From: Verrucomicrobiota bacterium
GTDB taxonomy: Bacteria > Verrucomicrobiota > Verrucomicrobiia > Chthoniobacterales > UBA10450
Length of the DNA: 64,000 nt
Direction of reading: 5' to 3'
Assembly (NCBI GenBank): GCA_039649045.1
Contig: JBBWZL010000010.1
Coordinates: 17,811-81,810, forward strand
Shown: in pieces, positions 1 through 64,000 of the stretch
How the letters are laid out: each line of letters begins with the position of its first letter
Position numbering within the stretch: position 1 is the first letter of the stretch
Position numbers and translations under genes: made by a program
Notes under the pieces: generated by a model
Told to the model about the DNA's origin: nothing
What the model saw: the letters and a program-made list of their open reading frames with translations, nothing else
The model's database searches: none

Positions 1-2585
1 AACTCGAGAACCGGGTCGGTCAGCTTTCCGTTAACCGGCAGGGAAGGGCCGAGAGCGCGAATAACCATTTTCTTGGGAGTCGCTCCCTGAACGATCAGAC
101 CCCCAATCAGCGCATCGTCGCCTGCGCCGACGCGGCCGCGAGTGGAAAGGTTTGCGGAGACACCGGAGAAGGCCGGCTTGTGGCCTCCAACGAATGGTTC
201 AATCGCAGCTCGGACATCGATCAACCCCCGGCCGTCGGTAGGAATAAATATCCTGAATAGTTGGTTGGCAAAGGCGTGGAACCGAGGAGTGGGCAAAGAC
301 CCTGTTATAATGGAAACGCTGGCGCCGCCTAGAAGGTCCGCTGAGTTTCCTCCGGCGTTTATCCCGGCAAGATCGCGATCGATTCCGAAAGACAAATTCT
401 TGCCAGTCGAAAAGCTGTTTCCAAAATCCAGAGTCAGGATACGCAAATCTGTCGACAAAGTCGGAGTGACAGAGATACCGCCGTTGTTTTGTCCGACGGT
501 GAAGGGAAAGCCAAGGTCCTGGCGAGGATCGAAGACCAGCGAAGTGCGGCTCAAGTCAATCGTGACCTGCCGCAGGGTTGTGCCGTCGTTTGGACCGGCA
601 AAGGTCAGCTTGAAAAAATTCGGACTGGTCGCGCTCTCGTTACTATCGTCCCCGGCAGCCTCGAGAAACGGCAAATAGGCATTGCCGGCCTGCGCATAGA
701 TCATGTTGGCCTGCGAATAATTCGGATCGCTGTCGTGGGGAAAAGTCGATTCCTGCAAAATGCCGCGAAGATTACCCGGACTCAGGGAACCTGGGCCACC
801 AGCGGCTTCCAGGAGCAAAGCGGCAAACGCTCCGGCATTAGGAGCGGCGGCGCTGGTTCCAAAGAAATTCGGGTAGCCGTCGTTGTCGTAATCCGATCCG
901 GCGTCCGTGGGAAAAAATGAAGTGTCGACGCCATCGGCCGCGGCGAACTCCGGTTTCAAGCGGAACTCGGGCGAAGCGAGCCGCTGGCCTTGGGCATCAA
1001 AATAAAAGGGGAGGTTGCCACCTGTTGCGGTGAACGATTCGAGCGCTGGTTCGTAGGGACCCGGCGGCGGATTGCTCTTTGCCGGGTTATAATTCGGCAC
1101 CGTGTCCGGAGTGTTGCTGTAAACATACGCAGCGACGGCATTCGCATTCGCCGCCGAAGGGTGTCCGTAGAGTGAAATGACATTGTTCGTGAAGTAAGGA
1201 CCAGTGATAAGCCCGTCACCATAAGAGATGAGGCGCAAGTGCCGCGCGTTCGGCGGAGCGGCGGAGCGCAGGCTGATGACAAGCTGATAATTCGTGTTCG
1301 GATTGAGATCGACGATCTCGATCGGCTCGCCCGTCGAGAAGCTGTTGTCCGTGCCGCTAAGCGTTGCGAGGTAGTTCCCGCTTTGGTCGAAAACAAGGAG
1401 GTTGTAATCGGTCGTGACCGAACCGGACAGAAACGGATCGTCCCACTGGAAGACGATTTCGTGGGAGCTGCCGGCGTCGGTGGTTACCGGGATAGCAATG
1501 ACCGGGGTGGAATTCGAACTAAAGTTGTGGAAGCCGCCGGCGTAAAGGTTCGCGGGCACTGATGTGAAGCGAAGAGTGCCTTTGGGCGTCGTCGAAGGAA
1601 CGATGTTCGCGTCGGCGGCATAACCACGATTGCTGCTGTTCCCCGCGGCGGAGAAGAAAGCGACTTTTTTTCCAGGAAGCGAATCGCTGGTCGCGAGGTC
1701 GTTGATCGCCTGGGAAATAATTCCATCGGAAAAGAATGGTTCGTCGGCGAAACCAATGTCATCGACGATGACATCGCAAAGCGTCTGGGAATTGGTGCGC
1801 AAATTCCGGATGCTTTGCGCCATTGAGACCTGGGTGTTTCCCGAAGCGGCGAAACAGATTTTCGCGGCCGGCGCAATATCGTGCACGATCTCAGCCATGC
1901 CCCGGCCTTCGTCCGACCCGGAAGTATCGTCGTCTCTCAGAATCACTACCGGCTGAGTGTAGCCGTCGGGATTGCCGGGACCCGGCAGATCGCCGGAAGC
2001 GACTCCGACGCTCGCCCGTGGAACTCCCGTTGCGCGATCGTACGAATCCGAGACCAGGCCGACACTGATGTTGCGGCCCAGAATACCTTGTGGAGTCAAC
2101 ACACCGGGCGCATTCACTTCCGCGGCGTGTTCCACCACGCTGCTCTCGGCCGTAACTACTCCGGCACGGCGCACGGGTCGGGGCGCGAGCATGATGCTGC
2201 GCACTCCTTTCATGTTCGCGGCCGCGATCGCCTGGGAAAGGGGCAACCAGGCCGAGACGACTCCGTTGCGCCAATGCAAATCGACCGCCATCACTTCGAC
2301 TTCCAAAGCAGTCAGGCCCGCGGTCACATCGGCGGCCGGGATCTCGCCGCTGAGATGAATATTGACCACCACGCGGCCGGAATTGTCGGACATGATCGAC
2401 CTCGCCGAACTGATCCTCGTCTGGAGCTGGCTTTGGTCCTGTTGGAATAACTCAACCAGTTGCTTTAGCCCCAATCCGAGATTCTCCGGCACCGGGGAAG
2501 TGACTGGATCATTCGCCGGCAAATTTTGCGCATGCACAGTGATGGCAAAACCAAAAATGCAGATGCAAAAAACAAATCGGTTCAT
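1..2585 (-). CDS. S8-family (subtilisin-like) secreted serine peptidase, 3'-partial (continues beyond left edge)
   Basis: Absent from the supplied ORF track because it has no in-window stop. My own translation from the ATG at 2585 stays open to nt 1, with frame checked at several points. Signal peptide MNRFVFCICIFGFAITVHA. S8-like Asp/His/Ser regions VGLVSDSYD, EGRGMAEIVHDIAP, FFGTSAAAPNAGAFAALLLEA. The last ~45 aa (LSTRGRVGAGDDALIGGLIVQGATPKKMVIRALGPSL..) begin the C-terminal module also present in the two BNR/PKD giants. Confidence 0.8.
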   Translation of the reverse strand, partial: MNRFVFCICIFGFAITVHAQNLPANDPVTSPVPENLGLGLKQLVELFQQDQSQLQTRISSARSIMSDNSGRVVVNIHLSGEIPAADVTAGLTALEVEVMAVDLHWRNGVVSAWLPLSQAIAAANMKGVRSIMLAPRPVRRAGVVTAESSVVEHAAEVNAPGVLTPQGILGRNISVGLVSDSYDRATGVPRASVGVASGDLPGPGNPDGYTQPVVILRDDDTSGSDEGRGMAEIVHDIAPAAKICFAASGNTQVSMAQSIRNLRTNSQTLCDVIVDDIGFADEPFFSDGIISQAINDLATSDSLPGKKVAFFSAAGNSSNRGYAADANIVPSTTPKGTLRFTSVPANLYAGGFHNFSSNSTPVIAIPVTTDAGSSHEIVFQWDDPFLSGSVTTDYNLLVFDQSGNYLATLSGTDNSFSTGEPIEIVDLNPNTNYQLVISLRSAAPPNARHLRLISYGDGLITGPYFTNNVISLYGHPSAANANAVAAYVYSNTPDTVPNYNPAKSNPPPGPYEPALESFTATGGNLPFYFDAQGQRLASPEFRLKPEFAAADGVDTSFFPTDAGSDYDNDGYPNFFGTSAAAPNAGAFAALLLEAAGGPGSLSPGNLRGILQESTFPHDSDPNYSQANMIYAQAGNAYLPFLEAAGDDSNESATSPNFFKLTFAGPNDGTTLRQVTIDLSRTSLVFDPRQDLGFPFTVGQNNGGISVTPTLSTDLRILTLDFGNSFSTGKNLSFGIDRDLAGINAGGNSADLLGGASVSIITGSLPTPRFHAFANQLFRIFIPTDGRGLIDVRAAIEPFVGGHKPAFSGVSANLSTRGRVGAGDDALIGGLIVQGATPKKMVIRALGPSLPVNGKLTDPVLE

Positions 2586-3060
2586 CGAGCGAATCAGCCC
2601 GGAGGCCGTCGCAAGACAATATCGCACGCCGGCGCCTCCGCCAAATCCACCTGCGCAACCGGCCTCGCCATTAATTTGCAGATGACGAACCGCGCTGGGT
2701 ATGTTGTCTTGAGCGTATGCACAAGGACCTGCCGCCGGGGATTTTTGATTTAAGCGAGCGGTCCACGCGATATGCCGCCGGCTTTTGTTTTGTCGTCGGC
2801 TTTATCCTCAGCGTGATCGTGCGAGTGGGGTTCGTTCTAGCCCGGGAACATTTCTCGCAAGTCTCGCCCTGGTCGGGCGAATGGTAAGCCGCAATAACGG
2901 TGTGACTGCGGAATGGGATTGCATCTTTATGCGGTTGATGGAATCTCTTCCCGCGTTCATGTTCGCCATCCGCAAATAATCAGAGAAATCTGAGAGCCTC
3001 AACAGGCGTAGCGGACCAATCCGAATTCTCCCCCCGAGCGATTTGGAAATAAGAAATTTT

Positions 3061-3471
3061 ATGATGCGAAATATTGTCCTGATCCTTGTCTCCACCGCAG
3101 TTGCCGGCGCCGCTATGCTCCACGCCGCGCCGACCCCAACGCCGAGTGCCCAAAAGGCGTCGACCAAGAATAAGACAGAGTTGAAACCGTCGTCGAAGAA
3201 TGTGACCGCGGCGGCGCCGCTGACCGCAGGCTGGTCACTCGCCAATGGCATCTGGGTTCATAGCGACGGCTACAAGTACGTAAACGGTCAGGTGATCCGG
3301 ACCGGCAACCAGACGCACAAACGAGTGCCGAAGCCGCCCACCAAGGCGCAGCTGGATGCCACAACGAAAAAGGCGCCGCCTTCACCCAAAGACCCCGCCG
3401 CGGCGAAGGCCGCCGAGCGGGAACGCAACCTCACTCCGCGGCCCGCGCCGCAAACCGGCACGCATCTGTAG
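3061..3471 (+). CDS. small secreted Lys/Pro-rich hypothetical protein
   Basis: ORF-track 3043..3471 trimmed to the first ATG. Signal-peptide-like MMRNIVLILVSTAVAGAAMLHA. No recognisable domain. A degenerate copy of its 3' end lies at 3932..4163. Confidence 0.5.
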   Translation: MMRNIVLILVSTAVAGAAMLHAAPTPTPSAQKASTKNKTELKPSSKNVTAAAPLTAGWSLANGIWVHSDGYKYVNGQVIRTGNQTHKRVPKPPTKAQLDATTKKAPPSPKDPAAAKAAERERNLTPRPAPQTGTHL

Positions 3472-3496
3472 GCAACCTGCGCCCGCGCAATCGGGG

Positions 3497-3526
3497 TTGG
3501 TCATCCGAGATCGATCATGATTTATT
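3497..3526 (+). promoter_or_regulatory. putative sigma70-type promoter of tRNA copy 1 (TTGGTC-N18-TTTATT)
   Basis: The same hexamers with the same 18-nt spacing, but a different spacer sequence, recur upstream of tRNA copy 2 (4801..4830). The -10-like element ends 12 nt before the mature tRNA 5' end. Confidence 0.4.
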
Positions 3527-3538
3527 CGTGATCGTGCG

Positions 3539-3610
<72 letters not shown>

Positions 3611-3611
<1 letters not shown>

Positions 3612-3648
3612 GCCTTCGCTTTGGCGCGCTAGCGCGAAAGCGAAGGCT
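3611..3648 (+). terminator. GC-rich hairpin immediately 3' of tRNA copy 1 (terminator or REP-like)
   Basis: AGCCTTCGCTTT(GG)CGCGC-TA-GCGCG-AAAGCGAAGGCT gives a 17-bp stem with a 2-nt bulge. There is no following T-tract, so its role as an intrinsic terminator is uncertain. Confidence 0.35.
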
Positions 3649-3931
3649 GCCACGCCGTAACGAAGTGGAGGCGGGCGATGCTGCGATTGCTTCCGGGCGC
3701 TCCGAAGACTACGGCTTGGCAGGCCACTTCCATTTTCGATTTTCGATTAGAAAGACGCCACGGATCTGCGGGCAACCGCCCCTCCGTTCACGATATCCCC
3801 GAGACAGACCTCTAGCTTCGGCGCAGCGTCCGGTTCTTTTGAGGCAGCCACGCCATCAAGAATCGTCGTGTCAGACAACTCAGCGCCAAGAGAGGCAAAG
3901 CCACCGCCAAGACTCGCGCGCGATGACTTAA

Positions 3932-4163
3932 ACGGAAGTTCATGGGCCGGTGCGACGCCGTCGTGTCGACCGTGATGGGCCAGTCTTTGATCCTCTCGGC
4001 CGCCAACTGAAGGCGCCGAAGCCTCCGACCAAAGCCGAGATGCGAACTTGCGCTCAAGAAAAAACCGGCGCCCCAAACTCCGGCGGAAGCTGCCGCGGCC
4101 AAGGCTGCCCAAGGTGAGCGCAACCTCACGCCGCGCCCGGCTCCGCAGACCGGCTCACTGTAA
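3932..4163 (+). pseudogene. frameshifted remnant of a paralog of 3061..3471
   Basis: One frame reads ..GRQLKAPKPPTKAEM. and another reads ..KKKPAPQTPAEAAAAKAAQGERNLTPRPAPQTGSL*. Compare the intact gene's ..HKRVPKPPTKAQLDATTKKAPPSPKDPAAAKAAERERNLTPRPAPQTGTHL*. There is no usable start codon and the frame is interrupted. Confidence 0.4.
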
Positions 4164-4261
4164 ACCGCCGGCCGCGCTGGAGCAGCGAATCCGCCCTGAA
4201 AACTTCACCGGCGGGGACTCGCGCTCCGCGTCGCTATTCTGCGGAAAAGGCAGGACTCCGG

Positions 4262-4642
4262 TCAGAGCCCCGTGTTGTCTACGTCCCAAGGTTCGATACT
4301 GGAATCGGTCATGCCCGCTTTGTAGGCGACTGCAAAGAAATACGCATACTGACCATTCCCAACTCCCAACGGCCCGTAGTACACCTGGCAATTAATCGGA
4401 GTCGGGCCATCGTGGGTCGGGACAGGGGGCGGGCCATACGGCCACAGGCTCCTGGTGTAAAAGATAATTGCTCCGCTGGTAGCGGTGGTTATCGAGACAT
4501 AAATAGTATTCGGATGGTGACCTGTCTGCGTAAATTCCGGCATCTCGACCTGGTCGGCCAGGACAGAAGAAGTGGGGAATACAATCAGCGCCAGCGCTGT
4601 GAGCAACGCATTAATGGTGCGGCAAATGGATTTTGGTTTCAT
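4262..4642 (-). CDS. small secreted protein with chitobiase/FN3-associated-like C-terminal-type domain
   Basis: Signal peptide MKPKSICRTINALLTALALIVFPTSSVLA. The pattern ..AIIFYT..P..G...YYGPL......AVAYKAGMTDSSI resembles CHB_HEX_C_1-type domains. This is pattern recognition only. Confidence 0.55.
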   Translation of the reverse strand: MKPKSICRTINALLTALALIVFPTSSVLADQVEMPEFTQTGHHPNTIYVSITTATSGAIIFYTRSLWPYGPPPVPTHDGPTPINCQVYYGPLGVGNGQYAYFFAVAYKAGMTDSSIEPWDVDNTGL

Positions 4643-4800
4643 AATAACTGACTCTTTCTTGGTGAGGGTTAACTTCGCCCTTCGCTCTGTTGCGGGTTTT
4701 TACAGCAGAATGTTTCCACTTATTGAATACGACATTCGCTTAGCGGAGTTCGCTAAAAGTTGTTGCGGCGTTGTGCCGGCGGCCGCAACCACATTCGAGG

Positions 4801-4830
4801 TTGGTCATCCATTGCCGGGCATGGTTTATT
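4801..4830 (+). promoter_or_regulatory. putative promoter of tRNA copy 2 (TTGGTC-N18-TTTATT)
   Basis: See 3497..3526. The hexamers and spacing are conserved while the spacer has diverged. Confidence 0.4.
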
Positions 4831-4842
4831 CATGGCCGAGGC

Positions 4843-4915
4843 GGGCCTATAGCTCAGCGATTAGAGCAGGGGACTCATAATCCCTTGGTTCCAGGTTCGA
4901 ATCCTGGTGGGCTCA
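4843..4915 (+). tRNA. second tRNA(CAT) copy, diverged at 3 positions; possibly impaired
   Basis: Same cloverleaf as 3539..3611, with three differences: D-loop AGCGATTA (G19 to A, normally a conserved tertiary partner of the T loop), variable loop TGGTT, and acceptor 3' side TGGGCTC (creates G2:U71). Confidence 0.75.
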
Positions 4916-4917
4916 GT

Positions 4918-4949
4918 TCAGAATCAGAGGTCAGAAGTCAGAGGTCAGA
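4918..4949 (+). repeat. heptamer word array (TCAGAGG/TCAGAAG) x ~4.5
   Basis: TCAG recurs at 4918, 4924, 4931, 4938 and 4945. The array fills the whole gap between the tRNA 3' end and the TTG start of the next ORF. Confidence 0.9.
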
Positions 4950-6530
4950 TTGAACCGGTTTCTTCGTGGCGGATTACGTGCGGCTGAGATCCTCATTTTC
5001 ACAGCGCTCATTCTCGGAACGCGTTGCGCGAATTATCAGGATGTCTTTGTCGGCGGCGACATCTATTTTACTGACGCTGATTGCTACTCGCGCATGACGC
5101 GCGCACGAATGTGCGCGGAACATCCGGGCCTCATTCTTCGCCATCATTCGTTTGAGAATTTTCCGGCGGGAACTACGCCGCACACGACGGCGCCCTTCGA
5201 TTATCTTATCGTCGCGCTCGCCGCGGCGCTGAAGCCGTTCACGGCGCGGGCGCTTGAGCTTGCGGGCGCGATTGTTTCGCCTCTTCTTGCCTTGCTCGGC
5301 GGGTGGTTTTTGTGGTGGTGGTCGCGCCGATCTGGATTGCGATATCGCGCCGGATTGTTGCTGCTTTATGCGGCGAGTCCCATTCTTGCCCACGGCGGCG
5401 AGCTCGGCCGGCCCGATCATCAGTCGCTTCTGATGCTGCTTCTGACGGTCGCGATTTGCGCGGAATGGACTTTGCAGACCGAACCATCGCGCAGATGGAG
5501 CTTGGTCAGCGGCGGCGCGTGGAGCTTTGCTTTGTGGGTATCGGTTTACGAGCCACTCATTTTGTTGTCGGTCATCCTTATTTCTCACGCGCTTTTCGCC
5601 CGGGAGAATTTCACGGCCCGATTTCGCGGACCGGGCTGGATTGTCTGCGGGATGATTGTCGCGCTCGTGCTCTTTATCGAACAACGGCTGCCCGGCTGGT
5701 CCGGCCTTGTCGCCGATCCGATCCTGGCGAATTGGGCGCGAACCATTGGAGAACTCAATCACGTCCCGGTCACCGACGTAATCTGGTTGAGCTGGGCCGG
5801 GCTGCTGCTCATTCCGCTTCCGGCGCTTCTCTGGATCGCCGTTCGAAAAACAAAAGCGGTTCCGCTTTTCCTGGCCGCGCTTTTGGTCGCGACGTTTGTG
5901 CTCACGGTCTGGCAGGCGCGCTGGGCTTATTTTTTTGTGACCATCTTCGCGCTGACGATCCCCGGACTGCTCGCAGTCGTTCCCGCGCGCCTCGTCGCGT
6001 ATGTCGCGATCGGCGTTTCGCTGTGGCCGGTCCTGAAAAACTGGGACGAGAAACTTTGGCCTAACGAGTTGGAAAATGCGCGTCGTTTTGAAAGCCGGTA
6101 CGAGGCGGCGAAATGGCGCGAAACAGCAAAGCTGCTTGTCGCAGAAACGAAAACCCCATTTCTGGCGCCGTGGTGGTGGTCGCCCTCGGTCGCGTATTGG
6201 TCTGGCCAGCCCGGCCTGGCTGGTTCATCACACGAATCGCTGGCCGGGATCGCGCAGAGCGCCCGGTTTTATCTCGCGCCGGATGCCGCCACGGCGCACG
6301 AGATCTTGATCACGAACAAGATCGAATGGGTGCTGGTTTACGATGCCGACCGCACGGTCCAGAATTCCTCGGCCCTTCTCGGCATTTCTCCGCCCGCCGA
6401 ACCGCTCGGTGGTGTCCTTGATCGCGCCCCCTCCCAAGCGCCTCGATTCCTCCAGCTGGTCTCTCAAAATGCGGTATGCAAACTTTTTCGGGTGCGATTT
6501 TCCGAGGAAAAAGAGGATTTCCCGAGGTAA
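4950..6530 (+). CDS. GT-C fold membrane protein, STT3/AglB-like putative oligosaccharyltransferase with degenerate WWDYG motif
   Basis: Multi-TM ORF with only a TTG start available. First-loop motif IYFTDADCYSRMTRAR (compare DPDxYYHxR of STT3/AglB). APWWWSPSVAYWSG sits at the WWDYG position. ARFYLAPDAATAHEILITNKIEWVLVYD resembles the STT3 C-terminal ..EILxxxxVxYVLV pattern. Confidence 0.55.
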   Translation: MNRFLRGGLRAAEILIFTALILGTRCANYQDVFVGGDIYFTDADCYSRMTRARMCAEHPGLILRHHSFENFPAGTTPHTTAPFDYLIVALAAALKPFTARALELAGAIVSPLLALLGGWFLWWWSRRSGLRYRAGLLLLYAASPILAHGGELGRPDHQSLLMLLLTVAICAEWTLQTEPSRRWSLVSGGAWSFALWVSVYEPLILLSVILISHALFARENFTARFRGPGWIVCGMIVALVLFIEQRLPGWSGLVADPILANWARTIGELNHVPVTDVIWLSWAGLLLIPLPALLWIAVRKTKAVPLFLAALLVATFVLTVWQARWAYFFVTIFALTIPGLLAVVPARLVAYVAIGVSLWPVLKNWDEKLWPNELENARRFESRYEAAKWRETAKLLVAETKTPFLAPWWWSPSVAYWSGQPGLAGSSHESLAGIAQSARFYLAPDAATAHEILITNKIEWVLVYDADRTVQNSSALLGISPPAEPLGGVLDRAPSQAPRFLQLVSQNAVCKLFRVRFSEEKEDFPR

Positions 6531-6569
6531 TCCGTTGACAGAGGCATCGGGTATTACCATAATGCCGCC

Positions 6570-7145
6570 GTGCTGAAGAAATTCATTCCGCAAAAGCCCA
6601 TGTCGTCGATCGGAGAAGGATCGTTAAGCGCGGGCCCTGAGCAGAACAACGGTCTCGCTCAGCGCGAAGAACCAAGGACATCACCACCAACAATCGATCC
6701 AAAAAAATATATGGCTGAACATTCTGGCAAAGACATTCTCTCAAGCGACGTCGAGATCAAAGGCTCGATCAAATTTCAAAAAGAACTGCTGATTGACGGC
6801 AAAGTGGAGGGCGAAATCAATTCCGATGGCGTCCTGACCATTGGCGAGAACGCCGATATCCGCGGCGAAATCAAAACCAAGTCGATCACCGTCTACGGTA
6901 AGATCCAGGGTAACATCACCGTGAGTGAGCGCTGCGAACTCAAATCGCGTTGCACGCTCCAGGGCGACCTGAAAGCCGCGCGTCTCGTCATCGAAGAAGG
7001 CGCGACCTTTATCGGGAAATCCGAGGTTACCAGCGCCGCGGGCGGCAATAAGAGTGTTGTTGCTCCCGCGGCCCCGCGACCGGAGATCGTTCGGAACGAA
7101 GAGCCGGCGTCGCCACCGAAGTCGGCCTTCGGCGCACGAGTCTAG
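6570..7145 (+). CDS. bactofilin (DUF583) family polymer-forming protein
   Basis: Beta-helical repeat signature ..SDVEIKGSIKFQKELLIDGKVEGEINSDGVLTIGENADIRGEIKTKSITVYGKIQGNITVSERCELKSRCTLQGDLKAARLVIEEGATFIGK. The start is uncertain: GTG 6570, ATG 6600 or ATG 6711. Confidence 0.8.
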   Translation: MLKKFIPQKPMSSIGEGSLSAGPEQNNGLAQREEPRTSPPTIDPKKYMAEHSGKDILSSDVEIKGSIKFQKELLIDGKVEGEINSDGVLTIGENADIRGEIKTKSITVYGKIQGNITVSERCELKSRCTLQGDLKAARLVIEEGATFIGKSEVTSAAGGNKSVVAPAAPRPEIVRNEEPASPPKSAFGARV

Positions 7146-7172
7146 GCAGCCACCTTTCGCCAGAGCTGCCCC

Positions 7173-8018
7173 GTGGCAAAGTCGTCGCCTGCAAAAGTCA
7201 GTGTGGATTGTCCCCACTGTGGCTTTAAGCAGATGGAGTATGCGGCGGCCAAGAGCACGATGTGCCGCCAATGCGGCTCGCATTTTGCGCCCGCGGCGCC
7301 GAAGCAGGAGATCCGCCTTCGGCCCAAGGACGAGCCGGTTGAAGCCGCTCCCGATCCATCGCTTTTCCGCAAACTTGAAGGCTACTGGAACAAGCATCAC
7401 AACTCGGAAATCGAATGTTTCGATTGCAAGGCGAAGCAGGAAGTCAGCTCCGCCGCCTCATCCACATTTTGCCCGAAATGCAGCACGCACATCGATCTGC
7501 GCGATTACAAGGTCACCACGAGCTTCAGCCGTTCCATTAAGACCCAGGGCGAAATCCATATTACCGCGAAAGGCGATCTCAGCAGCAGCACCGTGACCTG
7601 CCGCTCCGCGCTCCTCGAAGGCAAATTGCGCGGCAATATGCAATGCATGGGCACGGCCACGATCAATTTCATCGGCAAGATTCCCGGACGGTTGAAGGCC
7701 GAACACATTCTGGTCGACCGAAAATCTGACGTTCACTTTTTTCGTCAGGTCCGCGTCAGAAGCATCGAGATCAGAGGCAGGATGACAGGGGAAATTGTCG
7801 CGGAGGCGGCGGTCGTTATTCATCGCGGCGCGGTTCTGGACGGAAATGTGACGGCAAAATCGATCTCAGTGGAAAAAGGTGGAATTTTCACCGGCCAACT
7901 GATCATCGGCAGCGCCGGGCTCACGCAGGCTGAGCTTCTGCCCGAAGCGAAGCCGGCGGCGATCGCGCCGGAACAGATCGCTCCGGTGGCGGCGCCGCAT
8001 CCTCTGCCCGCGACCTAG
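7173..8018 (+). CDS. double zinc-ribbon / bactofilin-domain fusion protein
   Basis: N-terminus has CPHCG..CRQCG and CFDC..CPKC pairs. The C-terminal half has bactofilin-like repeats (IHITAKGDLSSSTVTCRSALLEGKLRGNM..GEIVAEAAVVIHRGAVLDGNVTAKSISVEKGGIFTGQL). GTG start. Confidence 0.7.
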   Translation: MAKSSPAKVSVDCPHCGFKQMEYAAAKSTMCRQCGSHFAPAAPKQEIRLRPKDEPVEAAPDPSLFRKLEGYWNKHHNSEIECFDCKAKQEVSSAASSTFCPKCSTHIDLRDYKVTTSFSRSIKTQGEIHITAKGDLSSSTVTCRSALLEGKLRGNMQCMGTATINFIGKIPGRLKAEHILVDRKSDVHFFRQVRVRSIEIRGRMTGEIVAEAAVVIHRGAVLDGNVTAKSISVEKGGIFTGQLIIGSAGLTQAELLPEAKPAAIAPEQIAPVAAPHPLPAT

Positions 8019-8028
8019 CCCGGGCTCA

Positions 8029-8448
8029 ATGCAAAAGCTGCGTCCACGCAGTCCCTACGAACGGCTCGGCGGTTTCGTCCATCTGCCGCGCTTGATCGAT
8101 AAGGCGAGGCTCCATCGCAAGGGATTGCTCGATGGCTACAACTACAAATCCACCGGGTTCGACAAGCATCTGCTCGCGTTCCTGAAATTGAATGCGGACG
8201 CGTTCGAAGAGGTGGCCCATCGTCTCGATGACGACGCAGCGATCCTCGATTGGGTCCAAGAAAATGGCGCGAAACATTCGCCCGAGGCGATCGAGCAGTG
8301 GAACGAAGCGATGATCGCGCGCCACCCCGATACCGCAGCGAAAAAAGCGCGCTTCCTCCATTTTCTTAAGGAAGCCGGCGGGTCCGGCCGCAAAGATATC
8401 CGCACTTACTTCGACCTGATCGAGTTCGACGAGGGGAGACTGAAATAA
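8029..8448 (+). CDS. DUF5069-domain protein
   Basis: N-terminal PRSPYERLGGFVHLPRLIDKAR pattern typical of DUF5069 (from memory). Confidence 0.6.
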   Translation: MQKLRPRSPYERLGGFVHLPRLIDKARLHRKGLLDGYNYKSTGFDKHLLAFLKLNADAFEEVAHRLDDDAAILDWVQENGAKHSPEAIEQWNEAMIARHPDTAAKKARFLHFLKEAGGSGRKDIRTYFDLIEFDEGRLK

Positions 8449-8451
8449 TTT

Positions 8452-9204
8452 TCAGCGCGCGAACTTTGCGAAAATCTGGTTCGCTTCTTCCAGCGTTTCT
8501 TTGCTGCCGATGTCGAACCAGGTGCCTCTGATCTGATACGCCTTCACCGGTTTGCGCTGGTAAAGCCACTGGATAAACCGACCGGGCTGATCCGGATTGT
8601 TGCCCGCGGCGATGTAGGTAGTGAATAGCGGAATGATCTCACGCGAAAAATAATAAAGCGCGATCCCGGCCATGGTGTTCTTCGGCTCGGCCGGCTTTTC
8701 TTCGAATTGGGTAATGACGCCGGCCGAGTCGATCGTGATGCTGCTGTATTTCTTGATCGCCTCCAGATCGCCGACATCGTAGGTCGCCAGGGTCGCCTCG
8801 GACCTCTTTGCTTCCCGCGCGAAATCGAGCAGCGGCTCGCTGAACAGATTGTCACCCGCGACGATGATTAGGTCATCCTTCGCCAATTCTTCGCGGGTGA
8901 TTACCAGGCAAATATCGCCGATCGCGCCGAGCTTGTCCGAATCGTCCGTCGAACCGTCGTCGATAATCTTGATCGCAAAGCCAGCTTTCTTTTTGCGGTA
9001 ATCCTCGGCCCACGCCTGAAAGTCTTTCACGAACTTGCTGTTCGTCACGACATAAACCGTTTCGAGATCGGGGACAGCCGCGAGATTATCGAGTACCCAA
9101 TCAATCATCGGTTTTCCGGCGACCTCGAGGAGCGGCTTCGCTTTATGCAAAGTCAGGGGATATAGCCGCGTGGCGTAACCGGCGGCGAGGATGAGAACAT
9201 TCAT
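8452..9204 (-). CDS. sugar-phosphate nucleotidyltransferase (NTP_transferase family)
   Basis: MNVLILAAGYATRLYPLTLHKAKPLLEVAGKPMIDW is the canonical G-x-G-T-R-L/PK-P-L N-terminus. Confidence 0.8.
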   Translation of the reverse strand: MNVLILAAGYATRLYPLTLHKAKPLLEVAGKPMIDWVLDNLAAVPDLETVYVVTNSKFVKDFQAWAEDYRKKKAGFAIKIIDDGSTDDSDKLGAIGDICLVITREELAKDDLIIVAGDNLFSEPLLDFAREAKRSEATLATYDVGDLEAIKKYSSITIDSAGVITQFEEKPAEPKNTMAGIALYYFSREIIPLFTTYIAAGNNPDQPGRFIQWLYQRKPVKAYQIRGTWFDIGSKETLEEANQIFAKFAR

Positions 9205-9239
9205 GGAGTCGGAGAAACTAGGCGCAAAGGACGATGCGG

Positions 9240-12029
9240 CTAGCTCGATTTCGTTTCTGATCGGTCGTGTCCCTGGCCGAGAGCCGCGCGCTGCAAGCGT
9301 TGCTGCAAGGCGGCGATCCGGGACGACTCGGTGATCTTTCCGCGCGTGGCGCGATCGGCGACATAAAACGTATCGATGGCGGCGCCTTTCTCGGTGCTGA
9401 TGCGCGAGAGCGCGATGGAAACACGTTCTTCGCCAAAAGCCGAGAGCAGCTCATAAAGCAAACCAAGCCGGTCGGGGGTTTGGATCTGGATGATGGTGTA
9501 GGTCGGGTGCGCTTTGTTCTCGACCGAGATGCGCGTCGGGAAATCGAGACCATGGCCGCTGCGTTTTGCGATTCTGCTCCGGGCCTGCTCGAGGAGCGGA
9601 GCGAAATCAAAATTCTCATCCGAGAGCGACGCGCGCAGAGTCGATTCGACCAGCGCCTGGTCGCGCTCGTCCGTCACCGCGCGAAACCTGGCGTCGCAGA
9701 CGCGAAAGATGTCGACCACCACGTTGTCACCGCGGGTGTAAATATCGGCGCTGAGAATATTGAGCGGAACCACGGCCAATGAACCCGCGATCTTCGCCAG
9801 GAGTTCCTGGCCGTCCCAGGCGCAGAAGGAAGCGATGCTATGACCCTGCTCGGGAAATGCCTGCCACGCGACCGCCGGGGCGAGCGGCGGCTCGTCGCGC
9901 ACGTAGAGGTTCTGCAAAAAGCGCCGGAAAAGCTTCAGGTGCGAAACGATTTCTTCCACCGCAAACGCGCGGAAATAATTGTCCGGCATCACTTCGAAAT
10001 GCGCTTCGACCTCTTCCCCATATTCGCTGCCCAGATGCTGCGTCACGCTCGTTTGCAACTGTTCACGCTCGATTTTCGTCTGCTCGTAAAAAGCTTCCTG
10101 GTCGGACAAGTATTGCGAAGTCGAGTGATACAGCGACCAGACCAGTGTTTCCTTCCAATCCGACCACGCATCCGCGCTCGTGCCCTGGCCATCCGCGAGC
10201 GTCAGTAGCATCAACGCATCGAGATTCTTCTGGTCCCGGACGATGCGCGCGAATTCCACCGCGGTTTCCGGGTCGTCGAGATTTCTCTGCTGCGCCATGT
10301 TCGAAAGCGTGAGGTGATGATCGACGAGCAGGACAAGGGAGCGGCGTTGCTCGGCCGAAAGGCGCAGCCGCACCGCCGCACCCTGGGCAAAAAGCGCGCT
10401 CGCTTCCGAGTGCGGCCGCGCGCCGACGGCACGCCCGGTGTCGTGCAAAAGAAGAGCCAGATAGAGAACAAACGGATCCTCCAATTTTTCAAATAACGCG
10501 CGGTAAGACCTCAACTTTGGGTCCTCGGTTTGCATCACCTGATCGAGTTTGTCGATGCAGACCAGGGTGTGTTCGTCCGCCGTGTAACGATGGAAAAATT
10601 CGTGCTGCACCAGGCAGGTGAGCTGGCCGAACTCCGGCATGTAGCGCCCGAGAAAATCGACCCGATGCATCATCCGCAGGACCCGGCCGACTTTGCCCTT
10701 GCGAGAAATGATGCTCTTGAACATTTCCTGAGGCGCGCGCGCGTTTCGAAATGTGCCGGTGACCACACCGAGATTTCTGGTGAAGAGATCCGAAAGGTCG
10801 GGGCTGAGATCGAGCTGGCGTTCCTGGGCCAACTGGAACACCTGCATCATCGCTTCCGGATTTTTTTCAAAAACATCCGGATGCTGGGCAAAGAGCTGGC
10901 CCTGGCGGATGCGAAACGAGCCTAACTTTTCTTCCGGCGCTTTCAGCCGGGGCAGGAAGCTGAAGAGCGAGCGCGTGGTCCGGGAAGACCGACCGCTCGC
11001 GAACTGTTCCGTGATCCGTTCCGTCACGCGAAAAATATTTCGCGTGTGCCCATAGTAATCCTTCATCAGCGCTTCGTTGCGGAGCGAACCGCGTTTCTGG
11101 GGGTAACCGAGGCGCTGCGCAATCTGATCCTGGAGAGTGAAATGCACGGTATCGGTGGCGCGGCCGGTCGCGTAATGAAGATCGGTGCGCAGCCGCAGGA
11201 GAAAATCGTAGGCCGCCTCGATCCGGCGTCGATCGGCTTCGCTCAGCCAGTCCTTGCCGACGAGATGAGTGGTCGTGAGCGCGCCTTCCTTGAAGAAGGT
11301 CATCCAAAGAAGATTTTGGTAATCGCGCAACCCGCCGCAGCCGCTCTTCAGATGCGGCTCCTGCACGTAAACGCTGTCGCCAAATTTAGCGTGGCGCGTC
11401 GCCTGGTCCTGCATGCGTAGCTCGACGTATTGGCGTTCATAGCCCCGCACGCAATGGTCTCGAAATGCCTTGCGAAAGCGACGCGCCAGCCTCTCATCGC
11501 CGGCGAGATGCCGCGATTCGAGCATCGCGGTTTTCGTCAGCATGTCTGTGTTCGCGAGGTCAATCGCTTCCGCGATCGAGCGGGTCGAGTGGCCCACCTT
11601 GAATCCGATGTCCCAAAGCAAATAGAGGATTTGTTCGACGACTCGCGCCGCATCCGGGGAAATCTCGGCGCCGTTTTGATCGTGGAGGAACATGATATCC
11701 ACATCGCTAAAGGGATTCAGCTCTCTCCGGCCGTAACCGCCGAGCGCGATCACGGTGAGGGGAGTGGGCGCCGCAGCTTTTCCGTGGTGCGGCAAATTTG
11801 CCGCCGAGGAAAAAATGTGGCGCAAGAGAACGTCGATCAGCTCGACGCGAAGGCCGCAGATTTCACGGCCACCGCCGCCATATTGATGCCGCAGGCGGAG
11901 ACGATGCTCCTCGATTTTTAGAAACTTTTTGTAAAGCGGGAGCGACTCCGCCGGCCGCATCGTTCGCGCCGAGGCGAGTTCACGCTCGGCATGCGCCAGG
12001 ACCTTTCCGAGATGACGGGATGCGGGCAT
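9240..12029 (-). CDS. glnD: [protein-PII] uridylyltransferase/uridylyl-removing enzyme
   Basis: 929 aa. Nucleotidyltransferase motif GGYGRRELNPFSDVDIMFLH, HD domain (LLHDTGR), and two C-terminal ACT-like regions. Confidence 0.9.
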   Translation of the reverse strand: MPASRHLGKVLAHAERELASARTMRPAESLPLYKKFLKIEEHRLRLRHQYGGGGREICGLRVELIDVLLRHIFSSAANLPHHGKAAAPTPLTVIALGGYGRRELNPFSDVDIMFLHDQNGAEISPDAARVVEQILYLLWDIGFKVGHSTRSIAEAIDLANTDMLTKTAMLESRHLAGDERLARRFRKAFRDHCVRGYERQYVELRMQDQATRHAKFGDSVYVQEPHLKSGCGGLRDYQNLLWMTFFKEGALTTTHLVGKDWLSEADRRRIEAAYDFLLRLRTDLHYATGRATDTVHFTLQDQIAQRLGYPQKRGSLRNEALMKDYYGHTRNIFRVTERITEQFASGRSSRTTRSLFSFLPRLKAPEEKLGSFRIRQGQLFAQHPDVFEKNPEAMMQVFQLAQERQLDLSPDLSDLFTRNLGVVTGTFRNARAPQEMFKSIISRKGKVGRVLRMMHRVDFLGRYMPEFGQLTCLVQHEFFHRYTADEHTLVCIDKLDQVMQTEDPKLRSYRALFEKLEDPFVLYLALLLHDTGRAVGARPHSEASALFAQGAAVRLRLSAEQRRSLVLLVDHHLTLSNMAQQRNLDDPETAVEFARIVRDQKNLDALMLLTLADGQGTSADAWSDWKETLVWSLYHSTSQYLSDQEAFYEQTKIEREQLQTSVTQHLGSEYGEEVEAHFEVMPDNYFRAFAVEEIVSHLKLFRRFLQNLYVRDEPPLAPAVAWQAFPEQGHSIASFCAWDGQELLAKIAGSLAVVPLNILSADIYTRGDNVVVDIFRVCDARFRAVTDERDQALVESTLRASLSDENFDFAPLLEQARSRIAKRSGHGLDFPTRISVENKAHPTYTIIQIQTPDRLGLLYELLSAFGEERVSIALSRISTEKGAAIDTFYVADRATRGKITESSRIAALQQRLQRAALGQGHDRSETKSS

Positions 12030-12034
12030 GGGAT

Positions 12035-12155
12035 CGTTGAATCGTTAAAGCGTTGAAGCGTTGAAGCGTTAAAGCGTTGAAGCGTTGAAGCGGGCGAGGA
12101 ACCAACGCCGTTAATTGTAACGCTTTTAACGCTTCAACGCTTTAACGATTCAACG
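12035..12155. repeat. octamer word hairpin (CGTTGAAG/CGTTAAAG x7, loop, complement x4)
   Basis: The outer 28 nt of the two arms (12035-12062 and 12128-12155) are perfectly complementary. The element fills the ntrC-like stop / glnD start spacer to within 5 nt on each side. Confidence 0.9.
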
Positions 12156-12160
12156 CCCGG

Positions 12161-13555
12161 TCACAGCTCGATCGCGTAGCGCTTCATCTTGTTGTAAAGC
12201 GTCGGACGCTGAATGCCGAGGACTTGCGCGGCCTTCTTCTTGTTCCCGTGACACTGGGCCAGCGCCTGGATGATGGCGTTGCGTTCGAGGTCGTCGAGGT
12301 TCTGGACGCCGCCCGTTCCATTGGTGCTACGCTCGCTCTGCTGGAGCGCGGCCGGCAATTGCACTTCCGCAGGCAATTCTTTTACGGTGATGGTGTCCTT
12401 CCGGGCCAGGACCACCGCGTACTCGATCGCGTTCTGCAATTCGCGCACGTTACCAGGCCACGAATAATCGAGCAGTTTTTGAAACGCTTCGGGCGCGATG
12501 GCGGGTTCCGGCTTGCTCAGCTCCTGCGCGAATCGTTTTAGAAAAGTGGAGACGAGCGGCGGAATATCTTCCTTCCGTTCGCGCAAGGGCGGGATCTCGA
12601 TCTGAAAAGTGTTGAGGCGATAGTAAAGATCGGCGCGCAATCGGTTTTCCGCGAGTGCGCTTGAGATCGGGCGGTTCGTCGCCGCGATCACCCGGAAATC
12701 GGCTTTGAGAGTTTTCGTGCTGCCGAGTGGGCGATATTCGCGTTCCTGCAAAACCCGGAGGAAACGGGTCTGCAACTCCGGCGGCATTTCCGAAATCTCG
12801 TCGAGAAAGAGAGTGCTCCCGGCGGCGGCGGCGATCATGCCGGAAAAATCATTCATCGCGCCGGTGAACGCGCCTTTGACGTAACCAAACAATTCCGACT
12901 CGATCATCGCCTGCGGAAAGGCAGCGCAGTTTAGTTTCACCATCGGCTTCTCGGCGCGGCGGCTGCGAGTGTGGATGACGTTGGCGATGACCTCCTTGCC
13001 CACGCCGCTTTCCCCCGTGATCAAAACGTTCGCTTCCGAAGGGGCCATCGCATCGATCAATTCCTGGATCTCCTGCATCGCCTTGCTCTTGATCACCGGC
13101 GCCAGCCGGGTCTCGGCAATTTCGAGGCGCTTCTCCAGTTGCTGCGTTTTCCGGCGGAGCTGCGCGGTCTCGCGGAGCAGCGATTGTTTCTCGAGCGCTT
13201 TCTCGATCAGGCTGAGCAATTCCTCCGGCGCATATGGTTTGCTGATGAAATGGTAGGCGCCGCGTTTGATCGACTCGATCGCATTGTTCAAGGAATCGTG
13301 CGCAGTCAGAATGATGACCTGCGTCTCAGGATGCTCGGTCTTGATCTGCGCGAGCATTTCGAGGCCATCCGCGTCTGGCAGCTGGAGATCGAGCAAAAGG
13401 ACAGCGGGTGGGTTCTCCTTCAGCACGCGGAGCCCGTACGACGCCGTCGCTGCGGTCTCGGGTTGGTAACCATGCCGGCCGAGAAGCGCTTCGAGCGTGA
13501 GCAGAATGGGCCGCTCATCGTCGATGATCAGAATGCGTCGGTTCTCAGCTGTCAT
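12161..13555 (-). CDS. sigma-54-dependent response regulator (NtrC family)
   Basis: Receiver domain (ILIIDDE..LLDLQLPD), AAA+ sigma54-interaction domain (GESGVGKE, ESELFGY, GAFTGA) and a C-terminal Fis-type HTH. Confidence 0.9.
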   Translation of the reverse strand: MTAENRRILIIDDERPILLTLEALLGRHGYQPETAATASYGLRVLKENPPAVLLLDLQLPDADGLEMLAQIKTEHPETQVIILTAHDSLNNAIESIKRGAYHFISKPYAPEELLSLIEKALEKQSLLRETAQLRRKTQQLEKRLEIAETRLAPVIKSKAMQEIQELIDAMAPSEANVLITGESGVGKEVIANVIHTRSRRAEKPMVKLNCAAFPQAMIESELFGYVKGAFTGAMNDFSGMIAAAAGSTLFLDEISEMPPELQTRFLRVLQEREYRPLGSTKTLKADFRVIAATNRPISSALAENRLRADLYYRLNTFQIEIPPLRERKEDIPPLVSTFLKRFAQELSKPEPAIAPEAFQKLLDYSWPGNVRELQNAIEYAVVLARKDTITVKELPAEVQLPAALQQSERSTNGTGGVQNLDDLERNAIIQALAQCHGNKKKAAQVLGIQRPTLYNKMKRYAIEL

Positions 13556-13665
13556 GATGGTGGGAACTCATTGTCGCGCGGGGGGGCTCATTCCGGAAGA
13601 GCAATCGACGTGCGCAGGCCGCTTTTCATTCAACGGGAAACGCGGCTGACTCCTGCGCCGGCCCT

Positions 13666-14379
13666 TTAATCGGGCGGAGCCACCGGAAGTGTGACCCTGG
13701 TGGCGAGACAGGATGCGCCCTTATCATAGTGTGCGTCCAACTCACCCTGGTGCGCCTCGATAATTCCGCGCGCACGATGAAGACCGAGACCGTAATGACC
13801 CTGCCGGACCGAGCGCAACGGCTCCCGACCCCACTTCTCAGTGGAACCTTCGAATTTCTGCTTCGGTTCGCGAATGGTGAAAACAAACCGATCGTTTTCG
13901 ATTCGGGCGGCGATCAAAATCGCGCCTTCGCCCGGATCGTGGCGGAAAGCGTTTGCGAAGAGCTCGATCAGCGCCGGCAGCAATAATTGCGGATCGATAT
14001 TCAAGGTAGCGCCGCCGACCTCGACATCCCATTTCAGGCCCGCGCTTTTGTCGGGGTAATCGGCAGCGACCTTCTGCCGAAGATCGTCGGTGAAATCCGC
14101 GGCCGGGTAGGACATTTCAGTCAGCTTGGCCGTGCTCAAGGCGGTCGTAACGCTTTGCAGATTCGCGCCGATCTCGCTGATCATTTTGCGCAGGCGCTTG
14201 ATTTCCTCTTTCGACTCTGCGTCTTCCAAAATCTCGGCCAGGTAAGCGGATTGGAGCTCCGCGGCATTAAGATGGTTGCGAACGTCGTGGGCGAGTTGCC
14301 GCACAAATTTCACCACGTCGGGCAGCGGGACCTGGATTCCAGGACCGGGAGACGGATCTGATTTCGGAGGCGCAGGCAT
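13666..14379 (-). CDS. short cytoplasmic histidine kinase without recognisable sensor domain
   Basis: H-box LAHDVRNHLNAA and HATPase region GLGLHRARGIIEAHQGEL. Trimmed from the track start (14499) to the ATG at 14379, which lies 14 nt after the pgi stop instead of overlapping pgi by ~100 nt. Confidence 0.7.
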   Translation of the reverse strand: MPAPPKSDPSPGPGIQVPLPDVVKFVRQLAHDVRNHLNAAELQSAYLAEILEDAESKEEIKRLRKMISEIGANLQSVTTALSTAKLTEMSYPAADFTDDLRQKVAADYPDKSAGLKWDVEVGGATLNIDPQLLLPALIELFANAFRHDPGEGAILIAARIENDRFVFTIREPKQKFEGSTEKWGREPLRSVRQGHYGLGLHRARGIIEAHQGELDAHYDKGASCLATRVTLPVAPPD

Positions 14380-14392
14380 GGGTGAAAGGATT

Positions 14393-15919
14393 TTATCCCG
14401 CCGCTTCGTTGGCTTCGAGATGACGCAGAATATGAAAGACATCCTCGGGATCCGCGTCGAGTTCGCGGGCGATTTCCTCGGGCGTCTTTTTTGATCCACT
14501 GCCGAGAACCTTCTGCACCCGGCCCTGGAGCTCGAGCACTCGGGTCGCCGCTTTCTTCCCGGCTTCCACGCCGGGCTGATGATAAGCGTTGATGTTGACC
14601 AGCGCCGCGTAGAAGCCGACCGCGCGTTCGTAAAGGGCGATCAGCGCGCCGACATAAAACGCGGTGACCTCAGGGATCGTGATCGTGATCGATTCGCGTC
14701 CGCTCTCATACAAAGCCGATCGCGTTCCGCGCAAGAATCCCTGCAAATAATCGCCGCTCGTCACTCCTTTCTCGACTTCGAAGCGGCCTTTCGAACGGTC
14801 TCTCCGCACTTCGATGAACGTAATGAAAAAATTCAGAACGCCGTCGCGCAGTTGCTGCACATAAGCATGCTGGTCGGTCGATCCCTTGTTTCCGTAAACT
14901 GCGATTCCCTGGTGAACCACATTCCCATCGAGATCTTTCTCCTTGCCTAACGACTCCATCACCAGTTGCTGGAGATATTTGCTGAACCACATCAGCCGGT
15001 CCTTGTAAGGCAGGATGACCATGTCTTTTTGTCCACGGCCGTTGCCGGCGTAATGCCACATCAAGGCGAGAAGCATCGCCGCGTTTTGCATCGCCTCGGG
15101 TGCCCGCGTTTTCGAGTCCATCGCGGCGGCGCCGGCGAGAAAGTCAGCGATGTCGAATCCTTCCAGCGCCGCTGGGACGAGACCGACCGCGCTCATGATG
15201 GAGGTGCGCCCGCCCACCCAATCGTGCATCGGGAAACGGGTGAGCCATCCGTTTTTCTCCGCATATTTGTCCAGCTCGCTGCCCACGCCGGTGACGGCGA
15301 CCGCGTGTTTTGCGAAGTCGAGGCCAGCCTCCTGGTAACGCGCGGCAGCCTCGAGCATTCCGTTCCGCGTCTCTTTCGTTCCCCCGGATTTCGAGATAAC
15401 GACAGTCAGCGTGTGGGCAAGGTGATCGTCGATCCGGTTGAAGACGCGATCGAACCCGTCGGGGTCCGTGTTATCGAGAAAATAAATGTCGAGCGGATCG
15501 CTCGCCTGGCCGAGCGCGTCGGCGATGAACTGGGGCCCGAGCGCTGAACCGCCGATCCCGACCAGAAGAACGTGCCCGAATTTGTCGCTTTTTTGCGGCG
15601 CGATTCTCCCGGCATGCACATCGGCCGCGAATGCTTTGATGAGGGCGTTCGTTTCCTCGATGCCGTTCCGGATTTCCGCAGTAGGCGCAATTCTCGGGTC
15701 GCGGAGCCAGTAATGGCCGACCATTCGCCCTTCGTCCGGGTTCGCGACGGCACCGGCTTCGAGTTCGCGCATCGCGGCCAGGGCTTTGTCCACGAGGGGC
15801 TGCAACTTTTGGAAAAATCCGTCCGGAAAACGCATTCGGCTGATGTCGATCGAGAAATCCAGATCGTCGTAACGCAGAAAATGCTGTTGGAAACGCGACC
15901 AAAGGGAGCTGGAAGCCAT
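14393..15919 (-). CDS. pgi: glucose-6-phosphate isomerase
   Basis: Full-length PGI-like ORF (..[15 protein letters not shown].. and conserved C-terminal half). ATG at 15919 preferred over GTG at 15925. Confidence 0.85.
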
Positions 15920-16269
15920 GCCCACTGTTTAGCAGAAAGAGCAAGGTGATTGGAACACGATTGTTTTACACCGATCCGGCGCGAGCGGACCATCGGAAGG
16001 ACGCCAAAAGGGGGAACCCACCATTACATTTCGGTCATAAGAAAACAGAGCTCTCCTCGTGTTTCCATTTCTACGGACTTTGCGAACTCTGCTTTTACCA
16101 AATATTAGCATCCGGCCCGCCCCTTGGGTTCCGAACTAAGCAATAACCCCGTAACGCCGAAGGAAATTCCTATGCGCCGAAACTCCACGACCCAAGCCGG
16201 CTTGTTTAATTCCCGGATTCTCGCTGCCGTCCCTCGGTGACTGGTGGCGCTGCCGTGAAAGAAGGAGTG

Positions 16270-16932
16270 ATGAGCACCAGGTGTCTTTTCGCGTCCATCT
16301 GCCTTTTCCTTATCGCGATTGGTGGATGCAAGAAACCTGCAAGCGATGCATCTTCCGATTCGCGCGTTGTCGCCGGTGCCAGTCCCAGTGGAGCGCAGAC
16401 TAGCCCTTCGCAGCCTAAGACTAACGAATCAAGCCAACCTGCCTTTGATGCCTGCGCCTTAATAACCAGCGAAGAAGTCGAAGCCATCCAGGGTTCGCCG
16501 ATCAAAGACAAAAAGAACAGCGGAAATTCCTCGGGCGGTCTTCGCGTTACGCAATGCTTCTACACCGCGGCTGAATTTAGCAGCTCGGTTAGCCTGGCAG
16601 TTACCCAAACCGATGCAACTAGCCCGGGCAAACAAAGTGCCGGGGGATTTTGGAAGGAGACTTTTGGCCGCTACTCAAAGCCCGAAGAAAAGCACGAACC
16701 CGACAAGAAGGAGGAGAAGCCTGGCAGGGAGAATGAGAAGGAAGCCGCTCCTCCCAGGAAAGTCGAAGGCCTGGGCGAGGAAGCCTTTTGGACCAGCACT
16801 CGAGTCGGCGGCACCCTTTATGTGCTGAAGAATGATGCTTTCCTCCGCATTAGTGTAGGCGGAGCCGATACCGATGAGGGGAGACTCAAGAAATGCAGGG
16901 CCCTCGCTGAAAAAGCGCTGACGCGTTTGTGA
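16270..16932 (+). CDS. lipoprotein, hypothetical
   Basis: AAGGAG lies 3 nt upstream of ATG 16270. Lipobox in MSTRCLFASICLFLIAIGGC. Confidence 0.65.
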   Translation: MSTRCLFASICLFLIAIGGCKKPASDASSDSRVVAGASPSGAQTSPSQPKTNESSQPAFDACALITSEEVEAIQGSPIKDKKNSGNSSGGLRVTQCFYTAAEFSSSVSLAVTQTDATSPGKQSAGGFWKETFGRYSKPEEKHEPDKKEEKPGRENEKEAAPPRKVEGLGEEAFWTSTRVGGTLYVLKNDAFLRISVGGADTDEGRLKKCRALAEKALTRL

Positions 16933-16957
16933 TGCGTACTTAAGACAAGGAATTCTT

Positions 16958-19900
16958 ATGAAAAAGAATCATGTGTCCGAATCCGGCCTTCTTAATCCGC
17001 GCGTCTTTGTGGCCTTCATTTTTTGTCTGACCGGCATCACCCTGGCCTTCTTCAGCTTTGCATCGACGCCACCGAACGCGATCCCTCCCGGAGCCTCGGG
17101 GCCCGCTTCGGCCGATGGCCCAGCAGCTCCCACCGTTTTGGGATTCAGCAACCCAATTCAAATGATACGGCCCTTGTCACCCGCTTTCTTTCAACAAGGC
17201 GGCGAGCCGGAGATCAAAGTCGACGTCTGGGGCAACATATATTTGACCGCGATCCAAGGCACGCCCGGTGGCGTGGATCTTTGGAAGTCGATCGACAAAG
17301 GCGCGACCTTTGTCTACCTGGGACAGCCAGATGGCGCGCAAGATAAGTGTGCATCCATCCCGCAGTGCGCCGGTTTCGGCGGCGGCGACGATTCCATTGA
17401 TGTCTCCAGTGGCGGTTATTTGTATGTCTCAAGCCTCTTCGGCGTGCAGGCGACACTTTCTGTGACGATGTCTGTATCAATGGACGGAGGAACGGGCGGC
17501 GTCCAGGAGGGACAAGCCTGGACCGTGAACCCTGCTTCAGCCGGGATTCCCGTAAACGACCGGCAATGGGTCGCGGCTTACGGTCCGCAAACGGTCTACA
17601 TGATTTTCGATCAGGCCCCCGCGAATACGGGCGTCTGGTTTACGAAATCCACGGATGCGGGAAAGACCTTTAGTGCGCCGAAGATGCTGACGGCCGTGGG
17701 CAGCATATCTCGGGAAAACAATCTGGTGGTGGACCAATATAACGGCAATCTCTACGCCACCTACATGCCGGTTAGTACGTTGAACCGGCTCAATCTCCTC
17801 AAATCGACGGATGGCGGTGCGACCTGGACAAATACTCCGATCTACACGGGGCCCGCCGGGACTTCCGTGCACAATGCCTTTCCCATCCTCGCAGTCGACC
17901 GCGGAGGCAACGTCCACCTTGTCTTTACCCAATCGGGCGGCACCCCGACCGCTCGGACAAATGCTCACGTTTTCTTGATGAGCTCGGCCAATGAGGGCGC
18001 GACCTGGTCGGCACCGGTCCAGGTCGATAGCGGCGCAAACACGCAGTCGACCGTGATGCCTTATATCGTCGCTGGCAGTCCGGGCGTGGTTGATATTACC
18101 TGGTACGGCTCGAGTTCGACGTCACCGGACGCGGCCCCGTTCGACTGGCATGTTTTCTTTGCCCAGACGACGAACGCGCTGGCCGCGAGCCCGACCTTTA
18201 CCCAGGTGCTGGTCTCACCGACTCAAGTCCACGATGATGCGATCTGCTCTGCTGGCGGAGGTTGCGCTGGTACAACCCGTCACATGCTCGAGTACTACAC
18301 TATGACCCTGGACAACGAGGGCTTCGCGAACATCGCCTTTGTTGACGGCCTGAACAATTGTCCTGTTGCCACTTGTAAGAGCAATGCCTGGTACGCGAAG
18401 CAAACCGGTGGGCAAAGCGCGTACATGCCGCCGGCGGCACCCGCGGCGGCGACGTTCTCCAATCTCACGCTGCCCGGATCAGATGGAGCGGCTGAGCCGA
18501 GCGTCGCGGTTGACTCACACAACTGCATCTATGGCGCGTCGAACGGCAACCCGTTTTTCTGGGCCTCGGAGAACAATGGCTTATCTTTCAGGAACACCAC
18601 GGTGCCTCCTGCCTTGGGCGGTGGCGACTCAGACCTAGCCACAATCCCGAAGCCGGACGGCTCGAGAAACGATTCGCTCTACTACACCGATCTCCTGCTC
18701 GCGGACGTCGATATCTTCAAATCGCTCGATCGGGGTGTCACTTGGGCCGGAACGACCGAAGCGTACGGCCACCTTAACGCCTCGTCCGACCGGCAATGGA
18801 TTATCGGCCACAGGTTCGGGACCGGTAGCGCGAACCAGGTTCTCTACGAGATGGATCACGAGTTAGTAAGTGAGGAGATCCGGTTCGCGGCTTCCGTTAA
18901 CGATTCGGCCTGGTCTCTTCCTGCCAGCGGAATCACCGAGCCCGAAATGATCCTTCCGCCGAACTCGACTTTCCCGAACACAAACCCCGGACCGGTCTTT
19001 GTCGACGTCCCGAGGAATATGGTCTACGGCGTTTTCACCGCGGCAACGATCAAGACGAACAGAGATCGGCCGCCCTTTGGCAAGTTGCCGAACGTCTGGG
19101 CTGCGTTTGGACCAGGGTCGACCACGGCCGGAGTGCCTCCGGGTCCATTCGTCAACCGCGCGGTATTCAGAGGTCTCTTCGATTCGCCCACCACGGCGCC
19201 GACGCCACCACCTGGCACACAGACGTTCGGTTCGAACGCGGCGAACGACTTTCCCTCTGCCACCATCGATAACGCCGGCAACATCTACGTCGTCTGGGCG
19301 ACACAAAATGCGCGGACAAACCAATTCTCAGTCTGGTTCGCTTCCTCGCATGATCACGGGCAGAATTTCTACGGCCCATTCGAGGTGGCCAAGTTTCCGG
19401 CACCGCTAATTGGCTCGGCTGAGATGCCATGGATCGCCGCCGGCGACAATGGCCGGGTCGCCATCGTCTATTACCAGACGAACGAGGCCGGCGATCCGAA
19501 CAGCACCAACCTGCATTGGAACACGATGTTCGCCCAATCGCTCAACGCCAACTCGCGTGAGCCTGTGTTTACCGTCTCGCAGGTGAGCGATCATGTGATG
19601 CACTTCGGCCCGATCTGTAACCTCGGGCTCCTCTGCGCTACTGGGACGCGCGTGTTGCTCGACTTCTTCGAAGTGGCGATTGGCCCCGACGGCCTGGCCA
19701 ACATTATCTTCGCCGACACGGGCAACGCCAACAGCCCGGTGCACACCACCTACGCGAGGCAGTTAAGCGGTCCGGTGTCGTTGACGAATCCAACCTTCCC
19801 TATCTGTAGCGAAGCACCGAATAACCCACCCACCGCGGTCCTGACGGCGATGCCCACCTCTGGGAGTGTGCCATTGACGGTAGCATTCGACGGCAGTCAC

Positions 19901-21172
19901 TCATCCGATACTGATTTTGGTGATACGATCGTCAGGTACACCTTCGACTTTGGTGACGGCACTCCGGTCGTCACCCAAGGAGCGCCTGCAGTTAATCATA
20001 CCTATGCCAATGCCGGTACTTTCACAGCCACTCTCGTCGTGACCGATTCACGTGGAGTGAGAAGCCAAAATACTGCCCAGCAAATAATCACAGTAACGCA
20101 AGGTAACGCTTCACCTACGCCCACGGCCACAGCAACGGCTACCCCAACCGCGACACCGACAGCTACAGCTACAGCGACGCCCACTGCTACAGCAACCGCC
20201 ACGGCAAGTCCGACGGCAACGCCCACTGCTACAGCAACCGCCACGGCAAGCCCGACGGCGACGCCCACTGCTACAGCGACCGCCACGGCAAGTCCGACGG
20301 CGACTGCAACAGCTACGCCCACAGCCACTGCTACAGCGACGCCGACAGCGACGCCGACAGCGACACCCACGGCCCCCCCTACGGCCACGCCCACTAACGT
20401 TCAGCTCTTGAACATTTCGGGCCGTGTCTTTGCCCAGACGGGGGATAAGGTCGGCATCGGCGGTTTTATTGTCACTGGTTCCGGAACAAAGCGCGTTATG
20501 GCGCGCGCCATTGGTCCCTCGATGAAAGTCAATGGGGCGCCAGTTCAAGGCCGGATCCTGGATCCCTACCTTGAGCTCCACGACAGCAGTGGAGGCATCA
20601 TTATCAACAATGATTGGCGCAGCGACCAGCAAGACGAAATTATCCAGACTGGGCTGGCGCCCACCGATGACCGCGAGTCAGCCATCGTGAAGAGGCTGCC
20701 GGCGGGCAATTACACCGCCTTCATCCGCGCCGCCGATGGCACCCCGGGTATCGGATTAGTAGAGTTATACGACCTTGACACCACGGATCCGGGAGAGCTC
20801 GGCAATCTGTCTGTGCGCGCGGATGTCCGCACTGATGACAATGTCCTCATCGATGGCTTGATTCTGCGGGGCGGCAATCCGAAACGCGTTCTGTTCCGAG
20901 CCCTTGGTCCTTCGATCACGACGCCGCCTGGGACCCTGCAAAACCCGATGATGTCACTCTACAATGCCCAGGGAACGCTTCTGCGCGCCAACGACGATTG
21001 GGGACAAGCCACCAATGCCAGTGAGATCCAGATGACAGGCCTTGCGCCACCTAACAATAAAGAGCCGGCAATCCTCTTGAGCTTAACAGCCGGGAACTAC
21101 ACCTGCGTCGTGGAAGGTGTAGGTCGAACGACCGGAATTGCTGTCGAGGAAGTCTACAAGCTCGATAACTAA
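16958..21172 (+). CDS. giant secreted BNR/Asp-box (sialidase-fold-like) + PKD protein with (TATP)n linker and tandem C-terminal module
   Basis: N-terminal signal anchor. Asp-box motifs (KSIDKGATF, KSTDAGKTF, KSTDGGATW, SANEGATW). PKD domain (..[42 protein letters not shown]). ~95-aa Thr/Ala/Pro linker. Two copies of a ~115-aa C-terminal module. Confidence 0.8.
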   Translation: MKKNHVSESGLLNPRVFVAFIFCLTGITLAFFSFASTPPNAIPPGASGPASADGPAAPTVLGFSNPIQMIRPLSPAFFQQGGEPEIKVDVWGNIYLTAIQGTPGGVDLWKSIDKGATFVYLGQPDGAQDKCASIPQCAGFGGGDDSIDVSSGGYLYVSSLFGVQATLSVTMSVSMDGGTGGVQEGQAWTVNPASAGIPVNDRQWVAAYGPQTVYMIFDQAPANTGVWFTKSTDAGKTFSAPKMLTAVGSISRENNLVVDQYNGNLYATYMPVSTLNRLNLLKSTDGGATWTNTPIYTGPAGTSVHNAFPILAVDRGGNVHLVFTQSGGTPTARTNAHVFLMSSANEGATWSAPVQVDSGANTQSTVMPYIVAGSPGVVDITWYGSSSTSPDAAPFDWHVFFAQTTNALAASPTFTQVLVSPTQVHDDAICSAGGGCAGTTRHMLEYYTMTLDNEGFANIAFVDGLNNCPVATCKSNAWYAKQTGGQSAYMPPAAPAAATFSNLTLPGSDGAAEPSVAVDSHNCIYGASNGNPFFWASENNGLSFRNTTVPPALGGGDSDLATIPKPDGSRNDSLYYTDLLLADVDIFKSLDRGVTWAGTTEAYGHLNASSDRQWIIGHRFGTGSANQVLYEMDHELVSEEIRFAASVNDSAWSLPASGITEPEMILPPNSTFPNTNPGPVFVDVPRNMVYGVFTAATIKTNRDRPPFGKLPNVWAAFGPGSTTAGVPPGPFVNRAVFRGLFDSPTTAPTPPPGTQTFGSNAANDFPSATIDNAGNIYVVWATQNARTNQFSVWFASSHDHGQNFYGPFEVAKFPAPLIGSAEMPWIAAGDNGRVAIVYYQTNEAGDPNSTNLHWNTMFAQSLNANSREPVFTVSQVSDHVMHFGPICNLGLLCATGTRVLLDFFEVAIGPDGLANIIFADTGNANSPVHTTYARQLSGPVSLTNPTFPICSEAPNNPPTAVLTAMPTSGSVPLTVAFDGSHSSDTDFGDTIVRYTFDFGDGTPVVTQGAPAVNHTYANAGTFTATLVVTDSRGVRSQNTAQQIITVTQGNASPTPTATATATPTATPTATATATPTATATATASPTATPTATATATASPTATPTATATATASPTATATATPTATATATPTATPTATPTAPPTATPTNVQLLNISGRVFAQTGDKVGIGGFIVTGSGTKRVMARAIGPSMKVNGAPVQGRILDPYLELHDSSGGIIINNDWRSDQQDEIIQTGLAPTDDRESAIVKRLPAGNYTAFIRAADGTPGIGLVELYDLDTTDPGELGNLSVRADVRTDDNVLIDGLILRGGNPKRVLFRALGPSITTPPGTLQNPMMSLYNAQGTLLRANDDWGQATNASEIQMTGLAPPNNKEPAILLSLTAGNYTCVVEGVGRTTGIAVEEVYKLDN

Positions 21173-21286
21173 GGCTTTAATCGCGTATGTGAATACTACG
21201 TTTAGCGAAGGCAGAAACGCAGTGTGCAGAGAGTTTCGGGATCGGAGCTATACCGCTTCGAAGCCACCTTGTTCTCACTAAGCAAT

Positions 21287-24200
21287 ATGAAACCATCATC
21301 GCTCCGCTCCTATTTCTTTCCCCTATTTCTAATCGCGACCGTCGTTGCATTTCCAGTTTTGCGCGTTTCAGCGCAGAATCCATGCGTAGCGCCCGGCATC
21401 ACGATCCTGACTGACCCGACTGGGGATGCGGCCGTTCAGGGCGTAAAAGATCCGGAGCCAGGCCGCGACGTCCAAAGCCTTTCAGTGGCTGAACCAAGCA
21501 GCATTGGGGCGGGTAAGATTCTGTTCACACTGAAGGTAGCGAGCCTCGGTTCTGTTCCGCCTGATACTTACTGGCCAGTGCAGTTCAAGGTCGGCGCAAC
21601 CAATTACGTTGCGCGAATGAGTACTGTTCCGCCTGCTTCGCCGGCGGCTCCGCAGTTTCAATACTATCAAGGAACGTACAACACCATCGCGCTCCCCCTT
21701 ACGGCTGATCCTTCCAGTACCTTCAGTGCCGATGGCACGATCAAGATCGTCGTGCCAAGAAGCGGTGTGGGCAATCCCGCCGTCGGAGCAAATTTGACTG
21801 AGTTCCTCGTGCGGATCGCGATTTTCGGCGGAGGTATCTTCGTTACTCCCGACAATATGCCTGACAGCCTGACGGCCTCGGGCACTTACGCCGTAGTGGG
21901 CAGTGAGAGCTGCGGAGGCATTACCCCAAGTCCAACGCCCACGCCCAGTCCCACGGCGACTCCCAGCGGAGCTGGTCGCCCCCGGATGTTCAATTACGAA
22001 GCTCCCCTGGGTATGGCGGAAAGCGCCGGCGAACCATCGATCGGAGTGAACTGGACAACGGAGCGATCCTTCTTCAACAGTCTCTTTACGACGCCCAATG
22101 GCGGCACTTCGATGTATTTCGGCGGTTTCATGACCGCGGCTCTCAAGGTTACGTTTAGCGATTGCTCTTCGCCGGCGACGGTGATTTGGGACCAAAAGGC
22201 GCTGACTACTCCCAATGCGCCGCGCGTTTTTGGCGACCCGATTCTTTTCACCGACGCCACGCTCGGCCGCACCTTCGTGTGCCAGCTCCTGGGCCTGACC
22301 CCGGCGGGCAGCACGGTCGATGTCACCGACAACGACGGCGATACGTTTCTTCCCAGCGAAGGATCGAGCCTGCCCTCGGATATCGACCATGAGACCTTAG
22401 GCGGTGGACCGGCCCATTCACCGTTGGATACAGTTTTCAACGCGCTGCCTTACAAGCACCCGGTTTACTACTCGTCCCAGAGTATCAGCGAAGCGAGAGC
22501 GGCGCGAAGCGACGATGGCGGCTTCACCTTCGGCCCGGGCACGTTGATGTACACCGCGGCGGATTGCTCGGGCTTACATGGTCATACCAAGGTGGCACCT
22601 GATGGGACAGTCTACATCCCTAACAATGGCTGCGGAGGCGCGGATGTTCTGAACCATTCCGATGGCCAGCAGGCGGTGATCGTGTCGGAAGATAACGGAG
22701 TTACCTGGAGTATCCGCAAAGTGCCGGGATCAACCACCAAAGGCGATGATGACGCAGCGGTGGGCGTATCGATAAATGTCGATCCCGTGACTCAGAAGGA
22801 AGTCATTTATCTGGGAATGCAATCGGCGGACGGCCATCCCCGCATCGCCGTTTCGAAGAACAAAGGTGTGACCTGGTCCGTTCCCTACGACGTGGGTGCT
22901 GTAGTCGTGAATGGCAATCCAGTCGTCAACTGTGTATTTCCGGAAGTGGTCGCAGGGGATTTCGATCGGGCTGCCTTTGCTTTCTTTGGCACCGAGACAG
23001 CGGGGGCCTACGATTCTGCAAATTTTTCCGGCGTCTGGTATCTTTACCTCGCCACTACCTTTGACGGTGGAACAACGTGGACGACGGAGAACATTACCGC
23101 GGGCGATCCGATTCAGCGTGGTGGAGTTTGCGCAGGCGGTCTCTGCCGTAACTTGCTCGATTTTTTTGACATAACAATCGACAAAGAAGGACGTATCCTA
23201 GTCGGCGGAGAAGACGGTTGCATCGGAAATTGCTCGAATGGTCCTCCGAATTCCTTCACTGCCAAAGCCCTTATTTCTCGCCAATCGGGCGGCAAACGGC
23301 TCCTCAAGCTATATGACCCAACGGAACCAGCGTTAGCCGGCGCGCCCCGCGTGAGTGGGTTCTTCAACCCTTATACCACGGCCAACCTATTCTGGCCGGC
23401 GCCGGACAACGGCGGGTCGGTTATTACCAATTATAACATTTACCGCAACACTGGCTCCGGTTTCGCGCTTTATGCCAGCGTGCCACAGCCCGGCTTTATC
23501 GATACCGGCTCCGGCGCGAACGTTCGTTATCGTGTTACAGCGGTGAACGGACGAGGGGAAGGCCCGTTCTGCCAGGAGTTCCTACCGGTAGCGGCGCCTC
23601 CTCCGAAAGCGTGCGTGTTGCCCGGCATCCTGACGGTTAACGATGTCCTAACCAGCGGCGTGAATAACGATTTCGGCGCCAATCAACCGCCGGAGCCCAG
23701 TGTCAACATCCGCAATCTCTTTATCGCGGAACCTCAAACCGGCAAACTCGTCTTCACCATTAACGTAGGAGCGTCTCCGACCGGTACCCCACCGCCGCAA
23801 AGTCAATGGTACATTATTTGGAACAAGCTTGCCGCCATCCCTAACTTCGACCGCAATTGGGTGGGAATGAAAACCAGCCAGACCGGTGCCATCACTTTCG
23901 AGTATGGCAATTTCGGCGTGGCGCTTGACCCGCTCAATCCGAACACGAACGCGAACATGGCCGTCAAAGTAGGCGACGCTGACAGCGGCAGCTACAACCC
24001 CGCGACGGGCGAAATCCGGATTACGGTCTCCAACAGCAAGCTGGAGAATATCCAGGTAGGGCAATCGATGACCGGGATAATAGTACGGACGTTTCTGGCC
24101 AAGGATCCAAACCAGGCAAAGGCGGTCCAGAGCGCAAGCGACACGACTGACCCCAGCCATTACGATCTGGTCGGTACTGCTCCGTGTCTTGTTAATACAG

Positions 24201-25489
24201 CGCCAGTTGCGGTGTTGACCGCGACGCCGACCTCCGGCGCAGCGCCGCTCAATGTCAAATTCGACGGCACCGGCTCGTCCGACCCTGATTTTAGCGACAC
24301 GCTCGTAAGTTACACATTCAAGTTTGGCGACGGCACTCCTGACGTCACGCAGGGATCGCCTGTGGTTAATCACACCTATACTAGCGGCGGAACTTACACC
24401 GCGCGGCTGGTTGTGACTGATTCACGTGGAGCGATGAGCCAAAACCCTGCCGAGCAAGTAATCACTGTAACACAAACAAACCCATCGCCCACGCCGACAG
24501 CTACTGCCACTCCTACCGCGACGCCAACGGCGAGCCCCACTGCTACGCCAACGGCGACACCCACTGCTACGCCTACCGCAACACCGACCGCAACTCCAAC
24601 AGCGACGCCTACCGCTACACCCACAGCGACGCCTACGGCTACGCCGACCGCAACGCCTACCGCCACACCCACAGCGACGCCTACTGCCACGCCGACCGCC
24701 TCTCCGGTTAACGTTCAGCTGGTTAATATATCGGGCCGCGTCTTCGCCCAGACCGCCGATAAGGTCGGAATCGGCGGCTTCATTGTGACCGGTCCCGGGA
24801 CCAAGCGCGTGATGGCGCGTGCCATAGGCCCGTCGATGAAAGTCAATGGGACCCCAGTTCCTGGCCGGATCCAAAATCCCTACCTCGAGCTCCACGACAG
24901 CAACGGAAGTCCACCGATTATTAATGATGACTGGCGCTCCGACCAGCAGGACGAGATTATCGAGACCGGTCTTGCGCCCCCGGACAACCGCGAGTCGGCA
25001 ATCGTGAAACGGCTACCAGCGGGCAATTATACTGCCATTATCCGCGCCGCGGATGGCACCCCGGGCATAGGATTAGTAGAGCTATACGACCTCAGTGTCA
25101 CAGATCCGGGAGAGCTCGGCAATCTGTCTGTGCGCGCTGATGTTGGCCTCGATGATAATGTTCTCATCGATGGTTTGATCCTGCAGGGCGGCAATCCGAA
25201 ACGCGTTCTGTTCCGAGCCCTTGGTCCTTCGATCACGACGCCACCTGGGACCCTGCAAAACCCGATGATGTCACTCTACAATTCCCAGGGGACGCTCCTG
25301 CGCGCCAACGATGACTGGGGGCAGGCGACAAATGCCAGCGAAATCCAGATGACCGGCCTTGCGCCACCTAACAGTAAGGAACCGGCTATCCTCTTGAGCT
25401 TAATAGCCGGAAACTACACCTGTATCGTGGAAGGGGTAGGTCGCACGACAGGAATCGCAGTTGAGGAAGCCTACAAGCTCGATAACTAG
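21287..25489 (+). CDS. paralogous giant secreted BNR/Asp-box + FN3-like + PKD protein with (TATP)n linker and tandem C-terminal module
   Basis: Trimmed to ATG 21287 ([30 protein letters not shown]). Asp-boxes ([24 protein letters not shown]). The PKD domain, (TPTA)n linker and C-terminal ~260 aa are ~90% identical in DNA to 16958..21172. Confidence 0.8.
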
Positions 25490-25539
25490 ATCTCTTCGGT
25501 GGGGCGGGGCGAGAGCCGCCTCGCCCTACCGGATCGCGC

Positions 25540-26853
25540 CTACATGTGGGCGATCACGTTATCGCCGAACTCGCTGCACTTGATCTCGGTCGCGCCTTCC
25601 ATCAGGCGCGCAAAATCGTAGGTCACGCGCTTGCTGGCGATCGCCCCGTTCAGACCTTTCACAATTAGTTCCGCGGCGTCGTTCCAGCCCATGTAACGAA
25701 ACATCATCTCGCCGGAAAGGATCACCGAACCCGGATTCACTTTGTCGAGGTTCGCGTACTTCGGCGCGGTGCCGTGGGTCGCTTCGAAAACGGCGTGGCC
25801 GCTGATGTAATTGATGTTCCCACCGGGCGCGATTCCAATGCCGCCCACTTGCGCCGCGAGCGCGTCACTCAAGTAATCGCCGTTCAGGTTCAACGTCGCG
25901 ATCACGTCAAAATCTTCCGGCCGCGTCAGCACCTGTTGCAAAGTGATGTCCGCGATTGCGTCCTTGATCACGATTCCGGCGCCCGGTTTGCCCAGGGGAA
26001 TTTTGCACCACGGGCCGCCGTCGATTTCCTCCGCGCCGAAATATTGTTTCGCGATTTCGTAGCCCCAATCGCGGAACGCGCCCTCGGTGAATTTCATGAT
26101 GTTCCCCTTGTGCACCATCGTTACGCTCTTGCGCTTTTCCATGATGGCGTAACTGATCGCGCTGTGAATCAGGCGCACGCTGCCGGCGCGGCTCACCGGC
26201 TTGATCCCGACGCCCACCATGATGTCGTCGCCTTCCGGCGCGCCCACTGTTTTCCAAAAATCCGCGGCCTTTTGCTTTGTTCCGAAACGGATCTTGTCGA
26301 ACGCCTTCGGGAATTCCTTCTCCAGGAAACCGAGAATCTTCGTCGATTCTTCGCTGCCGGCCTTGTATTCGATCCCGGCATAAATGTCTTCGGTGTTCTC
26401 GCGGAAGATCACCATGTTTACTTTTTCCGGATGCTTCACGGGCGAGGGGACGCCTTCGAAATATTGCACCGGCCGGAGACAGACGAATAGATCGAGCATT
26501 TGACGCAAGGCGACATTGAGCGACGAAATGCCACCGCCCACTGGCGTGGTCAGCGGTCCTTTGATGCCGACGAGATATTCGCGAAATGCATCGACCGTGT
26601 CCTGCGGCAGCCATTCGTCGAATTTGTCCTTGGCCGCCTGGCCCGCGAAAACTTCGAACCAAACAATCTTTTTCTTTCCGCCATACGCTTTCTCCACCGC
26701 GGCATCGAGGACGCGTTCGCTTGCCGCCCAGATATCGGGCCCAGTCCCGTCTCCGCGAATGAACGGAATGACTGGCCGATCCGGTACCGTTAATCTGCCT
26801 TCTGATTTCGAAATCTTGTCGCCGGCCGGCGGGGTGAGGTCTTTGTAAGCCAT
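25540..26853 (-). CDS. icd: NADP-dependent isocitrate dehydrogenase
   Basis: 437 aa. [16 protein letters not shown] and [20 protein letters not shown] motifs. Confidence 0.9.
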
Positions 26854-26894
26854 AGGGGGAGGAATCTAATTAGAAATTACGAAGTAGAAAGTAG

Positions 26895-27110
26895 AATGGA
26901 GCCGGCGGGAGCCGAGCGACATAGACGAAGCCCGCAGGGTGAGCGAGCGGGAGCGAGCGAATCAATGGAGCGAGCGGGACGAGCGACATAGACGGTCAGC
27001 GCGAGCGTAGCGGAGAGCGAAGCGGGAGCTTCGCGAATCAATGGAGCCGGCGGGAGCCGAGCGACATAGACGAAGCCCGAAGGGTGAGCGAGCGGGAGCG
27101 AGCGAATCAA
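26895..27110. repeat. three tandem ~70-76-bp units upstream of icd
   Basis: Units at 26895-26964, 26965-27040 and 27041-27108. Units 1 and 3 differ by about one base. All share ATGGAGC...GAGCGACATAGACG...GCGAATCA. The block is flanked on both sides by GTAGAAA heptamers in direct orientation. Confidence 0.85.
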
Positions 27111-27293
27111 AGTGGGAAGTAGAAAACGGCGGCGGAAAACGGCGAGCCGGATCTCCACGTTGCCAAACACAATCCCGCGCAACGAGGCGAATAAAGCCAC
27201 GCTGGAGAACGTCGAACAATAACTGGGCCGCAGTTTGGGAGCGGATCATGCATTGGTTCGTGCTGCGGAATCCAAAATACAGGGAGTAAACTT

Positions 27294-27731
27294 ATGAAAA
27301 TCAACATCAAACAAACTTTCGGCCTCGCCGCAGCTTCGTGCCTTGCGCTCGCCGGACAATCTTTCGCCGCACCGCCAGCTGGTCACGGCTCCGGCTTCAG
27401 CGCGCCGGGCAATTCCGCGTTTGGTCACAGCCAGGGCATGAGCCCAACGACCGGTTCGATCAATTCGAGCTACGGCCGGACGAACGCAGCCAACGCTCGC
27501 GCGAAATCCAACAGCGATGTCGAGGATCAGGACGATCAGGACCGTGCCGAGGTGAAGACGAAAAAAGTTAAGAAGACCAAATTGACGAACCCGGGCAACT
27601 CCGCTTTCGGCCGCAGCCAGCGCATCAATCATCTCAAGGGCTCGGGCAACAACATTTACGGAAAGACCACCTCCGCGAACGCCAAGATCAAGAACGCGAA
27701 CAAGAAAAACTCGCACGCAACCGATCGCTAA
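27294..27731 (+). CDS. small secreted protein with internal duplication (PGNSAFG[HR]SQ...YG[RK]T..ANA[RK])
   Basis: Signal peptide MKINIKQTFGLAAASCLALAGQSFA. Followed by a strong intrinsic terminator. Confidence 0.6.
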   Translation: MKINIKQTFGLAAASCLALAGQSFAAPPAGHGSGFSAPGNSAFGHSQGMSPTTGSINSSYGRTNAANARAKSNSDVEDQDDQDRAEVKTKKVKKTKLTNPGNSAFGRSQRINHLKGSGNNIYGKTTSANAKIKNANKKNSHATDR

Positions 27732-27757
27732 GAGCGATTGGTTGCTTGAAAACAAAA

Positions 27758-27795
27758 CTGCGGCAAGGGGGAACCCTGCCGCAGTTTTCTTTTTC
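27758..27795 (+). terminator. rho-independent terminator
   Basis: CTGCGGCA(A)GGG-GGAA-CCCTGCCGCAG gives an 11-bp stem followed by TTTTCTTTTTCC. Confidence 0.8.
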
Positions 27796-27900
27796 CAGGA
27801 TGGTTTGCCCCACAATTGGCTTGCCTTCACGCCGCCGACGAATCCATGAATCGTTCATGGCCGACAACCGATACGCGTCCTATTCGAAAACGTCCGTGCG

Positions 27901-28671
27901 ATGAAGACCAAATCCGATATCGTCGCCAACTGGCTGCCGCGTTACACCGGCACGCCTATCAAGGAGTTCTCGAAATATGTGCTGCTGGTCAACTTCACCC
28001 AGTATGTAAATCTTTTCGCGGAATGGCACGGCGTGGAGGTGCGCGGCCGCGACCGCCCGATGGCCAACGCCACCGCCGACGGCATCACCATCCTTAATTT
28101 CGGCATGGGCAGCGCCAGCGCCGCGACCGTCATGGACCTGCTCACCGCCGTTCGCCCCAAGGCTGTGCTCCTCCTCGGCAAATGCGGCGGCTTGAAGCGC
28201 AAAAACAAACTCGGCGACCTCATCCTTCCCATCGCGGCCATTCGGGGCGAGGGGACATCCACCGACTACTTCCCTCCTGAGGTGCCGGCGCTCCCGGCGT
28301 TCTCCCTCCAAAAAGCGATTTCGACCACCATCCGGAATCACGACCTCGATTACTGGACCGGCACTGTCTACACCACCAACCGCCGTGTCTGGGAGCATGA
28401 CGAGGCGTTCAAGAAATATCTCACGCGCATCCGTTGCATGGGGATCGACATGGAGACTGCCACTCTCTTCATCACCGGTTTCCATAACGAGATCCCAACC
28501 GGCGCGCTCTTGTTAGTCTCCGACCAACCAATGGTGCCCGAAGGCGTCAAGACCGCGGTCAGCGACGACATCGTGACCTCGAAGTTCATGGATCTTCATT
28601 TGCGGATCGGGATCGATTCGCTCAGCGAACTCATCAACCACGGCCAGACCGTAAAACACCTGCGGTTCTGA
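27901..28671 (+). CDS. AMP nucleosidase-like (short form, PNP_UDP_1 fold)
   Basis: LPRYTGTPIKEFSKYVLLVNFTQYVNLFA and GIDMETATLF motifs resemble the catalytic domain of Amn. Confidence 0.6.
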   Translation: MKTKSDIVANWLPRYTGTPIKEFSKYVLLVNFTQYVNLFAEWHGVEVRGRDRPMANATADGITILNFGMGSASAATVMDLLTAVRPKAVLLLGKCGGLKRKNKLGDLILPIAAIRGEGTSTDYFPPEVPALPAFSLQKAISTTIRNHDLDYWTGTVYTTNRRVWEHDEAFKKYLTRIRCMGIDMETATLFITGFHNEIPTGALLLVSDQPMVPEGVKTAVSDDIVTSKFMDLHLRIGIDSLSELINHGQTVKHLRF

Positions 28672-28684
28672 GGGGCGAAGAAGA

Positions 28685-28771
28685 GCTGAAACGCTGAAAA
28701 ACTGAAAAGCGAAAATATGCGAAAGTGCTCATTTCAGCGTTTCTGAATCTCAGTGTTTTAGCATTTTTTCA
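28685..28771. repeat. octamer word hairpin (GCTGAAAC/GCTGAAAA...; complement arm TTTCAGCG...)
   Basis: Left arm 28685-28716 (4 units), 14-nt spacer, right arm 28731-28771 in inverse orientation. Complementarity is imperfect. Lies directly after the stop at 28671. Confidence 0.8.
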
Positions 28772-28816
28772 GAATAGGCGTGACTTGTTCCGCCATTCTC
28801 TTCACACTGGACGCCG

Positions 28817-29752
28817 ATGAAATCGCTGCCTCGCCTTGCGCTGGCTGCACTGCTCCTGGCGGCCTGCGCAGCCACTCGCGCCCAGACCATTGCCGACTTG
28901 CCGGACGACAAATTCAAATTAGTCGTCGATAAGACCCAGCTTTACACCCAGGCGATCAACGCCACCCGCGCCGTCCAGAAGTCCTACGATCGCTACGCCT
29001 CATGGGTCGACGTCAAGGTTGGACCTACCGGCAAAGAGAAGTCGATCGATTCCGGCGTGCCCGATATCAGCGGCGCACTCCCGGAGATTGTGGAGGCGGG
29101 AAAAAAAGGGGCCGGGATGTGGCCGCCGTTGCCGAGCGTTGACGCCACGGCGCAAAAACTGGTGGAGGCGACAACCGCTCTCGCGCCGGTGGTGAAGAGC
29201 GCCTCCGATTATTACGCGCAACGCCAATACAAAAGCGACGGCGCCAAACGCGGCCAGGAGCTGCATGGGCAGATGGTGCCGCTCTTCGAGCAATTCTTCG
29301 CGAGCGAGCTGGCGTTGCGGCGGGAGTTGAGCGCAGTCCGGGAAGATATCGAGCGAAGGAACCTGGCGCAGATCGAGAAAGAGCACGGCAAAAACTACGA
29401 ATGGCATCTGCGCGGCTTCCTCGTCGCAGCAAGGCCGCTGGCCGACTTGCTGCCGAATAACGCCGCCGCGGCCATGATCGAGGCCGGGCGCTACCGGGCG
29501 CGCTTCGCTAAACTTCAGGCGGCCTACTCTCTATTTACTCAATACTGTGTCGAGCACCCGGCCGAAGTGCCGAAGGCAATGCTCGCCACTTCGCTCGAAG
29601 ATTTCTTTGCCGCCACCCGGGTTCTCCTTGGCGTCTTAGCCGCGCCCAAGCCCGACCGGGTGGTTTACCTCGCCAAGGTGAGCGATCTCGCCGCGAAGTA
29701 CGATGCTTTGGTCGAGCGGACCACGTTGCCGACGCCGACGGCGTCGCGGTAA
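28817..29752 (+). CDS. secreted hypothetical protein (possibly DUF3829/YiiG-like)
   Basis: Signal peptide MKSLPRLALAALLLAACAATRAQ. The domain call is a weak recollection only. Confidence 0.5.
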   Translation: MKSLPRLALAALLLAACAATRAQTIADLPDDKFKLVVDKTQLYTQAINATRAVQKSYDRYASWVDVKVGPTGKEKSIDSGVPDISGALPEIVEAGKKGAGMWPPLPSVDATAQKLVEATTALAPVVKSASDYYAQRQYKSDGAKRGQELHGQMVPLFEQFFASELALRRELSAVREDIERRNLAQIEKEHGKNYEWHLRGFLVAARPLADLLPNNAAAAMIEAGRYRARFAKLQAAYSLFTQYCVEHPAEVPKAMLATSLEDFFAATRVLLGVLAAPKPDRVVYLAKVSDLAAKYDALVERTTLPTPTASR

Positions 29753-29886
29753 ATCTGTTCACTCCTTGCTCCTGAACTCCCGCTCCCAAATTGCGCTTTG
29801 GAAATGTCCTCTGCGAATGAAGCCAAGCTTCGAAGTGGATGCGCGCATTCCCAAGTGCAACTTGGGAACGAGGAGACTACTAACCT

Positions 29887-32800
29887 CTAACCAATAACTC
29901 GCGAGCGCCTTGCGAAGCGCTTCCGCTGCGTAAATCCGATCGCGGCCAGCGCGAGCGCGCCGACGATCCAAGTGCTCGGCTCGGGGATCGCTTGCAACGT
30001 AAGAGAAATATCGTTGCCGGCCAATCCGCCACCGAAGTCGTCGAGGTAATTGATCAGGAAAGTGTCGCTGCCTGAGGTCACGGTCCCGCCCTGGGCGAAC
30101 GCTCCGAGGACTGGATCGGTACCATCGTTGACCACGACAAAGAATTTGTCGCCGACTTGGAGACCCCCTCCGGCGATGACCACGATGTTCCCGAGGTTCA
30201 AAGTCACCGAGCCATTCACGACCAATTGATCGTAACCGGTCCCCGGCGTCGTGTTGTTCAGCTCAAGCACGAAATTGGATCCCGAATTCAAGGTCACCGA
30301 TCCGGTCGTGATGATCCCGGTGCTGCTGCCGGGGGCGAGGTTGGCGCCGCTGTTCACGGTTACCGGACCGCCGATGATGCCGTTGCCGCCGAGCGTGGTC
30401 CCGCTGTTATTTACCGTGACCGCGCCGGTGGCTGCCGATTGGTTGCCGTTTACGAGGAGCGTGCCGACGTCAACGGTCGTCGTTCCAGTGTAGGTATTGT
30501 TGCCGCTGAGAACGAGCGTGCCCTGACCGATTTTTGCCAGGTTTCCGCCGCCATTGATGATCCCTGCGATGCCGAAGGTATTGGCGTTGCTGTCGAATGT
30601 TGCGGTCGCTCCGCTGGCGATATTGATGTTGCGAGTGGCACCGAGCGTGATCGCGGCCGCATCCGCCCGCAACGTTGGCCCGATCGAATCGTTGTTCGTG
30701 TTGAACGCGCTTGAGTTAAAGAAGACGTTGTTCGTGGCTGTCGTCGGCGCGAGACCCAGGCTGCCATCCCCAAAGATACCCAGGATGCCGCCGCGAATCG
30801 TAGTGCCATTGGGATTCAGGGCGGCGGGATTGGTGCCCGTATAGGTGTTGCTCGTGCCTTGGAGAATCAACGTGCCCGATCCGTCTTTCACCACCGAGCC
30901 GCCGGTGGCGAGACTGCTACCGAGAACCTCATTGATTCTCACCGTGCCTTGAATCGAATAGGTATCCGCGTTGTTCCCGCGCAGGTTCGAGTTCATCATA
31001 AACGCGTTGTCCAACACGTCGATGGTGCCGCCTTGAAAGAGAAGAATGCCGGGGCCGTTGGCCACCGTACTCCCAACCGCAGCCGATTGAACCGTCAGGT
31101 CGGTATTCAGGGTGATATTTCCCGTCCACGTATTCGTGTTCCCGCTCGTCGCCAGCCCGAGGATGGTGCGCGTTCCCTCGGTGCCGCTGGCCGACGCCTG
31201 CACGATCGTCGGATTCGCAATCGTTTCTCCGCCAGCGGTGTCGCCAAAGGTAAACATGGCGGACGGGCTGTTTATGGCCGTGTCGCCGAGGCGGATCGTG
31301 CTGGCAGTGGCGAGCGATCCGCTCGGAGTAAGGAGAAGTTCCCCGGCCGCGATCGTAGTGCTGCCGGTGTAACCGTTCGAGCCGGACAGGATCAGGATGC
31401 CCGAGCCAGTTTTCGTTAGGCCGCCGGTGCCCGAGCTCGTGCCCGCGTAGGTGAAGATGTTTTCGTTATTAGCGCCGACCGTGAGAGTGCCGCTGCCCAA
31501 AAGAATTGACGCTCCGGATGAACCGTTGAGCGCATCAAAAGTCTCCGAGCTATTATCCAGATTGAGTACGCCGGTATCGTTGACCGTCACGTCGGAAGTG
31601 TCCTTGATTTGGTTGCTGTGGTTCCAAGCGAGTATTCCCGTTCCATTCACCAAGACATTGCCCGCGATTGCATCTGTGCCTGCGGTCTTGGTGAGCACGG
31701 CCGTGCCGGCGCTTACCGTTGTCAGTCCGGTATAGGTGTTGGCGTTGGCATCCTGGTTGCTTCCGGTTGTGCTGGTGCTTCCGATGTTCAAAGTTCCGGC
31801 ACCGAGTTTCGTTATTCCGAAACCTCCGGAAACGGCCCCTATGAGATCGACGGTTACTGTGTTGTTCACCGTGAATTGATTCGTGCGCGTCAAAACAATT
31901 GTGTTCGGGGTCGTCAGCAAGCTCGCGCCAGCACCGGTCCCAGAGTAAAGCGTGTTGAGCGCAATCCGACCGGATGCACCGGTTGTGGCAAAAATGATGT
32001 CGCCGTCGAGACTGATATTATTTTCGATCGTGCGCGGCGTACTTGAGGCAGCGTTCGTTTGTAGCGTTACGACACCGGCCGCGGAGCCGATATTGAATGT
32101 GCCCGTCCCAACCGCTCCGGAAGCGAGAACTCCACTCGTCACGACGGAGGAAATGCCGAGCGTGATTGTCCCGCCGGTCAAAGAGGTGCCGCCAGAGTAA
32201 GTGTTCGCGCCCGATAGGGTCAGAGTTCCCGCCCCACTTTTCACGAGCGATATCACTCCGCTTCCGTTGCCAATTACGCCGCTGATCGTGACGAGACCAG
32301 TAGAAGTGCTGAGCGTCTTGGTGCCGGCAGTCGCAGCCGTAATCCCTCCCGAGCTGAGAGTCAGCGTGTTGGCTGACGCATTCGTAATATCGAGGGAAGT
32401 GGTCAACGTCACCGGCGCGGAAATTGTATTGTTGTTACTCGTGCTCAATTGATTGAGCTGCGCGTTGGCGCCATCTCCGTCGAAATTCAGAATGCCAGCG
32501 GCGGTTCCAGCCGAGATCGTAAAGGTGTTCGAGCCATCACTGTCGCCAATATCCAATCGCCCGACGGTTTTCACCGCGGTGCCACCGTTACCTGTGTTGA
32601 ACAGTGTTATGGTAGCATTTGCGGTCGGGTTTGTGTTGATCGTAACGTAGATGCCCGGCGCACTTGGACCTCCTGTTGGGGCAGTTGGAGTCCAGTTGGT
32701 GGTTGTGCTCCAGCTTGAACCGCCATTCACATTCCACGCGAAATCAACCGATCCTGAGAGTGCGGATGGCACAGCGGCCGGCGATGTCTTCGATGAAACG

Positions 32801-33216
32801 AAACCCGTGGCCGGCGCGAAACCATTCAACTGATTTGGATTGAAGAGAACGTAGCCGCCCGAAGTGGGCGCGTTAAAGTTTCCCCCTGTTTCGAAGCCGA
32901 GGCGGTCCCCTGAACTTTCGAGCAATGAATACCAGGCGAGACGCGCGCTTCCGGACGAGTACCCCGGGAGCACATTCATCAGCCACTCGGGCGCCGCCTG
33001 CGCCGGCGAGTACTGGAAGTTCGCGGGCACGGGTCGCGCATCGGGCTGCGGGGCCAGCGCCTCATCAAACAGGAAATCGCCTTCCTCCGAATCATATGCC
33101 AGGGGCGACTGGAACATGCCCGAGAGCGCGCAGACGTATCCGGTCATGCTCACAAGGAGAATCGCCGCCACTGCGAGTCCCGCCACGGGTGCCCCACCAC
33201 GATTGTCTTTCTTCAT
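29887..33216 (-). CDS. PEP-CTERM-anchored protein with autotransporter-associated beta-strand (PATR) repeats
   Basis: Repeated ..GTLTLSGANTYSGGT..-type units. C-terminus IPEPSTWIVGALALAAIGFTQRKRFARRSR (PEP motif, TM helix, basic tail). Trimmed to ATG 33216 (MKKDNRGG..). Confidence 0.85.
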   Translation of the reverse strand: MKKDNRGGAPVAGLAVAAILLVSMTGYVCALSGMFQSPLAYDSEEGDFLFDEALAPQPDARPVPANFQYSPAQAAPEWLMNVLPGYSSGSARLAWYSLLESSGDRLGFETGGNFNAPTSGGYVLFNPNQLNGFAPATGFVSSKTSPAAVPSALSGSVDFAWNVNGGSSWSTTTNWTPTAPTGGPSAPGIYVTINTNPTANATITLFNTGNGGTAVKTVGRLDIGDSDGSNTFTISAGTAAGILNFDGDGANAQLNQLSTSNNNTISAPVTLTTSLDITNASANTLTLSSGGITAATAGTKTLSTSTGLVTISGVIGNGSGVISLVKSGAGTLTLSGANTYSGGTSLTGGTITLGISSVVTSGVLASGAVGTGTFNIGSAAGVVTLQTNAASSTPRTIENNISLDGDIIFATTGASGRIALNTLYSGTGAGASLLTTPNTIVLTRTNQFTVNNTVTVDLIGAVSGGFGITKLGAGTLNIGSTSTTGSNQDANANTYTGLTTVSAGTAVLTKTAGTDAIAGNVLVNGTGILAWNHSNQIKDTSDVTVNDTGVLNLDNSSETFDALNGSSGASILLGSGTLTVGANNENIFTYAGTSSGTGGLTKTGSGILILSGSNGYTGSTTIAAGELLLTPSGSLATASTIRLGDTAINSPSAMFTFGDTAGGETIANPTIVQASASGTEGTRTILGLATSGNTNTWTGNITLNTDLTVQSAAVGSTVANGPGILLFQGGTIDVLDNAFMMNSNLRGNNADTYSIQGTVRINEVLGSSLATGGSVVKDGSGTLILQGTSNTYTGTNPAALNPNGTTIRGGILGIFGDGSLGLAPTTATNNVFFNSSAFNTNNDSIGPTLRADAAAITLGATRNINIASGATATFDSNANTFGIAGIINGGGNLAKIGQGTLVLSGNNTYTGTTTVDVGTLLVNGNQSAATGAVTVNNSGTTLGGNGIIGGPVTVNSGANLAPGSSTGIITTGSVTLNSGSNFVLELNNTTPGTGYDQLVVNGSVTLNLGNIVVIAGGGLQVGDKFFVVVNDGTDPVLGAFAQGGTVTSGSDTFLINYLDDFGGGLAGNDISLTLQAIPEPSTWIVGALALAAIGFTQRKRFARRSRVIG

Positions 33217-33501
33217 GATTCTTGAAGGAATTGAGGTTCCCCACGAGAACACCCGTTCCGTGGCGAATTGTCGACAAGAAACTGCAATTTCCAGACAATT
33301 TTTTTCCGGACGGTGGTTTTGCTGGGGAACGCGTGCTGAAGGCCGAGCAGCTTAACCGCGGATTACCCGCCTTTGCCCGGGACGGGCTACGCCGTGGCGA
33401 GCGCAGATGACGCGGATGGAGGGAAGCTGTCCGCCGTACTCCTGGCGAAGGAGGATTAACCGATCACTCGCGAGCGCTTCGCGATCCTGCCCCTCAGCGT
33501 T

Positions 33502-36500
33502 TCAGCTTTTTAGCGTTTCAGTTTTTCTGTTGAAGCGCTTGCGCGACATGAACCCGATCGCCGCCAGCGCGAGAGCGCCGCCGATCCAGGTGCTCGGCTC
33601 GGGGATGGCGGTGAGAGTCAATGAGATATCATTGCCGGGCGTGAGGTCGCCGGTATCGACGTAGTTAATGGCGAAAACATAACCGTTGTCGGCGGTCACA
33701 GTGGCACCTTGCGCAAATGTGCCAGTGTTGGTTGTAAGGCTGCTGTTTTCGAGAACGAAAAACTTATCCAAAAGCTGAAGACTATTCGACGCCGTGACGA
33801 CGATGTTGGCACCGGTCAGAACAATCGCGCCGGAGGAGATGACTTGATCGTACCCAGTGCCGGCGGTAGTGCCATTAAGATCGACCGCGAAGTTCGATGC
33901 GGCGACGAGCGTCAACGCTCCGGTATGCAATATTGCGGTTGTACCGCTGCCATTGCCTGACGTGCCAGGCGATAGTTTTGCATCTGGGTTTATGGCAACC
34001 TGCCCGGTAATACCGCCGACACCTGTAGTTGTTCCCCCAGATAATATCGTCCCGGCGTTTGAAACAACGACCGAGCTCGTGCCCGTGCCAGACCCTGTCG
34101 TGTTAACCACGAGTAAGGTACCGCCGGTGACGCTGGTGCCGCCCGAATAAATATTTGCGCCACTGAGTGTCCAAGTTCCCGCTCCGGTCTTGTTGACTGT
34201 AGTGACGTTCGTTGAAGTGCCGTTGGCAATGACGTCGCTTTCGGAACCCGTGGTTGATCCGGTAAGAGTTAGCGTGGTCGTTCCGGAGGTACCAGCGCTA
34301 GTGACACCACCGCTGAGGGAAAATGTCGTCGCACCTGAGGCGTCGAGGCTGCCTGCGCCGCCAGTCGCGCCGGTGAGATTGATCACGCGATCGCTACTGC
34401 CCGCAGTGCTACCCGTATATTGCAGGGTTCCAGCCAGATCAATGATGCTGTTCGCCCCGACTGCCGGTTCGCCCAACGAATTAGGCGTGGTGCTGCCAGC
34501 GTTCTGAATCGAATTGATCGACAGAGTGCCAGCAGTAATAGTTGTTTTCCCAGTGTAGGTATTCGCGCCGGAAAGGACCATCGTGCCAGAGGACTGCTTG
34601 CTAATGCCGCTGGAACCTGAGCCATCTTGGATGATCGAGCCTATCGTCAGCTCAGTTGTCGTGGCGGTGGAGTCGCCGATGCTAAACGTGCGCGTTCCAT
34701 TCAAACTGACTGCCCCGGCGCCTGAAATTGTTGCGCTGTTCGGATTGTTAGTCTGGGAATACGTGACCGTGCCGCCGAGGTTCAGCGTGCCGCCGCCAAG
34801 GGTTATGTTGGGAGTTGTAGCGGAGCCACCCCCGAGCGTGATGTTCCCAACCGTTTGTGTAGTACCGTTTAGATCAAGCGTTCCGCCGCGGAGGATTAGG
34901 ACATTAGAGGTGGAGCCGAGGGTTCCAGCACCTGAAAGCCGCAGCGTGCCAGCGTCTGCAGACGTAGAGCCAATCGTGGTGCCAGCGGCATTACCGGAGT
35001 AGCTGTTGGCAGCTGTAAGAAGAACAGTACCGGTACTCAGGTCGATAAACCCCCCTGTCGTGCCGCTACCGTTGCTGATGATTCCGCCGAACGTCGTATC
35101 GCCCGTGCCGGCGATCGTCAAAGTTCGCGCGGTCGAGCTACTCGACAGGTTGAATGCCCCGAGCGTGAACACCTTACCCGCCCCAATGTTGTTCGTTATT
35201 TGATTCGAATTCGTCTGCGTCCACGTGCCGCCCAACGTCAGGTTTTGGGAACCGTTGATCGTCGCGTCTGTCGTTATCGCCACAGCGTTATTCAAAGTGT
35301 GACTCGCGCCGACGGCCTGCACCGCGATCCCCGTTCCGGTGTTGGTAAGCGTAAATGTGCCGGTGCCTAGCGGTCCATTGGTAATGGCGCCAGTTGAATC
35401 GGCACCGAGGGCAACCGTTCCGGAGTTGAGCGTAAAACCGCCACCAAATGTACTCGCTCCGGAAAGCGTCAAGGTTCCGGTGCCGGCGTAGGTGAGCTTG
35501 CTGGCAGTAGCGGTGCTGCCATTCGAAACTATTCCAGTAATAGTGACGTTGCCCGTGCCGTTAAATATACCGGTGCGGCTGGTGGCGGTGTTAGCGAGAG
35601 CGTAGCTTCCTAAGGAAAAAGTGTTCCCGGCGCCGTTAACCGTAGTCGTTTGTGTGCCACCGACAGTGTTAGTCATGAGGCCACCCAACGTCAATGTGCT
35701 GCCGACTCCATTAAGAGTGATCGTTCGACTACCAGCATTAGTTATTGCACCAGTTCCTAAATTCAGATCCTTTGTTCCCCCAAAGGTGAAATTGCCGCCT
35801 AATGTAATTGCGTTGTTGGTTGTGAGCGTAATCGCGCCCGCCGTTGTGTTGTCGATCGTTGTGCCAACGTTGATCGTGAACGCACCGGTACCTATCGCAG
35901 ACGTATTATTAATGTTTAATGTGCCGCCCGAAAGCGTCGTGCCGCCGCTGTAGGAGTTTCCTCCGGCAAGTGTTATCGTTCCAGCGCCTGGCAGATTCAA
36001 CGTGATACCGGAACCGGATATTCCGCCATTTATGATAAGTGTGCCACTAGCGCCCTGATTAAAAGTGGAAATGCCGCCACTAACCGGGGCAAGAATTATG
36101 GAAGCGTCGATTGTGTTTGTGCCAGTGCTGACGGAAGCGATGGCAGCCGAGTCTGAGTTAGTGAGTCCAGTAGTTGTTGTAGCTTGATTCGCAGTCAGCG
36201 TAAACGTCGCAGCGCCGGTGCTTGTGATATCGTATCCAGAAGAGGCCGCCGACGAGAAATAGAGAGCTGCGATGTTAACGGAGGCGCTTAAATTTGGCTG
36301 CGTTACAGCCGCACTTGTGAACCACCCTACGTCTCCGACACCCGGCGCCAGACCGCCGGTGCCGGCGGACCAATTCGCATTCGTGTTGAAGTCGGTTCCC
36401 GTGTTACCCCAATCCCTTCGGGCATCGACAGGTGTTGCCGAGGGCATCGGAATGGGCGTCGGCGATCTTTTTGACCCAGTGACTGTAGCCGACGGCGACG

Positions 36501-36717
36501 CGCTGGCGGAGGGTGAGGGCTTGGCGGTGGGTGTCGGCGAAGGCTTCGGCGCGCTCAGCGCGGACGAGGCGACGAGGAAAGTAGAAAGTAGGAAGTAGGA
36601 AGTAGGAAGTAGAACGGAGCGAACCAAGAGGGAAGAAAACGCCGAACGCCCAAGGCCCAACGTCCAACGTCCAATGACAAAAGCAGAGGTGAGAGATGTG
36701 GGAATTACGCGAATCAT
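33502..36717 (-). CDS. PEP-CTERM-anchored PATR-repeat protein
   Basis: PATR units throughout. C-terminus IPEPSTWIGGALALAAIGFMSRKRFNRKTETLKS. The N-terminal ~45 codons are encoded by heptamer word arrays and the start codon is uncertain. Confidence 0.8.
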   Translation of the reverse strand: MIRVIPTSLTSAFVIGRWTLGLGRSAFSSLLVRSVLLPTSYFLLSTFLVASSALSAPKPSPTPTAKPSPSASASPSATVTGSKRSPTPIPMPSATPVDARRDWGNTGTDFNTNANWSAGTGGLAPGVGDVGWFTSAAVTQPNLSASVNIAALYFSSAASSGYDITSTGAATFTLTANQATTTTGLTNSDSAAIASVSTGTNTIDASIILAPVSGGISTFNQGASGTLIINGGISGSGITLNLPGAGTITLAGGNSYSGGTTLSGGTLNINNTSAIGTGAFTINVGTTIDNTTAGAITLTTNNAITLGGNFTFGGTKDLNLGTGAITNAGSRTITLNGVGSTLTLGGLMTNTVGGTQTTTVNGAGNTFSLGSYALANTATSRTGIFNGTGNVTITGIVSNGSTATASKLTYAGTGTLTLSGASTFGGGFTLNSGTVALGADSTGAITNGPLGTGTFTLTNTGTGIAVQAVGASHTLNNAVAITTDATINGSQNLTLGGTWTQTNSNQITNNIGAGKVFTLGAFNLSSSSTARTLTIAGTGDTTFGGIISNGSGTTGGFIDLSTGTVLLTAANSYSGNAAGTTIGSTSADAGTLRLSGAGTLGSTSNVLILRGGTLDLNGTTQTVGNITLGGGSATTPNITLGGGTLNLGGTVTYSQTNNPNSATISGAGAVSLNGTRTFSIGDSTATTTELTIGSIIQDGSGSSGISKQSSGTMVLSGANTYTGKTTITAGTLSINSIQNAGSTTPNSLGEPAVGANSIIDLAGTLQYTGSTAGSSDRVINLTGATGGAGSLDASGATTFSLSGGVTSAGTSGTTTLTLTGSTTGSESDVIANGTSTNVTTVNKTGAGTWTLSGANIYSGGTSVTGGTLLVVNTTGSGTGTSSVVVSNAGTILSGGTTTGVGGITGQVAINPDAKLSPGTSGNGSGTTAILHTGALTLVAASNFAVDLNGTTAGTGYDQVISSGAIVLTGANIVVTASNSLQLLDKFFVLENSSLTTNTGTFAQGATVTADNGYVFAINYVDTGDLTPGNDISLTLTAIPEPSTWIGGALALAAIGFMSRKRFNRKTETLKS
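36581..36677. repeat. two heptamer word arrays (GTAGGAA x5 at 36581-36615; CCAACGT-type x5 at 36643-36677) inside the 5' end of 33502..36717
   Basis: Direct reading of the sequence. On the sense strand they encode ..IGRWTLGLGRSAF..VLLPTSYFLLSTF.. Confidence 0.85.
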
Positions 36718-36825
36718 GACCGGAAAACTACGGAAGTGCGCATCACATCCCTTTCCGCAAAGCGTGTCAACGAAATTTCCAGAATTATCTAAGAAAAGTT
36801 ATTCACACGTAAGAAGGCGGGGGAA

Positions 36826-36854
36826 GTGACGCGTGACGAGTGACAAGTGAAGTG
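36826..36854. repeat. heptamer word array GTGACGC/GTGACGA/GTGACAA/GTGAAGT
   Basis: Four phase-locked units in the intergenic region. Confidence 0.8.
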
Positions 36855-36867
36855 TTTTTGAGGGAGA

Positions 36868-36902
36868 GCCTTGCCAAGACGGAGCCTTGGCGGAGGCTGG
36901 AG
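36868..36902. promoter_or_regulatory. conserved GC-rich hairpin motif, copy A (GCCT-T-GCCAAG-N7-CTTGGC-GG-AGGC-TGGAG)
   Basis: Same architecture as 40653..40688 and 43400..43435. Lies ~150-185 nt upstream of PEP-CTERM gene 33502..36717. Confidence 0.5.
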
Positions 36903-37031
36903 ATGGCGACTTGGAGACGGCACGCCCTCGTGTGCCGCGAGATTTTGATTGGGACGAGGGAACAATCGGCACGAGGGCGCGCCGGCCCAGCGAGCGATCA
37001 GGGGAATACGGTCGAGACCGGGGCGGCCGGA

Positions 37032-37634
37032 CTATTGTTTCATCCCGGGAAGCTTTTCGAGCTTCAGGGTGGCCTTGATGTCGTTCCTCATGCCCTGTCG
37101 GACCGCCCAGCCTTTGCCTTGCAGACCTTCGGGTCCTTCGATCTCAGTCCGTTTGCCATCTTTTTTCAGGACCGCGAGCCGGGCGCAGCCCCAATACTGC
37201 ATTTGGTCGCCGCCCGGTTCTTCGAAGTGAGCGAAGGAAAGCGCCATCGTGCCATCGGCGATCTGGTAAATAAAGAGGTGGAACAAAAGAGGCGCGCCGA
37301 GGTTTGGCCGCTCGATGGAATAATAGCCGGAGATGACGATTTCATTCGCCATTTTGATCGCGTAGGCATCCCAAGCCCCGTTAAGATCCGAGCGGACCAC
37401 TTGCGCTCCCACCAAACGAGTACCCGTGAGATTGCCGCGAACGGCGATCCATCCCTGAAGGGGTGAAACCAGAAGGCTTTTGTAAAATTTGGGACTGATC
37501 GATCGCTGCAAGACGCGGGTGGGGACAACGTTTAGCTCGGTGATCCTGCGGCCCTTGGCGATCGGCAGCGCCGCGTTGCTGCTGCTGAGAGAATTGAAGA
37601 GAATAAGTGCAACGAGTAACGTGATCGGCTTCAT
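37032..37634 (-). CDS. secreted hypothetical protein
   Basis: Trimmed to ATG 37634 (MKPITLLVALILFNSLSSSNA signal peptide). No recognisable domain. Confidence 0.55.
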   Translation of the reverse strand: MKPITLLVALILFNSLSSSNAALPIAKGRRITELNVVPTRVLQRSISPKFYKSLLVSPLQGWIAVRGNLTGTRLVGAQVVRSDLNGAWDAYAIKMANEIVISGYYSIERPNLGAPLLFHLFIYQIADGTMALSFAHFEEPGGDQMQYWGCARLAVLKKDGKRTEIEGPEGLQGKGWAVRQGMRNDIKATLKLEKLPGMKQ

Positions 37635-37705
37635 GCGCCGATTTTGGTCACGCGAAGGGTAAACGGTCAAGACAGTTCGCGGGGGAAGCGAGGGAAGTCC
37701 CGAGG

Positions 37706-37768
37706 CGAGGATCGAGGGTTGAGGATCGAAGATGGAGGTCGGAGGTCGGAGGTCGAGAGACCGAGAGG
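37706..37768. repeat. heptamer word array (CGAGGAT.., GGAGGTC x3, ..) ~9 units
   Basis: Constant 7-bp phase from 37706 to 37768, upstream of 37032..37634. Confidence 0.8.
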
Positions 37769-37967
37769 CCAAGACGATTTAGATTGCACTGCGATGGGCG
37801 GTCGACCTAGGGTCGCTTCCAACACTTCCTCCATGCCGGTCTTATCTTCGCCATGCACGCTCACCAGGCGAAACTCCCCCCTCTGTTTCCCGTAATTCTC
37901 GTCAGACGAATTCGATTCATCACTCAACGCGAAGCTCCTCTGCACCGAACCTAAACCGAACCGACTT

Positions 37968-38777
37968 ATGGCCGAACCGAACGAGGGAAATCAACAGCAA
38001 GGATCTGGGGCTCCAGCAACGCCGGCTCAGATAGTAGCGCCGAAACCTGATCAATCGAGCGGCCACGCCAAAGCTAAAGAGGGCGATGGCGGGGAAACGA
38101 AGTGGAGAAGATTTGTGAGCGCATGGCCAGCTCTTAGCTCATTCGCAATTGGGGCCGTCGGTGTTGGCCTCGGTATGGTTATCATGTGGGGCTTATTCAG
38201 CCCCAATTCCATCGTTCGCCAGCTCGGCAATGCGGATTTAGCGCGAGGAGTAATCACATTTATTTTCGCCATTGGTACTATTGGCATCGCGCTCCTCGTC
38301 ACGCTCGGCGCGTTAATTGGCGACCATCAGGGCGACCAATTAGCGAAGGCGAAGGAGGTCCTGACCGTTCTTATCGGCGTCTTTGGTACTATTTTGGGAT
38401 TTTATTTTGGCACGGCTGCGAATGGAAATGCCCAGAAGCTGGAGTTCGCGGAGATCAAGATCGAGAAGAATCAGTTGATGACCCATGTGGCAGGTGGCAC
38501 TCCACCTTACCGGTTCTCGATCACGCCCAGCGAAAACGAATTCAAGCCGATCAAAGACATCTCGACCGATGGCTGGATTGTCAAGGCGATCGACCCTGTT
38601 CCGACGAAGGGAAAGATCACCGTGGACGTTACCGATAGCCGCGACCTGAAAGGTTCGCGCGATCAGACGGTGTCCGCCGCATCGCCAACGCCGCCGCCGA
38701 GCGCAGCGGCGGCCACGCCCGGGACGCAAGTGTCGCCGACCCCCACAGCGACGCCGAGTCCGACGGCAAAACCATGA
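37968..38777 (+). CDS. membrane protein, hypothetical (3 predicted TM helices, C-terminal Pro/Thr-rich tail)
   Basis: Hydrophobic segments FAIGAVGVGLGMVIMWGLF, VITFIFAIGTIGIALLVTLGALI and VLTVLIGVFGTILGFYFG. Confidence 0.55.
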   Translation: MAEPNEGNQQQGSGAPATPAQIVAPKPDQSSGHAKAKEGDGGETKWRRFVSAWPALSSFAIGAVGVGLGMVIMWGLFSPNSIVRQLGNADLARGVITFIFAIGTIGIALLVTLGALIGDHQGDQLAKAKEVLTVLIGVFGTILGFYFGTAANGNAQKLEFAEIKIEKNQLMTHVAGGTPPYRFSITPSENEFKPIKDISTDGWIVKAIDPVPTKGKITVDVTDSRDLKGSRDQTVSAASPTPPPSAAAATPGTQVSPTPTATPSPTAKP

Positions 38778-38964
38778 ACGCCAAGTCCTGTGCTGCAGTC
38801 AGAGCTCAGAGGTCGGAGTTAGGCCGTCCGATCGGAAGAACGAGCGAAGCTTCGGGGTCATTGGAATCTCCCGTTTCATACTTTGGTCACTCATGCTCCC
38901 ACGCTCGCGCCAGCTACGCTAGCTACGTGACCGCCTACCCGCTGGCTTCCCAGCTCAGCGTGTT

Positions 38965-40518
38965 CTAACTCCTACTTTTCAACCGACGCTTCCGTTGTCG
39001 GCTGAAGGCCATCGCGCCGAGCGCGAGTGCGCCGCCGATCCAGGTGGCGGGCTCTGGGATCGGGACCAGCCGGATATCGTGGTCGTGGTAAACCAGCGTA
39101 TAGTTGGGATAGCTGCTGCTGTTATCGACTGCGAACATCGTGCCGAAGCGGTCGTCGAATGTTGCCAGGGTATAAGTCGTAATCCCGTCGGCCAGGCCTT
39201 GAATGGAAAGGGTAGTCTGGGATCCCAGGGTGAGATCGCCGAGTATTTTGAGCAGGTCGCTCGTGCTGCCGCTCAGGTTCGCGAGGTAAGTGCCCCCCGC
39301 GCCTTCGTTGGTCGCCATGATCAGATTTTGGTTCAACGTAAGGGTGCCGACGGTGGTGGCGGTGGCGCCGGTTATTGTCTGGCCGAACATGTAAACCGTG
39401 CCGCCGATGGTGCCGGTGCCGCCAAGAAGCGAGCCACTGCCGGAGAGCTGCACGATACCGGTGGCCCCGGAGTTATCGCCATTCACCAGGAGCGTCCCTC
39501 CCTGCACGTAGGTCCCGCCGTTGTAAGTGTTCGTGCCGGTAAGATTGACGAGGCCGCTGCTCACTTGGACGCTCAGCTGGCTGGTCGTGCCGGTGGTGAT
39601 GTTGCCGCTTACATTAACGGTGCCGCCGGTGAACGAAAGAGTCTGGAAATTTCCGGTCGGTGCGCTCGAGCTGATGTTGGCGCTAATCGTCAGTGGGTTT
39701 GTCAGGGAAGAGTTACTGACGTTGAGATCGCCCTTGAGCGACAGTGGCACCGAGATCGTGTCGCCGGCGCTGTTGGAAGTCTGGTGGAGCGTCGCGGCGT
39801 TCACACCGTTGTCGAAGGTGAGGCTGGTCCCGGCGCCGGGCGCGATCGTGTAACTGTGGCTTCCATTTGTGTCGCCGACGTTCAATTGTCCGACGGTGCG
39901 CGAGACGTCGAGCGTGACCGTCCGGTTTGCCGTCAAATTAACCGTGCCGAAATCTGCGGTCGTGGTAGCCCCATCGGGGACGTTGCTGCTCAGCCAATTC
40001 GCCGCATCGCTCCAATTGCCCGAAGCATCGACATTCCATGTGCCGGTGCCAGTCGTGATGATGGTGTTCGGCGTGATTGTGCTCGCGCTGCTGACGGGGC
40101 GCGTGCTAGCCGCCACTAACGTGACGCTGGCTGGCGCACTAAAGCCGCCGAAGTTATCGCTGCGCTGATTTTGATTTATCGGATCGAACTCAGTAATTCT
40201 TCCGCCGAAATGCGATCGACTTTCGTCGGCTGACGCACTGAGCATCCAACCGCGCGCGGACGGCGAGAAGAGAAGCCCGTTGACGAGCCGGCCCATCGAG
40301 AGCTGCGCCCGCGGATGAATTTCCTGCGGAGCGGGCAGGGCCACGTCGACGGCGCGTGAATCGTTCAATGGCGCGGTCGAGAACCAGGAGCCGGGATAGG
40401 CAAAGTCGAGGTCGAAGGTATTGATCCAGGTATTGTCGGCGGCGAGAATACCGCCGGCGCAAGCGACGAGGAGCAGGCAACGAATGGGACGCCAAATGCC
40501 CTGTGCTGCGGGTTTCAT
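38965..40518 (-). CDS. PEP-CTERM-anchored PATR-repeat protein (paralog 1)
   Basis: Start MKPAAQGIWRPIRCLLLVACAGG. C-terminus IPEPATWIGGALALGAMAFSRQRKRRLKSRS. Confidence 0.8.
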   Translation of the reverse strand: MKPAAQGIWRPIRCLLLVACAGGILAADNTWINTFDLDFAYPGSWFSTAPLNDSRAVDVALPAPQEIHPRAQLSMGRLVNGLLFSPSARGWMLSASADESRSHFGGRITEFDPINQNQRSDNFGGFSAPASVTLVAASTRPVSSASTITPNTIITTGTGTWNVDASGNWSDAANWLSSNVPDGATTTADFGTVNLTANRTVTLDVSRTVGQLNVGDTNGSHSYTIAPGAGTSLTFDNGVNAATLHQTSNSAGDTISVPLSLKGDLNVSNSSLTNPLTISANISSSAPTGNFQTLSFTGGTVNVSGNITTGTTSQLSVQVSSGLVNLTGTNTYNGGTYVQGGTLLVNGDNSGATGIVQLSGSGSLLGGTGTIGGTVYMFGQTITGATATTVGTLTLNQNLIMATNEGAGGTYLANLSGSTSDLLKILGDLTLGSQTTLSIQGLADGITTYTLATFDDRFGTMFAVDNSSSYPNYTLVYHDHDIRLVPIPEPATWIGGALALGAMAFSRQRKRRLKSRS

Positions 40519-40591
40519 CGGGAGCCGATTGAAAGCGATTTGCCTACGCGGAGTCAACAGAAATAATGCTCAGTATGGAGGGTATGCGGGA

Positions 40592-40728
40592 TCAGAGGTC
40601 AGAGGTCAGAGGTTCGCCGCGGCGAACCCCGTCCTTCGGCGGATCGGAGGTCGGCCTGCCAAGCCAGAGCCTTGGCGTAGGATGGAGGAAGGCGACGCGG
40701 CCAGAGATCAGAGGTCGGAGGCCGGAAG
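40592..40728. repeat. mosaic spacer made of four elements
   Basis: Elements in order: TCAGAGG x3 (40592-40612), an 18-nt perfect palindrome GGTTCGCCGCGGCGAACC (40611-40628), GC hairpin copy B (40653-40688), and a TCAGAGG/TCGGAGG array (40701-40728). The two heptamer arrays are in direct orientation. Confidence 0.8.
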
Positions 40729-40784
40729 GGGGAGCTTGATTTTCGGAGTTGTGATGTTGATCTCGGGGTGAGTAGATTTTGTTT

Positions 40785-41675
40785 ATGTCTCCTCGAAAGG
40801 TGATGCGCTTTTTTTGCTCCCTCTTTTCCAACGTCATCAGGCAACGCCGTCTTATTTCCCGATCGGCGAGCGGCCCCATGGCGGGTTCCGTTTTGGCCGC
40901 ACTTTTTTTCGTTGCGCCGGCGGCCGGTGCGCCGCAACTCGACACATTAACGAAGGAGGCCGGGCGCAATTTCCAGACGCCGCAAGGGCGACGCTACTAC
41001 GACCAGTTCGAAAAGGTCATCCTGCCAGTATTCGTCAAAGCGCTCAGCAATTGCAGCAAGCGCACTCCGGACACGAAGGAACCGGCAATGTTCGTTTTTG
41101 TCATCGCCGCCGACGGCAGAGTCAAACAGCTCCTTTATTCGAGGAGAATTCCGTTGGCCGAATGCATGGCGCCGCATTTGCGAACGATCACAACCCTGCC
41201 GCCGCCGCCGCGTGATTCCTGGGTGATGGCCTTCATGGCCGCGAACCATCAGCAGGAGGAACGGGCGAAAGGTCCGCCGGACATGCCGAAGCGACTCGAT
41301 ACTGCGAAGAAGATGGCCGCGTACGAAAAAGCGATCGCTCCTTACGTAGCCAAGGCGCGTGCGACTTATCCGGCGGCGAAGAAACGCTTCCTCGCCTGGT
41401 TGCCGCCGGGGCACCGGTTCTCAGTCCGCGTTCCGCTGATTGATCGTGCCGGCCTGAGACGCGAAGATACGTTCGTCCGCGTCGAAAAGATCCAAGGCGG
41501 TAACATTACGGGCATGATCCTAAATGAATTGTCCGTGGTGAAGGATTACAAAACCGGTCAGCGGATCACATTTCCCGAAAGCAAAATCGACAACTGGCTG
41601 ATTCTGCGGCCCGACGGAACCGAAGAAGGCAACGCGGTCGGAAAGTTTCTCGACACCTACAATCCGAAGAGGTGA
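40785..41675 (+). CDS. hypothetical protein with C-terminal DUF2314 (YegJ-like) domain
   Basis: The C-terminal ..FSVRVPLIDRAGLRREDTFVRVEKIQGGNITGMILNEL..ITFPESKIDNWLI pattern resembles DUF2314. The start is uncertain (ATG 40785 or 40878). Confidence 0.5.
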   Translation: MSPRKVMRFFCSLFSNVIRQRRLISRSASGPMAGSVLAALFFVAPAAGAPQLDTLTKEAGRNFQTPQGRRYYDQFEKVILPVFVKALSNCSKRTPDTKEPAMFVFVIAADGRVKQLLYSRRIPLAECMAPHLRTITTLPPPPRDSWVMAFMAANHQQEERAKGPPDMPKRLDTAKKMAAYEKAIAPYVAKARATYPAAKKRFLAWLPPGHRFSVRVPLIDRAGLRREDTFVRVEKIQGGNITGMILNELSVVKDYKTGQRITFPESKIDNWLILRPDGTEEGNAVGKFLDTYNPKR

Positions 41676-41738
41676 CGAGGCGAAAAAGCAGAAGGTGGAA
41701 CGTAGTCGACGACCGGACGCCAGCACTACAGAGGACTA

Positions 41739-43274
41739 CTACGTCTTTATTCGCAGCCGGCGTCGCGACGCGAACGCGATCGCGCCGAGCGCGAGTGCGC
41801 CGCCGATCCAGGTCGCTGGCTCGGGGATCGCAGTCGGAACGAGGAGCAGATCATTGTCGCCGTACACGAGCGTGTAATTCGCGGGCATGTTATCGACGGA
41901 ACTGAACTGTCCGCTCCGGCCGAGATACGTGGCGAGGGTGTAGACCGTGAACCCATCCGGCGTCCCGACGAGGTCGAGATGGCTCGAGCCGGAGATGTTG
42001 AGGGTTCCCATGATCGCGAGAGTGTCGCTGATGTTGCCGATAATATTAGCCAGGTAAGTGGAGGTGGATTCGCCGCCGTTGAAGGTAACATTCTGGTTCA
42101 GGGTGAGTGTGCCGATGTGCAGCGTGCCTGTACCGGTCGCGGTGCCGCCGGTGATAATGCCATTTCCGACGGCGACCGAGCCGCCAATGGTGCCGGTGCC
42201 GCCGAGGGTGCCGGAATTAACCACGGACACGCTTCCGGTGGCGCCGGAGTTATTGCCGTTGATCAGGCCGGTGGCGCCGTTCAAAACTGTCGTGGCGCCG
42301 GTGTAGGTGTTCGTGCCGCTAAGAGTCACCACGCCGCTGGCGATGCCGACCCGCAGGGAATTGCCGGTGGTGCCGTTGCTGAGGACGCCGGTCACGTTGA
42401 CGACGCCGCCGTCGAATTGGATGAGCTTGTCGAATCCGCCGGCGCTGATGTTTCCGGAAAGGGTGAAGGCCCGGGTCGTGGAGTCGTTTCGAACCGAAAG
42501 ATAGTTCACGTTTCCAATGATGATCGGCGCCGAAACGGTGTCGCCAAAAGTGGCTACGGCTTGATTCAAGAGGCCGGTGCCCCCGCCGTTGTCAAAAGTG
42601 AGCGTGCTGCCGCCGCTGGCCGCGAGGGTATACGAGTTGCCGCGGAGTGGGTCGCCGATAAAGAGCTGGCCGACCGTGCGGCTCGTGTCCAGCGTAACGG
42701 TGACCGCGCCGGAAAAAAGAGGGTGGCTGTCCAGGTGGGCGATCGAGCCTGCGCCATCCGGAATAGCGAAGCCGGCCCAGTTTCCGAAGTTGCCCCAGTT
42801 TCCCGAGAAGTCGCTACTCCAAAAACCAATGGCAGCCGCCGGGGCGTCTGGAAGCAGCGAGGAGCTTGAGCCTGGGCTGCTGAGGAACGCGGGCGAACCA
42901 AACGCGCTCGGCCCATAAGGAGCGCTCGAGTCAGTTACAGCGGGCGCTGTCTGCTCCGTCATCCAGGCGGACGTGATCTCAGGCTGGGCGGGCGTCAGCG
43001 TCCAAGTGCGAGAGGGTCGCGAGAAGAGGAGACCATTTACGAGATGGCCCATCGAGAGCTGCGCTCGTGCGTTAGTTTCCAGCGGAGCGGGCGGGGCCAC
43101 GTCGGCGGTGTGGGCGTCGTTCAACGGCAGAGCGGAGAACCAAGAGCCCGGATAGGCAAAGTCGAGGTCGAAGGTATTGCTCCAGGTATTGTCGGCGGCG
43201 AGAATACCCCCGGCACAGGCGACGAGGAGCAGGCAACGAATGGGACGCCAAATGCCCTGTGCTGCGGGTTTCAT
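41739..43274 (-). CDS. PEP-CTERM-anchored PATR-repeat protein (paralog 2)
   Basis: The first 31 aa are identical to 38965..40518 and the N-terminal ~85-90 aa are about 80% identical overall. C-terminus IPEPATWIGGALALGAIAFASRRRLRIKT. Confidence 0.8.
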   Translation of the reverse strand: MKPAAQGIWRPIRCLLLVACAGGILAADNTWSNTFDLDFAYPGSWFSALPLNDAHTADVAPPAPLETNARAQLSMGHLVNGLLFSRPSRTWTLTPAQPEITSAWMTEQTAPAVTDSSAPYGPSAFGSPAFLSSPGSSSSLLPDAPAAAIGFWSSDFSGNWGNFGNWAGFAIPDGAGSIAHLDSHPLFSGAVTVTLDTSRTVGQLFIGDPLRGNSYTLAASGGSTLTFDNGGGTGLLNQAVATFGDTVSAPIIIGNVNYLSVRNDSTTRAFTLSGNISAGGFDKLIQFDGGVVNVTGVLSNGTTGNSLRVGIASGVVTLSGTNTYTGATTVLNGATGLINGNNSGATGSVSVVNSGTLGGTGTIGGSVAVGNGIITGGTATGTGTLHIGTLTLNQNVTFNGGESTSTYLANIIGNISDTLAIMGTLNISGSSHLDLVGTPDGFTVYTLATYLGRSGQFSSVDNMPANYTLVYGDNDLLLVPTAIPEPATWIGGALALGAIAFASRRRLRIKT

Positions 43275-43399
43275 CGTGAGCCGATTGAAATCAATTTGCC
43301 CACGCAGAGTCAATAGGAATCATGGGGAAAGTAGAAATTAGGAAGGAGGAGTTTCAGAGGTCCCGCCTTCGCAAAAGCTACGGCGTGGCGAGCACGGTC

Positions 43400-43435
43400 G
43401 GCCTGCCAAGCCGTAGCCTTGGCGTAGGCTGGAGG
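43400..43435. promoter_or_regulatory. conserved GC-rich hairpin motif, copy C (GGCCTGCCAAG-CCGTAGC-CTTGGCGTAGGCTGGAGG)
   Basis: Abuts the TPR gene stop (43436) and lies ~125-160 nt upstream of PEP-CTERM paralog 2. It could act as a terminator, a leader structure, or both. Confidence 0.5.
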
Positions 43436-45250
43436 TCAGCGGATGTTTTCGACAAGCGCGGCCTCCTCCGGCAAAAGCCGCTTCCGGTCGACCTCGCGCA
43501 TCTCCGTGGCTGCATCCTCGCTCCGCCCGTTCGCGGCCAGGACCGCGGCATGCACCGCCAGGGCAGACGGCGTCAACGCGCCGCGGGCGACCTGAATACC
43601 CGAATACGCATCCATTGCGTCGCTCAATTTTCCCAGGCGAAACCGCGCCAGAGCGAGCAGAGTCCGATGCGGCAGACTGGACGGCTCTCGCTGGACGAGC
43701 TGAGCAGCAAGTTGCTCAAGCGTTATCAGTTCTTGGTTATTTGTTACTCGTTCTGACCTCTGACTTCCGTCCTCCGACCTCTGCGATTGCTGCGCATTCA
43801 TGAGCAGCAATCGCGTATACGCTTCGTCGTTTTGCACCGCCGGGTCGTTAGGCCAGATCGCCAGCATCTCCGCGAGGACGGCATGGATTTTCTTGGTCTC
43901 GCCCGTGACCTGCGCGAGCCGCAGCCGGCCCTGGTGCGCCGCGCGCAGCCGGGGCGACTCGGCCACGGCCTCGTCGTAGGCAGCGCGCGCCACATCGGTC
44001 ACGCCATTTTTTTCCGCATAACCTGCGAGCGTAATCAGCTTGCCCGGATCGCCCCGGGCTGCCTCCAGCGCGCGCTGCCAATTATTTTCCGACGCGGCTT
44101 TTTCGCCGAGCTGTGCGTTGCAGCGCGCGAGATACATTTTCTGCACGAACGGATCGAGCGGGTAACGATCGCGATCGAGCAATTCCTTGATCTCTTTCCA
44201 GCGGCCGAGACCGCCGAGCGCATCGACGTATTGCAGGAAAAGCTCGCGCGATTGCAGCGCTCTCTCGATCGGGATGGCATCGAGCACGCGCTGGAATTCA
44301 CTCTTGCCATTCAACCACGTCGCGAGCGCCGCCGCTTCATCCGGTGTTCCATCTTTCCATTGCGCGACCGCTTTCGCGATCAGCTCGGCGCGCGTTTCAG
44401 GTTGCTGGCGCATCTTCAAATCGACCGCGAGCAATTTCTGCGGCGCGCGGGCGAGGGGATGCGCCTCGAGCTTTTCCGACAAATCGAGCGGCGCGATCGG
44501 GAAAGTTTCCGGGATTTTTTCCGATGAAAGCGCTGTCTGCGCCAGGACCGTGAGCGCATCGACCCCGGCGGCATCGCCCGTTTCCGATATTTTCTTCAAC
44601 CAGGACCAGGCTTCGCTGCGCCAGTTTTCGTTGCCCGCGGAAATCGCGATGTCCAGCAGCGCGGCCTGTAGTTTTCCCCGGCCGCTCGCCCGCGCATCGC
44701 CGAAAATTTTTTGCAACGCATCGTGCGCTTCGATAGCGGCGCCCTGCCGGGCGGAGAGTTGCGCCGAGAGCAAATAGTCCAACGGCATAACGGGGCCGTT
44801 CGTTCCACTGAGGAGCGCGCGGATCGCGCGGGTCGCGCGGGCATCGTCGCCCGCGAGTAGCGCGATGGTCGCCTCATCGGTGAGATCAACGCGGGTGAGA
44901 CGGGTGCGTTGCTCTAGCCGGTCCCAGAATTCCAGCGCCTGCGCCTGCCGGGTTCGCGAAAGAAAACGGGCGATGGCCCGAATCGCTTCCGGTTCGTCCG
45001 GCCACAATTGATAAGCGCTCGCCACTTCCTTGCGGGCTTCGTTCCAATCCTCTTTCTCCATCAGCGCAAAGGCCGTGCGAGCGTGGCGTCGCGCCTGCCA
45101 GGCCTTGATACCATGCAGGACAGGCCGCCCGCCGAAGATTCCGCCGAGCCCGAGAACGAGGACGAGGAGGAGCGCGACGATAATGCGTTTGCGCCTGCGA
45201 GTTCGAAGCCGCAGCTCCTCCTCGGTCAACATGAAGTCGTCGGCGCGCAT
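43436..45250 (-). CDS. membrane-anchored TPR-like repeat protein (possible exosortase-system accessory)
   Basis: N-terminal TM helix (IIVALLLVLVLGLGGIFGG), then a helical-repeat composition. Last gene of the exosortase operon. Contains an in-frame heptamer array (43753-43787) encoding SQRSEDGSQRSE. Confidence 0.65.
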   Translation of the reverse strand: MRADDFMLTEEELRLRTRRRKRIIVALLLVLVLGLGGIFGGRPVLHGIKAWQARRHARTAFALMEKEDWNEARKEVASAYQLWPDEPEAIRAIARFLSRTRQAQALEFWDRLEQRTRLTRVDLTDEATIALLAGDDARATRAIRALLSGTNGPVMPLDYLLSAQLSARQGAAIEAHDALQKIFGDARASGRGKLQAALLDIAISAGNENWRSEAWSWLKKISETGDAAGVDALTVLAQTALSSEKIPETFPIAPLDLSEKLEAHPLARAPQKLLAVDLKMRQQPETRAELIAKAVAQWKDGTPDEAAALATWLNGKSEFQRVLDAIPIERALQSRELFLQYVDALGGLGRWKEIKELLDRDRYPLDPFVQKMYLARCNAQLGEKAASENNWQRALEAARGDPGKLITLAGYAEKNGVTDVARAAYDEAVAESPRLRAAHQGRLRLAQVTGETKKIHAVLAEMLAIWPNDPAVQNDEAYTRLLLMNAQQSQRSEDGSQRSERVTNNQELITLEQLAAQLVQREPSSLPHRTLLALARFRLGKLSDAMDAYSGIQVARGALTPSALAVHAAVLAANGRSEDAATEMREVDRKRLLPEEAALVENIR

Positions 45251-45681
45251 CAGAAGTCAGAAGTCAGAGGTCGGAACTGCGGAATGATTCGTTCTTCCGT
45301 ATCATTCCGCCGAGCATTCGTCCGATCTCAGCGCCACGCGAAGTAAGTTGCTTATGTTGATCGTGCGAGATGTAACCGCACGCCAGGGCAAAATCGAGGG
45401 ATGAATCCGTTTCGCTGTTTTCAACGTCACAATCCGTCAGCTTGCTTAGAAAATGCGCTTCATAAGGTCGTTTGGCCCACGCTTCTCGGAGATTCAAACA
45501 GACAGATCTCGAGGATCGCCTGATTTGACTGGTCAAAGCGTATTTTTCTTCTGACGGAAAAGTTTTTGTGGCGTCAAAAATCTCCATCGCGAGCTGATAC
45601 GCGGATTTGTAAACCTCCAGATCCTTAGCCGTTTCAATCTTCACGCTTTCTGACCTCCGCTTTCTGACCTCCGACCTCCGG
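45250..45681 (-). mobile_element. IVS-like cassette: four-helix-bundle gene bracketed by inverted heptamer arms (45250-45277 and 45647-45681)
   Basis: The arms are 21/28 complementary. On the sense (minus-strand) RNA, 3 of the mismatches become G:U pairs. The cassette lies exactly between the exosortase and TPR ORFs. Calling it a mobile element is inference. Confidence 0.35.
45264..45644 (-). CDS. four-helix-bundle protein (23S rRNA intervening-sequence protein / Avd family, TIGR02436-like)
   Basis: KDLEVYKSAYQLAMEIFDATKTFPSEEKYALTSQIRRSSRSVCLNLREAW..FL..CDVENSET matches the family pattern. Trimmed to GTG 45644, which overlaps the exosortase stop by 11 nt. Its TGA stop lies inside the heptamer arm. 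Confidence 0.75.
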   Translation of the reverse strand: MKIETAKDLEVYKSAYQLAMEIFDATKTFPSEEKYALTSQIRRSSRSVCLNLREAWAKRPYEAHFLSKLTDCDVENSETDSSLDFALACGYISHDQHKQLTSRGAEIGRMLGGMIRKNESFRSSDL

Positions 45682-47376
45682 TTCAACCGTTTCCCTGAGG
45701 AGTTCTGCGAATTTGTCTTCGGCCATTTGATCGTCCATCGGTTGCGAGCTGACAAAAATCACTTCCAGAACTTGCTGCCCCAGATTCCGAATTCCATTTC
45801 GCACCGTCCGGAAACGCGCCTTCATGGACCAATCGGGCTGCACGCCTTCGGCGAGCTGTAGATCTGGCCGCGGCTCATCGGCGTGCGTCTTGTCTTCCTG
45901 CAAACAAAAAAACGTGTGCGCGACAGCGTTCCCGTTGCCCTGCCGAAAGGTGATGTGCCGCGCCACGATCGGAATATTCTCGCGCGCGAGATAAGTTTTT
46001 GCGCCGCGATCGGCGAGTTGCTGCCAGCCGATGCTCGGCAGGCAAATGTCCGGCCGGTGGGCCCGCGCCCGCAGCACGCTCGCGCTGCCTGGATTCCAGC
46101 GAAAGAAAAACAGATAATTGGTCGTCGAAAAACCGGGTGCGGCGTCTGCAATCGTTCTCCAAGTCACTTCGCGGCCCAAATCGAACCGCAATGTTTGCCG
46201 GACCGATTCATCGATTTTGATTTCGCGAAATCCCGGCGCCTTTTCCGGCGGACGAACACTCCAATTGCCGCGCGCAGTGAGATTCTTCTCATGCGCCCGA
46301 TACCACTCATGGGCTCCAGCTTCGACCGCAACGAGCCAGAGAAGGCAAAGGATGAAGGATGAAGGATGAAGGAGGAAGTGGGGCCGGAGGTCGGAGGTCG
46401 GCTCTGACTTCTGACTTCTGCCCTCTGCCCTCCGACCTCCGTTTCCGCCTTCCGCCTTCCGCCTTCCGCCTTTCTCCAACAACGCGGCGAGCAAGAGCGA
46501 GCCGCAGAAAACAGCCGCAACAATCGTGTATCCGGCAAAATCGTGCCATCGATCCACGGCCGAGATGCTTTGGGTCGCGGCGATCCAGACGAGGAAAAAG
46601 GCGCGCGCAAAGTTGGCGATGATGGCGATGGCCAGCGCGCCCAGAACAAGAAGAATTCGGCGCGTAACCGACAGCCGCTTCAGTTCGCCGAAGAGCAAGC
46701 CAATCATGATCGAAGTCTGCAATGAACGCACGCCGCTGCACGCTTCGTTCACGCCGACCAGGCCAGTGCTGACGCGGATGAGATTGCCTTCGAGTTGCGC
46801 GGGAATGCCGAAAAGGGTGATCGTCTCACTCGCCACCGCCGCGACGATCCGCATAAGGCCCTGGACGATTGGTTGCTCAATCGGAGAAACCCACGGCACC
46901 GCGACGAAAAAAAACGCGACGGGAAAAGCGAAATGCCGCACCCACGGTTTGCCGCCCGCCAACCAAAGCACGAGCAAAGTCATCGTCACCACCACGCCTG
47001 TGTGCACCCAACCCAGCGGCCGCCAATCCGGGTTCGCGATTTCAAACAACCGGATCGGCAACAGGAGCAGCAGCGCCCCAATTGCAATCGCGATCGCAAT
47101 TCCGCGTTTCCTCCTTCCTCCTTCCTCCTTCCTACTTTCCCCCCGATCGTCCCAGCGCAACCAAAACAAAAACAGCGCGAAGAACGGAACGAACCATCCG
47201 TAGCTGTATTGCTCGTTGTCCGACCACTCGCCGCTCAGTTGCCGGCAGAGAACAAACCAGAGCGCGAGCAATAACAGGCCCGACAGCAGAATCCTCGAAA
47301 GTTTGCTTCGGCGCACCGACTCTGGTTTCAACCGAATCGAAATGGCGTCGTTCACGGCGGGGCGAAGATATTCCAC
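45634..47376 (-). CDS. exosortase (PEP-CTERM type) fused to a C-terminal EpsI-like domain
   Basis: Multi-TM N-terminal half with NEACSGVRSL (catalytic Cys), ANFARA (Asn/Arg) and WHDFAGY (His) motifs. The C-terminal ~230 aa are EpsI-like. Three word-array segments are in frame (47110-47137, 46349-46474, 45647-45681). Confidence 0.85.
   Translation of the reverse strand: MEYLRPAVNDAISIRLKPESVRRSKLSRILLSGLLLLALWFVLCRQLSGEWSDNEQYSYGWFVPFFALFLFWLRWDDRGESRKEEGGRRKRGIAIAIAIGALLLLLPIRLFEIANPDWRPLGWVHTGVVVTMTLLVLWLAGGKPWVRHFAFPVAFFFVAVPWVSPIEQPIVQGLMRIVAAVASETITLFGIPAQLEGNLIRVSTGLVGVNEACSGVRSLQTSIMIGLLFGELKRLSVTRRILLVLGALAIAIIANFARAFFLVWIAATQSISAVDRWHDFAGYTIVAAVFCGSLLLAALLEKGGRRKAEGGNGGRRAEGRSQKSEPTSDLRPHFLLHPSSFILCLLWLVAVEAGAHEWYRAHEKNLTARGNWSVRPPEKAPGFREIKIDESVRQTLRFDLGREVTWRTIADAAPGFSTTNYLFFFRWNPGSASVLRARAHRPDICLPSIGWQQLADRGAKTYLARENIPIVARHITFRQGNGNAVAHTFFCLQEDKTHADEPRPDLQLAEGVQPDWSMKARFRTVRNGIRNLGQQVLEVIFVSSQPMDDQMAEDKFAELLRETVEPEVGGQKAEVRKRED
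46349..46474. repeat. 18 phase-locked heptamers (126 bp) forming an imperfect hairpin inside the exosortase ORF
   Basis: Units in order: AGGATGA x3, AGGAGGA, AGTGGGG, CCGGAGG, TCGGAGG, TCGGCTC, TGACTTC x2, TGCCCTC x2, CGACCTC, CGTTTCC, GCCTTCC x3, GCCTTTC. The core CGGAGGTCGGAGG and CCTCCGACCTCCG are perfectly complementary. Confidence 0.9.
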
Positions 47377-47429
47377 ATTCGCCCGGGCACGAAAGTTAAT
47401 AGCTGGGTTCTCCCGCCGCAGACCGCATA

Positions 47430-47458
47430 TTGAGCATTGGCGGTCATGAGTTTATAAG
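47430..47458 (+). promoter_or_regulatory. putative sigma70-type promoter of the EPS operon (TTGAGC-N17-TATAAG)
   Basis: Lies in the 92-bp divergent spacer. The -10 element ends 10 nt before ATG 47469, implying a near-leaderless transcript. Motif match only. Confidence 0.35.
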
Positions 47459-47468
47459 GGCGTGCTGA

Positions 47469-48461
47469 ATGACACAGAAACAGTGTGAGATCGTGGTGGG
47501 CGGGGCCGGCGGTTTTATCGGCGGACACCTCGTGGCCGATCTGCGCAAGGCGGGCGCAGAAGCTATTCGCGCCGTGGATATCAAGCCCGCCTCGGAATGG
47601 TATCAGCGCTTCGATGACGTGGAGAACCTCACTCTGGATCTACAGGACCGCGCCGCGTGTGAAAGCGCGTTGGAGGGCGGCGCGCGGGAAGTTTACAATC
47701 TTGCCGCCGACATGGGCGGCATGGGTTTCATCGAGCACAACAAAGCGCTCTGCATGCTCTCGGTCCTGATCAACACGCATCTGCTCATGGCGGCGCGGGC
47801 GGCGAAGGTGGAAAAATTCTTTTTCGCCAGCAGCGCCTGCGTTTATGCGGCCGATAAACAAACTTCCCCGGACGTGACCGCGCTCAAGGAAGAAGACGCC
47901 TATCCCGCCATGCCGGAAGACGGCTACGGGTGGGAGAAGCTTTTCAGCGAGCGGATGTGCCGGCATTACACGGAGGATTTTGGCCTAACGACTTGTGTCG
48001 CGCGTTATCACAACGTCTATGGACCGCATGGCACCTACGACGGCGGACGCGAGAAAGCGCCGGCCGCGATCTGTCGCAAAGTCATCGCGGCGAAGCTGAG
48101 CGGCCGCCATGAAATCGAGATTTGGGGAGACGGTCAGCAGACCCGGAGCTTCATGTACATCGACGATTGCCTCAAAGGAACGCGCCTGATGATGGACCGC
48201 GCCATTCCCGGCCCGCTCAACGTCGGCAGCAACGAGCTGGTCACGATCGATCGCCTGGTCGACCTCGCGGAAGAGATCGCCGGCGTGAAACTAAAGCGCA
48301 ATTACAACCTGCAAGCGCCCAAAGGGGTCAACGGCCGGAACAGCGACAATGCCCGAATCCGCGAGGTCATGGATTGGGAGCCGTCCATTAGTTTGCGTGA
48401 TGGTTTGGAAAAAACCTACCGCTGGATTCACGATCAAATGACTGTCAGCAAAGCGCTCTGA
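47469..48461 (+). CDS. NAD-dependent epimerase, GDP-mannose 3,5-epimerase-like
   Basis: GGAGFIGGHL Rossmann motif. Strong resemblance to the GME pattern: ADMGGMGFI..., FFFASSACVY, YGWEKL, ARYHNVYGPHGTYDGGREKAPAAICRK, IWGDGQQTRSFMYIDDC. Confidence 0.7.
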   Translation: MTQKQCEIVVGGAGGFIGGHLVADLRKAGAEAIRAVDIKPASEWYQRFDDVENLTLDLQDRAACESALEGGAREVYNLAADMGGMGFIEHNKALCMLSVLINTHLLMAARAAKVEKFFFASSACVYAADKQTSPDVTALKEEDAYPAMPEDGYGWEKLFSERMCRHYTEDFGLTTCVARYHNVYGPHGTYDGGREKAPAAICRKVIAAKLSGRHEIEIWGDGQQTRSFMYIDDCLKGTRLMMDRAIPGPLNVGSNELVTIDRLVDLAEEIAGVKLKRNYNLQAPKGVNGRNSDNARIREVMDWEPSISLRDGLEKTYRWIHDQMTVSKAL

Positions 48462-48496
48462 AACGTGCGCTCCATTTGGGCCACCTCATTCTTGCC

Positions 48497-49270
48497 ATGT
48501 CATCCGGAGTTGCGGCGGGTTCGTCCGAAAGATTTCAGCAGATCCTCGGCATCCGCTTCTTCGATGGCACTCCGGCGGGGGCGGTCGCTTATCTCAAGCG
48601 CGTTGGCGGATACGTGGTTGTGCCCGCGGCGCCAGCGCTGGTGAAACTGCGTTACGATGAAGCTTTTCGCGCGGCGCTTGTGCAATCCGATCTCGCAATT
48701 GCCGACAGCGGATTGATGGTCTTACTCTGGAAACTTTTTGAACGCCGGCGCATTTCCCGCATCTCCGGGCTCGCTTACTTGAAGCGCCTTCTGGAGCTGC
48801 GGGAAATCCACGAGGCTGGAAAAGCCTTTTGGATTCTTCCCGCGGCATCCGCCGCCGAGAGCGCAAAGAAATGGCTCCGCGATGCGGGATTCGGCGTGTC
48901 GGACGAAGACTTTTACATCGCGCCTTTTTACGGAGCGGAGGTGAGCGACGAAGTTCTGGCTGCGGCCATCAATGCCCGGCGGCCCACCGACGTCATCATT
49001 GCCATTGGCGGCGGGCCGCAGGAAAAACTGGGATTATTCCTCCGAGACCATCTCGGATATCGCCCGGCCATCCATTGCATCGGGGCCGCGCTCGGTTTTC
49101 TGACGGGCGACCAGATCGCGATCCCGGATTGGGCCGACCGGCTTTACCTCGGCTGGCTCTTTCGCCTTTTCGCGCAACCGCGCGTGTTCATCCCGCGGCT
49201 CTGGAGTGCGCACGAGCTCCCATGGCTTATTTTCAAGTATCGTGAAAAACTGCCCCCCCTGAAAAACTGA
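48497..49270 (+). CDS. WecG/TagA/CpsF-family (GT26) glycosyltransferase
   Basis: ILGIRFFDGT..AVAYL...GGYVVVPAAPALV.. and ..VIIAIGGGPQEKL patterns. ATG 48497 preferred over TTG 48476. The stop codon lies inside the octamer array. Confidence 0.65.
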   Translation: MSSGVAAGSSERFQQILGIRFFDGTPAGAVAYLKRVGGYVVVPAAPALVKLRYDEAFRAALVQSDLAIADSGLMVLLWKLFERRRISRISGLAYLKRLLELREIHEAGKAFWILPAASAAESAKKWLRDAGFGVSDEDFYIAPFYGAEVSDEVLAAAINARRPTDVIIAIGGGPQEKLGLFLRDHLGYRPAIHCIGAALGFLTGDQIAIPDWADRLYLGWLFRLFAQPRVFIPRLWSAHELPWLIFKYREKLPPLKN

Positions 49271-49692
49271 AAAACTGAAATGCTGAAAGACTAAAAAATG
49301 CGCCTCCCAGAAGCGTTTCGAGAACGAACGAAAAAATATGCTTCAGCGATCATTCGGTTGTATGCGCAATTGCCGAGGACCCGGAAGGAAGTGGAAGTGT
49401 TGGGACATCAACTTCTTCGGTCTGGTACCTCAGTCGCAGCGCTCACCCGCGAAGCATCACGAGCTCGATCTGATGCTGAGTTCTGTTCCAAGATCGACGG
49501 AGCATTGCAGGAAGCGGATGAATCTCAGCTATGGATTGAACTTCTGCGGGAGGACTGCGGCATCGACGGCGCGCCTATCGAACACCTGCATCGGGAAACA
49601 AGCGAACTAATTGCGATCCTGGTAACAATGGCAAACAAGACAAAGCGCACTCTTAGATAATTTCAGCTTTTCAGTATTTTCGCGTTTCAGCC
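49259..49692 (+). mobile_element. IVS-like cassette: four-helix-bundle gene bracketed by inverted octamer arms (49259-49297 and 49661-49692)
   Basis: Left arm (CTGAAAAA x2, CTGAAATG, CTGAAAGA, CTAAAAAA). Right arm (TTTCAGCT, TTTCAGTA, TTTTCGCG, TTTCAGCC). 24/30 complementary. Sits exactly between the GT26 and carbamoyltransferase ORFs. Mobility is inference. Confidence 0.35.
49298..49660 (+). CDS. four-helix-bundle protein (23S rRNA intervening-sequence protein / Avd family)
   Basis: FRERTKKYASAIIRLYAQLP....VLGHQLLRSGTSVAALTREASRARSDAEFCSKI..ALQEADESQLWIELL matches the second common subtype of this family. Confidence 0.75.
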   Translation: MRLPEAFRERTKKYASAIIRLYAQLPRTRKEVEVLGHQLLRSGTSVAALTREASRARSDAEFCSKIDGALQEADESQLWIELLREDCGIDGAPIEHLHRETSELIAILVTMANKTKRTLR

Positions 49693-49699
49693 TTTGCCC

Positions 49700-51490
49700 A
49701 TGCTCATCCTCGGCCTCAATGCTTATCACGGCGATTCCGCGGCGTGTTTAATCAAGGATGGCCGGCTTGTCGCCGCGGCGGAGGAGGAGCGGTTTCGGCG
49801 CATCAAACATTGGGCCGGCCTGCCCACTCAGGCGATCGATTATTGCCTGCGCGAAGGCGGCGTCACGCTGCAGGACGTCGATCACATCGCGATCAATCGG
49901 AAACCTGGCGTGAACAACTGGCGGCGGCTTGCCTTTGTCCTGCGGCATCGGCCCGATCCGCGGTTGATGATGCAGAAAGTCCGCAACATTCGCAGCGCTT
50001 CATCGGTGCAGGAAGCTCTCGAGCGCGCCTACAAGGTGTCGTTAGGCGCCCAGGTCCATCACATCGAACATCATCTCGCGCATCTCGCCTCCGCCTTTCT
50101 CGTCTCGCGCTTCGACGAAGCGGCCTGCATTTCGATCGATGGCTTTGGCGACTTTGCCAGCACGGCGATGGGGAGCGGCCAGGGGAACCGGATCGCGATC
50201 GAGGAGCGCGTTTATTTTCCGCACTCGTTAGGCATCTTTTATTCGGCCCTGACCCAGTTCATCGGCTTCCCGCACTTTGGCGACGAATACAAAGTGATGG
50301 GCCTGGCGCCGCTGGGCGAACCGAAATATCTCCAGGAAATGCGCCAGCTCGTTCGGATCCAGCCGGACGGCACCTTCAAGTTGAATCTCAAATATTTCCG
50401 GCATCACACCGATAACGTTTCCTACACTTGGAACGACTGCGCCCCGGAAGTCGGCACGCTTTACACCGGGAAATTGAGCGAGCTGCTCGGATCCGAACGC
50501 GGCGAAGGCGATCCTCTCGAACAACGACACAAGGACCTGGCTCGCTCGGCCCAGGCGATGTATGAGAAAGCGTTTTTCGGTCTGCTGAACGCGCTTCATA
50601 AAAAACATCCTTCGCCGAACCTCGCGCTCGCGGGCGGGTGCGCGATGAACTCGGTCGCGAATGGCAAAGTCTATTTGCGCACCCCGTTCCGAAAAATGTA
50701 TCTGCCCGCTGCCGCGGGCGACGCCGGCGGCGCCATCGGCGCAGCGGCGGTTGTGCAAGCACAACTCGCGGAGGTCAGACGTCAGAAGTCAGAGGTCAGC
50801 CAGAGGCGCATCGCCTTGGACGATGCTTATAGCGGTCCGCAGTTCTCCGACGAGGAAATCCATCAACTGCTGCGAGATCGCGGCGTTGTCTCATCTGACC
50901 TCCGATCTCCGACCTCCGACCTCTCGGTCGAACACATGACCGATAGCAACGAACTTTGTCGCCGCACCGCAGCCGCCATCGCAGATGGCAAAGTCGTCGG
51001 TTGGTTTCAAGGACGGATGGAGTGGGGGCCTCGCGCTCTCGGGAACCGCTCGATCCTGTGCGATCCGCGGCGTTGGGACATGAAGGAAATTCTGAATCTC
51101 AAGATCAAGCGCCGCGAATCGTTCCGTCCGTTCGCGCCTTCGATTTTGCGCGAAGCTGTCGCCGAATGGTTCGAGCAGGACGATGACGTGCCCTTCATGA
51201 TGGAAGTCTTCCAAGTTCGCCCGATAAAACGCGCTTTCATTCCGGCGGTCACGCACGTCGATGGCTCCGGCCGGCTCCAAACCGTGCATCGCGAAACCAA
51301 TCCGCTTTATCACCATCTGATCTCCGACTTCTATTCGCTGACCTCGGTCCCGATGGTGTTGAACACCTCCTTCAACGAAAACGAACCGGTCGTTTGCCGC
51401 CCCGAAGAAGCGCTCGATTGTTTTCTGCGCACGAAAATGGATCTGCTCGTCATGGGCAATTTCCTGATCACCCGTTCGAACGCTCTCTAA
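49700..51490 (+). CDS. carbamoyltransferase (NodU/CmcH family)
   Basis: MLILGLNAYHGDSAACL.., EERFRRIKH, GWFQGRMEWGPRALGNRSIL.DPR, VTHVDGSGRLQTV. ATG 49700 preferred over TTG 49694. Two in-frame heptamer arrays at 50768-50802 and 50891-50925. Confidence 0.85.
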   Translation: MLILGLNAYHGDSAACLIKDGRLVAAAEEERFRRIKHWAGLPTQAIDYCLREGGVTLQDVDHIAINRKPGVNNWRRLAFVLRHRPDPRLMMQKVRNIRSASSVQEALERAYKVSLGAQVHHIEHHLAHLASAFLVSRFDEAACISIDGFGDFASTAMGSGQGNRIAIEERVYFPHSLGIFYSALTQFIGFPHFGDEYKVMGLAPLGEPKYLQEMRQLVRIQPDGTFKLNLKYFRHHTDNVSYTWNDCAPEVGTLYTGKLSELLGSERGEGDPLEQRHKDLARSAQAMYEKAFFGLLNALHKKHPSPNLALAGGCAMNSVANGKVYLRTPFRKMYLPAAAGDAGGAIGAAAVVQAQLAEVRRQKSEVSQRRIALDDAYSGPQFSDEEIHQLLRDRGVVSSDLRSPTSDLSVEHMTDSNELCRRTAAAIADGKVVGWFQGRMEWGPRALGNRSILCDPRRWDMKEILNLKIKRRESFRPFAPSILREAVAEWFEQDDDVPFMMEVFQVRPIKRAFIPAVTHVDGSGRLQTVHRETNPLYHHLISDFYSLTSVPMVLNTSFNENEPVVCRPEEALDCFLRTKMDLLVMGNFLITRSNAL

Positions 51491-52158
51491 TGATTGAGCC
51501 TCTCTGTTACGGAGCCGTTAATCAGCAAATTGCCTCGCGGGTACCTGCCGGTGCGCAACGGATTCTGGATATCGGATGCGGCACGGGGACGCTTGGGCGG
51601 GAGCTTAAAAAGCGACGCCAACGAGAAATTATTGGAGTGACGCATTCGGAAGAGGAAGCAGTTTTGGCTTCCGAATATTTGGACGACGTTCTCGTTTGCG
51701 ATTTGAATCGCCCTGCTTTGGATTCCCTCGGGCTTTTCGATTGCATTATCTGTAGCCACGTCCTTGAGCACCTCTCCAATCCTTCCGAGCTGCTCATACA
51801 ATTAAAGCAACATCTCTTGCCTGATGGCATTCTCCTGGTCGCATTGCCCAACATTCTTTTTTGGAAACAACGATTCGAGTTCATGCGCGGCCGTTTTCGC
51901 TATACATCCGGAGGGCTCATGGATTCGACCCATTTTCGATTTTTTGATTGGGAGAGCGCATGTAACCTGATCGAAGCCGCCGGGTACAAACTGGTAGAGC
52001 GCGCGGCCGAGGGAAGTTTTCCCATGCCCTTTTTGCGCCGATTAGTGCCTCGCTTTGCGGGAAGGATGGACGAAATGGCCTGCTCGTTCCTGCCAGGGCT
52101 TTTCGGCTGGCAATTTGTTTTTGTGGCGATGAAACCTGAAGCACCTGGGCATTCCTGA
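51490..52158 (+). CDS. class I SAM-dependent methyltransferase
   Basis: ILDIGCGTGTLGREL motif. ATG overlaps the upstream TAA (TAATG). Confidence 0.75.
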   Translation: MIEPLCYGAVNQQIASRVPAGAQRILDIGCGTGTLGRELKKRRQREIIGVTHSEEEAVLASEYLDDVLVCDLNRPALDSLGLFDCIICSHVLEHLSNPSELLIQLKQHLLPDGILLVALPNILFWKQRFEFMRGRFRYTSGGLMDSTHFRFFDWESACNLIEAAGYKLVERAAEGSFPMPFLRRLVPRFAGRMDEMACSFLPGLFGWQFVFVAMKPEAPGHS

Positions 52159-55100
52159 TGTGCGGTATCGCAGCCATTTTTGGATACGGCGTTGATGCTC
52201 CACCGGTCGATCGTGATGAGCTGATCGCCATTCGCGATCGGATGATTCGCCGCGGGCCCGATGGCGAAGGCCTCTGGATCTCGGAGGATCGCCGCGTAGG
52301 CCTGGCCCATCGACGCCTCACGATCGTAGATCTCACGGACGCGGGCCTGCAACCGATGTGGACCAGCGATCGCGCGCTCTGCGTTTCGTTCAACGGCGAA
52401 ATCTACAACTATCCTGCGCTACGCGCGCAATTATCCGAGCGTGGTTATCAGTTCAGATCGAATTGCGACACCGAAGTATTACTCCATCTCTATGCCGAGA
52501 AGGGGCCTGAGATGGTCCACGATCTTCGCGGGATGTATGCCTTCGCCATCTGGGACGTAAAGCAGCGGAGCCTGTTTTGCGCGCGCGACCCCTTCGGGAT
52601 CAAGCCGCTTTACTATGCGGACGACGTCCGAACGATTCGCATCGCCTCACAGGTCACGGCTCTCCGGGCAGGAGGGCACATCGATACGACGCCTGAGCCT
52701 GCCGGGCACGTTGGATTTTTTCTCTGGGGCTCGGTGCCGGATCCGTTCACCCTTTATCGCGGGATCAGCGCACTGCCCGCAGGCCACACGCTCACAATCC
52801 GCGAAGGGGGCACACCCGAGATTCGTTCGTATTGTTTTATCCCGGATATCTTGCGTGAAGCAGAATTAGAGATCGGAGATCAGAAGTCAGAAGTCGGTGG
52901 GGAACAACGCGAAATTCTTCACGCCGCGTTGCGCGACAGCGCCGAGCATCATCTTATGGCCGATGTGCCGGTGGGCATTTTCCTTTCCGCCGGACTCGAT
53001 TCATCCACGCTCACCGCGCTGATCAGCGAACGGCATGAGGACGTCCGCACGGTCACACTCGGCTTCAACGAATACCGCGGCGGCGAACAGGACGAGACGC
53101 TGCTGGCGGAAGTGGTCGCGCGCACTTGCAAAACCAATCACCAAACCATCTGGGTCACGCGCCGTGATTTTGAAGGAGACGCCGCCCGGCTCTTCGAGGC
53201 AATGGACCGGCCGACGATCGATGGCGTGAACACCTATTTCGTCAGCCTCGCGACCAGGCGGGCCGGACTGAAAGTGGCGATCTCCGGCCTGGGCGGCGAC
53301 GAATTATTCGGCGGTTACCCCAGTTTCCAGGATGTTCCTCGCATCGCCAACCGACTCCGCCATTTCCGCCGATTCGGAAAACTTGCGCGCGGCTTTCGCA
53401 TCGTAACGCAGGATGTGATCAAACATTTCGCTTCGCCGAAGTACGCCGGAATTTTCGAATACGGCTCGAGTTATCCCGGCGCCTATTTGTTGCGCCGCAG
53501 TCTTTTCATGCCGTGGGAACTCCCCGAATTTCTCGACCCGGAATTGGTGCGCGAAGGCTGGGCGCGCTTGAACACTTTCGGCGAGTTGGCGGGGATTTGC
53601 GATTCGCTCGATTCCGAGCGGCTCAAAGTCTCGGCGCTCGAACTTTGCTGGTATATGCGCCACCAGCTTTTGCGCGATTCCGATTGGGCCGGCATGGCCC
53701 ATTCGCTCGAAATCCGCGTGCCGCTCGTCGATGTGAAGCTGCTGCGGGAAATTGCGCCCTTGCTCGCTTCGCCGCGCCCGCCTGGAAAACGCGACATGGC
53801 GTTGTCTCCCCGCACGCCATTGCCCGAAGCGGTCCTCTCTCGTCCAAAGACCGGTTTCACCATGCCGGTGCGCGACTGGCTTTTGCAATCGTTCGATCCC
53901 CTGTCGGCCGGCGAACGTGGTCTGCGCGGTTGGGCGCGTTACGTCCATGGTGAATTCGTGCAGGACTCCGGCGCGGCCTCTACGGTCTTGCGCCGCTCGC
54001 GCGCCACGCGCGCTCGTGCCACTGGCGCGCGCAAAATTTCACGGATCCTTGTTTATCGCATCGGCCAGCTCGGCGACACCATCGTGGCGTTGCCCGCCAT
54101 GTGGGCGATAAAGGAAAATTTTCCTGACGCGGAGCTGACGCTGCTTTGCGATCAACATCCGCACACCAACTACATTCTCGCTTCCGGCCTGCTGCGAGAC
54201 GCCGGAATATTTCACGATTTCCTGGCGTATCCGGTGGAGAAACTTGGCACCAGCTCTGCGCGCCGCGCGACTGAGCTCGTGAAAAAATTGCGCGAACGGA
54301 ATTTTGATACCCTCGTCTATCTGGCCCCATCGGCTCGAGGGCCGGGGCGCGTCCGGCGCGATCGCTGGTTTTTCCGCGCGGCCGGCATCCGCACTTTTAT
54401 TGGGATGACCGGTTTCCCGCGGTTTCAGAAAAGGACCAGCGGCGCCGCGCTCGCCAGCGCCCCGCGCGAATTCGAATTATTGCTCCTGCGTCTGCGTGAA
54501 TCCGGGTTGCGTGTCTCTTTGCAAAATCCACGCTTCGACCTCGGGCTCGGCCAGCGCGAAGAAACAGACATAGCGCGCTGGCTCGAGACGCAACCTCAAC
54601 CCGACGGCCATCGTCGCTGGATTGCGGTAGGCCCGGGATCCAAAATGCCGGCGAAGCAATGGCCCCTCGAACGTTACGACCAGGTCGTGCGCGATCTGAT
54701 TGCCGGCTTCGACATCTGGCCCGTCGTTTTCGGCGGGGAAGAGGACCGCGAGATTGGCGATGGATTGATTGAGCGCTGGGGTCGCGGCTATAACGCCGCC
54801 GGCGCGCTCGGTGTTCGCGCCGCTGGCGTCGCCTTAAAACGTTGCGAGCTTTACCTCGGCAACGACACCGGCACGATGCACCTCGCTGCCGCCGCCGGCA
54901 TCCGGTGCGTTGCCGTCTTCTCGTCACGCGAGCGTCCCGGTCTGTGGTATCCTGCCGGAAGTGACAACCGCGTTTTCCGTTCCGAGATCGACTGCGAAGG
55001 ATGCGGCCTGAAGGTGTGCATCACTCGAAACATCGAATGCCTTCGCCGGATTGATTCACAATCGGTCACGGCTGCGTGCACCGAGCTGCTGGCTGGTTCG

Positions 55101-55160
55101 GCTGTGCGGGATAAGATTGCGCAATCCACTTCCACGGCGCTTAATTCTCTTGCGGTTTGA
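52158..55160 (+). CDS. asparagine synthase-family glutamine amidotransferase fused to a GT9 (heptosyltransferase-like) domain
   Basis: MCGIAAIFGY Ntn start and an AsnB-like synthetase domain (SAGLDSS). From ~aa 650, ILVYRIGQLGDTIVALPAMWAIKENFPDAELTLLCD.. and ..LYLGNDTGTMHLAAAAG match GT9. One in-frame heptamer array at 52866-52900. Confidence 0.8.
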   Translation: MCGIAAIFGYGVDAPPVDRDELIAIRDRMIRRGPDGEGLWISEDRRVGLAHRRLTIVDLTDAGLQPMWTSDRALCVSFNGEIYNYPALRAQLSERGYQFRSNCDTEVLLHLYAEKGPEMVHDLRGMYAFAIWDVKQRSLFCARDPFGIKPLYYADDVRTIRIASQVTALRAGGHIDTTPEPAGHVGFFLWGSVPDPFTLYRGISALPAGHTLTIREGGTPEIRSYCFIPDILREAELEIGDQKSEVGGEQREILHAALRDSAEHHLMADVPVGIFLSAGLDSSTLTALISERHEDVRTVTLGFNEYRGGEQDETLLAEVVARTCKTNHQTIWVTRRDFEGDAARLFEAMDRPTIDGVNTYFVSLATRRAGLKVAISGLGGDELFGGYPSFQDVPRIANRLRHFRRFGKLARGFRIVTQDVIKHFASPKYAGIFEYGSSYPGAYLLRRSLFMPWELPEFLDPELVREGWARLNTFGELAGICDSLDSERLKVSALELCWYMRHQLLRDSDWAGMAHSLEIRVPLVDVKLLREIAPLLASPRPPGKRDMALSPRTPLPEAVLSRPKTGFTMPVRDWLLQSFDPLSAGERGLRGWARYVHGEFVQDSGAASTVLRRSRATRARATGARKISRILVYRIGQLGDTIVALPAMWAIKENFPDAELTLLCDQHPHTNYILASGLLRDAGIFHDFLAYPVEKLGTSSARRATELVKKLRERNFDTLVYLAPSARGPGRVRRDRWFFRAAGIRTFIGMTGFPRFQKRTSGAALASAPREFELLLLRLRESGLRVSLQNPRFDLGLGQREETDIARWLETQPQPDGHRRWIAVGPGSKMPAKQWPLERYDQVVRDLIAGFDIWPVVFGGEEDREIGDGLIERWGRGYNAAGALGVRAAGVALKRCELYLGNDTGTMHLAAAAGIRCVAVFSSRERPGLWYPAGSDNRVFRSEIDCEGCGLKVCITRNIECLRRIDSQSVTAACTELLAGSAVRDKIAQSTSTALNSLAV

Positions 55161-55197
55161 ATATTGGCTTCCTATTTCCTCAGCCACGCCCATCCCC

Positions 55198-55941
55198 GTG
55201 ACAACTGACTCATCGAAGCAAGTCCGGGATCAATATGATACCTGGCATGCGCGCCGCGCGGCGGCCCGAGAAGATAGGACTTTGCGTCCTTGGCATCGAA
55301 CGGTGCTGAAGCTGTTGCCCGACCTCAACGGGTTGTCCGTTTTGGAAATCGGCTGCGGCTCAGGATCCTTTTCCCTTTTGCTCGCGGCCCGCTATCCGGA
55401 AGCGAAAATAACGGCGGTCGATTTTTCCGAAAGAGCGATCGAGGCAGCACTCGATCGGCAGCGTCAAGCGGGAACGCGGATCGAATTCATGGTGAAGGAT
55501 GCGCAACGGCTGACTTTTCCCGATGGCCGCTTCGACTTTGTCTTTTCCTGCGAATGCCTGGAACACCTTCCCGAACCGGGGAGGATGTGTCAGGAAATCG
55601 CGCGAGTCCTCAAGCCGCGAGGCGAATGGATTCTGACAACGGAAAATTATTTTAACGGGATGGTTCTAGCCTGGTTGATGTCCATCGCGAAAAGACGTCA
55701 TTTCGATTCCGGTTCCGGCGTCCAGCCCCACGAGAATTTTTTTCTATTCTGGCGTGTCCGGCGAATGGTGGAGCAAGCCGGCCTCGAGATTCGTCACATG
55801 GAGAGCAATCACTTTCAGTGGCTCCTGCTCCCCAGAGTCGCGCCCGACAAACTTCGCACAGACGATTTTCAGACGCCTTTTCTCAGGCGCCTTTTGCGTC
55901 CGTTTGGACGGCACTTCACCTTCAAGGGGACGAAAGCCTAG
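55198..55941 (+). CDS. class I SAM-dependent methyltransferase
   Basis: VLEIGCGSGSFSLLLA motif. Start set to GTG 55198, the first start codon after the upstream stop. Uncertain. Confidence 0.7.
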   Translation: MTTDSSKQVRDQYDTWHARRAAAREDRTLRPWHRTVLKLLPDLNGLSVLEIGCGSGSFSLLLAARYPEAKITAVDFSERAIEAALDRQRQAGTRIEFMVKDAQRLTFPDGRFDFVFSCECLEHLPEPGRMCQEIARVLKPRGEWILTTENYFNGMVLAWLMSIAKRRHFDSGSGVQPHENFFLFWRVRRMVEQAGLEIRHMESNHFQWLLLPRVAPDKLRTDDFQTPFLRRLLRPFGRHFTFKGTKA

Positions 55942-55945
55942 CACC

Positions 55946-56557
55946 TTGGCCCAGGGACAAACCATCCTCCACGCGCTCCGTTACCATTTGGGCTGGGACA
56001 CAGCGCATTCCCAAACGAGCGACGCGGAGCGCGAGATTCTCGTGCAGTATGCGCGTGAGCGACACACGCTCGCGGAGATCGGTGTGTTCGAGGGCAAAAC
56101 GACTGCGGCCCTGGCGCGCGCCATGGCCCCGAACGGAGTTCTCTACGCCATCGATCCCCACTTTCCAGGGCGGTTGGGAATATGTTGGAGCAAGGGGATC
56201 GCGCGCCGGGAAGTGGCGAGAGCGCGCGCTTTGGGACGCGTTGTGTTTCTGGAGCAGCTTAGCTTTGAGGCCGTGAAAGCGATGCAGGCGCCGCTGGACT
56301 TCCTCTTCATCGATGGCGACCATTCGCGCCAGGGAATCCAGCGAGATTGGAATGACTGGGCGCCTTTGATATCGCAAGGCGGTATTGTCGCCCTGCACGA
56401 TACGCATTTCTCTGCCGAGTACCCGGATTCGGCCGAGTGGGAATCCGTTCGCTACTTCGAGGAACAGATACGATACGATTCGAGATTCAAGCTCTTAGAC
56501 CAGGTGGAGCTCCTTTCCTTCATGCAACGGCGCGAGAGCCCGGAATTGGAGACATGA
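55946..56557 (+). CDS. class I SAM-dependent methyltransferase (Methyltransf_24-like)
   Basis: LAEIGVFEGKTT...LFIDGDHSRQGIQRDWNDWAPLISQGGIVALHD pattern. TTG 55946 is a tentative start. Confidence 0.6.
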   Translation: MAQGQTILHALRYHLGWDTAHSQTSDAEREILVQYARERHTLAEIGVFEGKTTAALARAMAPNGVLYAIDPHFPGRLGICWSKGIARREVARARALGRVVFLEQLSFEAVKAMQAPLDFLFIDGDHSRQGIQRDWNDWAPLISQGGIVALHDTHFSAEYPDSAEWESVRYFEEQIRYDSRFKLLDQVELLSFMQRRESPELET

Positions 56558-56597
56558 GAAAGGCGGGGACGATGCCGCCGCCAAGTGGTGCAATCGA

Positions 56598-58127
56598 ATG
56601 AAACAAGATCCACTCCTCATTCGCTCTTCTCCCCAAAAACCCGGCAGAGAGCGACGCTCGGTCATTGCACAGGGCATTCTCTGGAGCGGTTTTTTCCAGG
56701 TCTTTCTCGTGGGAACGAACTTCGTTTCCATGCTGGTGCTGGTTCGATTACTGCCGCCCGGGGAGTTTGGACGGGCTGCGGCCGCAACCGGCATTCTGGC
56801 GGTCCTGAATTGTTTCAATTGTAGCCTTTTCATCGCGCAGGCGCTCCAGTTGCGCGAGGGCGAAGAACCGGATTGGACCGCTCATTGGCGGGCGGGATTG
56901 TACATTCAACTCGCGCTTTTCTTGGTCTGTAACGCGATGGCCGGATTGGCCTGGCTCGTTCCTCCATATCAGCCAATGGCGGCATTGTTGCATCTGGCCT
57001 CGATCGGTCTGCTGATCGATTGTCCAAATCAGATCGGTTTAACTTCATTGCGGCGAGCGCTCGATTATCGGAGCCTGCGCGTCGTGCAGGCCGCTTGTAC
57101 CTTTCTCACCATGATCAGCAGCATTGCCCTCGCTTTCCTCGGCTTTGGAGCGTTTGCCTTGATCATCGGGAGCAACGTCCTCCACGGCATCCCGGTAGCA
57201 GTTCATCTTTTCGCGGTGCGCAAATGGCGGCCGCCGCGGACTTGGTGGCAATGGCCGGACTGGCATGGTTATCGTGCGCCCTTGCGGTTCGGGGCGCAGA
57301 TGTCTGGCTCCGCGTTGCTCACGGCTGGGCGCGCTTTTCTGGAATCGCTGGTGCTGCCGGGCGCGATCGGCTACGAGGCGTTCGGTCTCTTGAATCGGGC
57401 GCAAGTCCTCTTCGCCACGACAGTGGGCCGCGTTAATTCACTCGTGCTCGAAACCGTTTACCCGGTGCTTCCCCGCAGCGCCGACAACCCTACGCAATTT
57501 GCCCGGCACGCCGGCTTGTATGTCGAGACGATGCTTCTTCTTTCCATTCCAGGCGCGATCTTCGTCGGTCTCGAAGGCCCGCTCCTTTCGCGTTTGCTTT
57601 ACGGACCGAAATGGATCGCGGCCGATCCACTGATCTGGCCGGGAACAATTCTGGCGTGGGGCGTTGCGGCCACCCTGATTTTTACCGCGGTCTTGCAAGC
57701 GCAAAACCGGCTACGCCTGGCGTTCGCCTGCAGCCTCGTGGCCGCCTGTGCCTGTCTGCCCGCCATTGTCTTGGTGTCGTTAGGCCAGAGCACACGCATT
57801 TATGCCTGGGCACTTGCGTTAGGGCAAGTCGCCGCCGCGGGAGTATCCGCCTTTCTGGCGAGCCATTTCCTGCGCGAAGGTTGGTGGCAACGCGGATTCG
57901 CGGTCCCGGTTCTCGTTGCGAGCTGCGCCGCAGTAGTCGTGATCATCAGCAACGCCTGGGTGACGCCATTCTCAGCCCCGGTGAAATTGCTGATCCATTC
58001 CGCTCTCTTTGCGGGTGTGGCTCTGTTGATTCTGCGCGGCTGTTTCCCGGAGTTGCTCCGCGAGTTGGTCCTGCGCCTGCCCGGCCACGCCTACTTCGCA
58101 AAAGCGCTTAGGTTGCAAGTTCGATGA
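56598..58127 (+). CDS. polysaccharide flippase (Wzx/MOP superfamily)
   Basis: 509 aa, ~12-14 hydrophobic segments, N-terminal ..ILWSGFFQVFLVGTNFVSMLVLVRLLPPGEFG typical of this family. Confidence 0.7.
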   Translation: MKQDPLLIRSSPQKPGRERRSVIAQGILWSGFFQVFLVGTNFVSMLVLVRLLPPGEFGRAAAATGILAVLNCFNCSLFIAQALQLREGEEPDWTAHWRAGLYIQLALFLVCNAMAGLAWLVPPYQPMAALLHLASIGLLIDCPNQIGLTSLRRALDYRSLRVVQAACTFLTMISSIALAFLGFGAFALIIGSNVLHGIPVAVHLFAVRKWRPPRTWWQWPDWHGYRAPLRFGAQMSGSALLTAGRAFLESLVLPGAIGYEAFGLLNRAQVLFATTVGRVNSLVLETVYPVLPRSADNPTQFARHAGLYVETMLLLSIPGAIFVGLEGPLLSRLLYGPKWIAADPLIWPGTILAWGVAATLIFTAVLQAQNRLRLAFACSLVAACACLPAIVLVSLGQSTRIYAWALALGQVAAAGVSAFLASHFLREGWWQRGFAVPVLVASCAAVVVIISNAWVTPFSAPVKLLIHSALFAGVALLILRGCFPELLRELVLRLPGHAYFAKALRLQVR

Positions 58128-59269
58128 GCTCATTAACCCGACGGGTCTTGTCTATTTTCGGCACGCGTCCTGAAGCGATCAAGATGGCGCCCCTTATTCT
58201 CGCGATGACGCGGGAGGAGCGCTTTGCCCCAGTCGTCTGTGTGACGGGACAACATCGGGAAATGCTCGATCAAGTGCTGAAGGCGTTCGAGATCGTTCCC
58301 GAGATTGATCTCGCGATCATGTCCCACGATCAGACCTTGGCGCAACTGAGTGCGCGCGTTCTCGAATCAGTCGATGAAGTGCTTGTGCGGATGAAACCGG
58401 ACATCGTTCTGGTGCAGGGTGACACAACGACGGCGGCGGCGAGCGCGCTGGCGGCTTTTTATCGCCAGATTCCGGTCGGCCATGTTGAAGCAGGCCTTCG
58501 CACCGGCGATCTGGCCGACCCATTTCCAGAAGAGGCAAATCGCATTCTGATCGACCAGCTCGCTTCCTTCTGCTTCGCGCCCACCGATTACAATCGGCAA
58601 ACGCTGCTGAAAGAAGGCGTGAAGCCAGAGCGCATCTTCGTGACTGGCAATACCGGGATCGACGCGCTCCTCCTCACGCGAGACAAAGTTGTTGAGAAGA
58701 ATGCAGACGCGTGGGGGAGCGATTTCGGCGCGGCCACTGCAGCGATCGCGGACGCGGCGAAAGAAATCGTCCTCATCACTCTACATCGGCGAGAGAGTTT
58801 CGGCCCAAAACTTCGCGGCGTATTTGAGAGCATCCGGCGGATTGCGTCCAAGTGGAAAGAAGTCTCCTTCATCTATCCGGTCCATCTAAATCCGAACGTC
58901 AGCTTGCCCGCGGAGGAAATCCTGGCCGGGATCAGCAATGTGCATCTAATCCCTCCGCTCTCGTATGAGCCGTTCGTGTTCCTGATGAACCGCGCGCGCC
59001 TGATCGTGACCGATTCCGGCGGCATCCAGGAAGAAGCGCCTTCGATTGGCAAGCCGGTGCTCGTGGTTCGCGAACGGACCGAACGCCAGGAAGCGCTCGA
59101 AGCCGGAACCGTCAAGCTCGCGGGCACAGACGGAGCGGCACTTGAGAGAATGATCGACGTGATTTTGAACGCCTCGCCATCTGATTACGAGGCGCGTCCA
59201 AATCCTTATGGCGACGGTACGGCGTCGGCCCGGATTCTGAGCGCATTATATGAAGCGTCAGGCCGATAG
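58124..59269 (+). CDS. wecB: UDP-N-acetylglucosamine 2-epimerase (non-hydrolysing)
   Basis: IFGTRPEAIKMAPL, VCVTGQHREMLDQVL, VQGDTTT, HVEAGLRT, DSGGIQEEAPSIGKPVLV motifs. ATGA overlap with the flippase gene. Confidence 0.9.
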   Translation: MSSLTRRVLSIFGTRPEAIKMAPLILAMTREERFAPVVCVTGQHREMLDQVLKAFEIVPEIDLAIMSHDQTLAQLSARVLESVDEVLVRMKPDIVLVQGDTTTAAASALAAFYRQIPVGHVEAGLRTGDLADPFPEEANRILIDQLASFCFAPTDYNRQTLLKEGVKPERIFVTGNTGIDALLLTRDKVVEKNADAWGSDFGAATAAIADAAKEIVLITLHRRESFGPKLRGVFESIRRIASKWKEVSFIYPVHLNPNVSLPAEEILAGISNVHLIPPLSYEPFVFLMNRARLIVTDSGGIQEEAPSIGKPVLVVRERTERQEALEAGTVKLAGTDGAALERMIDVILNASPSDYEARPNPYGDGTASARILSALYEASGR

Positions 59270-60527
59270 CCCAGCGACGTTGCGGGTTTGCGTTTGCACC
59301 TCTTATTCCGTCGGCGCGGAGCCGAGGGCACCGCGGCATGCGCTGGCGATCGCGGCGCTCGAACCTGGAATCGAGGTGACATTCGTGGAGTGCGTTCCCG
59401 AAGGTGCGCGCGTCGAGAAATATGATCCTTTTGCCGGCTGCGCGAACATCCGTCGCGAGACATATCGATTCGCTCACCGCGGCGTAGGGAAAATGCGGCT
59501 GGCGGGGGGGAAACTGCTGCGCCTTGCGTATCGGCTGCTCTTCCGGTTCTTCGGATATTTGCATCCCGGAGCGCTCAACACTCGCTTCCTCGGTTTCGGG
59601 CGCTTTCTAGGCCGCATCGAGGCGGACGTCTATCTTGCGCACAATGTCGAAACGCTGCTGCCCGCACTCCAGGCAGCGCAAAAATATGGCAGCCTCGCCA
59701 TGTTCGACAGCATGGAATTCCATTCCGACATGGGGGAATCGCAGAATCCAATGGACCGCGAGATCGTCGCCCGGATCGAGCGCCGTTGCCTTCCGCAGTG
59801 TGCGCTTGTCCTGGCCAGCAGCGATGAAATGGCGGATGCGCTCAGCGCGGCGTATGGCATTCGCCGGCCCCTCGCCCTCTACAATGTGCCGCCGATCGAT
59901 TCGCACCAGCACCACTGCGATCACGAAGGAGTTTCGCTTTACTGGCGAAACGCTGTACTCGGATTCGGTCAGCGCGGTCTACAGGACGCGATGGCCGCGC
60001 TAACAAAGCTGCCCGAAGACGTCGTGCTTCATTTGCAAGGACGGCTGCCCTTGGATGGCGGCGTGGAATTACGCGAAAAGATCCACGCGCTCGGAATCAC
60101 GCAACGCGTTTTCCTTCACGCACCTTACTCGCCGCCTGACGCGGTGCGAATTGCCGCGCACTATTGCATGGGCCTATGCCTCGAGCATGGCGGCATCCGA
60201 AATCACGAGCTCACTGTTTCCAATAAGATGTTCGATTACCTTATGGGCGGTCTGGTGGTGATCGCAAGCGACCTGCCCGGGCTCCGCGGAGTAATCGAGC
60301 GCTCCGGCGGCGGGCTCTGTTTTGAACCGGGCAACGCCGTCGATCTCGCGGAAAAAATCCTGGAGCTCAAAAACAATCTTCCTTTGCGATTGCAGTTGGC
60401 CTCCAATGCACGGGTCTTCGCTCTCCAGACAGCAAACCGTGAAATGGAAATGGCGCGATTTCGGCACGCTTTCTTTCAGGCGGCGCATCCGCCACGCGAA
60501 GTAGGTACGCCTCTCGCCTCCGCATGA
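59250..60527 (+). CDS. glycosyltransferase, GT4-like (GT-B fold)
   Basis: C-terminal ..SNKMFDYLMGGLVVIASDLPGLRGVIERSGGGLCFEPGNAVDLAEKI pattern. Confidence 0.7.
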   Translation: MKRQADSPATLRVCVCTSYSVGAEPRAPRHALAIAALEPGIEVTFVECVPEGARVEKYDPFAGCANIRRETYRFAHRGVGKMRLAGGKLLRLAYRLLFRFFGYLHPGALNTRFLGFGRFLGRIEADVYLAHNVETLLPALQAAQKYGSLAMFDSMEFHSDMGESQNPMDREIVARIERRCLPQCALVLASSDEMADALSAAYGIRRPLALYNVPPIDSHQHHCDHEGVSLYWRNAVLGFGQRGLQDAMAALTKLPEDVVLHLQGRLPLDGGVELREKIHALGITQRVFLHAPYSPPDAVRIAAHYCMGLCLEHGGIRNHELTVSNKMFDYLMGGLVVIASDLPGLRGVIERSGGGLCFEPGNAVDLAEKILELKNNLPLRLQLASNARVFALQTANREMEMARFRHAFFQAAHPPREVGTPLASA

Positions 60528-61360
60528 TCGCAAATCTCCTGCGCAAGAGCGTCCAGCTCGTTCCCTGGAAATATCGGCAGCGAATAAAGGATTGGCCGCT
60601 GGTCGCTCCGGCGCAGCGGTGGATGGTCGATCGCTTTCTTGGCCACGGCTCGTTTCTTCACACAATAGACGCCGGCCCAGCAAAAGGACTTCGCATTTGG
60701 ATCGAGCTGCCCGAAGACAAGGCTCTTTGGACCGGCGCTTATGAAGCGAAGTTTTCCGCGGCGCTCGCCGGCGGGGTGCGAAGGGGCGATGTCTGTTACG
60801 ACGTGGGAGCGTATCGTGGTTTTTTCGCCGGCGTTTGCGCGCTGGTTGGAGCGAGCGCCGTGCACATTTTCGAGCCCCTCCCGGCAAACATCAGTCGCAT
60901 CCAATCTTTAATCGAAGCCAATCCCGCTTTGCCGCTGACTCTGCATCCGTTCGCGCTAGGCGCTGAAGTCGGCGAGACGGAATTCGCCGTCATGCCCGAA
61001 GCCAGCATGGGCAAGTTGTCCGGAAGCAGCTTTCAACATGACGCGAGGAGCAAGGAAATGTTGCGCGTAGGAATTGAAACCCTCGACCATCTTCGTGACG
61101 CGGGAGCGATTCCGCTGCCGAACATCATCAAGATCGACGTGGAAGGGGCGGAAGCGATGGTGCTACGCGGCGCCCAACGTCTCTTTTCCGAAAGCCGGCC
61201 GCGTCTCTTCATCGAGATTCATTCCCGCGCTCTCGGTCGTGAATGCGCCGAGATCCTCACAGGACACGAATATGACGTGAACACTTTGGAAACCGGAGCG
61301 AAGCCGGATTTCCGCACCGAGCCCGAGGTTTGTCACTTCATTGGGGCCTCGCGTTGTTGA
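60524..61360 (+). CDS. FkbM-family methyltransferase
   Basis: CYDVGAYRGFF...HIFEP.P.N...L......FALG...GE.EF...IIKIDVEGAE..VL.GA pattern. ATGA overlap with the upstream gene. Confidence 0.8.
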   Translation: MIANLLRKSVQLVPWKYRQRIKDWPLVAPAQRWMVDRFLGHGSFLHTIDAGPAKGLRIWIELPEDKALWTGAYEAKFSAALAGGVRRGDVCYDVGAYRGFFAGVCALVGASAVHIFEPLPANISRIQSLIEANPALPLTLHPFALGAEVGETEFAVMPEASMGKLSGSSFQHDARSKEMLRVGIETLDHLRDAGAIPLPNIIKIDVEGAEAMVLRGAQRLFSESRPRLFIEIHSRALGRECAEILTGHEYDVNTLETGAKPDFRTEPEVCHFIGASRC

Positions 61361-61375
61361 TCGGATTCGAGGCGG

Positions 61376-62632
61376 ATGAAAAATGTCCTTCTGATTTCCC
61401 CGTATTTTCTGCCAAGCAACCTCGCGGCGGTGCACCGGGTTCGGCTCATGAGCGGTCATCTCGCCTCTTTCGGCTGGCATCCGATAATTATTACGGTGGA
61501 TTCCTCGCTCTATGAGGAGCGGCCTGCTGTTCCAGAACTATTACATCTGGTACCGAGCAGCGTTGAGATCGTAAGTGTGCGCGCCTTTCCTGCCAGCCTG
61601 TGTCGGCCACTCGGAATCGGTGATATTTCTCTGAGGGCGCAAGCCTCCCTTCGTCGGACCGTGGCTGAGTTGGTGGAAAAGCTCACCCCAGCAGTGATCT
61701 TTGTTACGGTTCTCCCAGGCTACGCGAGTCTCATTGGAGCGTGGGCGAAACGACGCTTCAATATTCCATTCGTGCTCGATTACCAGGATCCTTGGGTCCC
61801 CCGGGGCCCCAAACCACCGCTCGAATGGACCAAGGCTGGCATGTCAAAGCGGTTAGCTCGATGGCTGGAACCGCAGGTGTTGCCCTTCGTCGACGCTATC
61901 ACTGCCGTTTCTGACGAAACTCTCGCTAGCTTACGTGAGCGGAAACTCCTGAGTGCCGCAACGCCGGTGGAAATCATTCCGATCGGTGCGGATGTCGCGG
62001 ACTTTGCAATCGCGCGGCAATTTGGCCGTAGTTCAATTGACCCGCGGACGGGTGGCTTTCATGTTGCCTATCTTGGGACAATTACGCATCGAATGCGGCC
62101 TGCGCTGGAGGCGTTTCTGCAAGCCGTGCGCACGGTGCGAGACAGCGAGACAAAGAGCATCCTCATTCACCTGATCGGTACGTTCGAGCCTGACATGAAA
62201 GGGTTGGTGGAGCAGATGGGGCTGCACTCATGCGTCCGAGTGACGCCTACACGAATTTCTTACCTGGATGCCCTCTGCAGCATGGAGGATGCGGATCTGC
62301 TGTTGTTGCTAGGATCAACCGATTCTCACTACACTGCTTCCAAACTCTTCCCTTATTGGCTGAGCGGAAAGCCGATCATGGCTATCTTTCATGAGGCTAG
62401 TGAGGTAGTGCCGCTTTCACGAGAACTTGGTGGCGTCCATTTATCTTTGTTCAATTCGCAAAACAATCCTGCGATGAACATCGATCAAATAGCCTCCGTA
62501 CTTCGAAGGGCGATGAAGGGGGAACTAACGATGCCGGCGAGAAGGGAAAATGCTTTTGTGCAGTATTCTGCGAAGAGCGTCGCGAAGCGTTACGCCGAGA
62601 TTTTTACTAAGGTGTCAACTAGATCGGCCTAA
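61376..62632 (+). CDS. glycosyltransferase (GT-B fold, GT4-like)
   Basis: MKNVLLISPYFLPSNLAAVHRVR N-terminus, plus size and context. The family call is approximate. Confidence 0.6.
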   Translation: MKNVLLISPYFLPSNLAAVHRVRLMSGHLASFGWHPIIITVDSSLYEERPAVPELLHLVPSSVEIVSVRAFPASLCRPLGIGDISLRAQASLRRTVAELVEKLTPAVIFVTVLPGYASLIGAWAKRRFNIPFVLDYQDPWVPRGPKPPLEWTKAGMSKRLARWLEPQVLPFVDAITAVSDETLASLRERKLLSAATPVEIIPIGADVADFAIARQFGRSSIDPRTGGFHVAYLGTITHRMRPALEAFLQAVRTVRDSETKSILIHLIGTFEPDMKGLVEQMGLHSCVRVTPTRISYLDALCSMEDADLLLLLGSTDSHYTASKLFPYWLSGKPIMAIFHEASEVVPLSRELGGVHLSLFNSQNNPAMNIDQIASVLRRAMKGELTMPARRENAFVQYSAKSVAKRYAEIFTKVSTRSA

Positions 62633-62654
62633 CACAACAGGCGACCGGCTTAGA

Positions 62655-63665
62655 ATGACCCAGAAAGAAGATATGAACATGGATTGTCCAGTGTGCGGAT
62701 GCCCGTGTCACGGCGTCCCCTCAGCTCGATATTCCATTGCAAAAGCAGCTGCGCATTTTTGTCCGCCCGGGCGCGACTTGGATCGGTACAATCGGCTTGT
62801 CGAATGCATTGACCGCCTCTGGAATCACCGTGATTGCGTCGTGCTCCATTGTCCTGAATGCGGTTTTGGGTTCGGTTTACCCTTTAGGAGCGGCGATGAA
62901 GAGTTTTACGGCATCCTGCATGAGGAGCATAGCTACCCAACATGGCGCTGGGATTACGGCCTCGCGATGCGACTCGCGATTGACCGTCTCGGCGGCGGCC
63001 GCATCCTAGATGTCGGCGCCGGCACGGGGGCATTTTTGACCAGTTTGCCTAAAACTTGGGCGCCGCACGCTATCGAAGGAAGTGACACGATTCGCACCCA
63101 ACTTCGTAGCAACGAGATCATTGTCTTTGACAACATGCAGGCGGCAAAAGAAGCCGTCGGCGGAACCGTCGACGTCGTGACACTTTTTCAGGTTCTCGAG
63201 CACATCGCAGAGTTCAGGGAGATGTTATCTGATTGCCGATCTTTGCTGAGGGCGGGCGGAATACTCATCGTAACTGTGCCGGAGGCGAGTGCGATGCTGC
63301 GACAGGAGAAAATCACCGGCTGTGCGGACATGCCACCCAACCACATCAACAAGTGGACAACCAAAAGCCTGGCCATCGCCCTCGAGAACGCTGGCTTCCA
63401 CCCCGGCGAAGCTTTTTTTGAGCCCGTCTCCTTACGGTCGATTCGCGGGGTCCTCCACCTGCGCATACTCGCAGATCGAAAGGGACCCGGATCGTGGGCA
63501 AGCAGAATATATCGTTTTCAAAACCGAAAAGTCCGAGCCGCTCTATTAGCGCTCCTGGCGCTTCCGGCCTTTTTCAAGCTTGCACCTCATCTTACGCATC
63601 TCTGTCGCCGAACCGCGTTCGCCATGGTCGCTGTTGCCAACAGCTCAGCTCCGCAGTCTAGGTAG
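62655..63665 (+). CDS. class I SAM-dependent methyltransferase with N-terminal zinc-ribbon
   Basis: CPVCGC...CPECG cysteine pairs, then ILDVGAGTGAF and VVTLFQVLEHI motifs. Trimmed to ATG 62655. Confidence 0.7.
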   Translation: MTQKEDMNMDCPVCGCPCHGVPSARYSIAKAAAHFCPPGRDLDRYNRLVECIDRLWNHRDCVVLHCPECGFGFGLPFRSGDEEFYGILHEEHSYPTWRWDYGLAMRLAIDRLGGGRILDVGAGTGAFLTSLPKTWAPHAIEGSDTIRTQLRSNEIIVFDNMQAAKEAVGGTVDVVTLFQVLEHIAEFREMLSDCRSLLRAGGILIVTVPEASAMLRQEKITGCADMPPNHINKWTTKSLAIALENAGFHPGEAFFEPVSLRSIRGVLHLRILADRKGPGSWASRIYRFQNRKVRAALLALLALPAFFKLAPHLTHLCRRTAFAMVAVANSSAPQSR

Positions 63666-63673
63666 GCCTGGTT

Positions 63674-64000
63674 ATGCGCATAGGCTTTCTCGTCAGCCAT
63701 CCGATCCAGTATTATTCGCCCTGGTTTCGCGCCCTCGCGAAGCGAGTGGACCTGCATGTCTTCTATGCCCATCGGCCGAATCCGAAACAACAGGGAGAAG
63801 GCTTCGGCCACGCGTTCGAGTGGGACACCGATTTGTTCTCGGGTTACGAGCATTCTTTTCTCGTAAATTGTTCGCCCAGTCCCGGCACTCATCACTTTTC
63901 TGGTTGCGACACTCCGGAAATTGCCACCATTATCCGGGAAAGTTCCTTCGACGTTTTCGTTGTCTTCGGCTGGTTCTTGAAAAGCTTCTGGCAAGCCGCG
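63674..64000 (+). CDS. glycosyltransferase-like protein, 5'-partial view (runs off right edge)
   Basis: Not in the ORF track because it has no in-window stop. ATG 63674. MRIGFLVSHPIQYYSPWFRALAK.. is typical of a GT-B N-terminus. Confidence 0.5.
   Translation, partial: MRIGFLVSHPIQYYSPWFRALAKRVDLHVFYAHRPNPKQQGEGFGHAFEWDTDLFSGYEHSFLVNCSPSPGTHHFSGCDTPEIATIIRESSFDVFVVFGWFLKSFWQAA

Follow-up and report, generated by a model that had tools for sequence, protein, structure and literature searches.

The short tandem arrays of 7- and 8-base words found in the 64,000-nt window (the whole stretch of DNA analysed) probably form the arms of palindromic "tandem-word hairpins", a family of elements that are built like the ORF-containing intervening sequences (IVSs) of 23S rRNA genes but lie here in mRNA operons and ORFs, with processing and turnover proposed as their fate. 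From 5' to 3', the elements consist of a purine-rich 7- or 8-nt word in tandem, a cargo gene or loop, and the complementary pyrimidine-rich word in tandem. Two elements of the window carry a gene for an IVS protein (TIGR02436/PF05635, homologous to Avd); the other arrays use the same words in gene-less hairpins or single arms (Table 1). This design is general, occurring across many phyla of bacteria as well as in contigs from phages.

The word arrays are real. A period-autocorrelation scan detected 16 period-7 and 5 period-8 arrays in the window, versus averages of 0.3 (maximum 2) and 0.2, respectively, in 20 dinucleotide-preserving shuffles; periods 4-6 and 9-13 gave 0 to 3 arrays, and TRF independently recovered the same arrays. 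The non-random, phase-locked arrays described by the initial annotation were thus confirmed, together with their small common vocabulary (TCAGRRG, GTAGRAA, CTGAAAA(R), and CGTTRRR(G)). Among its 28 intervals, about 24 were clear arrays (period-match ≥0.64) and the remaining few were weak, including 43341-43354 (0.43). Only two units each were found at 26884-26897, 27112-27125, and 43327-43340. The interval 8440-8455 was a short palindrome rather than an array, and each of the reported long octamer arrays, 12035-12155 and 28685-28771, proved to be a pair of inverted arms separated by a loop instead of a single run of 11-15 units. Thirteen of the 16 period-7 arrays lay within 36.5-53 kb, i.e., 26% of the window (binomial p = 5e-6), in line with the clustering claimed at the exosortase/EPS region; arrays had been said to occupy almost every spacer there, and we found one in 7 or 8 of the 10 spacers. 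As also stated, glnD, pgi, icd, and the BNR giants were free of such arrays, the arrays are not CRISPR, no IS termini or conserved REP-type consensus was seen, and the window is verrucomicrobial (Verrucomicrobiota, Chthoniobacterales-like). About 20 of 25 window arrays had no IVS gene beside them, and 7 of the 13 TCAGRRG arrays were partnerless.

Both TIGR02436 genes of the window were bracketed exactly by inverted arrays, and the suggested link to this family proved to be the key; in both cassettes the purine arm was directly upstream of the gene. IVP-A matched PF05635 (E = 4.6e-14), TIGR02436 (70.8 bits; cutoff 24), and PDB 2RLD (E = 3.8e-16; five chains). The first units of its 5' arm double as the last codons and stop of WecG, the 3' arm ends 8 nt short of the carbamoyltransferase ATG, and the two arms were paired as the closing stem in the MFE fold. 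IVP-B, whose 126-aa sequence is identical to the recorded product P0121, matched PF05635 (E = 1.8e-28), bAvd (E = 1.3e-11), TIGR02436 (94.6 bits), and PDB 2RLD and 2GSC (five chains each). Its 5' arm lies within the final codons of the exosortase ORF and provides a GGAGG 9 nt ahead of the GTG start; the 3' arm, which abuts the ATG of the TPR604 gene, has the TGA stop of IVP-B as its first word. The IVP-B arms form an 18-bp closing stem (fold z = -3.2). The second TIGR02436 gene (45264-45644), the exact bracketing of both genes, and the hairpin nature of the long octamer arrays were absent from the initial annotation.

Table 1. Word arrays, hairpins, and IVS-protein genes of the window.
Position	Strand	Feature	Basis
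4918-4949	+	Single TCAGRRG array, starting 3 nt past tRNA-Met (4843-4915)	
12033-12156	-	ORF-less hairpin, octamer arms (CGTTRAAG)x7 and (CTTYAACG)x4.8, loop of ~25 nt	fold
28685-28771	+	ORF-less hairpin between PNP and DUF3829	fold z = -3.4
33492-33531	+	Single TTTCAGC-type octamer array, overlapping last codons and stop of PATR/PEP-CTERM gene 33502-36717	
36577-36677	+	Two adjoining single arrays, (GTAGRAA)x5 then (CCAACGT)x5	
36826-36854	+	Single array (GTGACRA)x4	
37706-37768	+	Degenerate single array (CGAGGAT...GGAGGTC x3), upstream of and antisense to ORF 37032-37634	
38798-38818	+	Three-unit TCAGRRG array, 21 nt past stop of ORF 37968-38777	
40592-40728	+	Two direct-orientation TCAGRRG arrays, 40592-40612 and 40701-40728	
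43327-43354	+	Marginal GTAGAAA/GGAAGGA words	weak; period-match 0.43-0.86
43750-43787	-	Single TCAGRRG array inside TPR604 gene, peptide QRSEDGSQRSE	
45250-45277	-	IVP-B pyrimidine-rich 3' arm (minus-strand sense)	phased re-reading
45264-45644	-	IVP-B gene, 126 aa, GTG start	PF05635, bAvd, TIGR02436, PDB 2RLD/2GSC
45647-45681	-	IVP-B purine-rich 5' arm, GGAGGTC/GGTCAGA words in minus-strand sense	phased re-reading, fold
46348-46474	-	ORF-less hairpin, (AAGGATG)4(CGGAGGT)2 facing (CTCTGAC)5(TTCCGCC)4	fold z = -3.4
47108-47137	-	Single array (TTCCTCC)x4, exosortase N-terminal loop, peptide ESRKEEGGRRKR	
49259-49297	+	IVP-A purine-rich 5' arm, (CTGAAAAN)x5 octamers	phased re-reading, fold
49298-49660	+	IVP-A gene, four-helix-bundle "23S rRNA intervening sequence protein"	PF05635, TIGR02436, PDB 2RLD
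49661-49693	+	IVP-A pyrimidine-rich 3' arm, (TTTCAGCN)x4	phased re-reading, fold
50768-50802	+	TCAGRRG array, carbamoyltransferase linker, hypervariable indel site 1, peptide EVRRQKSEVSQ	
50891-50925	+	Complementary CCTCCGA array, carbamoyltransferase linker, indel site 2, peptide SSDLRSPTSDLS	
52866-52900	+	Single TCAGRRG array, AsnB-GT9, between GATase and Asn-synthase domains, peptide LEIGDQKSEVGG	

The word was found to follow the gene subtype over dozens of loci. CTGAAA(A/R) octamers accompany IVP-A, flanking 24 of 28 metagenomic relatives with the same arm pair as in the window; words in the expected orientation averaged 5.0 upstream and 4.3 downstream of these genes, versus 0.5 and 0.2 in the opposite orientation. 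TCAGAGG heptamers accompany IVP-B, flanking all nine relatives of this subtype, and inverted arrays bracketed the four IVP-B relatives picked solely on protein similarity and contig size (4 of 4), as well as those of L001, L032, L081, and L115. The same bracketing was observed for IVS-protein genes of the relatives L001 and L003 and of Desulfosarcina, Ignavibacteriales, and Pyrinomonadaceae, and all six plasmid copies inspected (Nostoc, Trichormus, Calothrix, Picosynechococcus, and Riemerella) were array-flanked. When periods 5-11 were searched, the best period of the flanking arrays was 7 or 8 in 72 of 79 cases. The architecture was also seen in genomes of isolates, namely Xanthomonas sp. Leaf148, Epilithonimonas mollis DSM 18016, and Kiritimatiellota B12222, and in finished replicons (Nostoc PCC 7120 pCC7120gamma, N. 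punctiforme pNPUN02, T. variabilis plasmid C, and Riemerella plasmids). The records L001 and L002 are identical, as are L003 and L004, and these pairs are therefore not independent confirmations.

TCAGRRG hairpins occurred in more than 10 phyla and in viral contigs. The IVS gene was absent beside about 110 of 119 genome loci and was found beside none of 120 viral loci; in phage-derived contigs these arrays numbered in the hundreds, and a PF05635 homologue was found in none of the contigs. Moreover, one gene junction can hold different elements in different relatives: between WecG and carbamoyltransferase, the window has an IVP-A cassette where L003 has a GTAGAAA hairpin and L001 a half-element, and between the TPR and exosortase genes, both the window and L001 have IVP-B and L003 has IVP-C. 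The neighbours of IVP-A relatives were WecG, AsnB, exosortase, FkbM, or none of these.

The initial annotation had found no standard feature class for the arrays; they match the ORF-containing 23S rRNA IVS. In a Rhodospirillales contig (L036), a PF05635 ORF lies inside the 23S rRNA gene (Rfam LSU 296-3551), bracketed by (GACAGAN)5 and (NTCTGTC)5, i.e., a full double-array stem. The helix-45 IVS of Coxiella burnetii, which contains an S23p ORF, has tandem GACAGAT heptamers whose unit number depends on the strain, with RNase III cutting at the first repeat (PMC4990558). The window cassettes resemble such IVSs, including that of Leptospira, in their PF05635/TIGR02436 cargo, in the terminal inverted repeats that close a long stem around the ORF, and in the tandem heptamers running from the base of the stem to the start codon. 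In contrast to 23S IVSs, the window elements occupy the spacers or the coding sequences of protein genes in an EPS/PEP-CTERM locus, most copies are ORF-less, and some are translated as parts of host proteins. The cargo, with 2RLD and 2GSC as solved relatives, is also homologous to the four-helix-bundle Avd proteins of diversity-generating retroelements (DGRs); this homology is supported by the bAvd match and by PMC10053308. The match of the cargo to NF033474 was sub-threshold (DGR equivalog score 39.8, far under the cutoff of 80), no reverse transcriptase was found in Pfam scans of the main window ORFs, and no template/variable repeat pair was seen in the window.

Among the gene-less elements, the hairpin 12033-12156, located between a sigma-54 response regulator and glnD, was the most strongly folded (-68.2 kcal/mol, z = -11.3), with 31 nt at 97% complementarity and variant units mirrored in order from arm to arm. 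The hairpin 28685-28771 uses the words of the IVP-A cassette (CTGAAAAR/TTTCAGC). The arrays at 36577-36677 coincide with the 5' end of the PATR/PEP-CTERM gene or immediately precede it, and their CCAACGT word corresponds to CGTTGGA on the minus strand. The direct pair at 40592-40728, which flanks a copy of a PEP-CTERM leader motif, gave no hairpin (z = +0.7), and the marginal words at 43327-43354 have the PEP-CTERM leader hairpin on one side and the start of gene 41739-43313 on the other.

At least eight arrays lay inside ORFs, as reported initially: three in exosortase, two in carbamoyltransferase, and one each in TPR604, AsnB-GT9, and the PATR/PEP-CTERM gene, in the last case at the 3' end. 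They encode hydrophilic, low-complexity inserts, in frame, at loop, linker, or C-terminal sites that differ among orthologues; the hairpin 46348-46474 is read in frame within the interdomain linker of exosortase-EpsI. The two carbamoyltransferase arrays are able to pair (z = -4.1). Unit number varied among carbamoyltransferase orthologues, and the frame was kept through the arrays in 29 of 29 of these and in 3 of 3 exosortases.

Arm pairing and folds confirmed that many arrays form inverted pairs. Across 46 cassettes, 976 of 1102 ungapped arm positions were Watson-Crick, and the window elements gave fold z-scores of -3.2 to -11.3. Pairs with the purine arm first, which is the polarity of gene-carrying cassettes, outnumbered the reverse order by 58 to 7 (p = 4e-11). 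Mismatches in the cassette stems showed no G·U excess on the sense strand (40 G·U versus 47 A·C, p = 0.52), and sense and antisense duplex energies were equal. Given this strand symmetry, there is no positive sign of selection on the coding-strand RNA stem, and a DNA-level palindrome fits the mismatch data equally well.

If transcribed, the arms would form duplexes of 15-35 bp, which may act as RNase III substrates or decay barriers, as experimentally shown for rRNA IVSs, and could segment or stabilise the operon mRNA and insulate the cargo gene. RNase III excision has been demonstrated for the rRNA versions only, and copies inside ORFs must escape cleavage if their host genes are expressed. 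Slippage would change the unit number, and junctions may turn over by recombination between arrays or by a homing process, perhaps involving the cargo protein. As most arrays are without an IVS gene, we infer from the common words and polarity that the gene-less hairpins and single arms may have arisen from gene-carrying cassettes by deletion or erosion, or may be non-autonomous copies of them.

It is possible, though unlikely, that the arrays are instead autonomous STRR-type repeats, arising by slippage from proto-repeats and gaining inverted partners by template switching (quasipalindrome correction), with PF05635 genes as later passengers in existing hairpin loops. The many single arrays, the frequent lack of a PF05635 gene, the array-rich phage contigs, and the strand-symmetric mismatches would agree with such an origin, and the native 3' end of WecG (CCGCCGCTGAAA) is a possible proto-repeat of the CTGAAA array. 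However, repeats of this kind would hardly be expected to show one word family in more than 10 phyla, a 58-to-7 polarity, or the pairing of word and gene subtype; moreover, the rRNA arrays were clearly brought by the element, because helix 45 natively has none. The strand symmetry also suits a DNA-level mobile element, which we regard as improbable, in which the arrays would be terminal inverted repeats (MITE- or transposon-like) or ssDNA hairpins for a recombinase acting in trans, with RNA structure incidental. Variable junction occupancy, in-frame colonisation of ORFs like that by Rickettsia palindromic elements (RPEs), and occurrence in viral contigs point in this direction, but arms range from 2 to 10 units and the loops are unrelated, unlike those of MITE families, only the words being conserved. 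No target-site duplication was seen at the junctions read and no transposase or recombinase gene within or regularly next to the elements, which also speaks against this reading and offers no mechanism for their spread.

Contingency loci, in which gain or loss of 7-bp units would shift the frame or promoter spacing and render surface-polysaccharide or PEP-CTERM genes phase-variable, are very improbable. Although the units are not divisible by 3 in length, the setting is one of surface polysaccharides, and unit number varies among orthologues and Coxiella strains, the units are degenerate, which suppresses slippage, every carbamoyltransferase and exosortase compared stays in frame, and the arrays are found in linkers and not close to 5' ends. 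In addition, most are in inverted pairs, and the same elements occur in rRNA and beside housekeeping genes. An assembly or sequencing artefact was considered because the source is a metagenome-assembled genome and the identical relative records give no independent support; it is effectively refuted by the same architecture in isolate genomes and finished isolate replicons, by its description in sequenced Coxiella strains, and by arrays shorter than one sequencing read.

The proposed analogy with the STRR repeats of heterocystous cyanobacteria was apt: on plasmids of Nostoc, Trichormus, and Calothrix, PF05635 genes are bordered by heptamer arrays of this type exactly as they are in the window. 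Like STRR and heptameric SSR families, the window arrays are short tandems of degenerate heptamers, mostly intergenic and in many copies per genome, and the taxon range of these families overlaps that of PF05635 genes; here, however, the host is a verrucomicrobium, and the words presumably differ from canonical STRR1-3. They also differ from GGGNATC of Xanthomonas and Nostoc (PMC4692102), having no G-tracts and therefore no quadruplex, and from TAACTGA of Beggiatoaceae, cyanobacteria, and Bacteroidetes (PMC4679880); the published TAACTGA arrays are almost all direct repeats that precede start codons, whereas those of the window are predominantly in inverted pairs. In the literature searched, we found no description tying heptameric STRR/SSR families to PF05635 genes or IVS stems. 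The in-ORF palindromes also resemble RPEs in adding tolerated peptides, in frame, at surface or linker positions. RPEs are selfish palindromic DNA found in frame within protein-coding genes; their consensus, conserved over its full length, measures ~100-150 bp and lacks tandem-word arms, whereas the window inserts span 20-130 nt.

When the window (58% G+C) was scanned by period autocorrelation, 16 arrays of period 7 and 5 of period 8 were identified, versus means of 0.3 and 0.2, respectively, in 20 dinucleotide-preserving shuffles; the other periods (4-6 and 9-13) gave 0-3 arrays, and TRF recovered the same arrays as the scan. The phase-locked arrays of short words described in the initial annotation are thus real. 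They are dispersed tandem heptanucleotide arrays, as the STRR repeats are, and are built from the words TCAGRRG, GTAGRAA, CTGAAAA, and CGTTRRR. When the 28 intervals listed in that annotation were read in phase, about 24 were convincing; those at 8440-8455 and 43341-43354, as well as three two-unit cases, were weak. The proposed clustering around the exosortase/EPS region was borne out, with 13 of the 16 period-7 arrays located between 36.5 and 53 kb (p = 5e-6). The gene map comprised an S8 peptidase, bactofilins, glnD, a sigma-54 response regulator, pgi, two BNR/PKD giants, and icd; then PATR/PEP-CTERM proteins, a TPR protein, an exosortase-EpsI fusion, an epimerase, WecG, and a carbamoyltransferase; and finally methyltransferases, AsnB-GT9, and further EPS genes. 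Close relatives of the source MAG are annotated as Chthoniobacterales.

Repeats with 12-84-nt periods (ACNGCNACNCCN-type) were present at 20115-20394 and 24501-24699 within the two BNR/PKD giant ORFs; they code for Thr/Ala/Pro-rich segments and, as ordinary coding repeats, have no relation to the 7/8-mer arrays. Two tRNA-Met(CAT) genes (3539-3611 and 4843-4915), located 1.3 kb apart, had similar upstream sequences; a GC-rich hairpin followed the first, and a TCAGRRG array came immediately after the second.

Most arrays were organized as inverted pairs, with a purine-rich arm and a complementary pyrimidine-rich arm. Two intervals that had been reported as single octamer arrays (12035-12155 and 28685-28771) each turned out to consist of two inverted arms and a loop. 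Ungapped complementary arms were typically 15-40 nt long (up to 60 nt), with about 89% Watson-Crick pairing, and would form long closing stems from terminal inverted repeats. Among the array pairs of the genome and viral matches listed below, the purine-rich arm came first in 58 cases versus 7 (p = 4e-11). We conclude that the arrays are the arms of palindromic elements of the intervening-sequence (IVS) type, whose architecture very probably matches that of the stems of 23S rRNA IVSs. The earlier view that the arrays belong to no known class thus gives way to one of IVS-type tandem-word hairpin elements located outside rRNA.

Elements and arrays identified in the window (empty cells, no entry)
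Feature	Position	Strand	Description
Hairpin without ORF	12033-12156		fold -68 kcal/mol, z = -11.3
Hairpin without ORF	28685-28771		words of the IVP-A cassette
IVP-B arms	45647-45681 and 45250-45277		TCAGRRG-type arrays
IVP-B gene	45264-45644	minus	PF05635, E = 1.8e-28; TIGR02436, 94.6 bits
Hairpin without ORF	46348-46474		same or related words
IVP-A 5' arm	49259-49297		(CTGAAAAN)5
IVP-A gene	49298-49660	plus	annotated 23S_rRNA_IVP; PF05635, TIGR02436
IVP-A 3' arm	49661-49693		(TTTCAGCN)4
In-ORF arrays, exosortase			N-terminal loop, interdomain linker, C-terminus
In-ORF arrays, carbamoyltransferase			linker, two sites
In-ORF arrays, others			AsnB-GT9 linker; TPR protein; PEP-CTERM protein tail

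Only two elements of the window enclosed a gene of the PF05635/TIGR02436 family of 23S rRNA IVS proteins (IVP). The initial annotation had overlooked the second member, IVP-B. The 126-aa product of IVP-B had an identical entry on record; exact-product look-ups found none for IVP-A or for icd. In both cassettes, the purine-rich arm preceded the gene on its coding strand, and the arms closed the cassette in predicted folds. The arms also overlapped coding sequences: the purine arm of IVP-B contributes a GGAGG located 9 nt ahead of its GTG start codon. Genes of the IVP-B type end on the TGA contained in the first CCTCTGA word of their 3' arm (45264-45277 in the window; also L293-L298), and the C-terminal 'SSDL' of these proteins is arm-encoded. 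Likewise, arms encode the last codons and the stop of WecG (49259-49270) and the exosortase C-terminus (45647-45681).

Elements at the same junction differed between relatives, and cargo subtype and word went together. At the TPR/exosortase junction, the syntenic locus L001 carried IVP-B with 63- and 66-nt TCAGAGG arms, and L003 carried IVP-C, a third subtype, whose arms consist of GTAGAAA words. The WecG/carbamoyltransferase junction of the window was occupied by the IVP-A cassette; at this site, L003 had an ORF-less GTAGAAA hairpin and L001 a half-element. No strain polymorphism was detected between L001 and L002 or between L003 and L004, each pair being identical. IVP-A relatives were found in 42 metagenomic loci (best-segment identity 55-93%) at varied junctions, beside WecG, AsnB, exosortase, FkbM, or none of these. 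Among the 28 with full flanks, 24 had two or more CTGAAA-type words on the upstream side and two or more TTTCAG-type words on the downstream side; IVP-A relatives had a mean of 5.0 words upstream and 4.3 downstream, whereas words in reverse orientation averaged 0.5 and 0.2. Some (L146/L147, L150, and L126/L127) exhibited, beside the cassette, either a further full CTGAAA/TTTCAG hairpin or another set of arms. CTGAAAA heptamers occurred together with GCTGAAAA octamers in single arms, which indicates that the 7- and 8-nt forms interconvert. Four IVP-B relatives were chosen on long contigs before their DNA was seen; all of them had (TCAGAGG)n and (CCTCTGA)n arms and lay in polysaccharide or exosortase loci.

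In the genome collection, three consecutive TCRGARG words were found in at least 119 stretches, versus about 17 expected by chance for the whole collection according to our own uniform-composition estimate. Hosts among the matches listed were Verrucomicrobiota and other PVC phyla, Acidobacteriota, Bacteroidota, Cyanobacteriota, Planctomycetota, Pseudomonadota, Desulfobacterota, Nitrospirota, Actinomycetota, and Chloroflexota. The 810 kb of genome matches listed contained 387 arrays of period 7 and 13-63 at other periods; neighbouring TCAGRRG arrays in these matches formed 33 pairs with the purine arm ahead of the loop and the pyrimidine arm behind it, versus 3 in the reverse order, with loops mostly of 5-95 nt, unrelated to each other. 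PF05635-type matches were present in 9 stretches from 8 loci of the genome matches listed, 7 of them within inverted 7/8-mer arrays of various words. One locus, from Rhodospirillales (L036), had its PF05635-type ORF inside a 23S rRNA gene (Rfam LSU, 296-3551), between (GACAGAN)5 and (NTCTGTC)5 arms. In the same operon, a TCRGARG x3 array (3613-3633) was observed in the spacer between the 23S rRNA gene, which ends at 3551, and the 5S rRNA gene (3715-3829).

Plasmid homologues of the IVS-protein family, as detected by tblastn, came chiefly from Nostoc, Calothrix, Trichormus, and Scytonema. All six plasmid copies inspected had inverted 7/8-mer arrays tight against the ORF; the arms of a Riemerella plasmid copy were about 7-8 nt. 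The first 50 kb of pCC7120gamma contained four period-7 arrays, which formed two purine-first pairs, one of them enclosing a PF05635 gene. When periods of 5-11 were searched, 7 or 8 was the best period in 72 of the 79 arms flanking IVS-protein genes; the median arm length was 3.8 units, with no peak at the five units that would match a pentamer. Viral contigs contained the TCRGARG word in at least 120 stretches; the 1.12 Mb of viral matches listed held 501 period-7 arrays, with 25 pairs in the usual order versus 4 in reverse, and no PF05635 homologue was found among the viral stretches listed. In a plasmid of Picosynechococcus sp. PCC 7003 (L170, 357-784), a four-helix-bundle gene with GGAGATA/TCTCCTA arms separated cas10/cmr2 from cmr3 in a type III-B CRISPR operon; the spacer on either side measured about 35 nt. 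In Nostoc PCC 7120 pCC7120gamma (L172, 12999-15490), inverted heptamer arms enclosed an ISL3-family transposase gene together with a four-helix-bundle gene, which suggests the insertion of an IS into a cassette.

Other elements had no gene. In the hairpin at 12033-12156, the order of variant units was mirrored from arm to arm. The loop at 28685-28771 was considered as a remnant of an IVP-A gene; this was rejected, as the alignment was confined to the arms. Among the TCAGRRG arrays of the window, 7 out of 13 were unpaired. Loops of 180-870 nt without a PF05635 gene revealed no alternative cargo, their contents being mixed (ordinary genes, low-complexity sequence, or nothing).

At least eight arrays lay within ORFs of the window, as the initial annotation had stated, and were in frame. 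In an alignment of 29 carbamoyltransferase orthologues (78-91% identity), the two array sites were indel hot spots, with the peptides 'SEVR...' and 'SDLRPPT...' varying in length and both absent in four orthologues; three exosortases showed the same behaviour. The reading frames indicate that in-ORF copies are translated. The two carbamoyltransferase arrays might have formed a single element, split around a conserved coding block; the orthologue P0005 excludes this, since its site 1 holds an entire hairpin and its site 2 a separate arm, which points to two independent insertions of one word family. Phase-variable contingency repeats, which are homogeneous tracts that switch the reading frame or promoter strength when units are gained or lost, were also rejected: the units are degenerate and the frame is kept in all orthologues. 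If the PATR/PEP-CTERM ORF starts at 36717, a GTAGRAA array (36577-36614, minus-strand sense) encodes 'LLPTSYFLLSTF', the hydrophobic stretch of its putative signal peptide.

A separate motif, AGCCTTGGCGNAGGNTGGAG, was found in none of 171 fetched loci and three times in the window (36883-36902, 40668-40687, and 43415-43434, plus strand) versus 0.06 expected. The copies precede PEP-CTERM genes (starts 36717, 40557, and 43313) by about 100-170 nt, in antisense orientation to them, and the motif is part of a stable hairpin at 43361-43433 (z = -5.4 for 43322-43437, minus strand). These genes may share it as a leader or regulatory element.

Cyanobacterial STRRs, which occur in heterocystous cyanobacteria with the canonical words STRR1-3, are tandem heptamers like the window arrays; the latter belong to a Verrucomicrobiota MAG and use other words. 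The GGGNATC (PMC4692102) and TAACTGA (PMC4679880) repeats are also heptamer SSRs, and the window arrays are set apart from all three by their words, their host, and the predominance of inverted pairing. Heptamers forming G-quadruplexes, with at least four G-tracts of at least three G (PMC4692102), were rejected because the words contain no GGG tract, and intrinsic terminators because no U-run follows the heptamer stems. The 7-8-nt units, arranged head to tail without spacers, do not correspond to the 24-48-nt direct repeats and unique spacers of similar length of CRISPR. A MITE, REP, or RPE-type palindrome would have a full-length consensus, and the loops are unrelated among copies; moreover, no target-site duplication was seen at the junctions read, and no Y1 transposase (RAYT), which characterizes REPs, in Pfam scans of the main ORFs. 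Rickettsia palindromic elements resemble the window elements in their in-frame insertion into ORFs but differ in having a conserved full-length consensus. An assembly artefact was rejected on the anatomy of the elements.

The cargo proteins are homologous to Avd, the accessory variability determinant of diversity-generating retroelements; the solved relatives 2RLD and 2GSC each have five chains. Such a retroelement, with a reverse transcriptase and template/variable repeats beside Avd, was rejected: the score for the Avd equivalog was 39.8 versus a cutoff of 80, and Pfam scans of the main ORFs of the window found no reverse transcriptase domain. The closest kind is the 23S rRNA IVS with an ORF, which shares the inverted terminal stem, the PF05635 cargo, and the 5' tandem heptamers. 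In the helix-45 IVS of Coxiella, tandem GACAGAT heptamers lie upstream of the S23p ORF, their number is strain-dependent, and RNase III cuts at the first repeat (Warrier et al. 2016, PMC4990558); the S23p protein itself is apparently not produced in Coxiella (PMC4990558). The true rRNA IVS of L036 uses the same GACAGAT word. IVSs are defined by their location in a 23S rRNA helix (9, 25, or 45), and the window elements depart from this definition because they are outside rRNA, between or inside protein-coding genes; Rfam detected two tRNAs and no rRNA in the window. In the open-access literature, with subscription journals thinly covered, we found no link between non-rRNA PF05635 genes and heptamer arrays or STRRs.

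Judging from the predicted stems, transcribed arms would form 15-35-bp duplexes. By analogy with the IVSs of rRNA (PMC4990558), these might be cleaved by RNase III or act as barriers to decay between cistrons; we hold such RNase III processing in mRNA to be possible, at somewhat less than even chances. On the sense strand, stem mismatches were not enriched in G·U (G·U 40 versus A·C 47), sense versus antisense duplex energies gave no signal for RNA-stem selection, and a role of the stems at the DNA level fits as well as one at the RNA level. Slippage would change the number of units. Hairpins without ORF and single arms may derive from gene-carrying cassettes, a descent for and against which we see the chances as evenly balanced. 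Most arrays had no cargo gene nearby, the phage-derived copies listed never had one, and no mechanism of spread was found. The purine arm may originally have been the ribosome-binding region of the cargo gene, which would explain the polarity shared by the elements.

A broader and, in our view, unlikely proposal is that the PF05635/TIGR02436 proteins would be pentameric Avd relatives, each recognizing its own arms, perhaps with one 7-8-nt word per protomer, and would form with these arms a widespread, hitherto undescribed class of self-propagating cassettes. The 23S IVS would be merely its best-known landing site, and gene-less hairpins would be non-autonomous, MITE-like members, partly phage-borne between phyla. 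If true, this proposal would account for much of the bacterial heptanucleotide-repeat excess, cyanobacterial STRRs included.

One phenomenon may join the excess of heptameric tandem repeats in bacterial genomes, the role and spread of rRNA IVSs, and the large 'four helix bundle protein' family, in which a single IVP subtype has at least 7,982 homologues; such a link would open all three to direct test. The elements also provide enzymes with hypervariable linkers that stay in frame, overlap with neighbouring genes at their stop and start codons, and mark out polysaccharide loci as hot spots where elements turn over, and stop-free arrays can lengthen mechanical ORF predictions.

Finally, a region bounded by GTAGAAA words (26854-27245) contained two 71-nt direct repeats (26895-26965 and 27040-27110; GGAGCCGGCGGGAGCCGAGCGACATAGACG...GAGCGAGCGGGAGCGAGCGAATCA) with 99% identity and a related unit between them. 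A similar GAGCGA-rich sequence adjoins the IVP-C gene in L003/L004 (about 4470-4580).

Follow-up and report, generated by a model that had tools for sequence, protein, structure and literature searches.

A probable IVS-type gene cassette bracketed by inverted heptamer arrays in an exosortase operon of Verrucomicrobiota

Introduction

Why should a gene for a small four-helix-bundle (4HB) protein lie exactly between the exosortase and TPR genes of a bacterial operon, with tandem heptamers in opposite orientation on its two sides? The question arises from a 64,000-nt stretch of a Verrucomicrobiota genome, referred to here as the window, where the initial annotation described such a gene as inserted into the operon, likened its stem/ORF/stem architecture to the intervening sequences (IVS) of 23S rRNA and suggested a selfish or regulatory element that could segment the operon mRNA. 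Here we ask whether gene and arrays belong together, how they came to occupy the junction, and what kind of element they may represent.

Results

Cassette 1 and its arms

The locus, here called cassette 1, consists of the following features:

43436..45250, minus strand: gene for a TPR protein, the downstream operon gene, with a weak PrsT-like match and its start codon in the 3' arm
45243..45284, minus strand: 3' arm (array proper 45250-45277), complementary pyrimidine-rich heptamers
45264..45644, minus strand: 4HB gene, 126 aa plus stop, GTG start, PF05635/TIGR02436
45645..45689, minus strand: 5' arm (array proper 45647-45681), purine-rich tandem heptamers
45634..47376, minus strand: exosortase gene, the upstream operon gene, with an EpsH core and an EpsI-like C-terminal domain

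The ORF between the two operon genes had been correctly recognised: its protein matches PF05635 with 100.3 bits (cutoff 33.8, E=8.7e-29, residues 7-112 of 126) and TIGR02436 with 94.6 bits against a cutoff of 24. In the PDB it is related to 2RLD (E 1e-8) and 2GSC (E 9e-8), both of them five-chain depositions, and from this similarity the protein is predicted to be a homopentamer of four-helix bundles; its charge is near-neutral by residue count. PADLOC matched no anti-phage defence model to either 4HB protein of the window. Rfam reported two tRNAs only for the whole window, and the flanks of cassette 1 are exosortase and TPR coding sequence, not a 23S rRNA gene. Over the scanned interval 44900-46000 we find no promoter-like site and four terminator-like sites, none of which lies inside the cassette or its arms.

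Both arrays are called as tandem repeats by TRF and are present on the forward strand as first described, namely TCAGAAG-TCAGAAG-TCAGAGG-TCGGAAC at 45250-45277 and TTTCTGA-CCTCCGC-TTTCTGA-CCTCCGA-CCTCCGG at 45647-45681. Read on the sense strand, the units of the 5' arm are CCGGAGG-TCGGAGG-TCAGAAA-GCGGAGG-TCAGAAA and those of the 3' arm GTTCCGA-CCTCTGA-CTTCTGA-CTTCTGA. The 5' arm contains a GGAGG ribosome-binding motif 9 nt ahead of the 4HB GTG and codes for the last ~15 exosortase codons. The end of the exosortase gene had indeed been placed in this arm together with its stop codon, but the stop (45634-45636) lies past the arm, in an 11-nt overlap of the exosortase and 4HB ORFs. The other boundary is as annotated: the 4HB TGA (45264-45266) lies within the 3' arm, whose first unit overlaps the TPR ATG (45248-45250) by one base. 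The arm adjoining this ATG has TGA in all three frames; a fixed-side rule for such all-frame stops was considered and dropped, because polarity differs between the two cassettes of the window.

Local alignment of the arms over 27 positions gives 21 Watson-Crick pairs, 3 G:U, 2 A.C and 1 other. The 21 matches and three G:U pairs proposed earlier are therefore found, but the proposed helices of 13 and 8 bp were too short: for the arms as sense RNA, each ~45 nt long, RNAduplex computes -43.7 kcal/mol with an 18-bp core. When the sense strand of 45230-45700 (minus) is folded, the MFE and centroid structures alike enclose the ORF through paired arms. The arm duplex energy is equalled by 8 of 1000 dinucleotide shuffles (z -3.2), and taken by itself the pairing of cassette 1 is only moderately significant, since one arm is purine-rich, the other pyrimidine-rich, and such arrays are common in the genome. 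Matches resembling TCAGAAGTCAGARG number 16 where 0.45 are expected, and there are ~25 arrays in the 64 kb, some of them in frame inside ORFs, so that part of the pairings will arise from density alone.

A second cassette and gene-less arrays in the window

The window contains a second 4HB gene, which is also bracketed:

49259..49298, plus strand: 5' arm of cassette 2, five (CTGAAAAA)-type 8-mers
49298..49660, plus strand: 4HB gene of cassette 2, 120 aa, PF05635 E=4.6e-14 and 53 bits, TIGR02436 70.8 bits
49661..49695, plus strand: 3' arm of cassette 2, a TTTCAGC-type array complementary to 49259-49298

This gene belongs to a subfamily other than that of cassette 1, and its arm word, an 8-mer, is different as well. 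The upstream WecG-family glycosyltransferase gene has its stop inside the 5' arm, while the 3' arm terminates 5 nt short of the carbamoyltransferase ATG. The fold of this cassette closes through its arms, whose duplex energy of -27.5 kcal/mol is equalled by none of 1000 shuffles.

Inverted arrays without a 4HB gene between them are found at three further places:

12035..12156, minus strand: solo array hairpin without a gene, (CGTTGAAG)x7 against its inverse, 25-nt loop
28680..28770, plus strand: solo array hairpin with the GCTGAAAA/TTTCAGC word of the cassette 2 arms, z -2.9
50774..50923, plus strand: in-frame inverted TCAGAAG/GACCTCC arrays, 97 nt apart, in the interdomain linker of the carbamoyltransferase, z -3.9

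The hairpin at 12035..12156 lies between glnD-like and ntrC-like genes and reaches a dG of -68.9 kcal/mol (z -9.4). Remnants of a 4HB ORF were sought in the loop of the 28680 hairpin, where the alignment was unconvincing. Arrays also encode in-frame linkers in the exosortase (46344-46472 and 47108-47141), and the TPR gene has an in-frame array within a variable loop (43752-43783). Array hairpins stand in frame in the linker of an asparagine-synthase-like gene too; one array is located after a tRNA; and the arrays at 40592/40708 have direct orientation and form no hairpin.

The bracket across relatives

Complementary flanks with a score of at least 20 are found for 35 of 36 non-redundant 4HB genes and for 29 of 306 other genes at the same loci (97% vs 9.5%), and in 35 of the 36 the flank complementarity exceeds the 95th percentile of position-shifted controls (median 33.5 vs 14, p~1e-19). 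These are local complementarity scores, used instead of RNAduplex energies on 110-nt flanks, which did not separate cassettes from shifted controls (p=0.05); as a positive control, the same test recovers true RAYT/REP pairs at the related loci L078-L084. The survey relies on Pfam and a custom HMM, which detect the second 4HB gene and types B and C, all left undetected by tblastn with the cassette 1 protein. Six or more phyla are represented, with brackets seen in Verrucomicrobiota, Chloroflexota, Ignavibacteria, Gemmatimonadota, Cyanobacteria and Xanthomonadales. The flanking arrays are inverted in 38 of 42 cases, and direct in two of the six cyanobacterial plasmid copies; in 29 of 33 cassettes the sense strand of the 5' arm is rich in purines. 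Co-orientation with the neighbouring genes (47/56 cassettes) was set aside as evidence, not being clearly above the general bacterial background.

The arms of different subfamilies are built from different words (GGAGGTC/AGAGGTC, GAAAGTA, GACAACT, GGTTATT, GCTGAAAA, CCAGTAN and GGGAATC). A single genome can hold more than one of them, as do the two cassettes of the window, and across different sites, genomes and phyla the choice of word goes with the 4HB subfamily and not with the place of insertion. Arms and gene form one unit, and these sequence comparisons make the case for the bracket compelling. Among arm mismatches, a test for RNA-level selection finds G:U no commoner than A.C (31 vs 32). 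Without such an excess of wobble pairs the sense RNA is not singled out as the selected level, and the complementarity of the arms could be maintained or generated at the DNA level.

A further case comes from Xanthomonas, where the gene for XCC0516, the crystallised 4HB protein of structure 2GSC, lies between accB and accC and is bracketed by the heptamer GGGAATC. An equivalent cassette in the accBC operon is fixed across genera in Xanthomonadales, and its arms are conserved in sequence in Xanthomonas, Stenotrophomonas, Dyella and Dokdonella despite saturated synonymous sites. The same word has been reported from 186 sites in Xanthomonas, 70 of them in convergent pairs (PMC4692102).

Insertion and inheritance

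A comparison of 44 distinct orthologous exosortase-TPR junctions bears out the view that the gene was inserted. About 4 of them have no arrays, ~24 have an array hairpin only, 14 hold a 4HB cassette (at least four subfamilies) and one holds a toxin-antitoxin pair; the WecG-carbamoyltransferase junction is polymorphic too. Because orthologous junctions can be empty, carry a hairpin only, or house other subfamilies with words of their own, the unit must have reached the exosortase-TPR junction by insertion or replacement. It has since been vertically inherited with its protein under strong purifying selection: dN/dS of the 4HB ORFs is 0.05-0.1 (0.08 for the cassette 1 gene against its L002 orthologue), and between two genomes the TPR protein is 88.6% and the 4HB protein 90.5% identical. 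Copies at different sites are just 69-76% identical, there is no sign of recent transposition, and neither a reverse transcriptase nor a transposase is found among the neighbours of the cassette. Vertical retention, low dN/dS and the fixation of the accBC cassette with its conserved arms together make it doubtful that the element is selfish, as had been suggested.

One decaying cassette copy has suffered a 169-nt frameshifting deletion in its gene and has kept its arms. Solo hairpins may be deleted cassettes, a possibility supported by the shared words and by the deletion intermediate at L012. The AU-rich gene-less hairpins at the exosortase-TPR junction fold no better than shuffles. Nested hairpins were also seen, and one array hairpin has a REP element inside.

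Discussion

We think it rather probable that we are dealing with a gene cassette of the IVS type, hairpin-bounded and without a promoter of its own, which was anciently inserted into an operon spacer and is now kept vertically. In such a cassette the PF05635/TIGR02436 gene would stand between a purine-rich tandem-heptamer arm, from which it also takes its ribosome-binding site, and a pyrimidine-rich arm complementary to the first, the whole being lodged exactly in the spacer of two operon genes as the operon-borne counterpart of an ORF-containing 23S rRNA IVS. In the operon transcript the arms would form a duplex of about 25-30 bp, the 18-bp core plus flanking pairs, enclosing the ORF and hiding the TPR start codon as well as the ribosome-binding site of the 4HB gene. 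Like the stems of rRNA IVS, this duplex may be a substrate for RNase III, whose cleavage would set the cassette RNA free and separate the exosortase message from that of the TPR gene; the length of the predicted stem is compatible with such excision. Alternatively, ribosomes ending the exosortase ORF may melt the stem, leading to coupled translation of the 4HB gene and then of the TPR gene. The putative pentamer would most likely act on arrays that repeat its own heptamer word, in its own arms as well as in the many gene-less copies of the genome.

The likeness to 23S rRNA IVS, pointed out from the start, is supported by the published ORF-containing elements. The IVS of Coxiella burnetii and Leptospira have terminal inverted repeats around a PF05635 ORF, as in cassette 1, and the Coxiella element is of similar size, about 0.43 kb, with a 28-bp stem made of tandem heptamers (GACAGAT) that vary in copy number between strains and cut by RNase III (PMC4990558). 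The host of an IVS is helix 25 or 45 of 23S rRNA, whereas that of cassette 1 is a protein-coding operon, and the Coxiella ORF is decaying and probably untranslated, whereas ORFs of the window type are under strong purifying selection; likewise RNase III excision has been demonstrated for the IVS but is putative for the operon cassette (PMC4990558).

Much of the same evidence would be accounted for by a partnership like that of REPINs and RAYTs, which we regard as possible, if only tentatively so. In this view the 4HB gene would be a 'master' locus, passed on vertically with its cognate repeat on either side, its product would maintain, spread or bind gene-less hairpins of the same word, and the bracket would mark this partnership, not RNA processing. 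The layouts are alike in the vertically inherited gene, the inverted cognate repeats that flank it, the many gene-less intergenic hairpins and the lineage-specific repeat type, and true RAYT/REP pairs give an identical signature in the flank test. Arm word and 4HB subfamily correspond, the conserved gene between accB and accC has arms of exactly the genome-wide Xanthomonas word, the commonest array word of the window is that of the cassette 1 arms while the GCTGAAAA solo hairpin has that of cassette 2, and long-term inheritance with low dN/dS would be expected as well; the Nostoc literature is explicitly in search of a heptamer-binding partner. Yet the analogy is one of layout only, since RAYT is an HUH/Y1 transposase and the 4HB protein has neither a catalytic domain nor a known catalytic fold. 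REPINs moreover are copies of a single sequence, while an array hairpin is made up of a variable number of short tandem units; the words of such hairpins differ, so that they are not copies of one element, and CGTTGAAG, AACGCCC and AAGGATG have no matching 4HB gene within the 64-kb window. A cassette system acting on DNA is in our judgement unlikely. Here the inverted arrays, in single-stranded or cruciform DNA, would be sites of recombination or hairpin formation, like integron attC or IS200/IS605 ends, and an enzyme encoded elsewhere would use them to bring promoter-less cassettes into operon junctions, swap them and remove them. The repeated exchange of different cassettes at two junctions, the nested hairpins and the REP element within an array hairpin, the promoter-less and mostly co-oriented units and the arms without G:U bias speak in its favour, but none of the cassettes shows an integrase or transposase in its vicinity, the number of units is variable and the arms do not mirror each other, and recent near-identical copies at separate sites are lacking.

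The bracket might also be fortuitous, slippage-prone heptamer repeats filling the spacers so that any small spacer gene acquires arrays on both sides. The very high array density, the arrays found behind a tRNA, within ORFs or in direct orientation, and the heavy tail of scores for mismatched pairs, which results from shared vocabulary, would all agree with this. The contrast between 4HB genes and their neighbours, the inverted orientation and purine polarity of the arms and the subfamily-specific words across phyla speak against it, and the flank statistics together with the arm conservation in Xanthomonadales have largely refuted it already; we give it very little credence. Finally, the gene could be an orphan Avd left behind by a diversity-generating retroelement. 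In these retroelements Avd acts on the RNA of its own locus together with a reverse transcriptase. The 4HB protein has a bAvd-like match to PF22296 (E=6e-12), and Avd is a homologous pentameric four-helix bundle (PMC10053308), but the NCBIfam Avd equivalog NF033474 scores only 39.8 against a cutoff of 80, the neighbours are exosortase and TPR genes, none of the 20 window ORFs scanned encodes a reverse transcriptase, and the viral contigs scanned with close-relative alignment contain no 4HB relatives, all of which leaves this origin scarcely credible.

Seen as an IVS-type cassette, the locus also bears on the heptamer repeats known from other bacteria. Genome-wide families of this kind include GGGAATC in Xanthomonas and GGGGA(C/T)T in Nostoc (PMC4692102), TAACTGA in Beggiatoaceae, Cyanobacteria and Bacteroidetes (PMC4679880), and the STRR of heterocystous cyanobacteria. 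Like the arrays of the window they are tandem 7-nt units, mostly in spacers of co-oriented genes and often in convergent pairs; they are transcribed, and their unit number differs between close relatives. The papers on these families report no mechanism and still seek a binding partner (PMC4679880, PMC4692102, bioRxiv 10.1101/2022.06.06.494920); they name no associated protein and do not mention PF05635, whereas the arrays studied here are linked to one particular gene family, and the published GGGAATC is the arm word of the Xanthomonas 4HB gene. This link appears to be undescribed in the literature searched.

It is a speculative step further to propose that TIGR02436 pentamers are the missing trans-acting partners of tandem-heptamer arrays such as STRR, GGGAATC and TAACTGA, which are over-represented in numerous bacterial genomes. 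Each subfamily would recognise its own 7-8-nt word and perhaps propagate or regulate through the arrays, the gene being a self-marked master copy inside a hairpin of its own word and the 23S rRNA IVS one landing site, as in a REPIN/RAYT-like partnership built on a non-enzymatic, Avd-like protein. Two long-standing puzzles would then be joined, namely the function of the crystallised and uncharacterised 'S23p'/IVS family and the origin and role of the heptamer repeats, and IVS-type elements would not be specific to rRNA but a general class of hairpin-bounded cassettes within operons. Xanthomonas offers a place to test the link, with the 2GSC structure, just one conserved cassette within accBC, an essential operon, and also 186 mapped GGGAATC arrays and public RNA-seq.

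Insertion of hairpin repeats into coding sequence has a parallel in the Rickettsia palindromic elements, palindromes of unique sequence of ~100-150 bp inserted in frame into genes. The array hairpins of the window likewise stand in frame, in the exosortase, TPR, carbamoyltransferase and asparagine-synthase-like genes; the Rickettsia elements differ in not being tandem heptamers, and we know of no link between them and a 4HB gene.

A four-helix-bundle cassette in the exosortase operon

The four-helix-bundle (4HB) gene between the exosortase and TPR genes is enclosed by arrays of 7-8-nt units (the arms, whose repeat unit we call the word), and this arm-gene-arm arrangement is a coherent, polar module that resides in operon spacers and relies on read-through transcription. 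The genes concerned, in minus-strand order, are:

45634-47376 (-), exosortase (EpsH core and EpsI-like C-terminal domain)
45264-45644 (-), 4HB ORF of 126 codons (cassette 1, with its arms)
43436-45250 (-), TPR protein
41739-43313 (-), PEP-CTERM protein

The ORF matches PF05635 ('23S rRNA-intervening sequence protein', E=8.7e-29) and TIGR02436 ('four helix bundle protein', 94.6 bits against a cutoff of 24), and stays under the DGR-Avd equivalog cutoff (39.8 versus 80); cassette 1 adds a further member to a family already annotated, with 2RLD and 2GSC (XCC0516; five chains in each deposition) as closest solved relatives of its protein. The initial annotation had described heptamer arrays on both sides of the gene and likened the layout to 23S rRNA intervening sequences (IVSs). 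The arrays are there as claimed, the observation as a whole is confirmed, and the IVS-like architecture is right: in the MFE and centroid folds of the sense transcript 45230-45700 alike, the whole ORF is closed off through the arm stem. The arms (~45 nt each) form a duplex of -43.7 kcal/mol in the sense RNA with an 18-bp core, an energy reached by 8 of 1000 dinucleotide shuffles.

The exosortase ORF runs across the 5' arm to stop 11 nt into the 4HB ORF, GGAGG lies 9 nt upstream of the 4HB GTG, the 4HB TGA falls within the 3' arm, and the TPR ATG, 13 nt past that TGA, overlaps the same arm. Scanning 44900-46000 gave no promoter-like site and four terminator-like sites, none of which is inside the cassette or its arms.

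The window holds a second PF05635/TIGR02436 gene, bracketed in the same way by another word:

49298-49660 (+), 4HB gene of cassette 2, flanked by WecG-family glycosyltransferase and carbamoyltransferase genes

Its arms, (CTGAAAAA)n upstream and (TTTCAGC)n downstream, form a duplex of -27.5 kcal/mol that 0 of 1000 shuffles equalled.

Comparison of orthologous junctions

Cassette 1 was acquired at the exosortase-TPR junction and is now conserved. Among comparison loci from other genomes, metagenomes and plasmids (L-numbers), two from related genomes have the cassette and its arms at this junction: L002 (TPR 88.6%, 4HB 90.5% identical to the window) and L012, where the gene is dead through a frameshifting internal deletion of 169 nt while both arms are retained. 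Over 44 distinct metagenome junctions with TPR identities of 42-75%, approximately four have a 0-20-nt spacer and no hairpin, and approximately 24 an array hairpin alone, sometimes nested and once enclosing a REP element. Fourteen carry a 4HB cassette (type A, B, B-variant or C), and in one an RHH-PIN toxin-antitoxin pair lies between arrays that do not match. That the cassette is an insertion, as first proposed, is thus right. The WecG-carbamoyltransferase junction varies likewise, with the 8-mer-armed cassette in the window and type B with GAAAGTA arms in L033, L036 and L048. Repeated entry of cassettes, or replacement of one by another, has therefore taken place at the same operon spacers.

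The toxin-antitoxin pair (L057, 2690-3500) is flanked by GTTATCA-type and non-matching CTTCTGA-type arrays, and appears to have inserted into the remnants of older hairpins. At the L076 junction a REP-like palindrome (TGTAGGGCAAGC...) lies within a nested array hairpin.

The reading of cassette 1 as selfish is probably wrong, given a dN/dS of 0.05-0.1 between 4HB orthologue pairs (synonymous sites are often saturated) and its retention in L002. The 4HB gene of these cassettes is not junk; its close homologues number in the thousands. Nothing similar to a transposase, integrase or reverse transcriptase was found near the 4HB cassettes examined, PADLOC returned no match for the window's 4HB proteins, and a scan of viral contigs gave no relatives of the cassette 1 subfamily.

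Arms across the 4HB family

For a survey of flanking arrays, 4HB genes were drawn from a genome scan, a metagenome scan that took the TPR protein as seed, plasmids and exact-protein look-ups. We recognised 4HB genes with a custom HMM and scored 36 non-redundant ones by the best local complementarity between 110 nt upstream and ~110 nt downstream; the control applied this geometry at a shift of 1.5-2.5 kb. The median score was 33.5, versus 14 for the control, and 35/36 genes exceeded the control's 95th percentile. A score of at least 20 was reached by 35/36 4HB genes versus 29/306 other genes of the same loci, these being REP-flanked RAYT transposases (a positive control), one extra 4HB gene located at the edge of a contig and, for the remainder, genes between two adjacent hairpins. 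The arrays are inverted in 38 of 42 cases, two cyanobacterial plasmid copies having long direct arrays and two further cases being weak, and in 29/33 the sense-strand sequence of the 5' arm is rich in purines. Bracketed 4HB genes span Verrucomicrobiota, Chloroflexota, Ignavibacteria, Gemmatimonadota, Cyanobacteria and Gammaproteobacteria, among others.

Two plasmids, L097 (Anabaena sp. 90 pANA02) and L098 (from Pseudanabaena galeata), have a type I-D CRISPR-Cas operon in which a 4HB gene (~1500-1870) separates cas6 from cas4. The arrays around it are inverted in one plasmid; in the other they are direct and long, (AAAGCTA)16 / (AAAGCCA)10. Every one of the 24 plasmid matches in PLSDB was cyanobacterial. 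RAYT-type (IS200-like) genes with REP hairpin flanks also occur in the Chthoniobacterales-like genomes of the comparison set (L078 1120-1533, L079, L080, L084).

Each 4HB protein cluster at 55% identity has an arm word of its own.

Arm words of the 4HB subfamilies
Type A (cassette 1): GGAGGTC / AGAGGTC / ACAGAGG
Type B: GAAAGTA / GGAAGTA
Type C: GACAACT
Type D: GGTTATT
Cassette 2 type: 8-mer GCTGAAAA, recurring in L017
Chloroflexota group: CCAGTAN

The words of types A and B are constant across different genomic sites, two types with two words can coexist in a single genome, and a change of word in one arm is matched in its partner (e.g., GGAGGGC / GCCCTCC in L025). The arm word goes with the 4HB subfamily rather than with the insertion site.

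The Xanthomonadales cassette

The accB-accC spacer of Xanthomonas citri, X. campestris, Stenotrophomonas, Dyella and Dokdonella holds an orthologue of XCC0516, the protein of PDB 2GSC. The arms there are GGGAATC-GGGAGTG-GAGAATG-GGGAATC and its inverse, conserved in sequence between the four genera; the accC ATG adjoins the 3' arm, and the fold of the whole cassette is closed through the arms (z -4.9). The GGGAATC array itself codes for the N-terminal ~10 residues (MENGESAKRP...) of XCC0516-type proteins (L099-L108); gene callers differ on the start codon, giving 109, 126 or 129 aa.

The arm word is identical to the heptamer that Rehm et al. described from 186 X. campestris sites (PMC4692102), 70 cases of which are two nearby convergent (inverted) arrays, and most of which lie, transcribed, between co-oriented ORFs. 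That paper names no partner for GGGAATC, and the accB-accC 4HB gene is absent from its text. This model-organism case thereby joins two literatures, on the 4HB protein and on the GGGAATC repeats. The Coxiella IVS has tandem GACAGAT heptamers in variable number upstream of its ORF and a 28-bp stem within which RNase III cuts (PMC4990558); the TAACTGA repeats (MacGregor) are still without a mechanism (PMC4679880). Our full-text search, of incomplete coverage, found no paper tying PF05635/TIGR02436 genes to flanking heptamer arrays. The general rule, that 4HB genes are wrapped in heptamer arms whose word corresponds to genome-wide repeat families, seems new and is readily testable.

Possible modes of action

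Pairing of the arms in the transcript would hide the ribosome-binding site of the 4HB gene as well as the start codon of the TPR gene. By analogy with IVSs, RNase III may cut the arm stem, which would free the cassette RNA and divide the operon message; alternatively, ribosomes finishing the exosortase ORF could melt the stem and so couple translation onward. However, the view that the arms act as RNA only fits poorly with their mismatches (31 G:U vs 32 A.C), with AU-rich solo hairpins, for which no special thermodynamic stability was found, and with the direct arrays in two copies. The arrays may therefore have a DNA-level or protein-binding role. Because word and subfamily match, and because of the Xanthomonas case, a trans-acting relation of the 4HB protein to dispersed arrays is a serious possibility, if less likely than not.

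Other arrays in the window

TRF finds ~25 arrays of 7-8-nt units in the 64-kb window. Some form solo (gene-less) hairpins, and others are in frame within conserved genes and translated as linkers, some of them forming hairpins:

12035-12156, solo hairpin, inverted arrays (CGTTGAAG)7 vs inverse, dG -68.9 kcal/mol, z -9.4
28680-28770, solo hairpin, inverted arrays in the cassette 2 word
46344-46472 and 47108-47141, in frame, exosortase interdomain linker and a loop
43752-43783, in frame, variable loop of the TPR protein
50774-50923, in frame, carbamoyltransferase interdomain linker (Pfam N domain 5-351, C domain 426-594)
52880-52895, in frame, asparagine-synthase-like gene

Complementarity between the array at 46344-46377 and the one at 47108-47141, 730 nt off, is 85%, and the two bracket the EpsH core; that at 46384-46399 is a perfect complement of the cassette 1 5' arm, 702 nt off, and offers an alternative pairing. 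A TCAGAAG/TCAGAGG array (4918-4949) follows a tRNA gene (4843-4915), beginning 3 nt past its 3' end. At 26897-27110, in or beside a 107-codon ORF (26877-27200), a ~145-nt unit with many GAGCGAGCGG motifs occurs in two tandem copies adjoining a TAGAAAG/GAAAGTA array. Coding repeats of 12/24/42/84 nt lie at 20115-20394 and 24501-24699 within the giant ORFs 16958-21172 and 21224-25489, which are distinct from the large genes with PATR (passenger-associated-transport-repeat) matches, 29887-33252 and 33502-36717.

Follow-up and report, generated by a model that had tools for sequence, protein, structure and literature searches.

An in-frame heptamer hairpin at the domain junction of a fused exosortase/EpsI-like protein of Chthoniobacterales

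How does a hairpin of tandem 7-bp words come to encode the junction between the two halves of a sorting enzyme, and is it a switch, a regulatory element or tolerated repeat DNA? The question is raised by a gene for a fused exosortase and EpsI-like protein in a 64,000-nt stretch of a Verrucomicrobiota contig (the whole of this stretch is referred to as the window). The first-pass annotation of this DNA described the hairpin array as lying between the two domains and suggested that gain or loss of one unit could turn the second domain on or off.

The division of the array into 18 heptamers of constant phase is recovered at the same place (18 x 7 = 126 bp; Table 1). The words run AGGATGA (three times), AGGAGGA, AGTGGGG, CCGGAGG and TCGGAGG in the first part, and CGACCTC, CGTTTCC, GCCTTCC (three times) and GCCTTTC in the last. 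Tandem Repeats Finder resolves the region into four abutting period-7 arrays, from 46348 to 46472. The longest tract of a single unit has ~4.3 copies, and the array as a whole is a mosaic to which at least six different words contribute. With a period-7 self-match of 0.765, the 126-mer scores highest among all 126-bp segments of the window (mean 0.249, sd 0.05). Relative to 20,000 shuffles its z is 12.7, and the highest shuffle reaches 0.437.

The words are arranged as two nested hairpins. The perfect 13-bp core around a loop of ~30 nt, as first described, is present (CGGAGGTCGGAGG / CCTCCGACCTCCG, 46385-46397 / 46429-46441). Its arms are 31 nt apart, and the loop between them consists of GCAGAGG and GTCAGAA words. 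Outside the core, the two halves are imperfect complements, again as claimed: the outer (GGCGGAA)n and (TTCATCC)n pair at five of the seven positions of each unit. Folded as sense-strand RNA, the array reaches -68.8 kcal/mol, for which dinucleotide shuffles give z = -3.06; with mononucleotide shuffles, the 120-nt core of the linker comes to z = -5.6. The array can be read through without a stop in each of the three sense frames but in none of the three antisense frames. In an Rfam scan of the window, two tRNAs alone reach the gathering score and no family matches the array. Permissive, sub-threshold matches at the array are to eukaryotic miRNA-precursor models and are due only to its long hairpin shape. 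A scan for terminators and promoters gives no signal at the array.

Table 1. Word arrays, hairpin arms and associated genes in the window
Feature	Coordinates	Strand	Description
Heptamer array	46349..46474	-	18 phased heptamers, in frame; encodes aa 301-342
Inner nested hairpin	46385..46441	-	13-bp arms perfect; GGTCGGA-type words
Outer purine-rich arm (sense strand)	46443..46472	-	(GGCGGAA)x4.3, encodes GGRRKAEGG
Outer pyrimidine-rich arm (sense strand)	46348..46378	-	(CATCCTT)x4.4, encodes LLHPSSFIL, N-terminal part of TM9
Host gene, 580-aa fused exosortase + EpsI-like protein	45634..47376	-	PF09721 aa 34-299; PF11984-like C-terminal half
Second array in exosortase gene	47108..47137	-	In frame; (GGAGGAA)x4.3 on sense strand, ~aa 80-90 (SRKEEGGRRKRG)
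Four-helix-bundle (4HB) gene, 126 aa	45264..45644	-	PF05635 23S_rRNA_IVP; bAvd-like; GTG start overlaps exosortase stop by ~11 nt
Purine arm of downstream-4HB hairpin	45644..45680	-	Read as exosortase C-terminal tail (EVGGQKAEVRKRED)
Pyrimidine arm (sense strand) downstream of 4HB gene	45250..45276	-	(TCAGAAG) units on + strand
Second 4HB element	49259..49695	+	(CTGAAAAA)x5, then 4HB gene 49298..49660, then (TTTCAGC)x4
Carbamoyltransferase interdomain-linker word hairpin	50774..50923	+	In frame; arms 50774-50799 and 50897-50923
(TCAGAAG) array at GATase / Asn_synthase domain boundary	52880..52895	+	In frame; 1000-aa AsnB-GT9 fusion protein
TPR/PrsT-like protein array	43752..43783	-	In frame; QRSEDGSQRSE

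The translation of the array in the first-pass annotation agrees with the open reading frame of the host gene (EKGGRRKAEGGNGGRRAEGRSQKSEPTSDLRPHFLLHPSSFI), and its two-domain description stands firmly for the first half and weakly for the second. The N-terminal half is an Exosortase_EpsH domain (PF09721, E = 1.1e-49; TIGR02602, 131 bits against a cut-off of 105.6). For the C-terminal half, the match of the window protein to EpsI/DUF3485 (PF11984) is weak, at 16-19 bits (E = 0.0013-0.01), and stays below the 26.1-bit cut-off. Among orthologues, 24 of 41 match PF11984 at E <= 0.01, the best at 1.4e-6. The best protein relative has 84% identity. PEP-CTERM substrates are encoded nearby, with a C-terminal PF07589 motif in each of two ORFs, 38965..40557(-) and 41739..43313(-). 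The AlphaFold2 model of the host protein has a mean pLDDT of 78, and a PDB fold search with this model returns nothing at E <= 0.001. Weak Eag/SciW-like PDB matches of the C-terminal domain are not interpretable.

The array lies between TM8, the last exosortase helix, and TM9, the anchor of the periplasmic EpsI-like domain. The purine arm gives rise to a loop of low confidence that is rich in K/R/E/G and carries a net positive charge, and the pyrimidine arm supplies F/L/I/H/P/S residues, which make up the N-terminal half of TM9. This helix spans aa 332-354 in a Kyte-Doolittle scan; in the AlphaFold2 model, pLDDT is below 50 at aa 309-335 and a helix is found at aa 338-363. The loop is cytoplasmic and hypervariable, and the earlier description of a charged loop plus part of the hydrophobic segment before the EpsI-like domain is accurate. 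A domain junction made out of a word hairpin, as claimed, is supported too: the array covers the inter-domain loop and the start of TM9, and its words are common to the intergenic hairpins of the window. The possibility that these 42 codons are a discrete insertion fares differently when the membrane helices are predicted with and without them, for once they are removed TM8 and TM9 run together as a single hydrophobic segment. The loop is positively charged in orthologues as well (mean net charge +3.0; 91% net positive).

The linker was compared among 68 Chthoniobacterales orthologues, with two control segments of the same length taken from each gene. Period-7 self-match exceeds 0.45 in 59% of the 68 linkers and in 0% of the controls, and a strong fold (z < -2.5) is found in 38% of the linkers compared with 0-3% of the controls. 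The words differ from orthologue to orthologue. The first half of the linker is more purine-rich than the second in all but one case (67/68), and linker halves complement their own partner more than they complement halves of other loci (p = 5.5e-5). Very stable stems (-40 to -64 kcal/mol) occur among the orthologue linkers, near-perfect coding hairpins are found in L001, L004, L009, L015, and L028, and compensatory changes are present at 7 of the 19 consensus pairs of the linker hairpin. In L037 and L068, GC-rich palindromes are found at the same linker site. The spacing of the conserved motifs on either side of the linker ranges from 70 to 136 aa among orthologues and is 87 aa in the window. 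None of the 68 linkers is word-free, and most carry arrays of their own; hence there is no empty site, which goes against a discrete insertion. A recent clean insertion of 126 bp is rejected on this result together with the fusion of two membrane helices upon deletion of the array.

Some relatives share part of the window array at the DNA level. Its outer purine arm is also present in L002, L081, and L083. The linker of L081 (minimal type-B) has the same outer arms with a loop of 15 nt, and the inner hairpin is absent. Relative to L081, the addition in the window is the inner hairpin, that in L083 consists of purine words only, and that in L002 of pyrimidine words only. The imperfect outer arms (GGCGGAA / TTCATCC) have the same DNA sequence in four lineages, although these are not closest relatives of one another; simple local slippage does not explain this. 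Across 83 related loci, the linker frame is uninterrupted in 82 and frameshifted in none. The exception, L026, has a nonsense codon outside the array, and both of its halves share one frame.

Arrays of this kind are not confined to the exosortase linker. The window has at least 17 array sites, with common word families (e.g., GGTCAGA/GGTCGGA, GGAAGTA, and CTGAAAA). In 743 kb of related genomes 213 arrays are found (~1 per 3.5 kb), mostly at gene boundaries but at several in-frame sites too. A complementary downstream partner exists for 49 of the 213; among these, a purine-rich arm comes first in 39 and a pyrimidine-rich arm in 9. The in-frame arrays of the window fall in unrelated ORFs encoding the exosortase (two sites), a carbamoyltransferase, an AsnB-GT9 fusion, and a TPR protein. 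Similar arrays thus occupy three in-frame sites outside the exosortase, two of which are between mapped Pfam domains. The second exosortase array sits in the loop after TM1, which is hypervariable and word-coded in orthologues too. In the carbamoyltransferase, the hairpin arms enclose a conserved 27-aa coding block; since this block is native, a single insertion event does not explain the arrangement. Among the ~30 window ORFs scanned against Pfam there is no transposase, reverse transcriptase, or REP-associated transposase.

Word stems also enclose genes of the 4HB family PF05635. One such gene lies ~700 nt downstream of the linker array on the same strand, and its GGTCGGA/GGTCAGA flanks resemble the words of the inner hairpin. 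The second 4HB gene of the window was spotted by inspecting the DNA between complementary arrays. At the corresponding site, the relative L082 has a solo (TACTTCC) array without a 4HB gene. For 40 PF05635 genes, complementarity is 17.6 between a gene's own flanks versus 8.7 between mismatched flanks (p = 5e-16). Across the 743 kb, 4HB subfamilies co-vary with the words, each having its own, and the exosortase linker reuses those words.

In our judgement, the array is probably a cargo-less, nested, in-frame copy of the heptamer/octamer 'word' quasi-palindromes that pervade Chthoniobacterales, tolerated by the protein and structurally integrated into it. Such an array may originate and turn over by replication slippage of 7-nt units, by copying between the arms of the hairpin, and/or by ectopic conversion. 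Selection would then filter solely for an open frame, a positive loop, and a hydrophobic start of the helix. A purine-first hairpin may satisfy these needs automatically, since codons that complement one another specify residues of opposite hydropathy. The element would therefore be tolerated repeat DNA and not a programmed switch. Note that near-perfect stems and lineage-specific compensatory differences in many orthologues imply either very fast turnover or selected pairing. The near-perfect stems count against purely neutral junk, which is expected to decay.

The hairpin might instead be a selected nucleic-acid element that tunes expression of the sorting enzyme, either as an IVS-like mRNA stem that serves as a substrate of RNase III or as a binding site of the neighbouring 4HB protein, or as a translational pause that times the insertion of TM9 and the export of the EpsI-like domain. 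It is indeed the shape of the hairpin, not its sequence, that recurs at the linker, with the compensatory changes and stem stabilities given above. Hairpins from these word families also flank 4HB genes, where their complementarity is specific to the word, the 4HB subfamilies co-vary with the words, and a 4HB gene with flanks of the inner-hairpin type stands just downstream on the same strand. We still consider such an element unlikely, for ~60% of orthologue linkers have no significant fold and 41% have no period-7 signal, unrelated GC-rich palindromes fill the linker site in some lineages, the outer stem in the window is degenerate, and the array gives neither an Rfam family match nor a terminator or promoter signal. 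The switch of the first-pass annotation, that is, a contingency (phase-variation) locus in which slippage of one 7-bp unit toggles between the fused exosortase-EpsI protein and a truncated exosortase, appears quite improbable. The unit length within the ORF is not a multiple of three, and unit number does change: the differences between relatives are whole multiples of three units (e.g., 14 aa between P0008 and P0010, equal to six heptamers of SDLRPPT-coding words). As the array is open in every sense frame, a 7-bp slip would affect the downstream sequence only. The one-unit tracts are short within the mosaic, however, and the two halves are in different frames in 0 of 83 independent genomes. 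The shifted frames stop 14 or ~60 codons past the array and offer no start for the EpsI half. Like arrays are also found in housekeeping-type enzymes (the carbamoyltransferase and the asparagine synthase fusion), for which a switch would hardly make sense. An exact-flank scan of metagenome contigs for strain-level length variants, with 112-140 nt between the conserved flanks, gives no matches.

Hardly credible is the reading that the period is a by-product of selection on a low-complexity protein linker, of composition, or of assembly error, with no nucleic-acid repeat phenomenon behind it. The region does encode a low-complexity charged loop, and such loops are often fast-evolving. But the period is 7 nt and not 3 or 21, and these words are shared with non-coding DNA and with both flanks of 4HB genes. 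The feature also recurs in dozens of independently assembled genomes, on which ground an assembly artefact is rejected.

The arrays resemble several known repeat systems in part. Rickettsia palindromic elements (RPEs) and intragenic MITEs are dispersed palindromes found in frame in unrelated genes, and the encoded peptide is tolerated by the protein fold (PMC10969869; PMC1779305). Like these, the window arrays are a dispersed multi-copy family lying in frame in unrelated ORFs. RPEs, however, are ~150-bp copies of a few conserved families, whereas here arrays of 7-8-nt words vary in copy number and belong to many families; the copies share words without a full-length consensus, and no empty site is found among the 68 orthologues. 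Cyanobacterial STRR repeats are comparable tandem arrays of heptamers. In Beggiatoaceae, Cyanobacteria, and Bacteroidetes, TAACTGA repeats form very abundant arrays of a 7-nt word in 2-6 or more copies, which are mostly intergenic, often end just upstream of start codons, and occasionally occur in ORFs (PMC4679880). There is essentially one word per genome, in direct orientation, and a single indirect repeat is reported (PMC4679880). The arrays described here differ from both in that many words coexist, complementary purine-then-pyrimidine pairs form hairpins, and 4HB genes are bracketed.

Another likeness is with the intervening sequences (IVS) of 23S rRNA. There too a PF05635 gene is found in the loop of a long stem with complementary flanks, and versions without an ORF exist; the exosortase linker copy is likewise an ORF-less stem. 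23S rRNA IVS stems are excised by RNase III. The elements here differ in lying within ORFs or between protein genes and in having stems of tandem words, and the window has no rRNA. With SSR contingency loci the array shares a tandem unit that is not a multiple of three inside an ORF; it differs in its short mosaic tract, in the lack of any out-of-frame allele in 83 genomes, and in its presence in housekeeping-type hosts too. REPs are defined as extragenic palindromes of 20-40 bp with a conserved GTAG or CGTC head (PMC3733652). REP/BIME elements are likewise abundant short palindromes at gene boundaries, whereas the window element is intragenic, is ~126 bp long, consists of tandem words without a GTAG or CGTC head, and has no REP-associated transposase among the scanned ORFs. 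A literature search of incomplete coverage (Chthoniobacter/Udaeobacter repeats, Verrucomicrobia heptamer hairpins, and PF05635/TIGR02436 flanking repeats) did not find this architecture described.

A wider reading, which we offer tentatively, is that Chthoniobacterales carry undescribed IVS-like 'word-hairpin' elements, in which PF05635 4HB genes sit in the loops of stems of tandem 7-8-nt words, the words being subfamily-specific, sites alternating, and cargo-less copies occurring in frame. Different 4HB subfamilies would then alternate at the same intergenic sites, and cargo-less copies would seed modules of a 'charged loop plus hydrophobic helix' into proteins such as the exosortase. If this is true, the 4HB protein would act on its cognate word arrays, as RNA or as DNA, by recognising, maintaining, or propagating them, and the hairpin of the exosortase linker would be a binding or processing site, not inert filler.

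Under the preferred reading of a tolerated word copy, the exosortase hairpin is most likely repeat DNA from which the protein now obtains a cytoplasmic loop and one half of a membrane helix, and no regulatory switch. Chthoniobacterales are abundant soil bacteria (including Candidatus Udaeobacter) and appear to generate stop-free heptamer hairpins continually, which fall in frame inside protein-coding genes and, in some cases, at a junction of two mapped domains. As a purine-first hairpin encodes a hydrophilic and then a hydrophobic segment, it may provide a ready route to loop-plus-helix or signal-peptide-like segments. The one-to-one association of 4HB subtypes with word types gives a testable handle on the very large Avd / 23S-IVS-protein family, beyond diversity-generating retroelements (DGRs).

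In the search for further 4HB genes in the window, single-sequence phmmer recovered the query alone. An iterated 4HB HMM matched C-terminal fragments of carbamoyltransferases; these matches (the long ORFs, L016|1301 and L020|2) were left out of the statistics. A protein search with the 8-mer-flanked 4HB protein gives, among the matches listed, close relatives only (76-90% identity). The 4HB protein encoded next to the exosortase gene shares 91% identity with its L015 counterpart and 81% with that of L081.

The first-pass annotation had described 18 heptamers in constant phase that form a hairpin within the fused exosortase/EpsI-like gene, and this observation is confirmed. From 46348 to 46472, Tandem Repeats Finder lists four period-7 arrays lying end to end. 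With a period-7 self-match of 0.765, the 126-mer ranks first among all 126-bp windows of the 64 kb, where the mean is 0.249 and the sd 0.05; 20,000 shuffles put it at z = 12.7. The perfect 13-bp inverted repeat is also present, with 31 nt between its arms, and is surrounded by outer arms that are complementary at just 5/7 positions per unit. On the sense strand (the minus strand of the window), the array folds at -68.8 kcal/mol (z = -3.06, dinucleotide shuffles), and the core of the linker, the exosortase/EpsI-like junction, gives a fold z of -5.6 with mononucleotide shuffles.

Positions of the genes, word arrays and other repeats in the window
Feature	Position	Strand	Context
Exosortase/EpsI-like gene	45634..47376	-	580 aa
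Exosortase linker array	46349-46474		in frame, aa 301-342
13-bp inverted repeat	46385-46397 / 46429-46441		within linker array
Array in exosortase loop following TM1	47108-47137		in frame
Carbamoyltransferase linker array	50774-50923		in frame, between Carbam_trans_N (aa 5-351) and Carbam_trans_C (aa 426-594)
AsnB-GT9 fusion array			in frame, between GATase and Asn_synthase domains
TPR protein array			in frame
4HB gene (PF05635)	45264..45644	-	purine-rich array upstream, complementary pyrimidine-rich array downstream
4HB gene (PF05635)	49298..49660	+	purine-rich array upstream, complementary pyrimidine-rich array downstream
Octamer-word hairpin	12035-12156		spacer between GlnD-like gene (9240..12029, -) and sigma-54 response-regulator gene (12161..13555, -)
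(GAAAGTA)x5 + (AACGCCC)x5	36577-36674		5' end of surface protein gene (33502..36717, -)
(TCAGAAG/TCAGAGG) array	4918-4949		from 3 nt past tRNA gene (4843-4915) to start of ORF 4950..6530
71-nt element copies	26895-27110
Long tandem repeats	20115-20394, 24501-24699		ORFs 16958..21172 and 21224..25489

The array is in frame, as claimed. The exosortase domain is clear in the N-terminal part of the protein (PF09721, aa 34-299, E = 1e-49). The C-terminal part has a weak EpsI-like match; PF11984 is matched by 24/41 orthologues. Two PEP-CTERM protein genes are found just upstream, and homologue names point to Verrucomicrobiota, order Chthoniobacterales. The purine arm encodes a loop rich in K/R/E/G; across orthologues the net charge of this loop averages +3.0 and is positive in 91%. 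HFLLHPSSFIL, encoded by the pyrimidine arm, is the N-terminal half of the predicted ninth membrane helix (TM9, aa 332-354). In the AlphaFold2 model, aa 303-337 are coil (pLDDT < 50 at aa 309-335), followed by a helix at 338-363. When the 42 codons are removed, TM8 and TM9 are predicted to merge into a single hydrophobic stretch. Therefore, the array is not a dispensable insertion.

Among 83 related loci (L001-L083), 68 have both flanking motifs (WHDxAGY and WYRxHE), which lie 70 to 136 aa apart (87 aa in the window). Period-7 self-match exceeds 0.45 in 59% of these 68 linkers but in 0% and 0% of two control segments of the same length from the same gene; fold z is below -2.5 in 38%, compared with 3% and 0%. 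Near-perfect coding hairpins of 35-49 bp (-40 to -64 kcal/mol) are found in L001, L004, L009, L015, and L028. On the sense strand, purine content is higher in the first linker half than in the second in 67/68 loci, and own halves are more complementary than halves of other loci (p = 5.5e-5). Of the 19 pairs in an RNAalifold consensus of 13 linkers, 7 show compensatory changes. Since the hairpin recurs with differing words across orthologues, what is conserved is 'a word hairpin', a word being a tandemly repeated unit of 7-8 nt, and not a particular sequence. In L037 (4820-4930) and L068 (4877-5161), the linker has unrelated GC-rich palindromes instead of heptamer words; that of L068 is 285 nt long, with 94 pairs and -165 kcal/mol, and is in frame. 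The site accepts several unrelated palindrome classes.

The outer arms are of two types. Type A, (GGAAGTA)n / (TACTTCC)n, encodes KVESRKxEVGN ... FLLPTSYFLL, and type B, (GGCGGAA)n / (TTCATCC)n, encodes GGRRKAEGG ... FILHPSSFIL. The window has type B, its nearest relatives (84-86% identity) have type A, and type B is dispersed across the neighbour-joining tree. In the four type-B lineages the outer arms are identical at the DNA level while the loop interiors differ: a 15-nt loop in L081, a perfect inner hairpin built of GGTCGGA-type words in the window, purine words only in L083, and pyrimidine words only in L002. Therefore, the window array is a nested structure. Length differences between relatives are whole multiples of three units (e.g., 14 aa between P0008 and P0010); evidently unit number changes and in-frame outcomes alone survive.

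Because a heptamer array runs through three frames per 21 nt, a word without a stop in any phase reads open in every frame. All three sense frames of the array are open and all three antisense frames are closed. An arm exactly complementary to the TM-coding one, read directly from the sequence, would be (GGATGAA)n; it carries TGA and is unusable on the sense strand, hence the imperfect outer stem. The first-pass annotation had proposed that slippage by one 7-bp unit would frameshift the EpsI half, as an ON/OFF or split/fused switch. Such phase variation is very improbable, since any one word reaches no more than about 4.3 copies, no frameshifted allele occurs in 83 genomes, an EpsI half on its own would lack a start codon in the shifted frames of the host gene, and like arrays occur in enzymes where switching would make little sense. 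Contingency loci, in contrast, have a long homogeneous tract and out-of-frame alleles. The sole interrupted gene, in L026, has an in-frame stop in the exosortase domain, outside the array (TQTP*AASRWHD; 4775-5200), with both halves in one frame; a pseudogene, a sequencing error and recoding are all possible explanations, and the stop has no relation to the array.

The earlier interpretation is thus supported in part: the in-frame word hairpin of the exosortase linker stands, and the switch does not. For the array, the best explanation, which we consider fairly probable, is a tolerated and by now structurally integrated in-frame word hairpin. The main rival, a hairpin under selection for an RNA- or DNA-level role, seems rather unlikely.

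Words also flank genes for Avd-like four-helix-bundle proteins (4HB, of the 23S-rRNA-IVS-protein family), and the C-terminal tail of the exosortase is the translation of the upstream arm of the first such gene in the window. In 40 PF05635 genes within 743 kb (artefactual hits left out), mean purine content is 0.64 upstream and 0.37 downstream, and flank complementarity is 17.6 for own pairs vs 8.7 for mismatched pairs from different genes (p = 5e-16). Protein clusters (55% identity) correspond one to one with the flanking word: GGTCAGA / GGACAGA (cluster 1, 10 members), CTGAAAA / TTTCAGC (cluster 2, 9), GAAAGTA / TACTTTC (cluster 3, 9), GAAGGAA / TTCATCC-like (cluster 4, 5), and GTTATTAG / CCAATAAC (cluster 5, 2). 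Flank similarity follows protein identity (Spearman 0.53, p = 5e-57), with means of 28.2 at >=55% identity vs 13.7 at <40% (p = 1e-51).

The intergenic site immediately 3' of the exosortase gene holds at least four different 4HB clusters across genomes and is empty in L083. Different subfamilies at one site suggest mobile or cassette-like units. Compared with the filled site of L081 (7670-8225), the empty site of L083 (2150-2200) keeps a short purine array, joined at a shared GAAGAT straight to the start codon (ATG) of the following gene. The indel, roughly 470 nt, therefore comprises the 4HB ORF and the pyrimidine arm. The WecG-carbamoyltransferase spacer has a 4HB element in the window and a solo array only in L082. 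Conservation is far higher in both 4HB proteins of the window than in the exosortase: the first shares 91% identity with its L015 counterpart (59% for the exosortases of the same pair), and the second has >100 homologues at 76-90% identity. The linker hairpins are built from the same word families as the 4HB flanks, and they are best read as probable cargo-less relatives of IVS-like 4HB units. A coupled 4HB-word-hairpin system is a tentative possibility.

No description of this architecture was found in the searchable literature. The closest architecture is that of 23S rRNA intervening sequences with a PF05635 ORF, which are located in rRNA, whereas the word hairpins are not. The closest functional analogues are Rickettsia palindromic elements, which also occur in frame within many ORFs (PMC10969869); unlike RPE or MITE, the linker array has neither a conserved full-length copy nor a demonstrable empty site. 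TAACTGA heptamer tandem repeats (PMC4679880) are a second analogue, but these and STRR consist of a single direct-repeat word. REP are extragenic with a GTAG or CGTC head; the linker array is intragenic and has neither.

Word arrays of period 7 and 8 exist at about 17 sites across the 64 kb, with GGTCAGA/GGTCGGA, GGAAGTA/GAAAGTA, CTGAAAAA, and CGTTGAAG recurring. Most are found at gene boundaries; five are intra-ORF, all in frame. In the carbamoyltransferase linker, GGTCAGA-type and then TCCGACC-type complementary arrays flank a conserved 27-aa native coding block (LDDAYSGPQFSDEEIHQLLRDRG). These arms are also found in L013, L015, and L082, and not in L001; a single insertion hardly explains arms around conserved coding sequence. 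The octamer-word hairpin is clean, (CGTTGAAG/CGTTAAAG)x7 and then its complement. Another array adjoins a tRNA gene. In the gene of the 1071-aa repeat-rich surface protein, (GAAAGTA)x5 would encode LLPTSYFLLSTF if translated, plausibly the hydrophobic core of the signal peptide, and would then be a further example of a pyrimidine-rich arm serving as a membrane-inserting segment. A 71-nt element (AATGGAGCCGGCGGGAGCCGAGCGACATAGACGAAGCCCG.AGGGTGAGCGAGCGGGAGCGAGCGAATCAA) has two copies that are 99% identical and separated by 145 nt, and a diverged third lies between them; it matches no Rfam family, and its core is also found in L003 (5707-5727), where it separates the exosortase gene from its 4HB gene. 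The long period-12/24/42/84 repeats, in two ORFs of roughly 1400 aa each, are ordinary in-frame protein repeats with no relation to heptamer words.
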